Assembly: GCA_003427395.1 (NCBI GenBank)
Contig: BFEA01000029.1
Location: 1,361,617 to 1,425,616 of the forward strand
Length of the DNA: 64,000 nt
Direction: 5' to 3'
Source of the DNA: Chara braunii
Taxonomy: Eukaryota; Plantae; Charophyceae
The position numbers and the translations under genes were made by a program. Below are positions 1 to 64,000 of this stretch, piece after piece; within the stretch, counting starts at the first letter, position 1; each line of letters begins with the position of its first letter. The notes beneath the pieces were generated by a model, which saw nothing but the letters and a program-made list of their open reading frames with translations, ran no database searches and was not told the DNA's origin.

Positions 1-67
<67 letters not shown>
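1..67. repeat. (AG)n microsatellite
   Basis: Pure AG dinucleotide run. Many other (AG)n/(TG)n runs occur, e.g. 10141, 15395, 21180-21330, 37005, 42497, 43246-43361, 53355-53745, 55849-55927. Confidence 0.99.
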
Positions 68-73
<6 letters not shown>

Positions 74-990
74 GGTGATTTTCGAGGGATTTTAGGAGTG
101 GAACAGCTGGACGGTATGTGGGGGGCCACGTGACTTGATTCGTCATTCATTCCTGGCGCTAAGATTGCGACGATCAATGTCCAGGAACGAAGAATCTGGG
201 CAAGTGAGACCTCGGCCGCGGAGGAGAGAACTGTATTTTCTTACCATAGCGGAGTACCTTTTTGCTGCTGCATGTTGTTGCAAGATTTCCGTCTACAATC
301 GCGAACAGTCAACTGAGGACCGTCTTTATTCAGGTTGTGTATTCGGCTGATCCATGTTAGTTTCAGCATCACCAGCAACCTGGTCTTTCCATTAGACGCG
401 GTGCAGATCCTTTCTTCGCCAGGAAGCAACCGTGGTCCATTATAGTGTATAGACCTGGGACTACTGTAAGCCCCAGCTCCTGGAACGAGGATCGACAAGG
501 TCCCAACCTGAGACTGCAGTCAGTCCCCCACTTACGTTACGTGGTTTCTTCGTGTCCGACCGTCGATTGCGAACATAAGTGATCTTGCGGCCAGAAGAAT
601 AGAAGTCGGGTAAGTGGGATGTGGTCCGGCTATAGTAGATTACGCGGATCTCCCACGTTGATCTTGTCGGAGGAAATGTGGTTTCCCTCAAGTGGTTGAT
701 CCGCCGCGCGAGGGAAGCAAAGCTGAGTCCGCCGTACGTAGCCTGAATTATGCGCAAGGTTACACTGCAGAAACACGCAATCTTAACAGCACCTTGTGGT
801 CGCACATTTTTCTTTAAATATGGACGGCTGGGAATGATGGGAAGATGTGTAGTGAGATGCGAATCCTATGGCTGTGGATCGAATCTCGACGTCGTTACCT
901 CGACAAAGTGGATTGCCGTTCCTCCTGGACCTGAACTTGGTGCTTACTACCAGCAATAAGTGTTGACGTCTCCAACTTGTTGAGTATAGG

Positions 991-1124
991 CAGAGGGGAT
1001 CGAATCCCCACGTCGCGGGCCTGAAGTAGGTCCTTACCAGTAATTAGTGGTGACGTCAGAGGGGATCGAATCCCCACGTCGCGGGCCTGAAGTATGTCCT
1101 TACCAGTAATTAGTGGTGACGTCA
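991..1124. repeat. 66-bp tandem duplication
   Basis: CAGAGGGGATCGAATCCCC...GGTGACGT starts at 991 and at 1057, with one mismatch. Confidence 0.95.
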
Positions 1125-2669
1125 CTAACTTCAGGACTCGACAATCAATGCACCAAGAAACGAAGGACCAAAGAAAACGAATCGTGCGTGGAACATCGGG
1201 GATACTATCGAGGAGGGAATTCTCAGACGGGGAGCTTTCTTGCGCGATTTTGGACGTAATAGCGGTCGGATACGTCCAGAAATGTCCCGAGTGTAAGTAT
1301 GCCCTAACTCGCTGAAACTGGTGTTGTACAAGTTACGTGCTTAAATGGGAGGAAGCTACCTGTTCTTTTGCCACGTCACGCTAACGCGACAATGCCGATG
1401 GGGCTTACGATAAACATTTCACTTTATTTGTACCTACCTTACGTGCTATCTTTCTTCGGGAGCGATCCTGGTCCTTGTAAAGCTAGTACGGTGCAGAACC
1501 AAAAATCCAGACGAATTGGGATGTCGCCGGGTTTTATCTCTATAATATATTTCTTACCGTGAAAACCAAGCCAAGTTTGATTCTCTTCCTTCCTGGCCGT
1601 TGGTTCAAGTTTGATTCTCTTCCTTTCTGGCCGTTGGTTCTTAAGAACCTACGGTACGGTGCAGGGCGAAGAAAGAATCCAGGGAAGTTGTACATGCCCG
1701 AACGAATTCTGTTTTCCTGACCGATGATCGTTGATCGTCATAACCGACGGCCCTGAACGAAGAATCTTTCCTGGCCGTTGATCCTCATAAACGACGGCCC
1801 TGAGCGAAGAATCTAGTTCAAGTCTGATATAGCTGGATTCTGCCTGTCTGGCCTTCCATGTCCCGGCCGCAGTTTAGACGAAGAATCCGGGCTGAGTGGG
1901 ATGCGGCGGGATTGTTTCTTTGTCGTCATCGATCCGTCTAATCCACGGTCCAGAAGGAAGAATCCGGGCCGAGTGGGATATGCTCTGATTCTGACTTTCT
2001 GCCCGTCGATCCTTACTGGCCGTTGATGTATCTAATCTACGTTTCAGAGTCTAGGTTCAGAATGAGGGGAACTTAGGAGAGGTGGGATGTTTTCTGGCCG
2101 TTGATCTAATCTAATCTACTTTGAGAATGTTGAATTCAGGCCATTGATATGTCTGTTCTTTCTCGCACGGTGCGTCGCCGACATAAATAACCGTCCATAG
2201 GGCGGATGTGGGAGAAGGGGTAGGGTCGCTCGGCACTGGCGTGGGAGAAGGGGTAGGTAGGGTCGTTCGGCACTGGCGTGCTTGGCGTGGAAGCCAGATA
2301 TGTTCTTGGCGCGCTTTCCCTCTTGAGTTTTTTTTTTTTTTCGATGGCGGTGATCAGTGATCGCCTCCGCACGTTGTCTCGTTGATCTGCCCGTCTGTGG
2401 AAGGTGAGGGAGGCGTGTCGAAGGAGTTTTATTTTTTATTTTTTTAAGGGTGGGATAAAAAAAAGAAAAAGAAAAAAGAAAAAAAAAAAGAAAAAAAGAA
2501 AAAAAAGAAAGAAGGACAAAAAGGGAAAAAAGGGAAAAAAAGGAAAAAAAGGAAAGAAAGAAAAAAAAGAAAAAAAGAAGAAAAGAAGAAAAAGAAAAAA
2601 AGAAAAAAAAAGGACGACGGCCTTAGATGAACTGACCTGCCCCAGCAAATTCAGAACTACTATTTTATT

Positions 2670-2746
2670 CTGTTCATGTGGTCATCTGGACTCGAACTCA
2701 GGTGTGTGTTTCAATAGTTCCATGGGTGGTGTACCAACTGAGCTGC
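2670..2746 (-). mobile_element. tRNA-derived SINE head (family S1), abutting a MITE
   Basis: The reverse complement AGCTCAGTTGGTACACCACCCATGGAACTATTGAAACACACACCTGAGTTCGAGTCCAG has A-box and B-box-like motifs and is homologous to 4011-4090 and 4793-4885. Confidence 0.7.
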
Positions 2747-2748
2747 TA

Positions 2749-2853
2749 CCGTCTGCACCCGAATAGAGCGCCCGGTCCTTATAGCTGTATCTGGACTGAA
2801 AATTGCTCCAAATACCGCTATAATGACCGGGCGTTCTATTCTGACGAAGATGG
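2749..2853. mobile_element. 105-bp Tc1/mariner (pogo-like) MITE, TA TSD
   Basis: Long imperfect TIRs CCGTCTGCACCCGAATAG... / ...CTATTCTGACGAAGATGG, flanked by cTA...TAg. Confidence 0.85.
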
Positions 2854-3180
2854 TAGGCCTGTTGGTAGAGATGAGGAGTTTGAAAGAGGAGGGTGATGTG
2901 AATTGCTGGTTGGTCTCATGATGAATTCCTGTGATATCTGCCACCGTTTTTCGCCGTGCAGAGTGCAGAGTCGAGGTCAATACAGCTATGTGTGACCATG
3001 GACCTCGCTTCAGTACTCACCATGTGCACAACAGACAAAAGATATGGCAATGTATCTTCCCATGTTCTAACGGAAGATTCAATTCTCATTTTGCTCATTT
3101 GGTGAGTAGTGGAGCGAGGCGCCATGTTTTCCAATTTGGTAGTAACGTCAGGCAGTAGGGGATTCTGTACAATGTTGAAG

Positions 3181-3218
3181 CTGTCTCTTATACACATCTA
3201 GATGTGTATAAGAGACAG
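3181..3218. other. Nextera mate-pair junction adapter (assembly artefact)
   Basis: Exact CTGTCTCTTATACACATCT+AGATGTGTATAAGAGACAG (Tn5 mosaic-end palindrome). Confidence 0.98.
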
Positions 3219-3281
3219 ACCATATGCAATCACAAATGACCACTACATCCATATGCATTTCTTGTTTCCTTTGTTGTTTGT

Positions 3282-3361
3282 CAGATGGACCACGGATCAG
3301 ATATTAAACTGATCAGAACAGATACTACAATTGATCTTAGCCAAAAGGCCGAGAAAGGTAT
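3282..3361 (-). pseudogene. U2: 3'-truncated U2 snRNA retrocopy
   Basis: The reverse complement ATACCTTTCTCGGCCTTTTGGCTAAGATCAATTGTAGTATCTGTTCTGATCAGTTTAATATCTGATCCGTGGTCCATC matches plant U2 nt 1-~80. An A-rich tail follows (3258-3281) and there is no Sm site. Confidence 0.9.
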
Positions 3362-3489
3362 GCTACTCATCTTTTGCAAGTTAAACTAGAGGGCTATATT
3401 AAATTAGGAATCCTTCTCCCTCTCTTCAGGCTGTTTATTTCCCCCCCACCCATTTTGCAGCAGCAGTCGCCGTGGCTATATTAAACCAG

Positions 3490-3730
3490 GGATCATGACT
3501 GTTGCTCACAAAGAGCTGGCGCGCCCGCGGCCAGTACGGCAGAGATTCTACTACTAGCACAGAACGAGAGATACTGACCGTAGATAATGGAGGTGAAAGG
3601 TCAGTACCTCTCCGAGCCAAAAGCCCCATTTGCCCAAATTCTTTCATTCTCGACCGTCGACGTCTGAAATCAAGGGACCGTAGGTAATGGAGATTCTGTT
3701 CATCTGCTTGCATCTGGATTTGAAACACGG
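3490..3730 (-). mobile_element. SINE family S1 body, inverted relative to 4793-5160
   Basis: High-identity inverted match to 4840-5155, e.g. GCTCACAAAGAGCTGGCGCGCCC and AAAAGCCCCATTTGCCCAAATTCTTTCATTCTCGACCGTCGAC. Confidence 0.75.
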
Positions 3731-3882
3731 TATGATTCGCAGCAGTAGAATCTCTGCCGTACCGGCCGCGGAAGCGTACCCTTTTATCACCAGCCGTAGA
3801 CTGATATTTCACTGGCAGGGACTCAAAGATGCTGACCTTGGATCTTGCAGTATCTACGGTCAGTATCTTCCACGGCGTGCTA

Positions 3883-3987
3883 CCGTCTTCACCCGAATAG
3901 GACGCCCGGTCACTATCGCCGTATCTGGGCTGAAAGTTGTGCCAAATACAGCTATAATGACCGGGCGTTCTATTCGGGTGAAGACGG
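3883..3987. mobile_element. 105-bp pogo-like MITE, TA TSD
   Basis: TIRs CCGTCTTCACCCGAATAG / CTATTCGGGTGAAGACGG, flanked by cTA...TAg. Confidence 0.92.
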
Positions 3988-4010
3988 TAGTTGAAATCTC
4001 CGCCACACCA

Positions 4011-4090
4011 GCCGGCTTAGCTCAGTTAGTACACCTATGAACTGTTGAAACGCAGACCTGAGTTGGGATCCGGATTCAACAAGACGAACG
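4011..4090 (+). mobile_element. tRNA-derived SINE head (family S1)
   Basis: GCCGGCTTAGCTCAGTTAGTA (A box) followed by a degenerate B box GAGTTGGGATCC. Confidence 0.65.
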
Positions 4091-4356
4091 AAGTTGCCGA
4101 AATTCCTAGGGCCGGGCAGTTTGACGATGGTATCTCAAGGCTGTCGCCCCTTTTTTTTTAATTATATATATATATATATTTTTAATGAAGCTGCCTTGTC
4201 ATCACATCATCAGGGGAGAGCTGTATATATATTTTTTAATGAAGCTGCCTTGTCATCACATCATCAGGGGAGAGCTGTATATTTTCCCCTCACCTCACGT
4301 ATATACTTAACTGGCGTTCTGCGATGTCATGGAACATATATCTTTCTTTCACTCCC

Positions 4357-4550
4357 TACCTACCACTACTCCTAAGGCTATACTGGGGACCCCGGCAAGC
4401 ATACCTTCGACCTCTCTTCGGCGAACGGAGGAGGTTACCTCTCTCTCCCAGTGGAGAGAGGTAACGGCATGTTTGCCCCTTTGCCCTAGTGTTTAGGGTG
4501 CAGGGTTGTGACCGCCAGTGGGGGCCCGGCTAACACAAGGACCGGGCATT
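4357..4550 (+). repeat. Structured dispersed repeat, homologous (inverted) to 55155-55295
   Basis: Shared blocks CTACCTACCAC, GACCCC.GCAAG.ATA, GCATGTT(T)GCCCCT, TTAGGGTGCAG.GTTG and CCAGTGGGG..CTAACA..AGGACCG.GC. Confidence 0.7.
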
Positions 4551-4792
4551 TTTGCCCACCCCCATCTAGTAACAGTAGTGTCTAAAGTTTACACTCTCCC
4601 ACATACCGCACGCAACCCGATCACACGCGCACTCACACCCGCGGTGGCTGAAGACCTTACTAAAAATAAAGGAGGGAAAAAGAAAAAAAGAAAAAAAAAG
4701 TCTCCGCCACAGTGGCCGTGAGCGCATCCGTCGTGTCAGCAGCCATTGGCCGAGATTCGACGACGTACTGAATTTTTTAATCTACGGTCAGT

Positions 4793-5160
4793 ATCGGCCT
4801 TCAGTTGGTACACACCCATGAACTGTTGAAATGCAGACCCGTGTTCAAATCCAGATGCAAGCAGATGAACAGAATCTCCATTGTCTTCGGTCAGTAACGC
4901 CCGAGGTTCTATTGGTGAGTGAGTGAGGACTGAGGGCCAAGTCTCACTTGCCAAATTCTTCATTTCTGTCCCTTGATGTCCGAGGTCGACGGTCGAGAAT
5001 GAAAGAATTTGGGCAAATGGGGCTTTTGCCTCGGAGAGGTACTGACATTTCGCCTCCATAATGTACGGTCAGTATCTCTCGTTCTGTGCTACGTAGTAGT
5101 AGAATCTCTGCCATAGTGGCCCCGGGCGCGCCAGCTCTTTGTGAGCACCAGTCGTGATTG
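4793..5160 (+). mobile_element. tRNA-derived SINE (family S1), head plus body
   Basis: TCAGTTGG A-box remnant and GTTCAAATCC B box. The body is shared with 3490-3730. Confidence 0.7.
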
Positions 5161-5282
5161 GCTGCGGGCAGCCAGGCTCTACGGTGCAGATCGACCTCTC
5201 GGGCTCTTCTCTGAGAAAAAGGGCCTCGTCGCACTGTTCACACCCACAGGAAGTAACTGGCAAGTGCATCTTTTCATGTCAT

Positions 5283-5592
5283 ACCCACAGGAGGACCTTC
5301 CTGGGTGGATATGACCGCAATTACATCCAGACTTGAATTTATATGACCACAATTACAGCCCGACTGAATGAATATGACCGCAATTACGTCCAGAGCGCAG
5401 TGGAAAAAGTTATCGTGCAAGGACGCTCTTATTGAAGGTTGCAAGGCACAACCCACAGGAGGACTTTCCTGAGTGGATGACCACAATCACAGCTAGACCT
5501 GAATGAATATGACCGCAATTTGACGTCCAAAGCTCAGAACGAGAATTTCTTGTGTGAGGACGCTCTCTTATTCAAGGTTGCACGGCACAACC
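5283..5592. repeat. Degenerate tandem repeat (~168-bp period with ATATGACCGCAATTAC subrepeats)
   Basis: ACCCACAGGAGGAC occurs at 5283 and 5451, with repeated GACCRCAATTAC. Confidence 0.8.
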
Positions 5593-6176
5593 TGTCACTT
5601 TTCATAGCGGCATATGTATCTAGTCAGCTATGTGAAGATGTACTCTCCGCTTTTTTTCACATTTGTTTGGTGTGTAATTCGGCATGCCCTGTAGACGAGA
5701 GTTGGACGCGGGATGAAACGCGCAGCACAGTTTTTTTTTTTTTATATAAAAATTTAAACGCAGTGGTGTCTCACATGCGACTGCACCGGTGATCAAGAAA
5801 AGACAAAAACAGGAAAAAAGCGAAAAAATGCTAAAAAGGCCATGCAGTGTGGTTCTGCCTGGCAATCCTAATAAGGAAAAAAAAATAAAAATCGATAGGG
5901 CCATAGTTCACTCACTTTCGTACTTTCCTAAAACTCGCGAAAAGATCATGAAAAGAGACTGCAGAGGATGGGTGTACACACGCTGGAAATTTATATTTTT
6001 AGTATTTTTTGTTATATTTGTAGTATTTGTTAAAAAGGCAACGTAGCCCAACCCAATTCGAGTTTCTGTCGAAATAAAAGCGCCCTGAAATGTTGAGATT
6101 TTCAGACCTGCAAAACGTTGTTGTGAAGGTTAAAACAGGCCGTTTTTTTGTTAACATCGAGAAGTTTTGCCCTGCG

Positions 6177-6383
6177 GCGAGGTCCCACTAGCAAAAAGGA
6201 TTGGATTAAGCTCCTGAATCCGGATGTGGTTTATGCCCATATATGCAGACTAAGCTCTTGAATCTGGATGCGTTTTATGCACGGTTGCAGAAAGGCAGTT
6301 CAATCGCCATTTTCTGCACCTCTCTACAATCGCGTCCAGATTCAGGCGTTGAATCCAATCCTCTTTTGCTAGTGGGACCTCGC
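6177..6383. mobile_element. Fold-back/MITE with ~55-bp imperfect TIRs
   Basis: GCGAGGTCCCACTAGCAAAAAGGATTGGATT versus AATCCAATCCTCTTTTGCTAGTGGGACCTCGC. TSD unclear. Confidence 0.75.
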
Positions 6384-6834
6384 TCTCTGTGGCGTGCTGG
6401 CGACGTGGAAAAGGTGTGGAGAAGAGTTTACGTGCCGATATATCTTTTTTTTTTTTTCCACCTTGTTTGATTCTTTTTTTTTGGCGACTCTCAGCGTCCC
6501 GAGGGGCTGGGGGAGGAAAGTGGGACCGGAAGGACGTCGCTACATTATTATTCTCCAAATTCGGAAGTGGTAATGCATCTGCCCAGTTCTAGCGGAAAGT
6601 TACGTTCGCCGTCTTGCACATTTGGGAAGTCGGATGGAAAAAAAGGACTGACATGACGCATTTGCGCTGCAAAGAGCATCTCTCCTCTTAGTACTCGCAG
6701 CCCATCGTCGCACTCGGAGCTTTCTGTGACGTCGTACCTAGATCGTAGTTGAGGTTCTATGCATCCCGGAAGAATGCCCTACCCAGTGTCGGTACTTCCA
6801 TCGTCACACTTGTCACGAAAAAGTTATCCCTCGC

Positions 6835-6950
6835 ACCTTTCTCGGCCTTGTGGCTAAGTAAGATCAAGTGTAGTACCTGTTCTGGCCAGTTTTTTTTTGT
6901 TTTTTTTTTCCAGTAAAGTTTAGTATTTGATCCGTGGTTCCATCCGGCCA
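6835..6950 (+). pseudogene. U2: 3'-truncated U2 snRNA retrocopy with TSD
   Basis: ACCTTTCTCGGCCTTGTGGCTAAG(TAAG)ATCAAGTGTAGTACCTGTTCT, then a T-run insertion, then GTTTAGTATTTGATCCGTGGTTCCATCCGGCC and an A-rich tail. TSD GAAAAAGTTATCCCTCGC (6817-6834) / GAAAAAGTTACCCTTGGC (6968-6985). Confidence 0.88.
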
Positions 6951-7059
6951 TAGTAAAAAGAAGAGAAGAAAAAGTTACCCTTGGCATGAACGTTGTCTGA
7001 TTGTTTCTGTTTACTGTAGCTGCAGGAACATCCGTACCAAAATAGGATTCCATAGTTGT

Positions 7060-7425
7060 ATACTGACTCTGCCGAGGCCGTATAACGCTCCATTTCACGA
7101 ATGTCAACTTCTGTTTCTTGTCCAAATACAGTTCGTTATGTGGAAGCAGCGGTATGGAGGAGGGCGAAGAAGGCCTTCCGGCTTCTGTTAGGGGCTCGTA
7201 GTCTCTTGAACTATACTGACTCTGTGGTGGTTGTATAACGCCCCATCTCAGGAACGTATACAAGCGACATTCCTGTCCAAATACAGTCAGGATGCAGGAG
7301 CAGCAATATGGAGGACGGTGAACGCCTAGGCCTTCCAACTTCTCTTGGGGGTCCGTACTCTGTGGAGCCCCCCTCTCCCCCCCCCAATCTCAGGAACGTA
7401 TACAGGCGATATTCCTGTGTCCAAT
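7060..7425. repeat. ~153-bp degenerate tandem repeat (2+ copies)
   Basis: TATACTGACTCTG..GTATAACG..TGTCCAAATACAGT..ATGGAGGA is repeated at ~7060 and ~7212, with a partial copy at ~7385. Confidence 0.75.
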
Positions 7426-7557
7426 TGTAATTTGGCGAAATAGGGTGTAAGGAGGGTCCGAGGTAAGGTCACTTTTGCGTAGGCTCCTAGGTATGGTCCC
7501 TTTTCCTTGCCGTTCTTCGTTCATGACCGGAGATTGTGAGATTAACGGACACAATTG

Positions 7558-7751
7558 ATGGAATCCGGGAAGTGGAACCTCAGTCCCCTTCTCCGCATCC
7601 CGTCTCATAATCACTCCACGAGGTTTTGGTCGGAATCATTGCGTAATGGCTGTCAGATATATCATGGGAAATTGTCGGGTGTGTATACCCTCTCCCTCTC
7701 CTCGGAAGATGCAACGAGTGCTGGGTCACCACAGCTGCTCACCCTCTCTTG
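7558..7751 (+). CDS. Probable first coding exon of the RCC1-family gene
   Basis: The ORF ends ...PQLLTLSW with a split codon TG|gtagat. The phase matches the G that opens exon 21637 and gives LSW-GAGEDGQLG (cf. VIAWGSGEDGQLG). The start ATG is uncertain. Confidence 0.45.
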
Positions 7752-8901
7752 GTAGATGCAATCAATGCTGAGTCACTACGGTTTTTATAGCGGAAGGCAA
7801 TCTTAGGCAGAGGGGTTTGCATGCTGTTGGGTGCATGCATGTGACCCTGAAAAAATTAAAGGATGTCACATTTAGCGAAAATGAGTCTTTCGGGACACAT
7901 TGTTGACGCACGGGGCCCAAAATTGCATGGCCCCTCAGATTAAAAGATCACACGCACAAATAGAGAAATGGTCCAATCAAAACAAAAAAGGGATGCCGGC
8001 AAAGAGAAGAAAATGATGCTTCACTTCGGCACGTCTGCGCCCCCTCTGAAAGATTTTTGCAATGACGTAGGTGCCCATTTGAAGAATGTAATGTATCTGG
8101 GCGGACACCTTTATAGAATGTATATGGACAGGAACCAGGGTGAGTACATTCTGGTCACAAAGTCCACGAGAGAATCCCACAGAACTGAATGCCCCGTTTT
8201 GGCTTTCGATCTTGTTCCTCTATGGTTGAGAACGCGGCGGACTTTAGGTAAATGGGACGTGTATCTCCAGGTAGATTCTATCCGTATAGGATTGGCCACT
8301 GAGGTGATTGTTAACCTCTGGAGGTCTACGTGTGGATTCTGACGACCGAGGATGCAGAATCGTAGCAGGTGGAACCTCCCTGAGTCAGATTTGATATGGA
8401 GCGGGCAGACTGAGCCCATCGTTAACCTCAAGGTCTCTGTAGGGAATCAACCTTGTTTTGCTCTTTCAGCAGAGATGCTTTTTTAGGGCAATTGCAATTT
8501 CTCATAGGCTTCAACAAACCACCCCTAGGAGGAAGCGGAATTGAAGAGAAAACAAAGGGCTGATTTCCTACGCAGGCCTCAGGACGTCAACCTTAAACCA
8601 CCAGTACACAGCCATACATGGGTCGCTGGCCCCCCACTGCCAGTTTCGGAGGCCTGATATGCGACGCCAGCCATTGATGAAATTTATCAGCGGGCGTGCC
8701 AGCCCCGACTTTTTCAGAGGAGGTGATGAACAATTCGCCACGAGGCTGGGGCCATGTACTCGCAGTTCTCTGTTGGAAATCAGCTCTCTTTTTTCTCTCA
8801 AACTTCCACGTGCTTCTTAGTGTGGCTGGTTGTAGCTTGTGAGAAAGTGTAAAACCGGTTGCAATTGCCCCTGAAAGCCTCTGCTGAGCACCTAAACTTA
8901 A

Positions 8902-9102
8902 ACGACCAGTACTTGGCCCAGCTATCGATGCCGAGCCTGGAATGGCCCTGCGGGCCAATTTTTGCCGAAGCGTCGGGGTACCGTGTCGATTTTTTTTTGG
9001 CTAGTGCTTGCGGCCATTGTGGTCCGGTACCCCGAAGCTCTGAAGGCGCGGTGTGTTAATGGGGAAGCGCGGCGGCTGATAGCTGGGCCAAGTACTGGTG
9101 GT
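8902..9102. mobile_element. TTAA-flanked MITE (ACCACCAGTAC family)
   Basis: TTAA|ACGACCAGTACTTGGCCCAGCTATC ... GATAGCTGGGCCAAGTACTGGTGGT|TTAA. Confidence 0.92.
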
Positions 9103-9165
9103 TTAAGGTTGCTAGCTGAGAGGAGGACACGTGGTAATCTACCTTCTTTCTTTCATAGTAACCTG

Positions 9166-9267
9166 CCGTCTTCACCTGAGTAGAACGCACGGTCATTATT
9201 GCTGTACCTTGGCAAGTTGCACCAAATACAGCCGTTATGACCGTGCATTCTATTTGGGCGAAGATGG
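9166..9267. mobile_element. pogo-like MITE (diverged)
   Basis: CCGTCTTCACCTGAGTAGAACGCACGGTCAT / ATGACCGTGCATTCTATTTGGGCGAAGATGG. Confidence 0.82.
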
Positions 9268-10140
9268 TGCTGGCTTGCCATGCAGAAGAAGTCGTGGAGT
9301 AGACAAGTAGGCAGATGGGCACTGGGCCACTCTGCGTGTTTGCAAACATATAGAAATTCACTTGCAATCAAATGGGGGGTTGTGTTTCAATTGTATGGGC
9401 CTTCTTTAGAGGGGCTGTTCTGGGGTAGTTGCTCGTGTGGTGGGTAGATGTGAAAACATGGCGGAAAGCGTGTGTGCTAACCGGGGCAGAATTTTGCATT
9501 TGCTCTGGCTGTTGCGGTTTGCCTTGAGTGGCAGCTGTTACCTTCAACAAAATGAAAGTCAGTCTGAAAAGGAGATCTCTATGAGAGTGATCTCAGTCTG
9601 AAAAGGAGATCACACTGAGATTTATCGGAGTTCTGCAGGACCCGTGGCTTACATAAGCAGGCAATAAGCAGAGGTGATTTGTTTGATTACATTGATTTTT
9701 GTCTTGATCCTGAACTCCCTCGTGCTGGAATTGGTGCCAGTGGCTGCCTGGTTGGTGTCTCTTCATGCCTCTCAGTTGCAAATGGATCTGGGGAATACTC
9801 ACATGCCACTGATGTGTGAGTCTCAGGTGTTGAAACTTGGCTGTTCTTTTCTTTTGTTTTATTTTCTGAATTTTCTCCCTCCAATTAAGGTTGTGAAGAG
9901 CAGCCTGCAGACATGGGGCAACCCCGTAGCTGCATTCATACTGTGGGTTGTTTTGGAGGGTGGTGAAGGGGGGTACAGACAGGGTTACTCTGGCAGTGGG
10001 TGTGGAGATGGGGCTAGATTATCATGGTGTCAGGGGTGTAGTTGCTCAACTTAGCAACGTGGCTGAGTGAGCAAGTCAAATGATGGAGCTCTGTTTTTTT
10101 TTTTTTTTTTTTTTTNNNNNNNNNNNNNNNNNNNNNNNNN

Positions 10141-10185
<45 letters not shown>

Positions 10186-10188
<3 letters not shown>

Positions 10189-10264
10189 ATGTGTGTCATC
10201 CATGCGCAGGGGCCATGCTAATCTTCTCTGTATGGTTCCAATTTTAACGGATGTCCCGAAGGAC
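10186..10264 (-). pseudogene. U6: U6 snRNA copy running into a (CA)n tract
   Basis: Reverse complement GTCCTTCGGGACATCCGTTAAAATTGGAACCATACAGAGAAGATTAGCATGGCCCCTGCGCATGGATGACACACATAAA. The 3' end is replaced by (CA)n, a gap and poly(A). Confidence 0.93.
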
Positions 10265-10473
10265 TTCTTTTTTTGTTTTTGTTTTTGGACAGCGGGTCAT
10301 GTTTGGACTCGATAGGTGGATATGCTCATCAGGTGGGTGCCTATTTTACACACCTAGCTCTCTGTCCACCCATTTCATGTATTCACTGCCATTGGGATGC
10401 AACTGAGTCTCTGCGAAAACTATGCGTCTCCTGTGAAAGGAAATTGAGGAATATTTCTCGTCCTCACGTTTAA

Positions 10474-10644
10474 ACCACCAGTACGCCCGGGCCTGGATGT
10501 GCTGCAGTGCTTTTTAAGCTTTTCTGACCCGCCAGCGGTGCACTTCTTGTCTTTTCTGGCTGGCACCGTGGTCTGTTAGGCCTGAGCGGCAAAAAGTAGG
10601 CGATGAACAAATCTCTGGAAGACTTAAGGCCGTGTACTGCCGGC
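10474..10644. mobile_element. TTAA-flanked MITE (diverged)
   Basis: TTAA|ACCACCAGTAC ... GTACTGCCGGC|TTAA. Confidence 0.7.
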
Positions 10645-13600
10645 TTAAAAAGGCTTCCCTTAAAAAGACTTCCCTGCTGTTCCGGGGATTCAAACCACCA
10701 GTAACATGGAATATGGAGGTTAACACAGTGGTGCAAAAAAGTGTAGCTTCCGGGAAGTGGACGGCCCTCCGTCTTGACCCGAGTGAAGACCGAGGGGCAA
10801 CTTTCAGACCAGATGCAGCAATAATGACTAGGCACTTCATTTGGGTGAAAGAGTCCATGGCTTCGGCGGACCTGGACACCGGACCGATCCGCACCCAGAC
10901 AACCAGTCGGTCCGGATTTCCGGACCAGTCGGTAGGGAGGGTTCGGGTGAAGACAGTAGGGAGGGAGCAATGCTTCAGATGCTTTATGCACTACTTCGGT
11001 ACTGATGTCAGTGATGATATTTGACTGGTCAGTCTATCCAGTCCTCAGCTACTGACGCAGTTACTGCCACTTCTTTTTTTTTTCTTTTCTTGTTTCGGTT
11101 ACTGCCGCTTCATCCAGCTTTTGTTTTCTTTTCAATGATGCGCAGACACGTGTGCCATCCAGCAGAAGCCTTGGGTGACGCGTGGTAGAGCTATAGATGA
11201 GGCTGTTCATTGTTGCAGGGCCAAACAGGAGGTGGCAGCTTTTTTCCAGTTAAATTTCTTAGCTGTGTCTTTCTTCCTACGCTATTTGGGGTGCTTGCTT
11301 CAAAACCATCATGCTAGGCTCTTTGGTTAGGGGCACCTTCCTAAAAAGAAAGGCCTAGACATTCAACCATGGTGCCAGTATCCATATGTTAGGCTTCTTT
11401 GAGGTTGAGAGGTTCTCTTTGGTCGTTTTCTGTTCTTTTCTTCATTTCCATACCCCCCCCCCCCTCTTATGTTTAAGCATTACTGGGTCCTTGTTGTTGG
11501 GGCTATGGCGAAGCTGTCTAGCTTAAAAACAGAGTAAATTGCGAAAATAACAAAGTAAATGTCAATGCCTTTCCTGGCCTGCAAGCTACTGTCTTCACCC
11601 AAAAATAACGCCTGGGTGTCGGATACGAAAAGCCCAGGGGCTGTATTTAGTAAATTGTAGCAACTTTGATGAGGCCCCACAATTTTGAGAACGATAAAAA
11701 AATGTGTTTTATACAAACGTTTTGTTTCTCCATGTCTGATTGGCCAGACAGTGGATGTCTTGATTTTGTTAAAACGAATGCCCCATGCGGCAAGGATCAT
11801 GTCCTTCACGCGTTTCTTTCCTTGAAGTTTTTGACCTGTGTTGTTGCTATCTGGCAGCCTGATCCTCTTTCTTCATTGGGTGTGTAGGGGCACTTGAGCA
11901 TCGATAGGCTAGGAAAGGAGGCAACGGATTCTTGTTCAATATGAAGCGATCCAAAAGGTTAATGTTTGTGTGGGCCCATATGACTGTTTTGTAATGAGCC
12001 CAGAACTCGTCAATGTCGAAGTACAAGATGTCTCAGCGCAACTCAATGTCTCCAATAATCATGAATGTGATCCAAAGTACAATGTCTCGTAACCAAGGGA
12101 CGAAGCTGATAGGAGGGAGATAAGACTTAAGAGGGTGGAAGAGAAAGTATCTATCAATGTCATTGAAAATAGATCTCCGTCCCACTCCTCCGTCGGGCAT
12201 CTCCCCTGTCCACGTCAGCGTACAGTATCCCAAAGTCGAGCCTGGCGAGAACCGATCACAACGTAGTGCCACGTAAGCGCATATCTCCCATGAAGATGTC
12301 ACAGCAGTGTGCAATGTTGACAGCAATAATCAGGTAAGCTTCCCTCTCACTCACAACCAATCTCACAGCCCTGATCTCCCTCCTTGTCGATACCCCAATC
12401 TGAGTCTAAGACAATGTGGCTAGCGCCACGTCAGCAATCAAGATCCCATCTGGCTCCAAGAACAGAGGTGCCAGCAACAGAATGCAGCAGTCTTGCGTTG
12501 TCCTTGCACACAATGCCAGCGTCAAGCCAGCGTCGAGCAGCAAGTGCAAGACTGAATGTCAATGACCAGGGTCTGGGTCAATATGTAGTGTTGACGCAGA
12601 TTGACCAGCCTCTGGTCTCTCCGATAGGAGGGCTCAGATTGACCCGTAGTCAATGGCCTGGATCACATACAGTTGCAGACTTCCACGTGGCCTGGATTCT
12701 GCCCGGATACCTGCGTACAGCCAAATGTGTGTCTGATCGGTGGCCTGGACCGGGTCTGTGTGGACTTTGACTCGTGAGCCTCAAGTTCCGAGCGACAGTT
12801 GACTATCGACCTTCTTTGGTCAACTGTTAATGAGGCCTTGTTCGGGTACGGATACGGTCTGGCACGGGGCCTTGCTGTGGCGCCCTGGCTGATAACCATG
12901 GCATATTTTGAGTGGGTTATAGTTTTCCTGTTCTTAGACATGTGAAAAGGGTCATGTTTAAGGATTTTTCCTTTTTCTTTGTTTGGGATAAATCAATAAC
13001 TTTGTACTCTAACAAAATCCCTGTGGGCGAATGGTACACAAGTGTACATAACAAAGGCAATAGATTGAGTTTGAATTCTAGTGACACTGAAATCGGCAGC
13101 TGGCCCCCTGTATTTGGTAATTGGTTGTTTGGGGAGGTTGGTCCCACCAGACCGTGGTTCCAGTGGAACCAGATTGTCCCTTTTTTTTCCTTTTCCCTCC
13201 TGTCTAGCTCGGGTCTAAAAAGGACAGTGGCTTCACATTTCCGGTTAAAAACAACCAGTACCTTTCCCATATATCGGCCGCGGGAAAAAAAATAGAGTAG
13301 AAGCGTTTCTAGTCGGATGAATTTGGGTGCTTGCTTGTTTTCTGTTTTGGTTCTGTGCTGCACATGCCGATGTTTGCACAGTCACAGGTCTGGGGGCCTT
13401 TATTGGAGTGATCATTTTTTTTTACATTCAAGTCATCATTACACTGTGGGCCTGCACATTTAATGAGTGGTAGTTATGTTGTTGTGTTTATAATGACTCT
13501 ACGGATAAAGCCTGTCTTTATCGGAATGACCGCCCTTTCTTCAAGACTCTTTTGACAACTTCCTGCAGCGCTGCCGAGGTTGGGATCTCTTGGTCGACAG

Positions 13601-14112
13601 GCTGTGTGAGAGTGCGCAAAGATTTAAATAATGTGAATCTAGCGCTATATATGGAATACACGTACCCTGAGCTAAAGTGTATATCTTGTCAAGTCCGCAG
13701 ATTGCCATCCCAAACCACCAGCGAAACTTGCAGGCCGCAAACCAGACCCCTCGATCATGGCGTTGTGGGGTCCAGTCTATGATCCTTCCCCTCGATGAAA
13801 CCTCCTGTTGACACCCACATGTGCCCCCTCTGTTGTTTTTGGTATTGCGGGTGCGCATTTAGAGTATGTAAGAGGCTTTTCTTTCTATGTTAAGTCCATG
13901 ACAAAAGTTCCTAGGAGGAGGGGCAAAACATTTCTTCCAAATTCTGGATTCTCTCCTGTGCTCCCATGTGAAGGGACAGAACGAAAGAGGTGGAAGAAGG
14001 GGCGTATGAGTCTCCTGACCATGTGTAGGACGGGGCCCTAATTTCAAAATAAGCCAATTAATTTTGTCAGAAAATCACACCTTATCCTGTTGACCCCATA
14101 TAGAGAACTTAA

Positions 14113-14254
14113 ACCACCAGTACTACCTAAAGTCATGCCTGTTGACAAGCCACGTTATGTACGGGTCACTATAGGAGCGCCCAAATCCATCTGACTGCAA
14201 ACGTTTGTACTCTATTTTTTTCTGCGGCTGATAGCTGGGCCAAGTACTGGTCGT
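14113..14254. mobile_element. TTAA-flanked MITE
   Basis: TTAA|ACCACCAGTACT ... GATAGCTGGGCCAAGTACTGGTCGT|TCAA. Confidence 0.8.
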
Positions 14255-15392
14255 TCAAAACGTGCCTTCTCCATTCCTGAAAAGCCGTTAAAGACCCAAG
14301 AGTTGGAGAGTGAAGTTGGCAAAATGGGTGGGTGGGTTGGTGGGTGGGTGGGTGGGGATTCTGTCTTTTTTTCTTTTTCTTTTTTCCTTTTGAAACCACT
14401 GGGCTTCCGTGTGCGGAAAGATCCCAATCCCTTATCCACGCTTGATTTTTAGGTGCAGGCCTGCCTACATGAAACAAAATCCCAGCACTTCTCTTTGCTC
14501 GAAATCTGCTGTTGCAACGAATCAGGTGATCTTCACAGGTCTTTATTTGTTTTCCCCTGCCGAGCCTGCTCCTTGATATTTGACGGAAATCTAGCGGATT
14601 AGTTCATTTCGGTAGGCTGCGTATCTGTTGGCCAGCGGGGACATCTGTTTGTCAATCTGAATGTTGCATCTCATGTCCAATCCTGTCCAATGGCGAGTTT
14701 CATCCTTCTGCTTCCCTTTCAGGAAAGTCCTATAATAATGTCGTTTTTAGCTCCGTAGCTTGGTCCCACTATACAGAACAAGAACAGCAAAAAGAAAGAG
14801 CAATAGAAGAGCTGAATGCCTGGTAGCCATGGCTCCACAGAGCAATAGAAAAGCCGAATACCTGGTAGCCATGGCTGGAGCCATCACTATAAAAGCACAT
14901 AAGAATTTGATGAGCTGACACCTGAAACTTAAATCTGCTGTGGAACAAACCTTCCACAGTAGTGGAATTCGACTCTGTGCCTCGGTAGGGTTGGCAACTG
15001 GCACCTGCTGGATTCGGGGGGAGAATCTTCGTGTCTGTATCACCATTTTTTTTTTTTTTTTTTTTTTTTCCTGTCTGTGTTTCACTGTTTGTTTTGGTCT
15101 CTCTACTATCCACTGGTCACTGCCTACACACGTAGCAATGTCCTGCATCTCTGGTGAGGTTTCTTCAAATGCCATTGCCTTGCTTGAAGGTTTCTTGAGC
15201 ACCCTCTACTGTGTTCCATGGAACATAACACACCCTGATTAGGATTTTGGTACAAGCTATTTTTTGGTTCCTATCAAGTGCGATGCAGCCGTGATGGTGG
15301 TGTGTTGTGCTTGGGGAATAGGGTAATTGGACCAGGCTCTGGGCTTTTGGTTTGTTGTTGGGTGTTGCCATATCCAGCTGGTTATGAAAATG

Positions 15393-15434
<42 letters not shown>

Positions 15435-15869
15435 CGTGGTGGTTTTGGGGAGGGGGAGGGTCTGTTTGTGGGCAGACATGCCGCATGTGTGGTGAAGCCC
15501 TTTGTCTGAGGTGCAGTTGTCAGTTGTCAAATTTTCTATTTATGCTTCCCCACATGGGTCTACTAGGCCCAGCTGGGGTCTGGCATGGCAGTAGCTTCTG
15601 AGGGGTTCAGATTTCCACCTTGACACAAAGACCAGCCATTTGTGAGTGGGCAATTTGGCTTTCAATTGGTGGCAACCATACCTAAGTGGCACAGTGAAGG
15701 GAGAGCTCAAAAGAAGAAATGAAAAAAGAAGTATAAAAAGCCAAAAGAAAGAAAGGGTGAAAAAAATGGTTTCAGTGTGCCTCATGCTGTCTGCAGTTTT
15801 CTCCATTTGTTCTGGAGTATGCTAGTTTAATTGATAGACATGCCAGAGTACATTACTACATTTATTTGC

Positions 15870-18800
15870 TAGTTTGTGGTGCTCTGAAACCACCAGGCAG
15901 CCTTGAGAATCGCAAATGCGCGAACAGCGAGACAGGACCAAAAGGGCTGGCGGTACCAGTCAACAGGAATGAAAGGCTGTGCTAGCATTTTGGCAAAGTT
16001 TGGCGTGCGCACCAAGTTCAAAATGAACAGACATGGAACTTCTTCCATTTCTTTCTGGCCGGTGCTGCCAGGGGAAGAAGTCTGGGAGGCTGAGCCCTTG
16101 AAGACAACTTCGTTCTGCCTCCCAGGGCCAACAGTTTGCCTGGGAATGGTAGAGGTGGTTGGCAGCCTCTTTTTCCCGTTGCCAACACCTGACCGCGTTC
16201 TGCCCAATGGACTACCGTCCTCCAAGAAGAGGGCTGGGAAATCTGCTTTTGAAGCTTGGTGCATCCTACCTGGGTTGCAGTAAAAGGAAAAATGGCACGG
16301 CATGGGCTCTGGCAGGCTTTTATGTAGGCCATTTTCTTGTGTCGGTTGGTGTGTGAGTGGATATGGGCAAAAAAAAAGAGGCTGTGCAGCAAGCATTATA
16401 AGGCTGGTAGGCCTTGGGTGAAGTTGGGTCCTGGATCTGAGGTGAAAGGGGAGCATGTTGTGAATTCTGCCTGGAACGGCAGGTCTCGCGGACTGCAGAA
16501 CTTTTCGGTACATAGGATGTGCCGCCCGGTGAAGGGACAAGTCAGGTTTGGGTTCATCAGGACACTCTAGGACGTAGGTGGTTGTTGTGCTGCAGTAGGG
16601 CAACCGCTAGGACTGCTGAACTATTCGGGAGGTAGTATATGCCACCCAGAAAAAAGGGGCGGACGTCTGTAGATAAGTCAGGTTTGGGTTCATCAAGACA
16701 CACTAGGACGCAGGTAAATTTTTGTGCTGCAGATGCGATGGATCAAGACTTGTCTTGGAGGAAGGGGTGATACTGTGCAGTTATAGCGCCATAGCCCTGG
16801 GTGCTGGTGAAGAACGCAGGCGCTGTAGGTGAAGCGCAAATTGTATAGTAAGGGTGGTGGTAGAGGAGGGGTGGTCCTGGGGCGGTGAGAAAAGCCGTGA
16901 GGACGGTTGGTGGGCATGTACCTCGTGGTTGGCATGGAGAGCTGGAGTGCGACACTGTGCAGTTATAGTGCCATAGCCCTGGGTGCTGGTGAACAGCGCA
17001 GGTGCCATAGGTGCAGAGGTGCGTTGTATGGTACAGGTGGTGGTAGGGGAGGGGGGTGGTCCGTGGGCAGTGAGAAAAGCCGTGAGGAGGGTTGGTGGGC
17101 ACGTACCTGGTGCTTGGCATGGAGAGCTCGAGTGTGACCAAACTTCAAATGGTCACTTGAAGAAGTGGGACAGTGGTTGGTGGTATGGTGGTTGAGGTAG
17201 GTAGGGTCCTGGGGCGGTGAGAAAAGCTGTGAGGACGGTTGGCTGGCACGTACCTGGTGGTTGCCATGGAGAGCTTGAGTGCGACACTGTGCAGTTATAG
17301 TGCCATAGCCCTGGGTGCTGGTGAACAGCACATGCGCCATAGGTGAAGAGGTGCGTTGTATAGTACAGGTGGCGGTAGGGGAGGGGGGTGGTTCTTGGGC
17401 GGTGAGAAAAGCCGTGAGGAGGGTTGGTGGGCACTTGCCTGGTGCTTGGCATGGAGAGCTTGAGTGCGACCAAACACTTCAAATGGTCATTTGAAGAAGT
17501 GGGAGGTTGGTGGTATGGTGGTATGGTGGATGGGTTGGGTAGGCTACTATGTTGGGAATTATGTTGTTGCATGAATCGAATGAAGTGATTTCAGAATCAT
17601 GGAGAGCTTGAGTGTGACCAAACACTTCAAATGGTCATTTGAAGAAGTGGGACAGAGGTTGGTGGTATGGTGGATGAGTTAGGTAGGCTACTCTGTTGGG
17701 AATTATGTTGTTGTATGAATCAAATGAAGTGATTTCAGAATCTGGAATTGCTACTCCGTTCCTGTATTGGTTGCATGGAGGTGAGAAGAGGGGTCTCACA
17801 ATCAAGAGAGTGGGTAAGTAATCACGTAGTCATAGTACGCCATACAGCCAAATCAATTCAAAATTGACTGAATTGATCTGAGGCCCGACCGAATGATGTA
17901 CTAATGATTAACTATGGCCTAGCTTACTGAAAGTAACTGCTGGTTGAGGAGCACAGTTTTCTTTCCTTCTGTAGGCCATTGTGATGTGCCCTTAGTTTTG
18001 CCTACTCGCACATGCGGGATCAGTTGAATTGAGTTCTCACAGGCAGGTTCCTTGCGATTTGGTATTGCAGAGTGGTTTCTTTGCCAGGTCACCATCCTGG
18101 TCGGCGAGATATCATCTGAGCTGTCAGCAACAAGATTGACTGGCAGTGTATTGATTTCTTGCCAGTTGGACAAGTCATCTGCTGGGTTGGGAGTGGATGG
18201 GCAGAGGGGTGAAGGGAGGATAGGCGGGTGGTGAGTGTCTTTTCATTGGTGAATTGGCTTGTAGTTTCTCAGCGTGGATTGATCATCAAGTGATAGTATA
18301 AGCAAGCAACAGTAGGTCGGGTGTGTTGGGCTGGTTCAGCTGCCAAAGGATTCTTAAAACCACTAGTACCTTTCCCTGCTTGAAAAACAAATATGCAGCT
18401 GTATAAGGGTGCAACTTGGGGTCATTGGGGTAGCGAACCAAAATGGCTGGTGGCGTCAGCCAAAATGTGGCCGCCGACCGTTCGTCTTTTTTTTTGGGTG
18501 CGTAGGGCATTTTCAGGCTTGGCTTCAATAGCTGGGTGAGCCACTGTGAGGAAGAGCGTTTTGCTGGAGGGCCCTGGTGATGAGGCGGAGCACATGCTGT
18601 GGTGCTTGCTCACCCGTGGATTGCAGAATATCTTAAGCTTCTCCTTGTTCTTAGAAGGGCATCTTTGGGGTGACCGCTTGTTTGTGTTGCGATGTTAAAT
18701 TATTCTTGATTTGGACTCGTCAAGTCCTGGAACATTATAGTACAAACGGTGTGTGTAGAAATCTATAGAAGAGTTACGATAATCCAAGCAGCTCGTGACT

Positions 18801-19020
18801 AAGCAAGAAAATGAGCATAGAGGAATGCCCTCGATCTGGGTTGGCAATGTGGTGTGGGTTTAGTTGTCCGAATTTGCACCGGTGGAAAAGATCTCACGGG
18901 AGTCGATGCTGCAGTGTTGCAGCCCACTGAACAGTTATTGACATTGTAGGTGATGATCCTACTGGTCCGTCCTTTGTGATTGATGTGCCTCATCGTGTTC
19001 CCACTTACCTGATCTTTCAT
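15870..19020 (-). mobile_element. Decayed LINE ORF2 remnant (APE endonuclease + RT N-terminus)
   Basis: Colinear degenerate motifs on -: RIITYNVNN (~18950), VNLVADSS (GDFN-like, ~18125), YYDYVIT (~17830), SSPGSTG (KSPGPDG-like, ~16070) and IPVDW. The frame is broken. Confidence 0.5.
16772..17742. repeat. Complex tandem repeat (~182-bp units plus ~135-bp modules)
   Basis: ACTGTGCAGTTATAGYGCCATAGCCCTGGGTGCTGGTGAA at 16772, 16954 and 17286. ACTTCAAATGGTCA occurs three times. Confidence 0.9.
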
Positions 19021-19920
19021 GCATCCAAACTGTCACCTTTTCAGCAAGCGGTCAATTTCCCTCGCAAAGATCACCACTGTCACCTCCCCCGGGTTCCTAT
19101 CAAGAGCATGGGTATATGCTGGTGCCTAAGCCAAAGGGTAGACCATAGCCACAAATGGAGTTCGGAGTTTGGTTCCGACCTCATGGGGACCCAAATGAAG
19201 GTAGGTGGTTCACAAGAGAGGAGTTGATGAAGTCCCCTGACCTCAAGTGGTCAGAAGCTATGAGAGAGCACTGAAAAGAAAGCAATGGCAAGGTTGAGGG
19301 TGTTGCAAAGTAGCGTGAATCCAAGGAGGTGGGACCGTGAGGCCGCTGGGCTGCACGGTAGACAGTATATGAGCAGTAGGCCCCGGGTCTTGGGTCCGAG
19401 GGAGTAGCGTGCGGTAAGCCCAGATGGGAGGCCCTAGTAATTCTGCTTGGACCTGGTAGGTTGGGCTGACTCTGGCACTTTTGGGTGGGCATTACCTACC
19501 GGCCAAAGAACGGCCCAACCTTTGTATATAAGTCGAGGCTGGGTCAGTCAGGACATGTTTGGATGCAGGCATTGCAATTCTCCGGTAGCACCAAGTCAAC
19601 ATACTGTTCTAGGGACGATTGATGCCATGCCCACTGTAGCTGTGGGCACTGGCGGAGAAGCGAGGTGCCATAGGTGAAGGGGCGCCTTGTACATTAAGGT
19701 GGCAGTATAGCAGGGTGATCATTGAGGCTGGTGGTGAGGCTGGTGGTGAGGCTGGTGGTGCGGAAGGTTGAGGAGCATTTAGCTGGTTATTTTTACCTGG
19801 TGGTCGGTTGCCAGGGAGAGCTCCTCGTGGTCAGACTATGTAACCTGTCATTGGCAGAAGCTGGAAAGGGCTCGTTGGCATGGTGGATTAAGTGGATAAG
19901 GTAGAGTAGGCAGTAGTATA

Positions 19921-20000
19921 GGTAGTCGTCGTGCGAGAGTCGAGAAAGGTAGTCGTCGTGCGAGAGTCGAGAAAGGTAGTCGTCGTGCGAGAGTCGGGAA
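19921..20000. repeat. 27-bp minisatellite x3
   Basis: GGTAGTCGTCGTGCGAGAGTCGAGAAA at 19921, 19948 and 19975. Confidence 0.95.
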
Positions 20001-21189
20001 GTCTCTTGTTGTATTGATTGGGTGGAGGCAAGAAGAGGGCTTTCATAATCAAGAGACTTCGGTGTTGTGCGTTCTTGTCCTCCTGAGTGGTGCTCAAAGT
20101 TTGGTCTGCTCATGCATGCTGATCAGTGAGTTCTTGTTGGAGAGGAGTTTATTTCTCAAAGGCAGGTTGCTCGCGAAACACCCTAGAGGGAAACATCGTA
20201 TCTATGTAGTTTGATGTGTTGATTTTTGTTTGGAAAATGAAATATGAAAGCACCCTATCGGTGGGTTCTAAGAGAATGCCCTAACCTTCAGAGAAGCCCT
20301 ATCAGGTGAAAACTCCCTATCTTTTTCTTTCTTGTAACGACAATCTGGATCCCTTCTGTTGGTTGGTATGTTGTTTCTTCTATTTACCCTCTCTTTTTTC
20401 TCTTTTTTGATGTTTTCATAAGTCTTGCTATGGTCTGTTTGTGGGGAGCATGGTCTGCTGGAATGTGGGTCCATCATCCTAGGTCGTTTTTCTTTATCTG
20501 AGTCTTCTTGCCATTATGGCTGGAAGAACCGTTCATTTGTCGAGGACCGTCAGTTGACCGGGTGTGTGTGTCATGTGTTTCCAATGTGGCCGGTGTCCCA
20601 TTAAACCAGCAGTATGTTTTGCGATTCTTTTCTTCAGATGCGCCGCTCTACCCATTACAAAATAGTTGGTGGGTCCTACCAGGTACAATTGCTGGTAGCT
20701 CGACAATTTTGTGGCCGCTCTGCTTCTGACGGACTCGGTGCGTGGCTGAAATCCGTATTGGAAAAGGGAGGCCCAGATGGATGGTGGCTTAGAGGAGTAC
20801 AAACAACTGTTGCACAGAGTGAAAGTTGGTGTGGGCAGACTGGAGCCTTTTGGCAGAAATCTGTAACCGTGCTCCTTTCTTCTGTGCTTCTCAGATCAAT
20901 TGTTCGTAATTATGTTGTTTGCCCTTGTTTGTGCAAACTGCTCGATCTGCCTGTCTTCTGTTCCAGAAGCCCTGTTTGCTTGTAGTACCAGTAATGCATG
21001 ATATTAAAAACCATACTTCCGGCGCATTGATGTGCGGCGCAGTGCACGTCTGGCACACCTCGAGCACCGCACCTGATGCGGCGGAACAAAAAAAGGAAAC
21101 AAACCCCCCCCAAAAAAGTGCAAGGGTCATGGAACAGCCTGCCCTGAGGTGAACACCTTGCCCTTCTCTCTGTCTCTCTCTCACACACA

Positions 21190-21247
<58 letters not shown>

Positions 21248-21636
21248 TGCACACACGACCACTCACTCTCTCTCTCTCGCTCTCTCTCTCACACACACAC
21301 ACACAGGCAGGACCTCTCTCTCTCTCTCACACACACATGCACGCATGACTTTCTTTCTTTTTCATTTTCTTCTTTTTTTTTTTTGTTTTCGCGCATGTGT
21401 ACATGCACCACTCTCTTGCGCATGGCGCACAGCGGCCCGCACCGCACTGCACACTGTAGCAGTGCACCGTAACTTTGTTAAAACCCCCTTATTTTGCAAA
21501 TTGCGCACTACTAACAGTCAGTTGCCAGCGTAGCTGCACTGGCCACACCCATCTCATGGATTTTTATTACACATGTCAAATGTCAGTTTTTGTAATCGGA
21601 AAACGTCTGTTCTGGTTCTTTGGTTCTTTGTTGCAG

Positions 21637-21781
21637 GGGAGCTGGAGAAGATGGCCAGCTAGGTCTTGGAAATACATTGGACCAGCATTGGCCAAAGGAA
21701 GTGCAAAGTCTTACTGGTTTGGAAATTTCTCAGCTCGTGTCAGGGAGCCGGAATTCGCTTGCAGTCTGTGGAGATGGATCG
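21637..21781 (+). CDS. RCC1-family gene exon 2 (GAGEDGQLGLG...SGSRNSLAVCGDGS)
   Basis: ttgcag| ... |gtaagg; RCC1 repeat consensus. Confidence 0.93.
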
Positions 21782-22229
21782 GTAAGGCCCGAGTCACCCC
21801 CTCTCATTACCCAATTCATTTGAATTCGAATTTGTGCATAAATCCGTGTGTGGAAAGTTATGGAGCATGATTCTCCTGCGGTTTCACTATAGCCTCCAGT
21901 GCTCTTCCTTCGTCCCTTGGGCATTCTATTTACGACTTTCATTTACAATTAATGCTGTTGCTGAGTTACGTTTCTGTTGATGCCACAACCGGATCTGGTG
22001 AGGCTTCTCAAGCTATATGGATGATGGGCACCTGACCTGGCTGCAAGCACGTGAATGGGAAGTTTGTTCCATGCGGATTGTGGTTCGAGGAAGAAAAGAC
22101 TGAAGGATTGTCATGGAATGCAACTGTGAACATTTTGAAAGAGGAAACAACTGTAAACTTTGGCTCAAACCACGGGAATGCTATCGCGATGCTCATGGTC
22201 GTCCGGTCTTTTCTGTCTATGACACACAG

Positions 22230-22307
22230 GTTCTCGCATGGGGTTGGAATCAGAGGGGGACTCTTGGACATCCTCCATCTGTCAAGTGTGAGAGCACACC
22301 CTCCAAG
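22230..22307 (+). CDS. RCC1-family gene exon 3 (VLAWGWNQRGTLGHPPSVKCESTPSK)
   Basis: cag| ... |gtcagt, phase 0/0. Confidence 0.93.
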
Positions 22308-22625
22308 GTCAGTAGAAAATATCGGTCCCTCGTCTACTTCGTTGAGGGCTGCGAGTATTGTTGCATGCTCAGTACAGCTGCCTCCCATGTGCTTTCTGTC
22401 TTGCCGACTGTTTAGATTCTTGGCATGGTTCCTGCGTACTTGTAGCATCGTCACACGTATGCTGTTGTCATTGTATCCATCAGCAGACAGATCTTGTTGC
22501 ACTCGTCCTGTCGTGTCAGAGATCGATTGTTTAGGTTGTTCAAGTAAAAGTCGGGGAGCGAAACATGCGTGTAATGCTCAGGGAGGCAAGCCAACACCAT
22601 TGTAGCAATTCTCCGAGTCTTCTCT

Positions 22626-22664
<39 letters not shown>

Positions 22665-23068
22665 CTCCGGTACTTGGTGCTGGTCGGGCTTGGGCCTATT
22701 GGCGGACTGAGTACTTGTGCTCTAATATTTTCCAGCGCGGCTTGCGGAGGTTGTTCGAGTAAAGGTTGTGGAGTGAAACATGGGTTTAATACTTAGGGAG
22801 GCAAGCGCCAACATCGTCGTAGCAACCCTCTGGAGTCCTCTCAGTGTGTTCTTTTTTTCCAATCCTTGTTGGTGCTGGTCGACATCCGGCCTATTGGTGA
22901 ACTGAGTACTTGTGGTAATCATTTTCCAGTGGGACATGATGCTGAAATTGGCGATTTTGGGCTATTTAGGCTACTTTGGGCCTACTGTAGGCTAATTGCG
23001 TGTGCTGGGGCAATGCCTGACTGTAGTGCGTGTACTATGTGGGTGATGATTGCGGTTTGTATTGGCAG

Positions 23069-23095
23069 GTGAAGGATCTGTCGGGCATTGTGCAG
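23069..23095 (+). CDS. RCC1-family gene exon 4, 27-nt micro-exon (VKDLSGIVQ)
   Basis: ggcag|GTG...CAG|gtgagg. It supplies the VKSL..IVQ segment expected before AAIGGWH. Confidence 0.85.
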
Positions 23096-23268
23096 GTGAG
23101 GGCAGCTCTCTTCTCCCTTAGATAGATGAAAGGCTGAAAGGTTCTCAACTTCTCAGCGCATGCCCACACACTAGCACTTTTTTACTCGTTTCTGGATGGA
23201 ATGTTGGCCACATGCATACAGGTCTGGGTGTAAATGTGGTCAGATACATTTAAGATAGTGCTAGTTGT

Positions 23269-23367
23269 GTCCTTCGGGGACATCCGTTAAAATTGGAACC
23301 GTACAGAGAAGATTAGCATGGCCTCTGCGCAAGGATGACATGCATAAATCGAGATATGGTCCAAATT
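23269..23367 (+). pseudogene. U6: Near full-length U6 snRNA retrocopy with A-rich tail and TSD
   Basis: GTCCTTCGGGGACATCCGTTAAAATTGGAACCGTACAGAGAAGATTAGCATGG...GGTCCAAATT, tail 23368-23397, TSD AAGATAGTGCTA at 23252 and 23398. Confidence 0.95.
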
Positions 23368-23409
23368 ATATTAAGAAAATTAAAAAGAAAAGAAAAGAAG
23401 ATAGTGCTA

Positions 23410-23899
23410 CTGTCTTCACCGGAAAATAACGCCCGGGCGTCATAATGAGTAAATTGGTGGCAACTTCGGTGGGCCCCTGAAATTCCGGGAAACAAAAATT
23501 CAAAAAATTCTGTTAAAAAAAATGTTGTTCAGGCTGAGGGTCACTACAGAATTCCTTACAGACTCGGAAAAAGAAAAAGAAAAAATTCAAACCGAAATAT
23601 GCCACTTGAAGTCGAAACCCCTTTCAACCCCCTTTAAAACCCATGCATATCCCCACCCTGCCCTTTCAAACCCTGCATATCCCCACCCCGCCCTTTCAAA
23701 CCCATGTCTATTACCTCTACAAGGCACTCTGCGCATGGAACATTCAAATATAACGCCCGGGCATTCTATTCGAATATAACGCCCGACCCTTCTATTTGAA
23801 GGGGCGTTCTATTTGAGAAAAAGAGATTAAAAATGCAAATCTGATCTTTTTCGGGGAAGTTGAATATATCGCCCGGCCGCTATTTTTGGTTGAAGATGG
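23410..23899. mobile_element. 490-bp pogo-like non-autonomous element, TA TSD
   Basis: TA|CTGTCTTCACCGGAAAATAACGCCCGGGCG ... CGCCCGGCCGCTATTTTTGGTTGAAGATGG|TA. Confidence 0.85.
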
Positions 23900-25360
23900 T
23901 AGTTGGAGTATGCCCCTAATTTTTGCATATCGTGATGAAGTTGCAGCTTTTCAAAAGCATCGTGAAATGTGGGTGGCCAACAAAGTCAATTATTGAAAGA
24001 TTTCAAGTGACACCAGTTCAACAACTTGTGTTTTAGATGTTGGGTTGGACCGCTGCTTTGTCGTAGCTTATTGGCGTTAGGTCTTAAACCGACAGTAACC
24101 GTGGCCAGCTGCCCGTGTGCACCCCGCTGGTTAACCAGGTGTCGCAAAAAGGTTCGGCCTACTGGACCCTGGAGTCTGGGTTGGGTCTGTAGGCCCTCGC
24201 CAACAATGTTTTACCAAAATTTTAGAGGCTGGCAACGTCGCACATTAGGAAAAAGAGGGTGCTAGTGGGTTAAGAGGGGTCAATGAATTGCTTCGGTACA
24301 TTCAGAATGAGCTGGGTCTGAATTCTTGAGTTTGAACTTTGAAGTGATGAATTCTGGCTCGCATTATTATTCTCGTGAGTTCTAGGTGGACTTTTTCTGA
24401 AATTGGGTGTGGGGAAGGGGCATTTATTCTTTTGTATTGATGATATCTCACACAGTGTAGTGTGCTGCCAAGGCTAACGGATCGCTCGTGGGGTATAAAG
24501 GAAATTTGTTAAGCACACTCGGTAGGGGGAATAAGGCCTCGCTTCACTACATAATGCTCTATATGCACCTGGACGCTTTCTGGACTGGATACCTTCAAAT
24601 GGGCCTTGTCCAGAAGGCATTCAAATGCCTGAAGAGTGTTGTGTAGTGGAGTGAGGCCCAGACTGTGATCCTGATGTCCGGATGGCAGTAGGGAATATGT
24701 TTGCGTGTCGGATCCTGACATCCAGAGAGCAATACGGAATGTTTTTTGCGTACTGTTATCGGCTGCCGTGTCTAGCTTGAATTTTGAAGTACAACTTTGC
24801 TCACAGATTGTTCATGTGGATTGCCAGAAGGAGAGAAATCAGTAAGAGTCCTGACATGCCGAAGGGAACGCGGGGAAATTTGCGGTATGATCAGTAACAA
24901 GTATATGTGTTGTGGGGGTATAGTATAGTAATTATAGTAGTTTCAAAAGTTTCAAAATTTTGTAAAGGTGGTCTCTAGAGATTATCCGGGAAAGTAAATA
25001 ATACATACTGTGCTGCATGGGAGAGTAGGAAATGTGGGTGAGATTCAGTGGTGAGGTGTAAATGATGACACCTGCAGAAACGCAACAAGAAGGCAAACAT
25101 CGTTGTGCTGTTTTTCGAGTGTCCTATATACATTGTTTTGTTGGTTTTCGTGTTTCCTCTGTATGCAGTCATTGTATTGTTTTTCGTGTCTCCTATGGTC
25201 CGCTTAAGGATGGATCAGGCAGTTACATAATATTTAATTGGATGGCGAGCTTTTCTGTCTGATTGTAGTTTTTTGGCCCAATCAAGGTTATAGTAGCCCA
25301 GTGGTTTCAAAATATCCGCTTGTCGCTTGTCGACTAACGTTGAGTATGATTTGTTTGCAG

Positions 25361-25421
25361 GCTGCAATTGGGGGCTGGCACTGTCTAGCTGTTGATGTCG
25401 AAGGTCGGGCGTATGCATGGG
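25361..25421 (+). CDS. RCC1-family gene exon 5 (AAIGGWHCLAVDVEGRAYAWG)
   Basis: ttgcag| ... G|gtatgg, with an upstream GACTAAC branch point. Confidence 0.94.
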
Positions 25422-25918
25422 GTATGGGAGCCTTCTTGGCCACTCATTCCTTATCCCTATTGCATCATCATCAGACGGAAAGGCGATACCCTGTTGTTCA
25501 TTTTACTCTATAATTACTGCCAAATATTACACATCAGCGATTCGAGTTGAACACGATTTATCGTGTTTGGGGAGTTGTGCGACGAGGCCCCTTCTTTGAG
25601 TTTTTTTGCCTTCCCTTGTGATAAGGAAACAGTTCTATCACATCCGTCTGTTCTATGGCCGCACGCACGATTGCCCGTGCCACATGCGATTCTAACAGCA
25701 GAAGACAATAGTTCAGGCCACGTACGTCCTACTTCAATCTCGTCCAGCTGCTAATGGAACCACGCCCAGGTGCTGCATTGTTTTCCAAGTGCACAATGCC
25801 ACACAACATTTCGTTTTCCGTTTTTTTTCTCCTCGCTATTTCCGTTCTGTTTCTGAAGTTTTTCACTGTCCACGGTGTTCCTATGATCTGCATGGAAAGA
25901 CAAAAATGGCTCTGTTGC

Positions 25919-26073
25919 ACCACCAGTGCATGCCAGCTATCCGCCACAGCCCCCCCCCTGTGGGAGGCTGCCGGCAGCCGGTTCACGTTTTATCTGCGGT
26001 GGGAGAGCCTCCAAAATTGTAGGAGAGGCTCAATAGGGTTTTCTGAACGTGGCCGGGGCCATGTACTGGTGCT
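25919..26073. mobile_element. TTAA-family MITE (left end degenerate)
   Basis: ACCACCAGTGCATGCCAGCTATC ... GTACTGGTGCT|TTAA. Confidence 0.65.
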
Positions 26074-26499
26074 TTAAGGAGGGGGAAAGAGAAACGTTTA
26101 TTCAACACATCCTGTTGTTGTTATTGATGTCTTGAGTTCTTGATAACCTTCTTTTCTCAAGTTCTTGTGTTTCGAGTCTTTGATTATGAATAGTCAAATT
26201 GTGAAAAGGAAAAAAAAAAAAAAAAAAACTGCATGCCCGGTGCTCTTGGCAGAATGCAGCATGTGGGTGTTATGCGGATACCTTGTCTTGTTTGGGATCT
26301 GCATTGCAGCCATAATGACCATCGTCTTTTTTCTTTTCTATCTTGTGAAAGACCAATTGGATGGAATGTACTATGGGATGTCTATTTCCCTTGCAAGAAG
26401 TGATCTATGCCTAATAAAGGATCTTGTCTACGAGTATCCAATGTTTTTTTCCTCTGTGGATTTGTTTGCGCTTCGCATCTGTGTTTGTCCTTTGTGAAG

Positions 26500-26621
26500 G
26501 AGGAAACGAGTATGGACAATGTGCGGCGCGAGTGGATAAAAATCGGAAGGCGGATCAACAACAGAGCCGGTTCGATGTGGTGCGGCCGATGCGATGCGCC
26601 ACCCAGCTCCGCGTTCGGCAG
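26500..26621 (+). CDS. RCC1-family gene exon 6 (GNEYGQC...RCATQLRVRQ)
   Basis: gaag|GA... |gtgaga, phase 1 in and phase 0 out. Confidence 0.92.
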
Positions 26622-26980
26622 GTGAGAGGGGACATACGACAGACCATCATGTTTTCCATTTCTTATCCCAGGAATGCAGAGACAAGTTTTGCAAGTCCCA
26701 AACATTGTGTGCCTGAATAAAGCCCTGACGGAGAAATCCGGTGGAGAAACATTGCTTGCCTGAATAAAGCACGACAGTTGAAATTCACCCGTCCTGAAGC
26801 ATGCGATGGTATGGTTTGATGAACTTTGATGATGAGCTTTGATCCCAGTGAGCAGGTTTTTTTTTTTTTTTTTTTTTTTTTCCAGTATCAAAGAGAATGT
26901 TATCATATGGACACAAAAAAGAAATGTCGGCGTATGATCTGACAAGATCGTGTGTGCTTTGGCCTTGGTTTCTGGCGCAG

Positions 26981-27066
26981 GTGGCAGCTGGAGGGATGCA
27001 TTCGCTAGTGCTCACTGATGATGGTCAAGTGTGGACATGGGGTCAGCCTCTTGTTGCCATGGACAT
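26981..27066 (+). CDS. RCC1-family gene exon 7 (VAAGGMHSLVLTDDGQVWTWGQP...)
   Basis: cgcag| ... AT|gtaaga. Confidence 0.93.
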
Positions 27067-27171
27067 GTAAGAATACGCATGTGTGCTTTCTCTCGACATT
27101 GTGTCTTTGCTCAACTGTGTATGTCATTCACCACCATCTTCACCCGAACAGAATATGGAATCCCTGCATTG

Positions 27172-27487
27172 CATGGTAACCGCTGGCCCGGACACCGGAC
27201 ACTTCCGGACTAGTGTGTGGACCAGTCCGGACTGTCCGTTGATCCGGACATTGCCGGACCCGGACAGTCCGGACCGGTGTCCGTGGGGCGGGGGTGCAAA
27301 ATGTCCGGGAAAAACGGGTGGGGGGGTGGGTGGGTGGGGGTGTTGGTACGCATGGCACGTAGAAGCGGCCCTTTTTTTCCGATTTTTGCCCTCGTGGCCT
27401 CCATCCGGATGTGACGGAACGAACACCGGACCCGGACATGTTTCGGACTGTCTGGAACCCGGTCCGGACGTCCGGTCGGTTACTATG
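27172..27487. mobile_element. hAT-like MITE with CCGGAC subterminal repeats, nested in a pogo-like MITE (~27134-27575)
   Basis: TIR CATGGTAACCG / CGGTTACTATG; 8-bp TSD CTGCATTG (27164) / CCGCATTG (27488). Confidence 0.85.
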
Positions 27488-27666
27488 CCGCATTGCCCGG
27501 CCATTATTGCTGTATCTGCACTGGAAAGTTGCCCAAGATACGTCCAAAATGACTGGGCGTTCTCTGTCGGTGAATCTGGGGGACGTGGTCAGCCCTCGTA
27601 GCGCGGCCAACATCCTGGTAACGAAGAAGCAGCGAGCAGTACAATGAGGAGCGATGTGGAAAAATT

Positions 27667-28091
27667 AGTAGTATGGATTCCGTACGTCTGGGCCTAAGTC
27701 CTCCTCTGTGCAAGCACAGATTCGAACCGGCGACTTCGGCCTCAAGAGCCAAGTCTCTTAACCACTACAGCCAGGACACGGTGTTCGAAAGTGGAATTGT
27801 ACCGGTCGTGATATCCACCCCACCCCTGCAAGGCTGTAGTGTCCAACTCAACACACACCACACACAACACCCACGGACACGGCAATTCTCGTACACTTTG
27901 CTCTGTAGTCACCGCTGGTACTCTTACCCGCTCACACAGACGGGACTTATCAATGCCCGCGGTTCACGGGCGCTTCCACAGTAGTATGGATTCCGCACGT
28001 CTGGGCCTAAGTCCGCCTCCGTGCAAGCACAGATTCGAACCGGAGACTTCGGCCTCAAGAGCCAAGTCTCTTAACCACTACAGCCAGGACA
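27667..28091 (-). mobile_element. tRNA-headed element with 112-bp direct terminal repeats (family S2)
   Basis: Near-identical repeats at 27667-27778 and 27980-28091. On - each carries TGGCTGTAGTGG (A box) and GGTTCGAATC (B box). Confidence 0.8.
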
Positions 28092-28791
28092 GGGAGGGTG
28101 AACACAAAAATAAAACCAAGACAAGGAAAGATAGGAAGTAAGCTAGCAGCAAGGGGAAGGGGGGCTGTGTTGGACGTACAGAAGCACTGTAGTCACCGTG
28201 TTAACTCGGTGTTTCTTTTCTCACACAGAGCTACCGATCTATTCTCTGAGTTGCGACCAGTGTGGGTGATAGAACAAGCAGGTAACCAACCTGGAACACC
28301 AGTTAAGGTGGAATTATGTGTGGCGCTTTGGTGGTCCCAAGTCCATGCGTGTGGAGTTCGAACAGAGAGCAGCGAATCTCCTGAAGCGAAGCCATTGGAG
28401 TTGGTTGTATTACTGGGTACAAACCTTGCAACCCGATTTTTTAATGAGAGGTTGCCACGTTGCGATCCTGAATCCATGCACATGGTCTTCTACTCGAGAA
28501 CATCATAACTCCTCAAGTGGATGATGTATCAGCTGGGTTGTTCTGCATAGTACCACCTGATTCTGTGAATGAGACATCCGATAACCCTCTGCTTGATCTT
28601 TTTTTTTTTTTTTAATGTTTTACTTATTTATTTGTGCTATCTTTCTGACATTGTTATGCTTGTTTCATACTGTGCCAAAGTTTTAACATGCGGTCCTCTG
28701 GCGATTCTTCTTTTCTTGTCTGGCTGTCCCTACTTTTTCTTGAATTACTTGTGTTGCTGCGGTGGCTGCATGGGTGTGCTGAGAAATGCAG

Positions 28792-28894
28792 TAGGACCGA
28801 GAGGTGGAAGCCTGTGCGAGTGCCAGGGCTAGAAAATGTCATGATGATAGCATCTGGCGCTTTTCATTGCGTGGCCCTCTGTCAATCGCAAGAG
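28792..28894 (+). CDS. RCC1-family gene exon 8 (..KPVRVPGLENVMMIASGAFHCVALCQSQE)
   Basis: Tandem acceptor CAG/TAG (start 28792 or 28795) ... |gtaatt. Confidence 0.9.
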
Positions 28895-29401
28895 GTAATT
28901 ACGTCCTCGCCTGAATCTCTGTCCAAGGTCACTTTGCGACATTCTGTCGAATTTTTAGGTTGCAAGAATGTGACTCGATGGTGGGTATGCCTGATAGCGC
29001 CACAAACACTGACACGGGCACTAATATGTAGCAATAAAACATCGTGGTCTCATACTCTTTGGTAGTATGAATGACGAGTCTTCTTGTGGTGCTATGCAAT
29101 GAAAATATCTATGGTGTCATGCTCTTGACCTGTCTGAGGCTGTCTTCATTTTGGACCTGTCTAAGTTGTCTTTCGGTTTGAATTTCGCGTCGCGATTTGT
29201 TTGTGAGGTGTCGAAGAGTTTGTAGTCAATCTTGTCATTATTTTATTTTTTTTTGTTCTAGTTTCGGAGTGCTTTTTTTGTGTGGAGTTTGTAGTCAATC
29301 TTGTCATTATTTTATTTTTTTTTGTTCTAGTTTCGGAGTGCTTTTTTTGTGTGGACTGATTTCCAGAACTTCTGATTTTTTGGGTCTTTAGCAGCTGTTA
29401 A

Positions 29402-29600
29402 ACCGCCAGTACGTGGCCCAGCTATTGATGCCGAGCCGGGATAGTCCCGGCGCGCCGAGTTCTGCCGAGCCGCCGGGGCACCGTTTCGTTTTCAATTTGG
29501 CTGGCGCTTCCAGCCATTGTGGATCGGTGCCCCAAAGAGCGCAACTACCGGCGCGTTAACGGGAATCGCCTGGCCGATAGCTGGGCTAAGTACTGGTGGT
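29402..29600. mobile_element. TTAA-flanked MITE
   Basis: TTAA|ACCGCCAGTACGTGGCCCAGCTAT ... ATAGCTGGGCTAAGTACTGGTGGT|TTAA; homologous to 8902-9102. Confidence 0.92.
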
Positions 29601-30028
29601 TTAAGGGCCATGCCTGAGCAACAAGGTGTTCTAGCGGGATTTGAATCCTGCTGATTTGCGCCACCTGATGGAAGCGGTGACAAACGAACAGAGAGCATGG
29701 GAACAAATACCTGATGAATATGGTCGCAAAACTCACAAACACCCGATGAACATGGTCACAAACGCGCAGAGAATGCAATCTCTGCATGTTGTGACCGTGT
29801 CTGTGTGTTTGCGATTGTGGTCATCAGGTTATCTTTGTCCATGTTGCATGGAGTATGCCTGCATGTGCGTCTGAGAAACGTTAAATGGCCTGGAAAACAC
29901 CATAGCTGCGGTAATACAATCACATGACATCTTTAGTTACTCCCCAAGTGGATCTCATTCGTTCAGGCGGAGTGATAAACCGGTCTGGATGGCTTTTTTT
30001 AAGTTTTTTTCCTTCTTCTTGCCTTTTT

Positions 30029-30133
30029 ATTTGGACTGGTTCTCGATCTATGTTTCATCCTTGAGAGTGCGCAGGGGTTATGCTAATCTTCTTTCTCTGT
30101 ATCGCTCCAATTTTAAGGGATGTTCCGAATGAC
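30029..30133 (-). pseudogene. U6: Diverged U6 snRNA retrocopy with tail and TSD
   Basis: Reverse complement ...TTAAAATTGGAGCGATACAGAGA..GATTAGCATAACCCCTGCGCA..AAGGATGA..ATCGAGAA..GTCCAAAT. T-rich tail 29994-30028. TSD AACCGGTCTGGA (29978) / AACAGGTCTGGA (30134). Confidence 0.88.
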
Positions 30134-30827
30134 AACAGGTCTGGACATCAGGTTTGTTGATAATAATGAAACCCCGACCGGCCTTGATGAGGTTTCCCAG
30201 GTAATATTTTGAGCTCAGTTGCAAAGGGTGGTTTTTATCTGCGTGGTTTTTATCTGCGTCGCACATGGTCTGCCTGACATTACTGTTGGTCCGGATGACA
30301 TGCTTGCATCGTCCACGGGAGCGGAATGGACGTCTGTGATTTTGTAATATATTCGCACTGTACGGAATGGAAACTCGGGAGAATATGATCGTTAGCTGTA
30401 GAGGCCTCGGAGTTCATGATCGTTATATCCATAGAGGCCGCCGCCTGAAAGAGAGAGCGAATTGGAATACAAACAACTTTTAGCTGAGGGTCACATCAGA
30501 ATTCGTCATGGAACTGAAGATTAAAAAAGAAAATAACCAAATCACACTAAGGCACCCCCCTATAAACCCCTTAAGCACCTTAAAAATTCATTTATAATCT
30601 CCTCCCCCCCCTTGACAGCCAGCACTCAAAAAAAGAAAAGAGCCCACCGGATTTGGGCTCTTCTTGGAGGTCGTGGAAAACCCCCATCGCCAATTTCTTC
30701 TTTTCTTTTTCTTTTTTTTTTAATTGTTTTCCAATCCCCCCCCCCCGGCTGCCCGTTTAGGTGTCACGTCCGGGTGACCGGCCAGTCCAGACCGGCTGGT
30801 CGTGAAAATCTTCCCAAGCCTGAACCT

Positions 30828-30867
<40 letters not shown>

Positions 30868-30943
30868 CCCTTGTTTTTTGAATGGTGAATGTTCTTCTAT
30901 GCTGTGAGAATGACTCACTCCGCATTTATGGTGGTTGTGTCAG

Positions 30944-31045
30944 GTCATGGCCTGGGGAAATTGTGAATACGGACAGCTAGGCTTGGGAGACACGCAACCC
31001 AGAGCATGCCCACAGGAGGTCACAGAGCTCACAGGCAAGAACATT
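30944..31045 (+). CDS. RCC1-family gene exon 9 (VMAWGNCEYGQLGLGDTQPR...KNI)
   Basis: tcag| ... |gtgagt. Confidence 0.94.
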
Positions 31046-31468
31046 GTGAGTGATCATTCATTCTTCTCTGGCCGGCAGATTCGCAGCTCCATCCACGGCT
31101 TAAATCAGCAGGGGAGATACACAAACACCGAGAACGTGCTATTCTGTTGTTCATCTTTATCAGCTGGTCGGGCCAAGGTCTTGAAATGGTTATCTGGAGG
31201 AGTGCACACATATCTGCTATAGTGCGGCGGGGAAAAAAGTAGATTGAAGCACAACACAATCATGTGAAACGTTGCATTATATGAGTTATTATGAGTTATT
31301 ATGAGAAAATTCCAATCAAGTTACTTGGTCTTCAATTGCATGTAACTTTTTGTTATGATGAAAAACTCGTTTGGAGAAGTGAAGTGAAAGCAGACCAAGC
31401 TAAATTGGGAGTGAAGCTGTACTAAAAAAACAGTTGCAGGAAAGGAAAAACCACTCGAACAATCAACT

Positions 31469-31517
<49 letters not shown>

Positions 31518-31526
31518 ATTCCTTAA

Positions 31527-31703
31527 ACCACTAGTACCTTTGTCGGTTTGGAAAATATTGGGCCTCCGACCTTTCAGGAGGCCGGAACAAAACGACGGCC
31601 ACTGATCAGATTTGTCAACGGCAGCCGTTTTCGGGCCCGGCCTCCTAAAAGTTCGGGAGCTGGCAAGAACTTGTCGAAACCGGACGTCAAAGGTATTAGT
31701 GGT
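31527..31703. mobile_element. TTAA-flanked MITE, subfamily ACCACTAGTACCTTT
   Basis: TTAA|ACCACTAGTACCTTTG ... CAAAGGTATTAGTGGT|TTAA. A related end is at ~18354. Confidence 0.85.
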
Positions 31704-32859
31704 TTAAAAAAAAATAAAAAATAAGAACATGATGGCCTTGAGATATCATTGTCGAACTGACCGGCCCCCGTTAATTCGGAATCAGTTGATAAACTTGATT
31801 TTATTCATCGGCTCGGTGCCGAGTTGGCGGCGTCTATCTGGATTCGAAACTGAGGTCTGCATTTTAGCAGTCAATTGGAATATGCCATGTTTGACCAAGT
31901 CCAGTTGCCCAAACAATTTTCTCTTTTATTTTCTGTCAACAAGGTACATAGACAAAGGGCATCCTCCCTTGAGTACAGTCCTAGATGTATCTGGCTGCAA
32001 TTACGGCCAGATCTGGTTATGTTATTGGGTGGAGGAATGATCAATGAGCGTCTCTTAGCTTGTGTTTCAAATTTCAATCATGTGTACAAAATTCAGACTA
32101 CACGTTTTTTCAGAAAAACATGTGCACTGTGCAGCTACTTAGGAATTTTTTTCTGGACTCCTGGGAACTCTGTTTGATTTTGCATTCAAAATTTAAAATA
32201 AGGAACGTGTGCACTGTGCAGCTATAAATTAAATTTAATTAATTGATTTGGGTCTGACATCCTGGGAGCTTTGTTTTTGTGTCTCTTCAGAACAAATAAA
32301 GTCGTCGGCAGCTCACATGATATTAAAAAAATAACACAAGTGTAGATAAGGTTAAGAAAATCTGGATAATGACTGATGAAGCATATCTCTGGGGAAAGAA
32401 TTCAGCCGGTGGATGAAGTTTTCTCGATGTGCAGCGGACTTTGTGCTTGGAGCACATATATACTCAGCGCACAAAATGTCGGATGACGTAACGAAAATGG
32501 CATTTGTCGACGTGCAACCGACTTTTGGCTTGGAGGATGCTCAGAGCACAAGATGTTTGTCGACTGAAGTTTGCCTCCACTGCCGCGAGATTCATACATG
32601 GTGGTTGTAGTACGATTGCTTGGAGCATGCTCAGCGTACAAGATGTTTGTAGACCGAATTTTGCTGTGAGATTCATATGTGGAGGTCGTAGTACGAGGAA
32701 GCCCTTGGATGATTACATTGATTAGTGAATATAGGCATCTGATTTCTCTGTGGAGCCTCCTTTGGTGACAATGAGTCAGAGGTGAAAAGTGTTTTTTCTT
32801 TTTCTTTGTATTTAATATCAAAGGTAAATCAGCTTTGGTAATCTGCTTGAAAATCGTAC

Positions 32860-33222
32860 CAGGAGAGGTCCCCTTGTGGTTGAGCGGCATTTGCTGGATC
32901 AAGAGCAGGTCTGCGAGAAAACGCCTTGTGTGACGTTGAGTGTGTGTGTGAGTAAGAACACTGCAGCCATGCAGGGGTGGGTTGGATATCATGACGGGTA
33001 TGGTTCCGCTTTTGAACACTGTGTTGTGGGCCTTTGGCTGCAGTGGTTATGAAGCGTGGCTGTTGAGGCCAAGGGTCCCGGTGCAAATCCGTGTGCTGCC
33101 CTGCAGAGGGATTGAAGGCTGTGGAAGTAGAAGTACGGATCTGATCTGATCTGAGTTGATCTGATAATGATTTAGTAGAAGTACTGATCTGATCTGATCT
33201 GATCTGATTTGATTTGATCTGA
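32860..33222 (+). mobile_element. Diverged family S2 element with (GATCT)n tail
   Basis: Internal part homologous to the reverse complement of 27780-27950, then TGGCTGCAGTGG (33035), GGTGCAAATCC (33080) and GATCT repeats. Confidence 0.7.
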
Positions 33223-33269
33223 AAATGATTTGTGTCTGTTTGTTAAACTGTGATATGGTTGAAAATCAG

Positions 33270-33323
33270 GTGGATATAGCAGCTGGTGGATGGCATTCAA
33301 TGGCACTCAGTGGAGAGGGGGAG
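33270..33323 (+). CDS. RCC1-family gene exon 10 (VDIAAGGWHSMALSGEGE)
   Basis: atcag| ... |gtaagc. Confidence 0.94.
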
Positions 33324-34511
33324 GTAAGCCATCTTTTCTTTTTGTCCAATTGAAATTTTCCGTCGTAGAGAAGACGTAAATAGAAGTGCTTTTTTGAAGT
33401 TTTCCTTTTTCAACTCCCTTGTGCCCTTCAAATAAAACTAAAAGGAGGGCGGAGTGGGGGGGTTGGGGGGGGTTGGTTTGGGGGGGGCGCCGCTGGGCTA
33501 TTTTATTACTGATGTCATCTTGATAAAAAATGCATGCATTGCCTTGAGAACTGGGCCCCGGTTTTTTGGTTTCCTTTGGCAAATAAGTAAATACTAATAG
33601 TAAAATACATGAAGTCACTGGAAAACAAGGAAACCAGGTTAAGATGACGGTGTCCAGAATTTCCCAACATGAATCACTCACGATTCATCAGAAAGTAGTA
33701 GACAATGTACTTTACTCTTGACTAGTCTTTAGTAGTCTTTAGCGTCTTCACTTCTTTTTTCTTTTTCTTTTTTTTTCCGAGTGTCTTCACATTTTGAGTA
33801 ATTAAGAAGGGTGAAACTGTGAAGCCCTCACCGCAATTCATCAGAAAGTAGGTGGGAAATCTACTTCACTCTTCACGTTACTTGAGGATTTAAGTAGTGT
33901 GAAACTGTGAAGCCCTCCTTATCCCCCTGACCAAAAAGGGGGGGGGGGGGGGGAACGGGATGAAGAAAATGTGGAAATGTTTTAAAAAATGACAAAAAGG
34001 CTGATTGAATATCACTTTTTTGAAAATTTATCTGTGTAGTTAGACTGGCACGCGCGCTATGATCTTGTTCAATTGATGATGCGAAACTCGTCATTGTGAC
34101 TGCCATTCATCGCAACTCCAGGAGAATAAGAATGAGACAAAGGGAGGGGAAGAACGAGGGAAGTGACAATGCCATTCATCGCAACTCGAGGAGAATAAGA
34201 ATGAGACAAAGGGAGGAGACGAACGATGGAAGGAAGAAGAACTCGAGGTTGAACCGATGCCATCTCCCTTGTCAATATGATTCCATCATCAGGTTCTCCT
34301 CTTATTTGTCGTCAGTACAGTAACAATGAATGATGAATGAACAAGGTAGCAATGCTCAAATTACCTCCCTCGCAGCCAGCGCACAAGGAACTCTCCTTTG
34401 GCTCTCCATCCATCTCTTCTCCCAGTAGTGCTACTAGCTTTGGTGGATCATCCCAGCCCTGTGAGGGATCTTGTTAGAGGACAACACACTCCTACCCCAC
34501 TGCGACTGCCA

Positions 34512-34616
34512 CCGTCTTCACCTGAATAGAACGCCAGGTCATTATAGCTGTATTTGGCACAACTTTCTGTCCAGATGCAGCAATAATGACCGGGCGTTCT
34601 ATTCGGGTGAAGACGG
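34512..34616. mobile_element. 105-bp pogo-like MITE
   Basis: CCGTCTTCACCTGAATAGAACGCC ... GGCGTTCTATTCGGGTGAAGACGG|TA. Confidence 0.9.
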
Positions 34617-35975
34617 TAGTACTGTCCCTTCCTCTGGCCACGTTTTAATTACGGGTGAGGCCCATGTTCAACTGGTACCTCAAGTCTGTTTGTTGATGCC
34701 CACCTCCCTTTTTCCACCAGTACAAAGGCCTCCGCTTGACTCCATAGCGCAATGTGGCCTTCTTCTTCCTCCCTCCATAGCTAGACTGTTCCATCTCTTC
34801 TTCACCGGATTCGTCTATGGTCGTGGAGGTCTTCTTCAGCACCCTCTTGATCCTAATCACCCTAATGTTGCTGCTGGGTGAATTTCCAGCCTGACTGTCC
34901 TCCGAACTACACCCTCTTTGTCCTGGCTCTTCCTTTGGACACCCAGTGCCATTAGACCAGGTGGAAGTGTTCCGAGGCCTACCAATTCCCTCGCTTGGGC
35001 AGGGCCATCGCTGCGAACTCGTGTACCGAACTGTACCCTGCAGATGAGTGTGCCTAGGTTGTTGCAAGTCTAAGATTTGGTTGTGTACCAGCCTGACATG
35101 TAACTGTTAGCCCACCGGATTCCACAGCTGGATTGACTTTCTGAACTTTCTGGGAAATTCCTGTTTTGTCCCTGTTAAATTTGACTGTTGTCCCTGGTCG
35201 TGCTATATCATGTGTGTCAAAATTTTGTTCTGCCTCTGCGACCGTGTCTACTTGTGAATCCATCTGTCTCGGGGTGACAGAGTTGGAGCACGAGAACATC
35301 GTTAGCAGATGGAACACATTAGAAGTTAGCATGCACGAGGAACACCCACTTACACATTGACTATCAAACACATAGGCTAAGATAACCCAGATCAGGGCGA
35401 AAGCAGCACCTTTCACGGACTATCAGATCCGATAACAGAGAGTAAGAAATCTCCCACAAATCAGGGCAAAAGGAGCACCTTTCTAAGCTTCTGATCCGAA
35501 AGTGCGTAAGTTAGCCAATTTCGTTGAGAAACGCGGATCCCGCCACTTTCCGAGATCACAGGGCGCCGCGCTTTGTTATGGGTACGTTTTCAGTCCATGT
35601 GTAGGTGGCACGTCAGCCGTGATGAACGGCCCAACGGCGCTAAACAAAATGGAAAGGTCGAGGACCCCTACCCCTACCGAGAAAGATGCCGCAAAAATGA
35701 GTCGCCCTTTTCAATGTCCGTCCGTGGAGCAGAGAACTGTACGACGCTGGAGGCCAGGCCATATGGCGGGCCACAGGAACGTCCGTCTCTGTGGAAGCCC
35801 GAAAAAATTCGACGTGGTACTTGGGAAAGACCTGCGGAACCCGCCTGTGTGGAGTCCCGGTTTGCTTTTCTGCCCCGCACTACCCGTGTCCATCATTCAA
35901 GGGACTTTCTTGTTTTTTCTCTTTTTACGTTTGGATCAGCGCCTAAGAGAATTTTTTTTGTGTTTTTTTTTTTTT

Positions 35976-36078
35976 TTTGGACCACTTTTTGATTTATGCA
36001 TGTCGTCCTTGTGCAGGGGCCATTTGCTAATTTACTCTTCTCTGTATCGTTTCAATTTTAACAGATGTCCTTCGGGAC
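35976..36078 (-). pseudogene. U6: U6 snRNA retrocopy with poly(A) tail
   Basis: Reverse complement ...ACATCTGTTAAAATTGAAACGATACAGAGAAG..GGCCCCTGCACAAGGACGACATGCATAAATC..GTGGTCCAAA plus an A tail. Possible short TSD AGAGAA (35946/36079). Confidence 0.9.
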
Positions 36079-36998
36079 AGAGAACACAGAGTTCTCAGGC
36101 TGAAATTGAACAAATTATTGCACTTGCTGTTCTTTTTTATTGTCTTTCTGTTTGTTTTTTTGTCTTTCTGTTTTTCTTTTTTTTTAAAAGAAAAATTCAG
36201 AACCCATGTGAAATTAGCAAGTGAGATCTCAATTCGTGACAAAGCTAGACTTGCTAGTAAAAAAAAAAAAAAAAACCATCGGGGCATCGGCCTTCTTGCT
36301 TAGCTAGCACGAATCTGGTCTTGTCTTCTGGTTGTGATGTTCGTGCTCTCAAAAACCATTTTCCAGTGTGCTTTCTGTGGCTGCTCCCCTCACCTGCTCT
36401 TGCACTTGACTCAATTGCCATATTTGGTTCTGCGGTTTCATGGAAGGCCATCGGTAGCTGTTGGTCTATCACATAATATGCACTATTATGGAGGGATTTC
36501 ATTCACTGCACCACTATTGCTTTCATGCTGCTACCTCGTTTTTGTTGTCGATATAATAAGTCTACGGCCGGAGTGTGCTGCTGCTGCTTGTGCCCAGTGC
36601 GGTGGAAGTGCCCGAAATTCCAATAGAAGAAAAAGGAGAGCTGGAAGAGAGAGAGAAAGACGGACAGCCCGTAAGGCTGAAGCGTATTCAGTACTATTCA
36701 CATACTAGTAATAAACACAAACGCAAAACCAGATGGAATCAGATTGATACAATAATGTTAAGACCGCTAAAATGATATTCATGCTAGTGTCTTTAGGGGT
36801 TGTTCACCAAAGGGAAAAAAAATTGAAGTGATGAAACTTTGCACTCCAGTTTTGTCTGCCTCTGGTGATTGATATGCTGCAAGACCTCTATCCCACTCCA
36901 GGGCAGTAGTTTTGCACATTGCATTGTCCTTTTTCTTGGAGTCTTGTGTGTGCATGTGTCCATGTGCATGCATGTGTGTGCGCAAGGGGATGTGCTCT

Positions 36999-37054
<56 letters not shown>

Positions 37055-37085
37055 GCATCGTCGACTAACGCTGGAGTGTTGACAG

Positions 37086-37196
37086 TTGTATGCATGGGGC
37101 AGAGGGGAGCACGGACGACTTGGATTTGGGGAGGACAAATCCAGCAAAGTTTTTCCACAGAGAGTAACTCTCCTTGAGGGTGAAAGGATAATACAG
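37086..37196 (+). CDS. RCC1-family gene exon 11 (LYAWGRGEHGRLGFGEDKSSK...RIIQ)
   Basis: gacag| ... |gtgagg, with a GACTAAC branch point upstream. Confidence 0.95.
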
Positions 37197-38190
37197 GTGA
37201 GGTCAGCAATCCAAACAGTGTCAATCTGTTGGTTGTTTAGTCGATCGTGTGTTGAACTGTTTGTCTGTTTTTTAATTTTTTTTGTTTCTTGCCGTGTGTG
37301 TATGCACACACTTGCACACCTCTCTCTTCTAAACGAAGTTTTCGACTTGGCGCATGCCCAATGCAAGCACCAAGGAATGTTAGGCACAGTGCAGTGAAGG
37401 GGAACTACAAATCACAATCTAGTTTACATCCCATGTCATCTGCTGAAAGGAAATGGAAAAATAGTAACACACAGCTGGATAAACTACTTGGTTCTCTCTT
37501 TTTCAGGATTAAAAGAAAAGGAAAAATACAACTGCTTAAAATACAACTGCTTAAAATACAACTGCTTGGTTCTCCTTGCGTGGCACACTGATACATTCAT
37601 GTGTACGCTGTTGTTGTTGTGACGGAACTGGTTTCTGGTGGGCAAATGTCGTGGCCATATGGTTGACGATCGGGGTGGCTCTTTTTGATATGGCACCAGC
37701 TCATTAAAGGGTTTCAGGACTTCTGAGCTTATTGAAAAGGTCCTCGCAGCCTTTTGAAAGGCGCTCTGAATTGGCTTCGAAAGGGGGTGCTAAAACCCCG
37801 TTAACAGCAGTTTCAGAGGCTTAGAAAAGGGGGTGCTAAAACCCGTTAACAGCAGCTTCAGAGCAACTATTCATCAGTGGATGTGAGGAGACAAAGCGAT
37901 ACAGCCGACGGCTTTGGCAACAGAAGCTTAAGGAACTCGTCGAAACAGTAAAGATGGATACAAGTCAAAGATAAAAGAACAAGCAATGAAAAAAGCTCAT
38001 GATGGCTCAATTCATGAAATTGTAGAACATGGGGAGGGAGGTTCGTTGGACAAAGGAGAGGATAAGGAAGCGAGTGGGCTGATGGACTGATTTAGTATCT
38101 TCGGTTTGTTTGTTTGTTTGTTTGTTTGTTTGTTTGTTTGTTTTTTAAACAGAACCTCTTAGTTCTGACTCCTACCATTCTGGGGAGCAA

Positions 38191-38307
38191 CAGTCCGGTT
38201 CCTATTCCCTCCGCAAGTCCAGTCCGGTTCCTATTCCCTCCGCAAGTCCAGTCCGGTTCCTATTCCCTCCGCAAGTCCAGTCCGGTTCCTATTCCCTCCG
38301 CAAGTCA
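38191..38307. repeat. 29-bp minisatellite x4
   Basis: CAGTCCGGTTCCTATTCCCTCCGCAAGTC repeated. Confidence 0.96.
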
Positions 38308-38498
38308 ATTTGAAATACATATAAAGCTCACCCGCTCTCCTTATGGGTGGGAGGCCCGAGTAGATGGAATTGATTAATTCCCTGAGGAAGGATTTGCCCC
38401 CTCTCCCCCCTGCCTAAGTTAGCCTGTACTATTTAATCTCCCTGGCTGTTTCCAATCTGTCTAACCCCATCCCCGCTCCTCTCAGCTGTGATGCTGTC

Positions 38499-38845
38499 AA
38501 GTTTGCGTGTTATGCTAGAGTGGACTGAACCCGCTTTCTATCGTCTTCTTCTTAAACCCTAAACCCTTTCACCCTTAGTTATTCTTCCTACCCTCGAACA
38601 GTAATTAAAGTCTGGAGATCCTTTATGAGTTAAACCCCCCTGCCTCCTAACCCCACCTCTGTTTTCCTTGTAAGTTTGCGTGTTCTGCTAGAGCGGACTG
38701 AGCCCCCTTTCTATCGTCTTCTTCTTAAACCATAAGCCCTTTGACCCTCAGTTGTTCTTCCTACCCTCGAACCGTAACTGAAGTCTAGAGATCCGTGGCG
38801 AATTAAACCCCCCTGCCTCTTTCTAACCCCACCCCTGTTTTCCTC
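38499..38845. repeat. ~173-bp tandem duplication
   Basis: AAGTTTGCGTGTT.TGCTAGAG.GGACTGA at 38499 and 38672. Confidence 0.88.
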
Positions 38846-39854
38846 TACCCATCGTTACCCTCCTTTCCTCTCCTTAATCCCTACACCCTTCTGNNNNNNN
38901 NNNNNNNNNNNNNNNNNNNNNNNNNNNNNNNNNNNNNNNNNNNNNNNNNNNNNNNNNNNNNNNNNNNNNNNNNNNNNNNNNNNNNNNNNNNNNNNNNNNN
39001 NNNNNNNNNNNNNCTGCTGTTCGTCTTCCTCTTTCCTCTACAAGCTCGCTTCCTCGCTGTCTTTTCAGACTTACAGGGCCATCGCTAGTCTACCTTCCCT
39101 CTCCCTGGACTTTGACTTTATACCTGCCCTCTTGGGCCTTGCTGTCGACTTTTACTGTGGCCCCTTAACCATCGACTGTCTACTTTGCTCCCGATTTCTC
39201 TGTTCTCCATTTAAATTTCAGTTTCATCTGGACTAATGGACCACAGACCGGATAATAATGACCACTCCGGATACTCCACCTGTCTCAGCCAGGAGGCTGA
39301 AAACCATATGTTTCTGTGAAGGCTTTGCCGGTATTATGTGCTTCTCCCACATCCTTATGGTCTATAAGAAAAGTTATGGGTTGGGTTTCTGCTCGTGAAG
39401 TTACGAGGGCCAATACTGGCCGAGGTGCAAGCCCAAGAATTGACCTCGCCCCACTACATTTATCTGGACAGATTACCAGGCGAGATACTCTTGGACGGAT
39501 GGCACACTATATCTAAAAAAGTGAACGGAAAGCACGCTGTATATCTGGCTCAGTGGTCCATCAGATCACACCATGTTGCATTAAATGTTTTGGGCCTCGG
39601 AGGGGTCAGACGATTAAGCTTGTATGCTCGATCCAACAATCTCATCTCTGTATGGAATTACTGCAGAGCATGGCGCAGCCCTGCCCCGTCCAAAGGGGAA
39701 CTTCCCAAACCCCCATCTTCCCTGCCCGCCAATGGTCCCCCCCGTGGCCCNCCCCCCCCCCCCNCCCCCCCCCTCTCCCCCAGAAAAAAAAAAGAAAAGT
39801 TAATGGTTGCAATCTGGACGTCCAGGCAGGCCCTCCAGTCCGGAAGTTAAAAAT

Positions 39855-39892
39855 CTGTCTCTTATACACATCTAGATGTGTATAAGAGACAG
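39855..39892. other. Nextera mate-pair junction adapter (assembly artefact)
   Basis: Exact 38-bp mosaic-end palindrome. The ~70 bp before it are repeated at ~39966-40035. Confidence 0.98.
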
Positions 39893-40146
39893 GAGAGAGA
39901 GAGAGAGAGAGAGATGCAACATGCAGCATGCCAGTGGTTGGGAGCACAAGGGCAAGTACTAACCTAAAAAAAAAAGAAAAGTTAATGGTTGCAATCTGGA
40001 CGTCCAGGCAGGCCCTCCAGTCCGGAAGTTAAAAATAAAAATAAAAATGGTTGTTCAATGCCCAACCCCCAAAAAATTGTTTTGGGATTTCTCAACTATT
40101 TCCTGGCCCTTTCAGAAAGCCGAAGAGGGCCAGGCTGTGAATTCTG

Positions 40147-40183
<37 letters not shown>

Positions 40184-40214
40184 GAAGGCCCGGCTGTGAC
40201 TGATTCAGAGATTC

Positions 40215-40260
<46 letters not shown>

Positions 40261-41211
40261 AAGAGAGTTCACATGCTGGATACTGCCTTGAGGTAGCATT
40301 CACCCCGTCTGTAAATCTTCTGTAAGTTGAGAGAGAGAGACAGAGGGAGGGGGAGAGAAGCTGTTTTTTCTTTTTTTTTCCCCTGGAATTTTCCGGATGT
40401 CAGTCAGGCCAGACGTTGCACTCTGTCTGGGTTCGGGTCCTGCGTAACCATGATTCAAACTTTTTATTGCGGACTGGGCTGCTCTCAATGAGCGCAGTCG
40501 GACCGCGCAGAAAAAAAAAAGAAAAAAAAAAAAAGGATGTTTTGGTCCCAACCGGAATTTCGGTTGGGCTGCCTCAACCGATCCGGTCCGGTCAGATCGT
40601 GGCTGGCAGAACAGGCCGATTGCTGGCCCAGCCCTGGTCTTCACCCCATTCCGGAGTGGGCACCGGACGCTACGCCATCTTTTTCTTGGCATGCATCCAC
40701 CCATGCGACTAACTGTATAACCAGCCACATGCCCAATCACCCATCCCCACAGTCAGCAGCTCCACGAGGTATGCGTTAGACTTAGCATCCCACACACACC
40801 GTTGCTTCCCTCACTGAACTTCGTGCAGCAGTTGTTCAGGCATTGACACGCCGTGCCACTGGCCAGATTGGCCCACTTTCCAGACTACACATTTCAGCCA
40901 GTCACCCTCCTGCGAGACACCCAGCAAGCCCCACCTCAACCACACACACAGCAAGCACCACGGGACAACGTTTCTTTTATTTATCTGAATTTCCTCGTCT
41001 CTTTTGGGGGAAGCAATGCGTAACCTTTGCGAGGACTTCTTGTTTCATTTCATCACTGGCGGTTTGTCCACGTGTCATGTTTGTGTGCTCTGAATGGACT
41101 GGCTGTCTTGTGTGTTTTTTTTTTTTTTGTTGTTGTTTCAACTTTTTTCTTTGTTTGTTTTAGTCTCTGAGAACTCTTCTGTGTTTTTGTTTTTTTTTGC
41201 TTCATGTTCAG

Positions 41212-41268
41212 GTGTCATGTGGAGGCACTCACAGCGTTGCATTGACGGAAGATGGACGGGCGTACACG
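41212..41268 (+). CDS. RCC1-family gene exon 12 (VSCGGTHSVALTEDGRAYT)
   Basis: ttcag| ... |gtatac. Confidence 0.93.
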
Positions 41269-41881
41269 GTATACCTTCTTGTGCTGCCTCCCTCCCCTGT
41301 GTATATTAGGCAAAAATGGGAATGCTATCTGTATGATCCAATGTAAATCCTTGTACCGCAGGGCATGAACAACCATGACCAAGCCTTGAAACCGGCGACA
41401 GTCTCCTTGGTGTGTTGTGTGATGTGATGGCAGAGAGGGCTAGGGGGGACCATGGAAGGAGGTAGAGGTATTAGAAAATGTAGAAGTTGGTCGTCCTCGA
41501 GAGTTAGGGGTGTCTCTATGGTAGCGCCGGGGGGGGGGGGGCTCGTCTGAGACCCTCGGAAGGTGCGGGTTGGTGTATGTCTGGGTCTAGAGACAGCTCT
41601 GGGTCGCACCGCTGTAGGACTCGACTTGCGATCTGATTAGGACAAAAAAGGTTCATGAATGATGCCCCCTGGAGGAGACTGCCCTTGGGGCTGACACAAG
41701 CCTTATCTGATCTCCCCACTGCTAGAGTACAACGATAGGGACCTCCCGAGGCCTAGCATCCAGCCTCTGCTATGATCTGGACTTAAAAAAAAAAAAAAAC
41801 TACGAAAGAGAGAAAAACTTTGAAAAAGACAAATCTTGCCTACCACGATCGTACAAAACTTTCTGAGAATTATCTCAGGAC

Positions 41882-42160
41882 CTAGGCTACTAGAGTGGCC
41901 CAGGGCCACTTGCCCGGCCGGGCCAGAAAAAAGAAAAATTTAAGTTTATTAAAGTTTACTCTAAAAAACAATGGGAAAGAATTTCGATGTGACCCTGAGG
42001 CAAAAGTTGTTCAGTTTTTGTTTTTGCATAACATAGTTTTTTTGGGAGTTTTTTTTGTCTTTTTCTTTCTTTTTTTTTGCTAGGACCTTCCCTGGTCCTT
42101 GCACGGCCGGGCTGTGTCCGGGAAAATAGGGTGACCCGGGCGGCCCGGCTGGTAGCCTCG
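41882..42160. mobile_element. hAT-like MITE (CTAGGCTAC TIR), 8-bp TSD
   Basis: CTCAGGAC|CTAGGCTACTAG ... CTGGTAGCCTCG|CTTAGGAC. Confidence 0.85.
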
Positions 42161-42493
42161 CTTAGGACCTATTTATGAACCCCCCTTTTCCAATTATTCG
42201 CATGGCTTTAGACCAGGATGTAGTGCGCAAATGGCCCTTAATGTTATAAATGTGTACCTTTCATGGTGCGCAACGGTATATTGAACGATCCCTGGAGGCC
42301 GTATGTGGGAAACTGTGTCATACACTTTTTCAGAAGAAAAGATTGTGGGGTTTCTGGGATGGAGGGGGTTAGGGAGGCAAAGCGATTGGGGCCATGGGAG
42401 ACTCTCAGGGCAGCGCACTGTGTTTGGACATACTCATGTTGATGTGGCTCAGGATAGGCATGATCCAAAGGTAGCGAGGCATTTGTCAACCGT

Positions 42494-42573
<80 letters not shown>

Positions 42574-43241
42574 CTGCCCCCGTGTGTGTGTGCTTCTTTG
42601 CTGGTGCAGCTTCATCTTTTAGCTGCACCTTCATCTTTTAGCTAGGAATCTATTGTGATGGCGGTGCGAGAATCTGAGATGCAGAGCACTGGTCGTGAGA
42701 ATATGACCATGGATGTGTATTGCCTAGAATATAGTTTAATGAAGGCTATTCTATTTTGTACAAGTACATGAATGTACGTGTTCCATTGAGCTCGATACTT
42801 CTTGTTCAAATCCTACATCTGTTCGTGGTTTTGAAAGTGGAGAAGTGAATCCCTGATACAGGCAAAATGGGAATCGGCATGCGATAGGGTGGAGTTGTTT
42901 GTGCCATGATGTTGTGAAGGTCATTCATGGTTGCATGGTCTGTCCAGGGAACCATTTTTTGTGTCTTTTTCTTTGTCTTTTCGTTTGTTCATCATCATTG
43001 TCTCAGGGGTATCTTTGTCTCTGTGGCATTAGGCTCTGCCAAGAAGTGCCCTTCCAATAATTTTGTGCTGGGCAGAAGAGATCCTCAGTGGGTGCTGAGA
43101 GAATGGTGGACAGTGTTTCTGTGAGGAAGAGTTAATTTTTTTTTTTTTGTGTGTGTGTGAGAGAGAGAGCGAGAGAGAAGTTGTGGGGTGTCCTTACAGT
43201 GCTCTTGTGGGTTGTCCTCTTGTGGTATTGTGACTGAGGTA

Positions 43242-43291
<50 letters not shown>

Positions 43292-43316
43292 NNNNNNNNN
43301 NNNNNNNNNNNNNNNN

Positions 43317-43367
<51 letters not shown>

Positions 43368-43433
43368 TGGGGTGTCCTTACAGTGCTTTTGTGGGTTGTC
43401 CTCTTGTGGTATTGTGACTGCAATGTCTCACAG

Positions 43434-44093
43434 TTTGGAAGGGGTGACAATGGTCGACTTGGGTATGGATCGATGCAGACTACTGGGAACCCTCATGAAG
43501 TGGTCCCCGGGCTTTGCGAGCAAAGAGACAGTAAACATTATGACAATGGCGTGCCTGCACGTGGAACAAAAAATTGTTCTTCCTCAGATTGGAAGGTAAC
43601 ACAGATCGCAGCGGGAGGCCGTCACAGTTTGGTGCTCGCAGTTCGTCACACTCCTCATGGCGAGATCAATGGAACCAGGGAGTTCTCACCAAGTGCGAAT
43701 GGGGTAAGCTATAACGTTCGGCAGGGTAGGCGTAGTAAAGGCAGTGATGAATTAGTAGGGGTTGTAGGCGGTTATCAGGCTAGCCAGGACAGTCCTGAAC
43801 GTGGAGAGGGAAAGAAAGAGGGGGAAGATCCCACACGAGATGGTGGGCAGAGTTGCAACGGGTGTTCAGTAGCTTCGATGGATGGGAATGGGGTCGAGAA
43901 AACGGGCAACAGACCAAGCTTCAATGATTGGGTCCCGACAGTGGGCCCAGGGGCTCGTGGTGACATGATTGGGATGCCGGGTACCGTTTGTGAAGGTGCA
44001 ATTTACGTAGAACATGATGCCAATGGCAAGACATCAGGAGATACTGTACATGGTGTGGAGCAACTGAGACTGAACGAGGTGATTGAAAGGTGA
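43434..44093 (+). CDS. RCC1-family gene last exon (FGRGDNGRLGYG...IAAGGRHSLVLAV + C-terminal extension)
   Basis: cacag|TTT; open frame to TGA at 44091-44093; closes the last propeller blade. Confidence 0.9.
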   Translation, partial: FGRGDNGRLGYGSMQTTGNPHEVVPGLCEQRDSKHYDNGVPARGTKNCSSSDWKVTQIAAGGRHSLVLAVRHTPHGEINGTREFSPSANGVSYNVRQGRRSKGSDELVGVVGGYQASQDSPERGEGKKEGEDPTRDGGQSCNGCSVASMDGNGVEKTGNRPSFNDWVPTVGPGARGDMIGMPGTVCEGAIYVEHDANGKTSGDTVHGVEQLRLNEVIER

Positions 44094-46638
44094 TCGCATC
44101 GCTGTCCATTGTTATCGTTGAATACTTCCATCCACCCATTGCTACTGAGCGTGTCGAAGGACATGTAGCGAACAGCTAGGAGGTATCCAGGCTGCCACAG
44201 TTTGCCGAGTTGGCGGGCGGGCTGGTGAACGCCGCAGATTGAAATCTGCCGGGCATAACGAGTGGCAGGCGTGGGGGAACAGGTCAATGCCGCAGATGGA
44301 CGTCTGCCGGGCATTACGAGTGGCGGGCCCGGGAACAGGTCGTCACACGGACTCGTCAGGACCTTTTGGAAACATGGGGAGCCTTTTGTCCTCATGCTGT
44401 ATGCAGCGGGCTTGCTGACGAAAGATGGAGATGGAAATCTGCAGGGCCCGAGTGGCAGGTGTGCGATCAGGTCGTCAGGATGTTTTTGAAACTGGGGTGC
44501 CTTTTGCGAGGACGCATGTACAAACGGTGTCGAGCAACTGAGAGCCTGTTGGGCCGGTAACAGAGGTCGTCGTGGAGGAGAAGGATTCTATTCTGAGGAG
44601 AGGAGGATATTGAAAAGGTGAGCAGCCGCCGCTGAATACGCCCACAGTAGTTTGAGTGAGTCGAAAGGAAATGTAACGGACACAGATGAATGTAGTTGAA
44701 TACCCCCGTCCATGGTAAGCGAGCGAGTCGGACTGAAATGCAACGGATGTTGACGGATGTAGATTTGATTTGCTGCAGAGGGTAGCAAGATGTCAGAGTG
44801 GTGAATGCAACAGATGGTAGTGTGCCGGCGCCGAATGGTAGAGGCGAATGATCGGAGGTCATCAAGATCGTCACGAAGAGGTGGGTACGGCCATGACATG
44901 ACCTGTGGAGTATGACATGTGGCCCGCAGGCTGTCGCTGCAAAGGAAGGAAGTCTGGGCAATGAGCGCAAACGCCGCGAAGCCGTTTATGGGGCAGGTGG
45001 GTTAGTCATGGTGTCTGAATTAGCCCCCTTTTAAACCACCATGAGATGAGGTGGCTTTTTTTTCATGGCGACGGAAGATAAACGGTTGGAAGGCTTTTGC
45101 TGCTTCTGGAGCATCAGGTAAAGCACAGAAATGTGTGAAAATGCTTTGCTTTGCGTTGAAGGCGAAGAAAGATTGAACTGAAGACCATCTGGAGTGCGGA
45201 AAGGTTTTGCTTCCGATCGTGATGATCGGAGCGCCAAGTCTCCGAAGGCCTGGAATTGAGCTAAGAAACTTTCGGAGTGTGCTGTAGTGGGTGTTATAGA
45301 ACGACTTGTATGCGCGCTGCACAAAAGATGCACAAAAGAGATACATGTTTTGTGTTCACCACAGGATCGCATATCCATGACCAAAGCTGTCTGCAGAAGT
45401 CTGTCTGTGGTACATGAAATGCACACATGGCGGAGAGCCGCGAAGTCTTGGATGCCTTTCCAGTCCATGGTGCCAGCGTCTTCGTTCCTGTGTGCGGACA
45501 AAGATGCCTTGACTATTCGCCGGATTGCGCGTTATGGGCCCCGCACCACTACACAAGATTCTTCATGAATCTGGACAGGTCCACTGACAATGTGCATCTG
45601 GACTGATCCGGCATTTGGACCAAAGAGGGACCATTGCTGGCTCCAGAAACTTTCACAAGCTTGTGCGATGGAGCGAGTCCCTATGTGTGGAGGTCATGCA
45701 GTGTGTCGCACAACGCAAGCCGTTGCTGTGTGATTGGTGGCAGAGTGTATCCAAGAATGGATTGCTTGCCGTTTGCAGCTGGTAATGTGTTTTTCATCGC
45801 AAGCCGTTTACTTATTGGCTATGAATACCAGGTCTTCATCAATGGACTTTGCCCAAGACTTGGGCATTCTTCGTTCTCGTCTGCAGCGGCTCGGTCGATC
45901 AATGGTATATGCGTTTTGAAAGTTGGCCCTTGCTTATCCGGTGAGAGACTAGAATTGCGGAGGGGTGGAGCTCTGGTGGTAATAAGACCCCTCCAGTCCT
46001 TGTCACCCCAGAGCAGTTTTTCCGAAATGCCCCTCTCTGTGCCGTAGTATAGGAACATACATCCTCCTTTTCTTCTCCAGACGAACATGCTAAATGTAAA
46101 TAACCTTTCATTAGTACGATAAACGTTTTTTAATAAAAAACGTTTCCGGTGTTGTAATAGATTGGATCACTGGTACCATAGAGTCTTGACACTTGTAATG
46201 GAACAGGAATCTGTCCATAAGATCAGTNNNNNNNNNNNNNNNNNNNNNNNNNNNNNNNNNNNNNNNNNNNNNNNNNNNNNNNNNNNNNNNNNNNNNNNNN
46301 NNNNNNNNNNNNNNNNNNNNNNNNNNNNNNNNNNNNNNNNNNNNNNNNNNNNNNNNNNNNNNNNNNNNNNNNNNNNNNNNNNNNNNNNNNNNNNNNNNNN
46401 NNNNNNNNNNNNNNNNNNNNNNNNNNNNNNNNNNNNNNNNNNNNNNNNNNNNNNNNNNNNNNNNNNNNNNNNNNNNNNNNNNNNNNNNNNNNNNNNNNNN
46501 NNNNNNNNNNNNNNNNNNNNNNNNNNNNNNNNNNNNNNNNNNNNNNNNNNNNNNNNNNNNNNNNNNNNNNNNNNNNNNNNNNNNNNNNNNNNNNNNNNNN
46601 NNNNNNNNNNNNNNNNNNNNNNNNNNNNNNNNNNNNNN

Positions 46639-46787
46639 TTCAGTTCATTTTTCTGCATACCATGATTTGTTTTCGGAGTTTATGGATTTTTTTTTTTTTT
46701 TTTTTTTGCTGGGGCGTTCTTTGACCCTTGCATGGCCGGGCCGCCCGGGCAAACAAGGTCACCTGGGCGGTCCGACTGGTAGCCTAG
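46639..46787. mobile_element. hAT-like MITE (CTAGGCTAC family), partial next to a gap
   Basis: Homologous to 42010-42160; ends CTGGTAGCCTAG. Confidence 0.8.
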
Positions 46788-47340
46788 CCTAGCCTATTTT
46801 CTGGGGAGTCGTGTTGTGTTGATGTCAACATGATGTCTTACCGTAGACAGTGGCACAGTTCTTCGCAATGCCTTCTTTCTTTGTGTGTGTGTGTGTGTGT
46901 GTGTGTGAATGTGTGTGCGCTTGCTTGTGTTTGTGAGTGTGTGCTTGCGTATATTTGTGAGTGTATCTGTGCTTGCTTGTATTTTATTGGACATTATTGA
47001 CCTGGAGAATCATGCCTTAGGTACCCGTCTCGGTATTTTCTCGGTGAAGGGTATCATCATCATCTGCACTTTTGCGAAATCCAAAAAAAATGGATGAAGA
47101 CTAGAAGCTTGTACAGATGTTCTTTTCAAAGCTAGAAGATAAAAAAAGATTGAAATTATTATTTGCTTCAATTCTCACTAAAGCATCTTTCATTATTTCA
47201 TAAGATTTTTTTTTATCATTAATAAAAAAATTGTAATTTAATGGGTGTATCTTTTCGTTGTAAAATGAGAAATATGGATGAATAGACGATAAGACTGGAA
47301 ATATAGGTCAATAGACGATGAGACTGGAAAGCTTTGGCTA

Positions 47341-47445
47341 CCGTCTTCCCCCGAACACAACGCATCCCTATTTTGGCTGTATCTGGCCGGAAATATAGCT
47401 TGTATACATTCATTTTTAGGGTGCGTTATGTTTGGGGGAAGACTG
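47341..47445. mobile_element. 105-bp pogo-like MITE, TA TSD
   Basis: cTA|CCGTCTTCCCCCGAACACAACGCA ... TGCGTTATGTTTGGGGGAAGACTG|TAg. Confidence 0.85.
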
Positions 47446-48902
47446 TAGAGTTTTTGAACTGTAAGTCAGCCTCACTCCAGTTGGGATTAGAAGCGGAATG
47501 CGATGTGGGCTTCAGATTCTGCAGTTTTCATTCAAAGAAATGCGTGCAGTACCCATACACAAACATACACATGCACACGACCACATATATGGATCCATGC
47601 ATAGAGATGCCAACAGGGGGACGCACGCCGCCATGACACACGTACACATGCGTAAAGGCAGAGACGGACATGCACTGAGTGTAAGATGCAGATGCATGTA
47701 CGAGCATTTTGGAAACGTTTTCATAGACTGTGTGATCCCGACCTAACCCAGGTCGTCTCCGGTTGACACAGTGTACATATAGATCGATCTTTGAGCGAGT
47801 TGTAACCATCGATTGATTATCTTGACCGTATCGGTTGAATCTTGAATTATTTAAAAATTGAGGATCTTTTATATATATATCGTCAAATCTTTTATATATA
47901 TGAGTCGGTGGAACTCCGACGAAGCAGTTTGTCACAGCCCCTCGTTTGTTGTCCTCTTCTCCCTCTCTGCCTACGGTTTACCGGGCAGTTCTGTTTGACG
48001 ATATATGACGATATTGACGATATATTGACGATATATATATATGTTTCTTGTCCTCTTCTCCCTCTCTGCCTATGGTTTACGGGGCAGCTCTGTTTCATGA
48101 TATATATCGTCAAACAGAGCTGCGCGGTAAACCGTAGGCAGATTTTTTTGTTTTTTGGGGGTATTGGAAAGTTGACGACAAGTATCGTATACAAAATCAG
48201 TATTGCATACATATTACATAGTTATTCGGGGGTGAATTTGGGGGCGGAGAGGGGTGAGGAAGGAAGGAAATTGTGAATTTTGAGAAAAGGGAAGGGCGTA
48301 CACGTCTGTTGTTTTGTCTGATCACTTTTTTTTAGAAGTGGATGAATGAGTGCAAGGAAAATCTATTTTTAGAAGTGGATGAATGCAAGGAAAATCTACA
48401 TCTACATCTGATGAAATATGTCCATGTTCAGGAAATCAATCGGAGGACGGAACATTCGAAATGCATTTGAATTTTGAAATGAAATGGACCAGCTTTTTGG
48501 TGTCAGGTATTACTGTTCTTGGATGGGACAAAGGGAGGGACATGACTACAAAAATACTAAAAAGTATATAAAAAATAGTGCAATACACCATTGCAGTGGA
48601 CGGAAGCAGTTTCGTGACCAAAGAGTTTGTGGATTAGTGACAAATGCCGATATCATATATCGGAGTCGTGGATGAAATCAAAACTCTGTACATGTTTTCA
48701 AGTAACTAAAAAAACGAAAAAATAATCCTGGGTGAGAAGAGCGTGAAATTTGTGAACAAATTAGCTGGAGCTGAACTATCTACTACTTTATTTGGATAGA
48801 GAATTAAACCTTGATGACAACGGCATTGAGAAGAATGATAGGAAAAAAAAGGGCGTTCACTTGCGAGCGTTATTTTGTTGAGAGGGGGTTCGAACCGTTA
48901 AA

Positions 48903-49258
48903 ATCCGTTAAAATCAAATCGGAACCTAGAATACCAGCCGGGCCGCCCGGGTCCTGGGTGGCGAGCCCGTGCAAGGACAAAGGACGGTCCCAGCAAAAAA
49001 AAAAAAACCGGGAAAAAAACAATGTTATGCAGAAAAATAAACTGAAAAACTTTTGCCTCAGGGTCAAATCGAAATTCTTACCAAATTTCAAATCAAAAAT
49101 AGATTTAAAAATTATTTTTATTTTTATTTTTATTTTTTGGCCCGGCCGGGCAAATTACCCCGGGCCACTCTGGTAGCCTAGATCGGAACTGTATAGACAA
49201 TTAGTATCAGGCCCCTTCGCAAGGATGACACACATAAATTGAGAAATGGTCCATAATT
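48903..49258 (+). pseudogene. U6: U6 snRNA retrocopy interrupted by a hAT-like MITE
   Basis: ATCCGTTAAAAT..GGAAC [MITE] ...GGCCCCTTCGCAAGGATGACACACATAAATTGAGAAATGGTCC, then an A-rich tail. Confidence 0.85.
48926..49181. mobile_element. hAT-like MITE (CTAGGCTAC family), 8-bp TSD
   Basis: ATCGGAAC|CTAGAATACCAG ... CTGGTAGCCTAG|ATCGGAAC; inverted relative to 41882-42160. Confidence 0.9.
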
Positions 49259-49898
49259 AAACCAGGGGAAAAAACAAAAAAAATCAGCGTTGTTCTTGTA
49301 TGCAGTTTGTGTCAGCTTTGTGGGTGGGAGAACTGGCTTTCTGGGAAGGCAACAAAATGGTGGTGGTGGTTTGTGGAAAGGCTCTAAATGATATTCCAGG
49401 TAATCAACAATGGGCATGCCACTGTGTGAAGTGGTGGTTTGTGGAAAGGCTCTAAATGATATTCCAGGTAATCAACAATGGGCATGCCACTGTGTGAAGT
49501 GGTGGCGGTTTAAACTAGCGCTCTTTCTGAGGGCAAACAATTGGGGGGACCAGTAGCACAGGTTCATTAGAATTTACAGGGAGCAGAGTGTGGAAAACCG
49601 ACAGTGGCAAAAATTAAATTGAAAATGTGTTGAATTGCATCCTCGATTCACTTCGGGGTTTAAGCGATCTTTTTAAATTTCAAGATGTCTTTTCCTGGAA
49701 AGATCACGAGCAAATCTATGAACCCTCCGATTTTCAAAGTCTTTAACTCGTTCCTTGGAGCGCGAAAAATCACCAAGGTTGGAGTATTTTTCGTGATATG
49801 TTTACTGGAAAGATGACGACTGAATTTACGGATGATCGAATTTTTATAATTTCTGTGATTTTTCTGAGTGCAAAAAAGCACCGAAGTTGTTGCATTAA

Positions 49899-50239
49899 AT
49901 CACCAGTACTTGGCCCAGCTATTGATGCCGAGCCTGGAATGCCCCTGCGCGCCAACCAGTACCTCGGCGAGCCAAAAAAAAAAAGGTGCGGCCATTAACG
50001 CGCCGCGACTTTAGGGGGGTCGGGGCAGGCTTGGTAGCACGATGGAGAAAAAGCAGTCCGGCCCAAGGAAAAGGGGCAAGTGGATTGTAGGCTGTCCGTG
50101 TCGTTTATGGCGAGCATGTTTCCACATGCACGCACACAGCACAATCAAGAGAATAGAAAGAAAAAAATGAAAACAGGGAAAAAAAAAAAAAAAAGTACCC
50201 GCCACTTGGCAGGCAACAAAAACGGCCCTCGTGTGGTAG
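49899..50239. mobile_element. TTAA-family MITE (right end degenerate)
   Basis: TTAA|ATCACCAGTACTTGGCCCAGCTATTGATGCCGAGCCTGGAATG matches 8902. The right boundary is tentative. Confidence 0.65.
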
Positions 50240-50679
50240 TTAAGGGCCATGCTCCACAACTCTCCAAATATGCAAAACGACAAGGCTGAATCTTCCATCG
50301 GAATATGGATAGATACATGTCTTTGTACATGTGGAGAGTACAGCCTGACAAATCCTTCTTCTTTGGCCTTGGCTCCACTAGTCTCCACATGCACGAAAGA
50401 AAGAACGCCATGGTGATGTATCTTTCAGTGTTCAAGGGGAGTAGGAGGATTCAGAGCACATTTTTCGCGGTCCCACTTTCAGTCTCCACTTGAACTCAAG
50501 TGGGACGCGAAAAATCAAAATCATCGTTCCACCCCGCCCTGGGGAAATGCTTTTTTGTTTTCACATTTTGCATCTCAAGTGCCCGCTCTTGAAACTCGAG
50601 TGCAGCCCAGGCAAAATCGCACTCGAGTTCAAGTCACCTCCCGGAGGCACTTGAAGTACATCTCTTACGAGGAGTTTCT

Positions 50680-50715
50680 TTCATATGTCAAGGCTGGTGA
50701 GGTTTTGCGCGTTGT

Positions 50716-50748
<33 letters not shown>

Positions 50749-50750
50749 AG

Positions 50751-50802
<52 letters not shown>

Positions 50803-50832
50803 AGTGTTTAACACGTTAGCTAGGTCCCTCAT
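50680..50832 (-). pseudogene. Mitochondrial-type SSU rRNA fragment (probable NUMT)
   Basis: Universal CCGTCAATTCCTTTGAGTTT and AATTAAACCACATGCTCCACCGCTTGTGCAGGCCCC. The context GGTTTTGCGCGTTGTATCG resembles plant mitochondrial 18S. Only ~150 bp. Confidence 0.85.
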
Positions 50833-51424
50833 CGAATCGCCCCCAAACCCTTGGGTTTCAGCTGCGGGTGCAGGGTTTTTTCTTTTTCTTTTTCTTTTAC
50901 GCCCCGCGTTCCTGGGTCACGGCATGTCCTTTTTGCGGTCCAGTGAGCAACGGCTACCGGTGGCGGTACCGGGTGCCACTGTTGAGGCGGACATATTCAA
51001 GGCCGGGTGCCGGCCTGCTGGATCGAAAACCCGCCGGTGGGTCTCCTCACAAGGGGGAGCCAGGGTGGTTCGGTCTCTAGTGTGCACGGAAAGAGGAGGC
51101 GGCGTAGTGTAAATTAATCAAGATTTCGCGATTAGGGCACACTTGAAACTCAGAGTTCTCAAGTGGTGTGGAACGAGGCTCTCAGTCTCATTGTGCACAT
51201 TGGCTTGGCCCTTTAGTTTCCCTCGCTTGCAAAATGAGACTGAATCGTCCACTACAACACGGAAAGATACATTGCCATATTTGGAGAGGGGTGAAGCAAC
51301 GCCCACACTTTTCCTTTTTTTAGTTTTTTATTTTATTTTAGCAAGAACTATCTTCGCCGTTTCTGACGTGACACCCCGTGAGAGAAGGGGAGCAGTCAAC
51401 TGAAAACTGTCATTTCACGGTTTT

Positions 51425-51458
<34 letters not shown>

Positions 51459-52079
51459 TATTATTTTTATTTATTATTATTTTTTTAATTATTTTTTTTT
51501 TATTTTATATTAACTACAATGTGCCATCTATTCTGAGGGGCAGTGTCCGTTTGCTTATCACTGGAAGTGCTCTTTCTTTTGTTTTGTTTTTACGAGGACT
51601 GCTCTCTCCAGAATGTATCTGACTGCACTTGTGGCCACGCCCAGAATGTATCTGACTGCACTTGTGGAAAACGGCAGGCGGTACCGGTGCCAGTCCACAA
51701 AATACCTAAGCTGGTTCCCGCCCCCTCCAGGCTCGGCAGCCCTTGGCGCGCAGGCAAAGAGGAGGGCCGGGCCTTAACAACCGGATTTAAATTGGGGGAT
51801 TCCCTCAAAACTTGCCCCAACAAGGGGGGAGGGCTATTTCCTGGTGACGAAGGGAGTGGTGGTTTAACGTGCAATTTATGTCCTTTCACTTCAGTTTCAC
51901 AGAATGACTGTTGCAATTTGCGAATGTGGATTTTTTCAATTTTTCTGTTGGACATAGACAAGTTGGTAGTTCTGACGATATAGCGGACAGATGAATGCAT
52001 TGAATCTGAATTATGATTTTGGTCAACTAGAAGTAGATGAATGCAAAGGGTGACCGTCAGAAAGAACAAGCACAACTAT

Positions 52080-52165
52080 GCCCTCCTTGGAAACATCCGT
52101 TAAAATTGAGAAGATTAGCATGGCCCTTGCACAAGGGTGACACGCATAAATCGAGAAATAGTCCA
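52080..52165 (+). pseudogene. U6: U6 snRNA copy with internal deletion
   Basis: ACATCCGTTAAAATT[deletion]GAGAAGATTAGCATGGCCCTTGCACAAGGGTGACACGCATAAATCGAGAAATAGTCCA; the ACAGAGA box is lost. Confidence 0.9.
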
Positions 52166-52196
52166 GTTCTTTTTCTCTACTGTGATTAAAGAGTAA

Positions 52197-52699
52197 GGGT
52201 CAGATCCCACCTCTATTCTTTTTGGAAAGACACGAAAAAGAACGGTTTTGTAGGGCCCGTTCCGGCCGGACCGTAAAAGAGAAATGGGATCCCACCAGTC
52301 CACGATATTCGGTTCTTTTTCAGGATTTGCGCCGGAAATGTATGGGCGTGACAAGAGACCTACTTCCCGAAGTTGGTCCACCCGGACAATTGGTCGGGTG
52401 TTGTGCGGCCTGTCGAACAACGTTGTGGCCAAGCGGACGTTCCAAGTGCCTCTTGCGGACATGTACAAAAAAAAAAAAAGAAAAGGAAAACTCCGCCTTC
52501 TTTTTCGGGGAAAAGATGGGGTCGTCTTCCTGTGCGTTTTCAAAAGAACTTTCTGGCCTGCAAACGCGGCCGGCTCGACACGTCCACTTCCATTTCCACA
52601 TCCGCGAGAAAAGAGGGCCCTCTCCGCCTCACGCGGAAAGAGGTGGGATCCCAAAAAAGGCCGTTTCTCGCCAAAAAGAATAGAGGTGGGATCTGATTC
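52197..52699. mobile_element. PIF/Harbinger (Tourist-like) MITE, TAA TSD
   Basis: TAA|GGGTCAGATCCCACCTCTATTCTTTTTGG ... CCAAAAAGAATAGAGGTGGGATCTGATTC|TAA, with a 26-bp perfect TIR core. Confidence 0.85.
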
Positions 52700-53350
52700 T
52701 AAGATGGGTCTCGCGTGACGCCCCGGCGAGGCCCGACTTGGTGTTGGGAAAGCGTTCGGGAACGCCGGGGGCATGGGCCCAGCAGAAACCGGCAGTTGCG
52801 CTGCAGCCTTTTTTTTCGCACCTCTACTCTTGCGTTTCCCCCGGTTTTTTTTTTTCACATTCTCGTGTGCTGGGTTTGGCATGGCGATGCGCTTAGGAGG
52901 GACTGCGGTGCAACGCGACGGGGAAGCTGAAATGTTCTGTCGCGGGGCTGGCGGTTTTCGGGTTCGATAGGGCTGAAGGATCCGTGCGCGGTTGGGTTTG
53001 TAGCGGCTCGGATGACGACAAACAGGGCAAGCAGGGGGAAGATGACAAGTGGGAGGAGGAGCGGCGAATGGGAGGAAGAGTGGCAGGAGCGTCATGGGGA
53101 GAGGGAAGACGAATAGGCAGGCAGAGCGAGATGGGGAGGTGGAAGGCGAGTAGAAGGAGGAGCCGCTTACATGAAACACGAAAAAAGTATGGAGAGATAC
53201 ACGGGCATTCTGAATGGAAGGGGGACAAGTGGTGTTCTTTCAATTCAGGCATGCGTGCTTGTACCGGCCCATGTTCTGGTTTAAATTCAGTCTCAATTTT
53301 CATCTTTGTTGAGCAGTCCTGCTCCGATATTTCTGTAGCAATCCCAACTT

Positions 53351-53435
<85 letters not shown>

Positions 53436-53512
53436 GTTTGTGCCAATCCCGCACCGACATTTCTGTAGCGATCTCTCTCTGCCAATCTTGCACTAACATA
53501 TCTGTAGATCCC

Positions 53513-53565
<53 letters not shown>

Positions 53566-53667
53566 GATATCTCTCTCTCTCTCTCTCTTTTGATCTTGAT
53601 ATCTCTCTAGATATCTCTATCCACTCTCTCTCTCGATATCTCTATCCACTCTCTCNNNNNNNNNNNN

Positions 53668-53748
<81 letters not shown>

Positions 53749-55847
53749 TGCGTGCGTGTGCGTGTGCGTGTGCGTGTGCGAGGGGAGGTTGTACAGGCGC
53801 GATAGGAGCGGAAGGAGGAAATGAGGCCGGAAAACAGGAAGTGAACAAAATATTGCCATGTACCTCCCGATGTTCCAGCGGAAGATCCGCTCCATTTTGC
53901 ACGGGAGGAGGGGTGGGATGATGAGTGGGAGGAGGGGAAGGAGGAGGACGGGGAGGACCACGAGCAGGAAGACAAAAAAAATATGGTCGTGTATCTCCCG
54001 ATGTTCCATGGCAAGAATCATTCTTGTTTGTACAGGAGCACCGGGAGGAGGAGCGGCGGGATGGTGGATGGGAGGAGGGGAAGGAGGGGAGTGGTGAGGA
54101 CGACTAACAGGAAAACAAAAAAATATGGTCGTGTATCTCCTCACGTTCACGGGAAAGAGTCATTCCATTGTGCAAGGGATGAGGAGCGGGAGGAGGGTGG
54201 CATGACAAGTGGGAGGAGGGGAAGGAGGGCAAGGGGGAGGACGCGAGTGGAAAGAAGCGGACGGCGAACGGGAGGAAGAGGCAGGGGCGCTATGACGAGA
54301 GATGGGATGACGAGGAGAGGAGGAGAGGAAAGAGAAGAAAGGGAGAACTACGAACCACGAGGGGGAATGCAAAGGAGGACGGCGAAGGGGATGAGGGGGA
54401 GAAGGCAGTGGGCGAACGGGAATAGTTGCAGGAGGAGCAAGACGAGGAGGGGGAAGACGGTGGGTCGAGGGACAAGGAGTGGGAACAAGACAAGTAAGAG
54501 GAAGAAGGGGAGGAGGACGAACGTAATGAGTGGCAGACGTCGGACATTTTTGGGGAGAGAGGTTGGGGGAAGGAAGAGATGTGCTGCAGGTCCCTTCATT
54601 TCCCTCTTAGTCTCTCCTCCATCGTTTTCGCTCACCCTCTCTGTTGGGCTGCGAGTGGGAGCACACCCTGTCTGGGAGCTAGACAATTGCGAATAGGAAA
54701 GGGTGGAGGAGGGGCAGAGCAGGAGAAGGAACAGGAGGGGAGGGGCAGACGGAGGGGCAGAACAGGAGGATGAACGCAGAGCAGGAGGGCGAACTGAAGG
54801 AGGGCAGATTGAGGGGCAGATCAGAAGGATGAATGGGAAGGAGGGGTAGATATTGGCATTTTTTTTCCTCTCTTTTTCTTTGGGAGAGAGACGGGAAGTA
54901 GGAAAAGGTGTCGCGGGCCCCACCATTTCCCTCTTCATGTCTCCTTCATCGTTTTCTCTCATCCTCTCTATTGGGCCGCGGCGGGTTTGACTTGTTGTAT
55001 TAAAGGAAAAGGGCACAAATGTCCATTAGTACTTTTATAACCAATCAGTGAAAGGAGTACTCGGTTGATGAACTTCTCGCCTCTTAAAAAGAAAGAATGT
55101 GATCTTCTGCTTTTTTCTGTTTTGTTTTGTTAAAAGGGCAACGACTTTGAGATATCAAGCTCGGTCCTACTGTTAGTTGAGCCCCACTGGTGGCCCCAAC
55201 GCTGCACCCTAATCCACTGGGGTTAGGGGCAACATGCAATCCTTTCATTAAGAGATAGCTATACTTGCAGGGGTCTCCTGTGGTAGGTAGTGCAAGGTGA
55301 ATTGAAAGAACAACAAAAAGAAGAGGGAAGAAAGAAACAGAGGATATCATCATTGAGATGACCCACCCCCCGGCAATTTAGAAAGATAATTCAAAGATTT
55401 TATTTCGCTCATAAGTCTTCTTGAAAAGTAAGCAGAGCCTTCAAATTTGGGGGGTCCCAAGCGTACGGCGCTAGAGGGTGTTTCTGAGGGTTTTGGCACC
55501 CGAATATGGTGTTCTAGGAATACAGCAAGAGTTCGTGGTTATTAGCCCTTAAACCACCAGTACCTGGCCCAGCTATCGAGTCCGAGCCTCGGCCAACCGG
55601 TACGCCGAACCGTGCCGAGGCTCGGACTACAGGGCGCAGGCATCCCGAACGTCCATGCGAAACGGACGAGAAAAACGGGAAAAAAAACAACCAAAAAAAA
55701 CAAAGAAATAAGAAAAATAAAATGAAGCGCTTTGGAAAGCCAAAGCCGGAATGAATCTTCCCATTTTCGTGGAAAGAATCATTCCCTCTTTGCGATTTGA
55801 AAGTGGCAGGCAGAGAGAGAGAGAGAGAGAGAGGGGGGCGGCGGGCG

Positions 55848-55928
<81 letters not shown>

Positions 55929-56572
55929 ACAGGGGATTCGTGAAAACCTCACAATCGGAGAAAACCTAACAATTCATTATAGGATGTCTTGCAACATATT
56001 TTGCCTTTCTTTGTCGTTAGAGCGAGCGATTTATTCAGCTACTCTACAACAAGGGATACCGAAAACAACGAAAATCCGTAGCTTTCGTGAGGAGAATGTT
56101 AACCTTGAGCAAGAAATTAGTCCGCAGACGTTAATTTTAGCGGGGCAAGTTCGGAGGGGAAAAGTTCACGGGAAAACACAGTGCCCAACGCCCAACGAAA
56201 TTTCAAGCAATGCAAAATTACACCGAGTTCCAAGAAACCGCAGACTTTTCCCTGTTTCATTTATAGTCCTATAAATGAAAGTCATTAAGGAAGAAAATTT
56301 GGAAAATACATGCTTCCAAAAAAGACTGTCACAGGCTTGCCAAATGCAGAAGAAAAAAAACTGTTGGGAGGAACATCTCCAAACACTGCCAACAAGAGTC
56401 AGCGAACTCGACACATCAATCTTCAAGTTTATAGTCCTATAACGCGTAGCTTGACATAACCCGACAAAATGGGGTTTCTGGCCGCGTTTTTTCGAGACAT
56501 TCGAGAACGTACAAAAATAATATTACCCCAACGACTCTGAAAATGCGAGACTCCACAAGACTTACGAGAAAC

Positions 56573-57185
56573 CAAATCTCCAATTTCAATTATAGTCCTA
56601 TAAGTTCAACATCGGGACTACCCTGGAAAACCCGTACCCTGAACTGCCTACAATACAGAGACCGAATNNNNNCAAATCTCCAATTTCAATTATAGTCCTA
56701 TAAGTTCAACAGCGGGACTACCCTGGAAAACCCGTACCCTGAACTGCATACAATACAGAGACCGAATATGATTTGCCAGAAACCAAATCTCCAATTTCAA
56801 TTATAGTCCTATAAGTTCAACAGCAGGACTACCCTAGAAAACCCGTACCCTGAACTGCTTACACTGCAGAGACCGAAATTTGGTTGACTTTGAACGTTTA
56901 GAAAGATTTTTCACATTTGAGACTCCGCAAGACAAAAGGGAAAACGAATTCCGTAATTCTACTGTAGTCCTATAAATTCGAACCTGGGACTACTTCGAAA
57001 AAACTCGTACTCTAAACTACTTAACATACAAGACCGGACAAGACGCATCAGAAACAACTTTCCCGAAAAGACTTGTAGATGTTGACCCCAGAAGACACAG
57101 GAGAAAACAAATTCCCAATTTCAATTATAGTCCTATAAGTTCAGAATTCTAAATTGCTTACAATACAAGAGCCAACAAGACGAAG
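56573..57185. repeat. ~100-170-bp repeats downstream of the transposase
   Basis: CAAATCTCCAATTTCAATTATAGTCCTATAAGTTCAAC...GAGACCGAA at 56573, 56673 and 56784, with diverged copies at ~56945 and ~57110. Confidence 0.9.
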
Positions 57186-57272
57186 GACAAACAACTTTCC
57201 CTGTACAGTGCTGCGGCCTATGCCCTTTGGAGAGGACCAGCTCAACAGGAGGACATGTCGAAGGTCTTCGAG

Positions 57273-58893
57273 CTACACCTTTACAAGCGCACCAGCCTCT
57301 TCTTCGCCGTCTCTAATGTCAACGAAAATCGAAGCGTTTAACATTTCGCAGATCTTTTTCCTTGTGGCAGCGAACAGAGTGTTGTCTGCCTTCAGAGTAA
57401 AGTTGTAACACAGAATGCCACAACTCCAATCAAAAATGTCTTCAGTAACACAGAATGCCACAACTCCAATCAAAAATGTCTTTAGCGACCTCACGTCCAG
57501 ACTTTCCTCTCGCAGTCGGCTTGTAGAACGGTAAGTACGCTTCTCCTTTTTCCTTTTGAGCATACCAAGCAACCTTGAAACGCTCTTCTAGAAGTAACTC
57601 CACAACCTTGCCTACGTGGTAGGGTTTGTCTCGTTCCTCCTCATCAAGGAAGGCTCGAAGTGCAATGAACTTCCCGATCTCCAAGTCCTCGTAGCGTCCC
57701 TTTCTTTCCATTCTGTACTGTTTGGTCTTCCGCGCACCAACATACACTGGTCTTTCTTGTGGAAAGAGGTGAGCCAAATTCCGAGAAATCTCATCTTCAT
57801 CCAGAGGCTTCGCGCTGTCCTCGCAAGGCCCTTCCGACGGCACTGTCGGCCAGAAGAAAGGAACCTTCAGGCTCCTGTCATTGAAATCCGTATTTTTCTG
57901 ACATTCGATGAAATGTTTCCACCAAATGACGTTATCGGGTTGAATGTATCTGAAGAATGCATCGAGATTAGCGTTCAATGCATTAATTAACAGAGTGCGT
58001 TGTACACATTCTTCACCGTCCCCTTCCAGCCCCGTACCATCCACTTCTTCTTTGTCACAAGCTGGCCTCAACCGACCTTCCAAAGACCGTATCGAATATC
58101 GAGGAGCAGCCAAAATCTCGCTTGTTGGCTTTGAATGAAAGAGATTCAAACCTTCGGTGTCGTTCGGCTGCCAAAGCGAATTGTGGTACTGCTTGCTCCA
58201 GAGCGGTACTTCTCCTCCGTAATTTTTTTTGATCCTGAAATGCTGGTTGAAACTGATGTCGTTCACCTTCAACAAATGTGGTTCTACAAACTCCTTCCAA
58301 TCGTAAGTCTCGATCATCCGCTCAAGAACTACTGCCTTTCCGACTTCGTCTGTGTACGATTCGCGAATCACGTGTTCAAGTTCAAGAAGATCAAAAACAC
58401 TCTGCAAATTGAGCCTGCGAGAGAAATAACTAAACATCTGATCGATATCCTCGTGAGTATGTCCGACGAGAAGAAAGCTTAACTTCACCTTTGCGAAAAT
58501 GTTCATTTTGACAAGGTAGAACAAATACGAAAGTACGTATTTGTTGTTGTTTTCTTTCGTTGTGTTGTCCAGATTGAGATAGAGAACTCGTGGGAAGGGT
58601 GTCGGAAGTTCGCAAATTCTTCGATGTAGCACAGTAAGCATGCAGTTCGAATCTGACTTGAAGTTGTCAAAAAAGAGTGTCGCAGATGCTTTTGTCGCGA
58701 TACCTAACACCTTCGCACCGACGACGTGCACCTTAACAAAGCTTTCTTCTTTGACTCTGGAATCCTTCGGCAATCTGTGGAAGTGCGGTAAAAGGGTCTT
58801 GCTCTGGTCCATTCCGTCAATAATTAAACAGACGTACTCCCCGGATTCGTTAGAAGCCTTGTGACGGTGCTTCGTCAACGCTCTCTCGTATGT
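57273..58893 (-). pseudogene. Transposase catalytic exon (RNase H-fold, DUF7869/Sola1-like) with C-terminal Tudor/SH3-like domain
   Basis: Motifs CLIIDGMDQ, LYLNLDNTTKENNN and FLLVGHTHEDIDQMFS. Acceptor cag|ACA at 58893. A 40-bp duplication at 57405-57482 frameshifts the C-terminus. Confidence 0.85.
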
Positions 58894-60220
58894 CTGTGTT
58901 CACAAGTAGGGCAAAGAGCAAGGTCAGCAAACACGTGAAAGACTCAAGGATACCTGAATTACTGCTTCCAGTCAACAACCCCGCACGTGTTGGCCGGGGA
59001 TAAATTTATAGGGCTATAAATCAGCAAGAGCCTCATTCAAATCCTATTTTTTAAATCAAGCCTGTTGCAACGACACAAATCCAACAAAACGCCAATTCTG
59101 TGGCAAATGTTGAAGAACAAATTTGTAGAACTTACAAGCAAAAGCTGAAACTCCAAGAAACGAATTGTTAGAACTAAAAAACATTCCGACTTAACCGTCC
59201 ATATGATTTTGCTTTTACTCAAACCTAATAAAACTCCCCGAGACGAATCAAAGAACTACAAAAGTATTACGTTTCAGCCGTCCAAACGTTTTTGCCTTTA
59301 ACTTAATTCGGATACAACGTTCCAATTACACGAATTTGTTGGAGTCGTTCGAGTTCAAACTCTTTAAAACGTGTTTTTTGAACTGTAACGACCGTGCAAT
59401 CCTGTTGCAACGACTCAATTCCAGCAAGAATCAACTCAGAGGATTTGTAGAACTGCAAAAAGAAATCCAACTCAGCTGTTCCGACTCTTTTCCGACTCCG
59501 GCAATGAACAATTGTCAGGACGACGCACCGACTTTGTAAACAGGTGAACACAAGCCTCTTTAGAATGACAGCAGCACGTTTGGCGAGAAGATCGGAAGAA
59601 CGCAGATAAAGAACACTTTCAACTACTAATAGGTTTAAAGTACTTTACACACCACTAAAGTACCGTCTTCTACCAGAATAAAAGCTGAAACTCCGTGAAA
59701 CGAGTTTATAGAACTATAAAAGCATTTCGACTCAGTCGTCCAGAGTTTACAGAATTATAACAATACTCGGACCCGGCCGTGCAAATGTCTCAGTACTTTA
59801 CACACCACTCTCGTACCATCTTGTAGCAGAATAAAAATTGAAACTCCAAGAAACGAGTTTATAGAACTATAAAAGCATTTCGACTCAGCCGTCCAGAGTT
59901 TACATCCCATCTTGTACCAGAATAAAAGCTGAAACTCCACGAAACGAGTTTATCGAACTATAAAAGCATTTCGACTCAGCCGTCCAGAGTTTAGAGAATT
60001 CTAACAGTACTTATCCCCGGTCGTGCAAATGTCTTTTCCTTAAGTAAGTCTGAACTCCAACAATGATTAACTGTCAAGACGACGCACCGACATTGTAAAC
60101 AGGTGAACAAAACCCTCTTTAGAATAACAACATCACGGTTGCAGAGAAGATCTGAAGAACACAAACAGAAAATTTTCGGCCAGTGACAGGTTTATAACAT
60201 TATACACACCACTCTCGTAC

Positions 60221-61354
60221 CAGTTTGTGCCAGATTTGTAGTGGCTTATCTTTCTCGATGCGGTTGTTTGCATTCGCACGGCTTGCCTTGAACGACAGAC
60301 ATTGAGCGCAGACTGAAAATCTATTCAACGAGGGAATCACAACTTTTGGACAGTGATTTGTCCAAATGTTCAGGAAATGTTTAACAGAAGGAACTTTGTT
60401 CGGAGAAAATTGGGAACCGCATTCTCTTAAGAAGAGATCGTAGACGTCCTTGCGCAACAGAGTGTCTGAGAGATGAAATTGATCGTTGTTCGGCATACTT
60501 TCCGTGTTTAAGCGGAAATAATTCTGCAACTAAGCCAACACTTTCCCTGTACTCACCGAGTGTTTGGAAGAACCTTTGTTCTTGTGTTCGTAAGTTCGGA
60601 CGCCATCCAAGAACGTGCGTCGAACAACAGCCGTGCGCCACGTCGAACATGCGTACAACATACCCCAGGCTCGTGTACAAACTCTCATCTTCTTGAACGT
60701 CACTCTTAATTTCAAAAGTTCGTCAGTGTCTGAGAAGTACGAAGCTTCCCTCGTCTGCTCAAGGAGGAAGTTCACTTGTTCTGGCTGCTTCAAGGACCAA
60801 AACATTTCGCGCACGTTGAATATGTCGTGGATGAAGAACTTCTTCACACATTGGCTGTTGCAACACTTTTGCTTGACTATCTCTTCGATGTTTCCCAAGC
60901 TCGTGTTCAACTTTGCCTTCTTGTTCTACACGCGTGTGCTCTTCTTTCTTTTGCCTAAGTTGTAAGGAGCTTTCTCCTCGGCCGGTGTTGCGCTGAAGAT
61001 ACCTCTTCTAACTTCCTGAGATAACATCTCTTACGCTTTCTCGAGCTCGTCTGTGGACGAACTCTTACCAAATGTGTCGCTAGCGCTTTCCGCTAGCCAT
61101 TCTGAAGACCGCTTGTGACGTTGATGCCTGTCACGCGCAAAAGATGTTACACGACGGATGCCATGAACGCTGCTACTTCCCTTACAACGTTTTCGCCTAC
61201 CTTCAGAAACAAGAAGATCTGGCGGCAAATAGAGCTCGGATTCGACATCGCTGAGAATAAAAGGCACTGCTTCACTTAGTCCTTGCACTTCTTGACTACA
61301 GCCGGCGTCAGGGCCACCTACATAATCCAGTGAGTTGTTGCAAGGAACGTCCAT
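60221..61354 (-). pseudogene. Transposase N-terminal exon with three in-frame stops
   Basis: ORFs 61031-61354, 60530-60910 and 60200-60529 share one frame. Cys motifs CCNSQC..FW.L..Q..FL, VC..AW..Y and FSVCAQC are typical of Sola1-like N-termini. Candidate donor CTG|gtacga. Confidence 0.75.
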
Positions 61355-62287
61355 CTTGTGAAAGCGAAAGGTCGCAAAGATGATTACATGAACGGAAGCG
61401 ACGGAAGCGGTCTCGTCTCTCTAAGCACGTGCGCAGCAATCCCCTCGGCTTCCTGTTGCCGCAGTAGGAAAGTCACTTGCCTCACCGGTGTAAACGTACA
61501 AAAGCAAATGACAAAGCTCCGCGAAAAACAAGTGAGAGCACCTCTGAAACCACTGTTGAGTCGGAAGTCGCGGCGACCTCCGGGTCATAGAAAGTAGCGG
61601 GAAGTCCAAAATATTTTCAAATTTTGTCGTCTTTCCCAAATTTTGTAACTGCAACGTCTTCCCGTCATCCCGCCCGCGCCAGATTTCCGCTTGCAAGCAG
61701 TCCCTTTCCGCGAATACTGTGGCTTACCCGGGAAAGACAAAATTTTTATTTATTTTGGTTTTCCCGCTGCAAAACTCAACGGCCTGTGTCGGTGTCTCCT
61801 CTCAGGTTTGCTCGCCCCTTTCCTCTGAGGCGGGACTGTAACGAAAGAATCGGGGGAAAAATAACATTTTCACTTATTTTTATTTTCTCGCTACAAAACT
61901 CAACGGCTTGGGGCGGAACTTTTCTCGCTAAACCGGAACGTTCTTTGAATTTTACGAATATTTCGAACTTCCCGCTGGAGAACTCTTCAGCTTCCTTGGC
62001 TCCGTCGCGCACTTTCACTACAAGACGGAGCTGTTCACGAAAGAATCAAGGGGGAAAACAAAATTTTCACTTATTTTAGTTTCCCGGCTACACGACCGTT
62101 GGTTAAGGAAACTAAAGAGTTTTGTGGGGGGACGACCGAAATGTTCGTAAAATTCAAAGCTCGTACTCGTTTTGCAGAAAAACGTCGGCCCTCTTTCGCG
62201 CCAAGAGGCTCAGTATAGGCGCGGGCGCGAAGAACGACCAAGTTCTGTCGTCCAGCCTTTCTTCGATTTGTGCTCCACTCACTTGAC

Positions 62288-64000
62288 CGTTAGGACCCAC
62301 CGCTAAAGGGGTCCAAAGATTAAAAAGGGGTTTAGATTCTCACTTGTGGGTGGTCAAATTCATTTCGGGGTGCGAAGAAGGATCTTGGGGTTAGGACCCA
62401 CCGCTAAAGGGGTCCAAATATTACAACGGGGGTCGGATTCTCACTTCGAGGGGGTTAAACTAATTTCGAAGTGCCAAGAATGTCGTGGTGGTTAGGACCC
62501 ACCGCTAAAGGTGTCCAAAAATTGCAAAGGGGGTCGGATTCTCACTTAAGGGGGTTGTAATTAATTTCGGAGTGTGAAGAATGACGATCGGGTCCAAAAA
62601 TTATAAAGGGGGACGGAAGGGGGAGTCAAATTAATTTCGGGGCGCCAAGAATACCCTGGCGGTTAGCACCCACCGCTAAAGGGATCCAAAAATTAAAAAG
62701 GGGGGGGCTCTCACTTAAGGGGGTTCAAATTAATTTCGGGGTGTCAAGAACGCCCTGGTGGTTAGGACCCACCGTTCTAGGGGTCCAAAAATTATAAAGG
62801 GGGTCAGATTCTCATATAAAGGGGGTCAAATTAATTTTGGGGTGCCAAGAATACCCTGGCCGTTAGGACCAATCGCTAAAGGGGTCCAAAAATTAAAAAG
62901 GGGGTCGGATTCTCACTTAAAGGGGGTCAAATTAACTTCGAGGTGCCAAGAATGCCCTGGCGGTCAACATCCACCGCTAAAGGGGTCCAAAAATTATAAA
63001 GGGGGTCAGATTTTCACTTTAGGGAGGTCAAATTAATTTCGGTGTGCCAAGAATGCCTTGGCAATGAGGACCCAGCCAAAGGGGTCCAAAAATTATAAAG
63101 GGGGTCGGATTTCAACTTAAGGGGGGTCAAATTAATTTTGGGGTGCCAAGAATCTCCTGGCAGTAAGAACCCACCGCCACAGGGGTCCAAAAATTATAAA
63201 GGGCGTCGGATTTTCACTTAAGGGCGGTCAAATTAATTTTGGGGTGCCAAGAATGCCCTGGCGGTTAGGACCGACCGCTCTAGGGGTCCAAAGATTGTAA
63301 AGGGGGTCGGATTCTCACTTAAGGGGGGTCCAATTAATTTCGGGGTGTGAAGAAAAGCCTGGGGGTTTGGAACCACCGCTAAAGGGGTTCAAAATTTATA
63401 AATCGGGTCGGATTTCAACTTAAGGGGGGTCAAATTAATTTCAGGGTGCCAAGAATGCCCTGGCGGTTAGCAGTCACCGCTAAAGGGGTCCAAAAATTAT
63501 AAAGGGGGTCGGATTTTAACTTAAGGAGATTCAAATTAATTTCGGGGTGCCAAGAATACCCTGGCGTTAACAACCACCGCTAAAGGGGTCCAAAAATTAT
63601 AAAGGCGGTAAGATTTCAACTTACAGGGGGTCAAATTAATTTTGGGGTGCCAAGAATACCCTGGCTGTTAGGACCCACCGCTACAGGGGTCCAAAAATTA
63701 TAAAGGGGGTCGGATTCTCACTTAAGGGGGGTCAAATTACTTTCGGGGTGCCAAAAATACCCTACCGGTTAGCACCCACCGCTAAAGGGGTCAAAAAATT
63801 GTAAAGGGGGTTAGATTTCAACTTAAGCGGGGTCAAATTAATTTCGGGGTGCCAAGAATACCCTGGCGGTTAACACCCACCGCCAAAGGGGTTCAAAAAT
63901 TATAAAGGCGGTAAGATTTCAACTTAAGGGGGGTCAAATTAATTTCGGGGTGCCAAAAATACCCTGGCGGTTAGGACCCACCACTACAGGGGTCCAATAA
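62288..64000. repeat. ~101-bp tandem array (about 17 units, runs off the window)
   Basis: Unit TTAGGACCCACCGCTAAAGGGGTCCAAAAATTATAAAGGGGGTCGGATTCTCACTTAAGGGGGGTCAAATTAATTTCGGGGTGCCAAGAATGCCCTGGCGG, recurring at 62290, 62391, 62492 ... 63870, 63971. Confidence 0.97.

What the first reader, a model, noticed from the sequence alone, without database searches (positions are those of the whole stretch)
3282..52165. Dense swarm of spliceosomal snRNA retrocopies (6 U6 + 2 U2 in 64 kb): possible U6-derived SINE-like system
Seen: U6 copies at 10186(-), 23269(+), 30029(-), 35976(-), 48903(+) and 52080(+), and U2 copies at 3282(-) and 6835(+). They are dispersed, lie on both strands, are independently mutated, and show no recognisable USE promoter. 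Several have A-rich tails and TSDs (12-18 bp in three cases, a possible 6 bp in one). Established: tail plus variable TSD is the signature of LINE target-primed reverse transcription, and snRNA retropseudogenes are best known in mammals. Inference: about one copy per 8 kb would mean very large genome-wide numbers, so either a LINE that avidly mobilises snRNAs or a self-amplifying U6-derived family in a green lineage.
Basis: partly seen in the sequence, partly recalled or inferred. Interest (0 to 1): 0.82.

Follow-up and report, generated by a model that had tools for sequence, protein, structure and literature searches.

The report
U6/U2 snRNA retrocopies in Chara
This stretch of the stonewort alga Chara braunii holds seven dead copies of the splicing RNA U6 and two of U2, pasted in one by one through reverse transcription as in mammals; they are much denser here, but nothing shows that they copy themselves.

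Summary
Observation confirmed. I add a seventh, decayed U6 at 7885-7975.

The genome is Chara braunii. The copies share only the snRNA body and their flanks are unique. Most U6 copies start at RNA position 1. None has a USE or TATA upstream. Seven of nine carry A-rich tails, and six have target-site duplications of 6 to 17 bp. Both U2 copies are cut short near nucleotide 80-90, the class that dominates human U2 pseudogenes.

Best reading: retropseudogenes made in trans by a LINE-type enzyme, not a self-propagating SINE.

Ten independent Chara loci (223 kb) hold two U6 hits at gathering score, plus three or four fragments. That is about 9 per Mb, against 78 per Mb in this window and about 0.3 per Mb in human. 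So the window is 4-9 times denser than that sample, yet the genome still carries roughly 10^4 copies.

This scan had already flagged dense U6 retrocopies in many other windows of this genome.

The parts
3282..3361 (-). U2 retrocopy, U2 nt 1 to about 80, 3'-truncated. An A-rich tail follows at 3258-3281.
   Evidence: Rfam U2, 97.3 bits. The 5' 75 nt are nearly perfect. Tail located. No clear target-site duplication.
3181..3218 (.). Nextera mate-pair junction adapter left in the assembly. It is not part of the U2 copy. Rfam aligned it as U2 stem-loop IV.
   Evidence: The same 38-nt palindrome is also at 39855-39892 and at L007 18578-18615.
6817..6983 (+). U2 retrocopy. Duplication 6817-6833, U2 nt 1 to about 90 at 6834-6953 with an internal T-run, tail 6954-6967, duplication 6968-6983.
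   Evidence: Rfam U2, 39.3 bits, E 2.2e-4. Duplication GAAAAAGTTATCCCTCG / GAAAAAGTTACCCTTG.
7877..8016 (+). Duplication GAAAATGA at 7877-7884 and 8009-8016, body 7885-7975, A-rich tail 7976-8008.
   Evidence: blastn, E 3.5e-4. Sequence. Alignment score 26 against a control maximum of 16. Not found by Rfam.
10094..10264 (-). U6 retrocopy, nt 1-78 at 10187-10264. Then (CA)n at 10141-10186, assembly gap at 10116-10140 and A22 at 10094-10115. The 3' structure is unresolved.
   Evidence: Rfam U6, 75.6 bits. Sequence.
23252..23413 (+). Best-preserved U6 retrocopy. Duplication 23252-23268, full-length U6 at 23269-23367, 30-nt tail (70% A), duplication 23398-23413.
   Evidence: Rfam U6, 93.3 bits. 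Duplication of 12 exact nt, about 17 with one mismatch and one indel.
29982..30145 (-). U6 retrocopy. Body 30029-30136, tail 29990-30028 (67% A), duplication TCCAGACC at 30138-30145 and 29982-29989.
   Evidence: Rfam U6, 46.2 bits..
35946..36084 (-). U6 retrocopy. Body 35979-36078, tail 35952-35978 (93% A), duplication TTCTCT at 36079-36084 and 35946-35951.
   Evidence: Rfam U6, 66 bits..
48866..49296 (+). Old U6 retrocopy split by a MITE. Duplication 48866-48876, U6 5' part to 48925, MITE 48926-49181 (its own duplication ATCGGAAC at 48918-48925 and 49182-49189), U6 3' part 49190-49258, tail 49259-49285, duplication 49286-49296.
   Evidence: Rfam U6, 36.8 bits for the 3' part. MITE family alignment. 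Sequence. Coordinates.
52078..52172 (+). U6 copy with an 11-nt internal deletion. It keeps a T-run at its 3' end and has no A tail and no duplication. A separate TIR element lies at 52201-52695.
   Evidence: Rfam U6, 60 bits..

Best explanation
The nine elements are processed pseudogenes of the Chara braunii U6 and U2 spliceosomal RNAs.

Proposed mechanism: mature U6 RNA, and 3'-shortened U2 RNA, were copied into DNA at staggered chromosomal nicks by the endonuclease and reverse transcriptase of a resident LINE acting in trans (target-primed reverse transcription). Two routes are possible. The enzyme may have jumped from a poly(A) template to the snRNA, or it may have used an oligoadenylated snRNA directly.

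Each event left an snRNA body that starts at RNA position 1, an A-rich tail, and a target-site duplication of variable length. The copies carry no promoter, so they are most likely dead on arrival and have decayed independently, to between roughly 10% and 30% divergence.

Shown here: the anatomy of the copies, their independence, the lack of promoter motifs, and a density far above the mammalian one.

Inferred: the LINE as the enzyme source, the way the template was recruited, and transcriptional silence.
For: - **Identity.** Rfam U6 and U2 hits, plus the extra copy.
- **Species.** Chara braunii, assembly GCA_003427395.1.
- **Independence.** All-against-all BLAST of copies with 1.5-kb flanks aligns only the snRNA body. 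Of 18 flanks of 400 bp, 12 have no other match in 287 kb, and the rest hit unrelated small repeats.
- **RNA-defined ends.** U6 copies begin at GTCC, which is RNA position 1, and end at CCAAA plus 0-2 T.
- **Tails and duplications.** Seven A-rich tails (62-93% A in those measured). Duplications of 6, 8, 8, 11, 16-17 and 17 bp.
- **U2 pattern.** The two U2 copies are truncated a few nt apart near nt 80-90. Doucet et al. 2015 (PMC4476161) describe 98% of characterised human U2 copies as 3'-truncated in short single-stranded purine-rich segments, about 88% with duplications.
- **Possible templates.** The same paper describes U6/poly(A) copies and both recruitment routes. U6 can be adenylated in cells (PMC5855946).
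- **No promoter.** No USE or TATA upstream of any copy.
- **Age.** One copy carries a nested MITE with its own duplication. CpG-type changes are common.
- **No consistent subfamilies.** 98 private substitutions. The 47 shared variant states pair different copies at different sites.
- **Not confined to this window.** Two Rfam-grade U6 copies plus three or four fragments lie in 223 kb from ten other scaffolds.
Against: - No LINE reverse-transcriptase ORF turned up. The 20 ORFs scanned against Pfam gave none, and a simple motif screen of 70 of the 84 ORFs of 180 aa or more in the 287 kb was blank. The partner therefore rests on earlier unchecked notes of this scan.
- There are too few duplications to derive a nick-site consensus.
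- U6 at 52078 has neither tail nor duplication. The 3' end of U6 at 10187 is hidden by a gap and a (CA)n run.
- The U6 pieces in the ten other loci mostly lack tails and duplications. Part of the genome-wide load may therefore belong to another class, such as passengers in other elements.
- Three copies share the 2-nt variant AAC-CG-TACAG, decayed to CA or TG in two of them, in place of AAC-GA-TACAG. That points to more than one source sequence.
- My TSD permutation test gave only P 0.04-0.09 for the best cases, because microsatellites in the window inflate the null.
Confidence: 0.8

Rival explanations
1. A self-propagating, U6-headed SINE. Some retrocopies are themselves transcribed by Pol III, from an intragenic element or a fortuitous upstream one. 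Their A-tailed RNA is then mobilised again by a LINE, so the swarm descends from master retrocopies and not from the true U6 genes.
For: - Very high density: 78 per Mb here and about 9 per Mb in independent loci, against about 0.3 per Mb in human (PMC4476161).
- Three of seven copies (10187, 23269, 48877) share one 2-nt variant.
- U6 promoter architecture differs between eukaryotes, and yeast U6 has an internal A block (PMC5855946). An internal element in Chara therefore cannot be ruled out.
- snRNA-headed SINEs exist (SINEU, PMC4494074).
Against: - The copies share no module beyond the U6 body, and the tails are heterogeneous.
- Ends coincide with the mature RNA ends.
- Shared variants are mutually inconsistent apart from that single site.
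- Kojima 2015 states that no internal promoter has been reported for snRNA genes.
- No upstream USE or TATA.
- The shared variant is equally well explained by a second bona fide U6 gene.
Confidence: 0.1
2. The copies were made by a reverse transcriptase other than a LINE's. One candidate is the Penelope-like elements reported in this genome, which prefer microsatellite targets. Another is an LTR-retrotransposon enzyme.
For: - U6 at 10187 abuts a (CA)n run.
- Penelope-like elements show an insertion bias for microsatellites (PMC8557442).
- Earlier unchecked notes of this scan report U6 cassettes inside LTRs and a (CA)n-targeting retroelement.
Against: - A-rich tails with duplications ranging from 6 to 17 bp fit LINE nicking, not the fixed short duplications that integrases make.
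- Only one of nine copies touches a microsatellite, and the U6 sequence ACACGCA can itself seed (CA)n after CpG decay.
Confidence: 0.06
3. DNA-level copies or live genes: a cluster of functional or recently inactivated snRNA genes, a segmental duplication, or passengers of one DNA transposon.
For: U6 at 52078 keeps a T-run like a Pol III terminator and lacks a tail. Small TIR elements lie close to several copies.
Against: - No shared flanks.
- No USE or TATA.
- Every copy carries substitutions or indels in conserved U6 or U2 positions.
- Tails and duplications are present in most.
Confidence: 0.03

Closest known systems
Mammalian U6 and U2 snRNA processed pseudogenes made by L1 (Van Arsdell 1981; Doucet et al. 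2015, PMC4476161)
   Same: - Promoter-less snRNA bodies, full length at the 5' end.
- U6 followed by poly(A) or an A-rich tract.
- U2 3'-truncated within a short segment.
- Variable target-site duplications in most copies.
- Dispersed on both strands.
   Different: - The host is a streptophyte alga. My literature searches found no report for the green lineage.
- Density is roughly 30 times the human one by my sample, and about 250 times in this window. Thresholds differ: Rfam gathering score here, 90% identity or more in the paper.
- U6 far outnumbers U2 and the other snRNAs: 7 : 1 : 0 at gathering score in 287 kb. In human, U2 hits outnumber U6.
- No U6-LINE chimera was seen among these nine.
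SINEU, the snRNA-headed SINEs of crocodilians (Kojima 2015, PMC4494074)
   Same: An snRNA-derived 5' part, mobilised by non-LTR retrotransposon machinery.
   Different: - SINEU heads are U1 or U2, and each family shares a body and a 3' terminus of its own.
- Here the copies are a bare U6 or U2 plus a heterogeneous A-rich tail, with no shared extra module.
Chimeric retropseudogenes formed by LINE template switching in mammals and Magnaporthe (PMC2104539)
   Same: A LINE enzyme copies an abundant nuclear small RNA. Direct repeats of 10-20 bp flank the insert.
   Different: Those are bipartite or tripartite fusions with LINE or other RNA 3' parts. The fungal 5' partner is not U6. No such fusion was found in this window.

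Membership tests
LINE-mediated snRNA processed pseudogene | The snRNA body begins at RNA position 1 and lacks the gene's upstream promoter. | tested here: met
   U6 copies at 10264, 23269, 36078, 30136 and 7885 start at or next to GTCC. No USE (up to 2 mismatches) or TATA lies within 100 nt upstream of any copy. Caveat: the motif used is the land-plant USE, and the Chara motif is not known.
LINE-mediated snRNA processed pseudogene | An A-rich 3' tail, or 3' truncation in a short purine-rich segment. | tested here: met
   Seven of nine copies have A-rich tails, 62-93% A in those measured. Both U2 copies are truncated near nt 80-90.
LINE-mediated snRNA processed pseudogene | Target-site duplications of variable length that bracket body plus tail. 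| tested here: met
   Lengths of 6, 8, 8, 11 (2 mismatches), 16-17 and about 17 bp in six of nine copies. One is unclear, one is hidden by a gap, and one has none.
LINE-mediated snRNA processed pseudogene | Independent insertions into unrelated sites. | tested here: met
   Only the snRNA body aligns between copies. Flanks are unique in 287 kb.
LINE-mediated snRNA processed pseudogene | A nick-site consensus matching a resident LINE endonuclease, and a resident poly(A)-tailed LINE. | tested here: inconclusive
   Too few sites for a consensus. The 20 ORFs scanned against Pfam gave no reverse transcriptase, and a motif screen of 70 of the 84 ORFs of 180 aa or more was blank. L1-like LINEs in Chara are known to me only from unchecked notes.
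SINE (self-propagating, Pol III-transcribed) | An internal Pol III promoter that travels with the copy. | not testable with these tools
   No internal promoter has been reported for snRNA genes (PMC4494074). Yeast U6 does have an internal A block (PMC5855946). Chara U6 promoters are uncharacterised.
SINE (self-propagating, Pol III-transcribed) | A shared body or 3' module beyond the RNA-gene head. | tested here: not met
   Homology between copies ends at the U6 3' end, and tails differ.
SINE (self-propagating, Pol III-transcribed) | Subfamilies defined by diagnostic mutations inherited from master copies. | tested here: inconclusive
   One 2-nt variant is shared by three of seven copies. All other shared states are mutually inconsistent. 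The sample of ten copies is too small.
SINE (self-propagating, Pol III-transcribed) | Transcripts arising from the dispersed copies. | not testable with these tools
Functional U6 snRNA gene | Intact conserved sequence, upstream USE and TATA, and a T-run terminator. | tested here: not met
   Every copy has substitutions or indels in conserved positions. None has USE or TATA. Only the copy at 52078 keeps a T-run, and it has an 11-nt deletion.

The most novel reading that the evidence does not exclude
Chara braunii carries on the order of 10^4 U6-derived insertions, one to two orders of magnitude denser than in mammals. Part of them descend from a variant source (AAC-CG-TACAG) that is itself a transcribed retrocopy. 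That would be the first U6-headed, self-propagating SINE, or else evidence of a LINE with an exceptional built-in preference for U6.
Probability: 0.12. Interest if true: 0.7.

Novelty: new member of a known kind. Interest (0 to 1): 0.38.

Why it matters
snRNA retropseudogenes are a textbook by-product of L1 activity in mammals and have been used as markers of LINE dynamics. Finding the same three signatures in a streptophyte alga says two things:
- A U6 body with an A tail, 3'-truncated U2, and variable duplications all recur here. Trans-mobilisation of spliceosomal RNAs is therefore an old, general property of non-LTR retrotransposition and not a mammalian peculiarity.
- The density is some 30 times the human one. 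Chara's roughly 2-Gb genome must have had long-lasting, relaxed LINE activity together with slow DNA loss.

In practice, thousands of U6 look-alikes will inflate ncRNA annotation of this genome. They could also serve as neutral age markers. None of this is categorically new.

Tried and rejected
   - they were masked in my local BLAST database;
   - they were left out of all queries;
   - they appear only in one local MAFFT alignment.
2. **Shared flanks, segmental duplication, or carriage in a transposon.** Rejected.
3. **U6 at 52078 as a U6-X chimera ending at the poly(A) at 52467.** Rejected. That poly(A) lies inside a separate TIR element at 52201-52695.
4. **U6 at 49163 as a member of a 'repeat with a U6 tail'.** Rejected. 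The repeat is a MITE inserted into an older full U6 copy, and its relatives elsewhere are not followed by U6.
5. **Search for a LINE partner.** The 20 ORFs scanned against Pfam gave DUF7869, RCC1, a Ulp1 protease and an integrase, but no LINE reverse transcriptase or endonuclease. A simple motif screen of 70 of the 84 ORFs of 180 aa or more was also blank.
6. **Full-length U2 at 3175-3361.** Rejected. The 3' half is an adapter artefact.
7. **The Chara genome paper** is not held in the library. No paper on snRNA retrocopies in Chara or other green lineages was found.
8. **My first TSD permutation test** was weak, because microsatellites inflate the null.

Full report
**What is there**

Rfam at gathering thresholds finds five U6 matches: 10165-10264(-), 23269-23370(+), 30025-30136(-), 35971-36085(-) and 52078-52172(+). 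It also finds one U2 match at 3175-3361(-). At E up to 1 it adds a U6 at 49163-49260(+) and a U2 at 6834-6983(+).

Three corrections follow.
- Only 3282-3361 of the first U2 match is U2. The rest of the 'full-length' alignment rests on a 38-nt palindrome at 3181-3218, which is the Nextera mate-pair junction adapter. The same palindrome recurs at 39855-39892 and in an unrelated locus. This is an assembly artefact.
The copy begins near 48877-48887 and is interrupted by a 256-bp MITE at 48926-49181 with its own 8-bp duplication ATCGGAAC. It resumes at 49190.
- A seventh, strongly decayed U6 lies at 7885-7975(+). It scores 26 against a maximum of 16 for 1208 control tiles of the window. Rfam does not detect it.

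**Whose genome**

A transposase-like ORF in the window (57442-58878, DUF7869) is 87% identical to a Chara braunii protein. Its paralogues lie on ten scaffolds of assembly GCA_003427395.1. The U6 sequence is of the plant type.

**Anatomy of the copies**

Between copies, only the snRNA body aligns. With 1.5-kb flanks on each side, no flank homology appears. Twelve of the eighteen 400-bp flanks have no other match in 287 kb, and the rest hit unrelated small repeats.

The U6 copies begin at the RNA's first nucleotide (GTCC...). They end at ...GGTCCAAA plus zero to two T, which is at the natural 3' end with most of the U-tract missing.

Seven of nine copies are followed by A-rich tails, 62-93% A in those measured. 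Six are bracketed by direct repeats:

| Copy | Duplication |
|---|---|
| U6 at 23269 | about 17 bp, 12 of them exact |
| U2 at 6834 | 16-17 bp |
| U6 at 48877 | 11 bp with two mismatches |
| U6 at 30029 | 8 bp |
| U6 at 7885 | 8 bp |
| U6 at 35979 | 6 bp |

My permutation test gave only P 0.04-0.09 for the best cases, because microsatellites in the window inflate the null. The repeats do, however, directly abut the RNA start on one side and the end of the A-rich run on the other.

Three copies do not fit cleanly:
- U6 at 10187 stops at nt 78. A (CA)n run, the assembly gap 10116-10140 and then A22 follow, so its 3' structure cannot be judged.
- U6 at 52078 keeps a T-run and has neither tail nor duplication.
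- The U2 at 3282 has a tail but no clear duplication.

No land-plant USE (up to two mismatches, right strand) and no TATA lies within 100 nt upstream of any copy.

The other three gaps are more than 2 kb from any copy, and no claim crosses them.

**Comparison with what is known**

Doucet et al. 2015 (PMC4476161) sorted human snRNA copies into four classes: alone (the genes), chimeric with retrotransposons, poly(A)-extended, and 3'-truncated. About 80% had variable duplications. U2 copies were 98% 3'-truncated within short single-stranded purine-rich segments. U6/poly(A) copies were explained either by an early template switch from a poly(A) tail or by direct use of polyadenylated snRNA.

The window reproduces this pattern. 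U6 copies are full length with A-rich tails. The two U2 copies are cut a few nucleotides apart near nt 80-90. The nearby but non-identical cut points argue for independent events, not a shared truncated master.

U6 adenylation is documented (PMC5855946). The same group found U6 chimeras with L1, L2 and RTE elements in other vertebrates, so the process is not tied to one LINE clade.

**SINE or direct retrocopies**

A SINE would need a promoter that travels with the copy, and usually a shared body or tail.
- The copies share nothing beyond U6.
- Their ends are those of the mature RNA.
- In an alignment of ten copies there are 98 private substitutions. The 47 shared variant states pair different copies at different sites, as expected from CpG decay and chance and not from common descent.
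- The exception is AAC-CG-TACAG in place of AAC-GA-TACAG. It occurs in the copies at 10187, 23269 and 48877, decayed to CA and TG in two of them. This shows at least two source sequences. They could be two U6 genes or a master retrocopy, and ten copies cannot decide.
- Kojima 2015 notes that no internal promoter is known for snRNA genes. Yeast U6 does have an internal A block, so the point is not closed for Chara.

I put the SINE reading at about 10%.

**Is the window an outlier?**

Ten loci on ten other scaffolds were chosen by DUF7869 paralogues, so without regard to snRNAs. They total 223,070 bp.
- They hold two U6 matches at Rfam gathering score and no U2, U1, U4 or U5.
- That is 9 per Mb (95% interval 1.1-32) at gathering score and 22-27 per Mb with fragments. 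The window has 78 and 109 per Mb.
- The window is thus 4-9 times denser than the sample (binomial P about 0.008). Some of this is expected, because the window was picked for its count.

Scaled to a 1.75-Gb assembly (the size is from my own knowledge), the sample gives about 16,000 Rfam-grade copies, with a range of 1,900-57,000. The human figure in Doucet et al. is 906 hits at 90% identity or more, about 0.3 per Mb. The thresholds differ.

The outside copies mostly lack tails and duplications, so the genome-wide load is probably a mix of classes.

Earlier notes of this scan report dense U6 retrocopies in many other windows, U6 cassettes inside LTRs, and abundant L1-like LINEs. They are unchecked AI notes. 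They agree with my sample but are not independent proof.

**What could not be done**

Expression, read-depth copy number and gap continuity therefore remain untested, and I worked beside those places afterwards.

The 20 ORFs scanned against Pfam gave no LINE reverse transcriptase, and a simple motif screen of 70 of the 84 ORFs of 180 aa or more in the 287 kb was blank. The enzyme source is therefore inferred from the insertion signature alone.

My literature searches found no report of snRNA retrocopies in Chara or elsewhere in the green lineage. The Chara genome paper itself is not in the library.

**Verdict**

This is a real, well-preserved set of LINE-type retropseudogenes of U6 and U2. It is a known kind of element in a new host at unusually high density. 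The self-amplifying reading is not supported, though it is not excluded.

Noticed in passing
window 3181-3218 and 39855-39892; L007 18578-18615: The 38-nt Nextera mate-pair junction adapter (CTGTCTCTTATACACATCT joined to its reverse complement) is embedded in the published assembly. Local joins at these points are suspect. Rfam mistook one of them for U2 stem-loop IV.
   Followed up: partly
window 50429-50796 (-): A fragment of bacterial-type small-subunit rRNA (Rfam 83 bits, model positions 875-1387 with large deletions). It is probably an organelle-derived insert or part of an rRNA-carrying repeat.
   Followed up: no
window 48926-49181; relatives at window 41879-42154(-), L002 18737-19037, L009 12398-12545, L005 7691-7788: A MITE family of about 256 bp, with CTAG(R)(M)TACCAG-type inverted ends and an 8-bp duplication (hAT-like). 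One member splits an old U6 retrocopy.
   Followed up: partly
window 52201-52695: A TIR element of about 495 bp with perfect 25-nt inverted ends (CAGATCCCACCTCTATTCTTTTTGG) and an internal poly(A). It sits 28 nt after the tail-less U6 copy.
   Followed up: no
window about 2746-2854, 3877-3988, 9163-9268, 34511-34622: A family of palindromic repeats of about 110 bp that align in both orientations (77-91% identity). They are MITE-like and unrelated to the snRNA copies.
   Followed up: no
window 57442-58878 (-): An intact-looking DUF7869 ORF (478 aa), 87% identical to Chara braunii CBR_g59742. It belongs to a paralogue family on at least ten scaffolds, with relatives in a liverwort (Riccia), a fern (Adiantum) and marine invertebrates.
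   Followed up: partly
window 53704-53783 and 55790-55920: GT/CA-rich hairpin-forming microsatellites that produce a cloud of sub-threshold microRNA hits in Rfam. These hits are spurious.
   Followed up: no
window and L001-L010 (287 kb): At Rfam gathering score, U6 : U2 : U1/U4/U5 is 7 : 1 : 0. In human BLAST counts U2 exceeds U6 (PMC4476161). Capture in Chara looks strongly biased towards U6.
   Followed up: partly
L006 17630-17774 (-): Two U6 3' halves lie in tandem about 50 nt apart, and the second ends in an A-rich run. Together with the tail-less pieces at L001 4502-4608, L003 17240-17305 and L009 1807-1906, this suggests a second class of U6-derived sequence in this genome.
   Followed up: no
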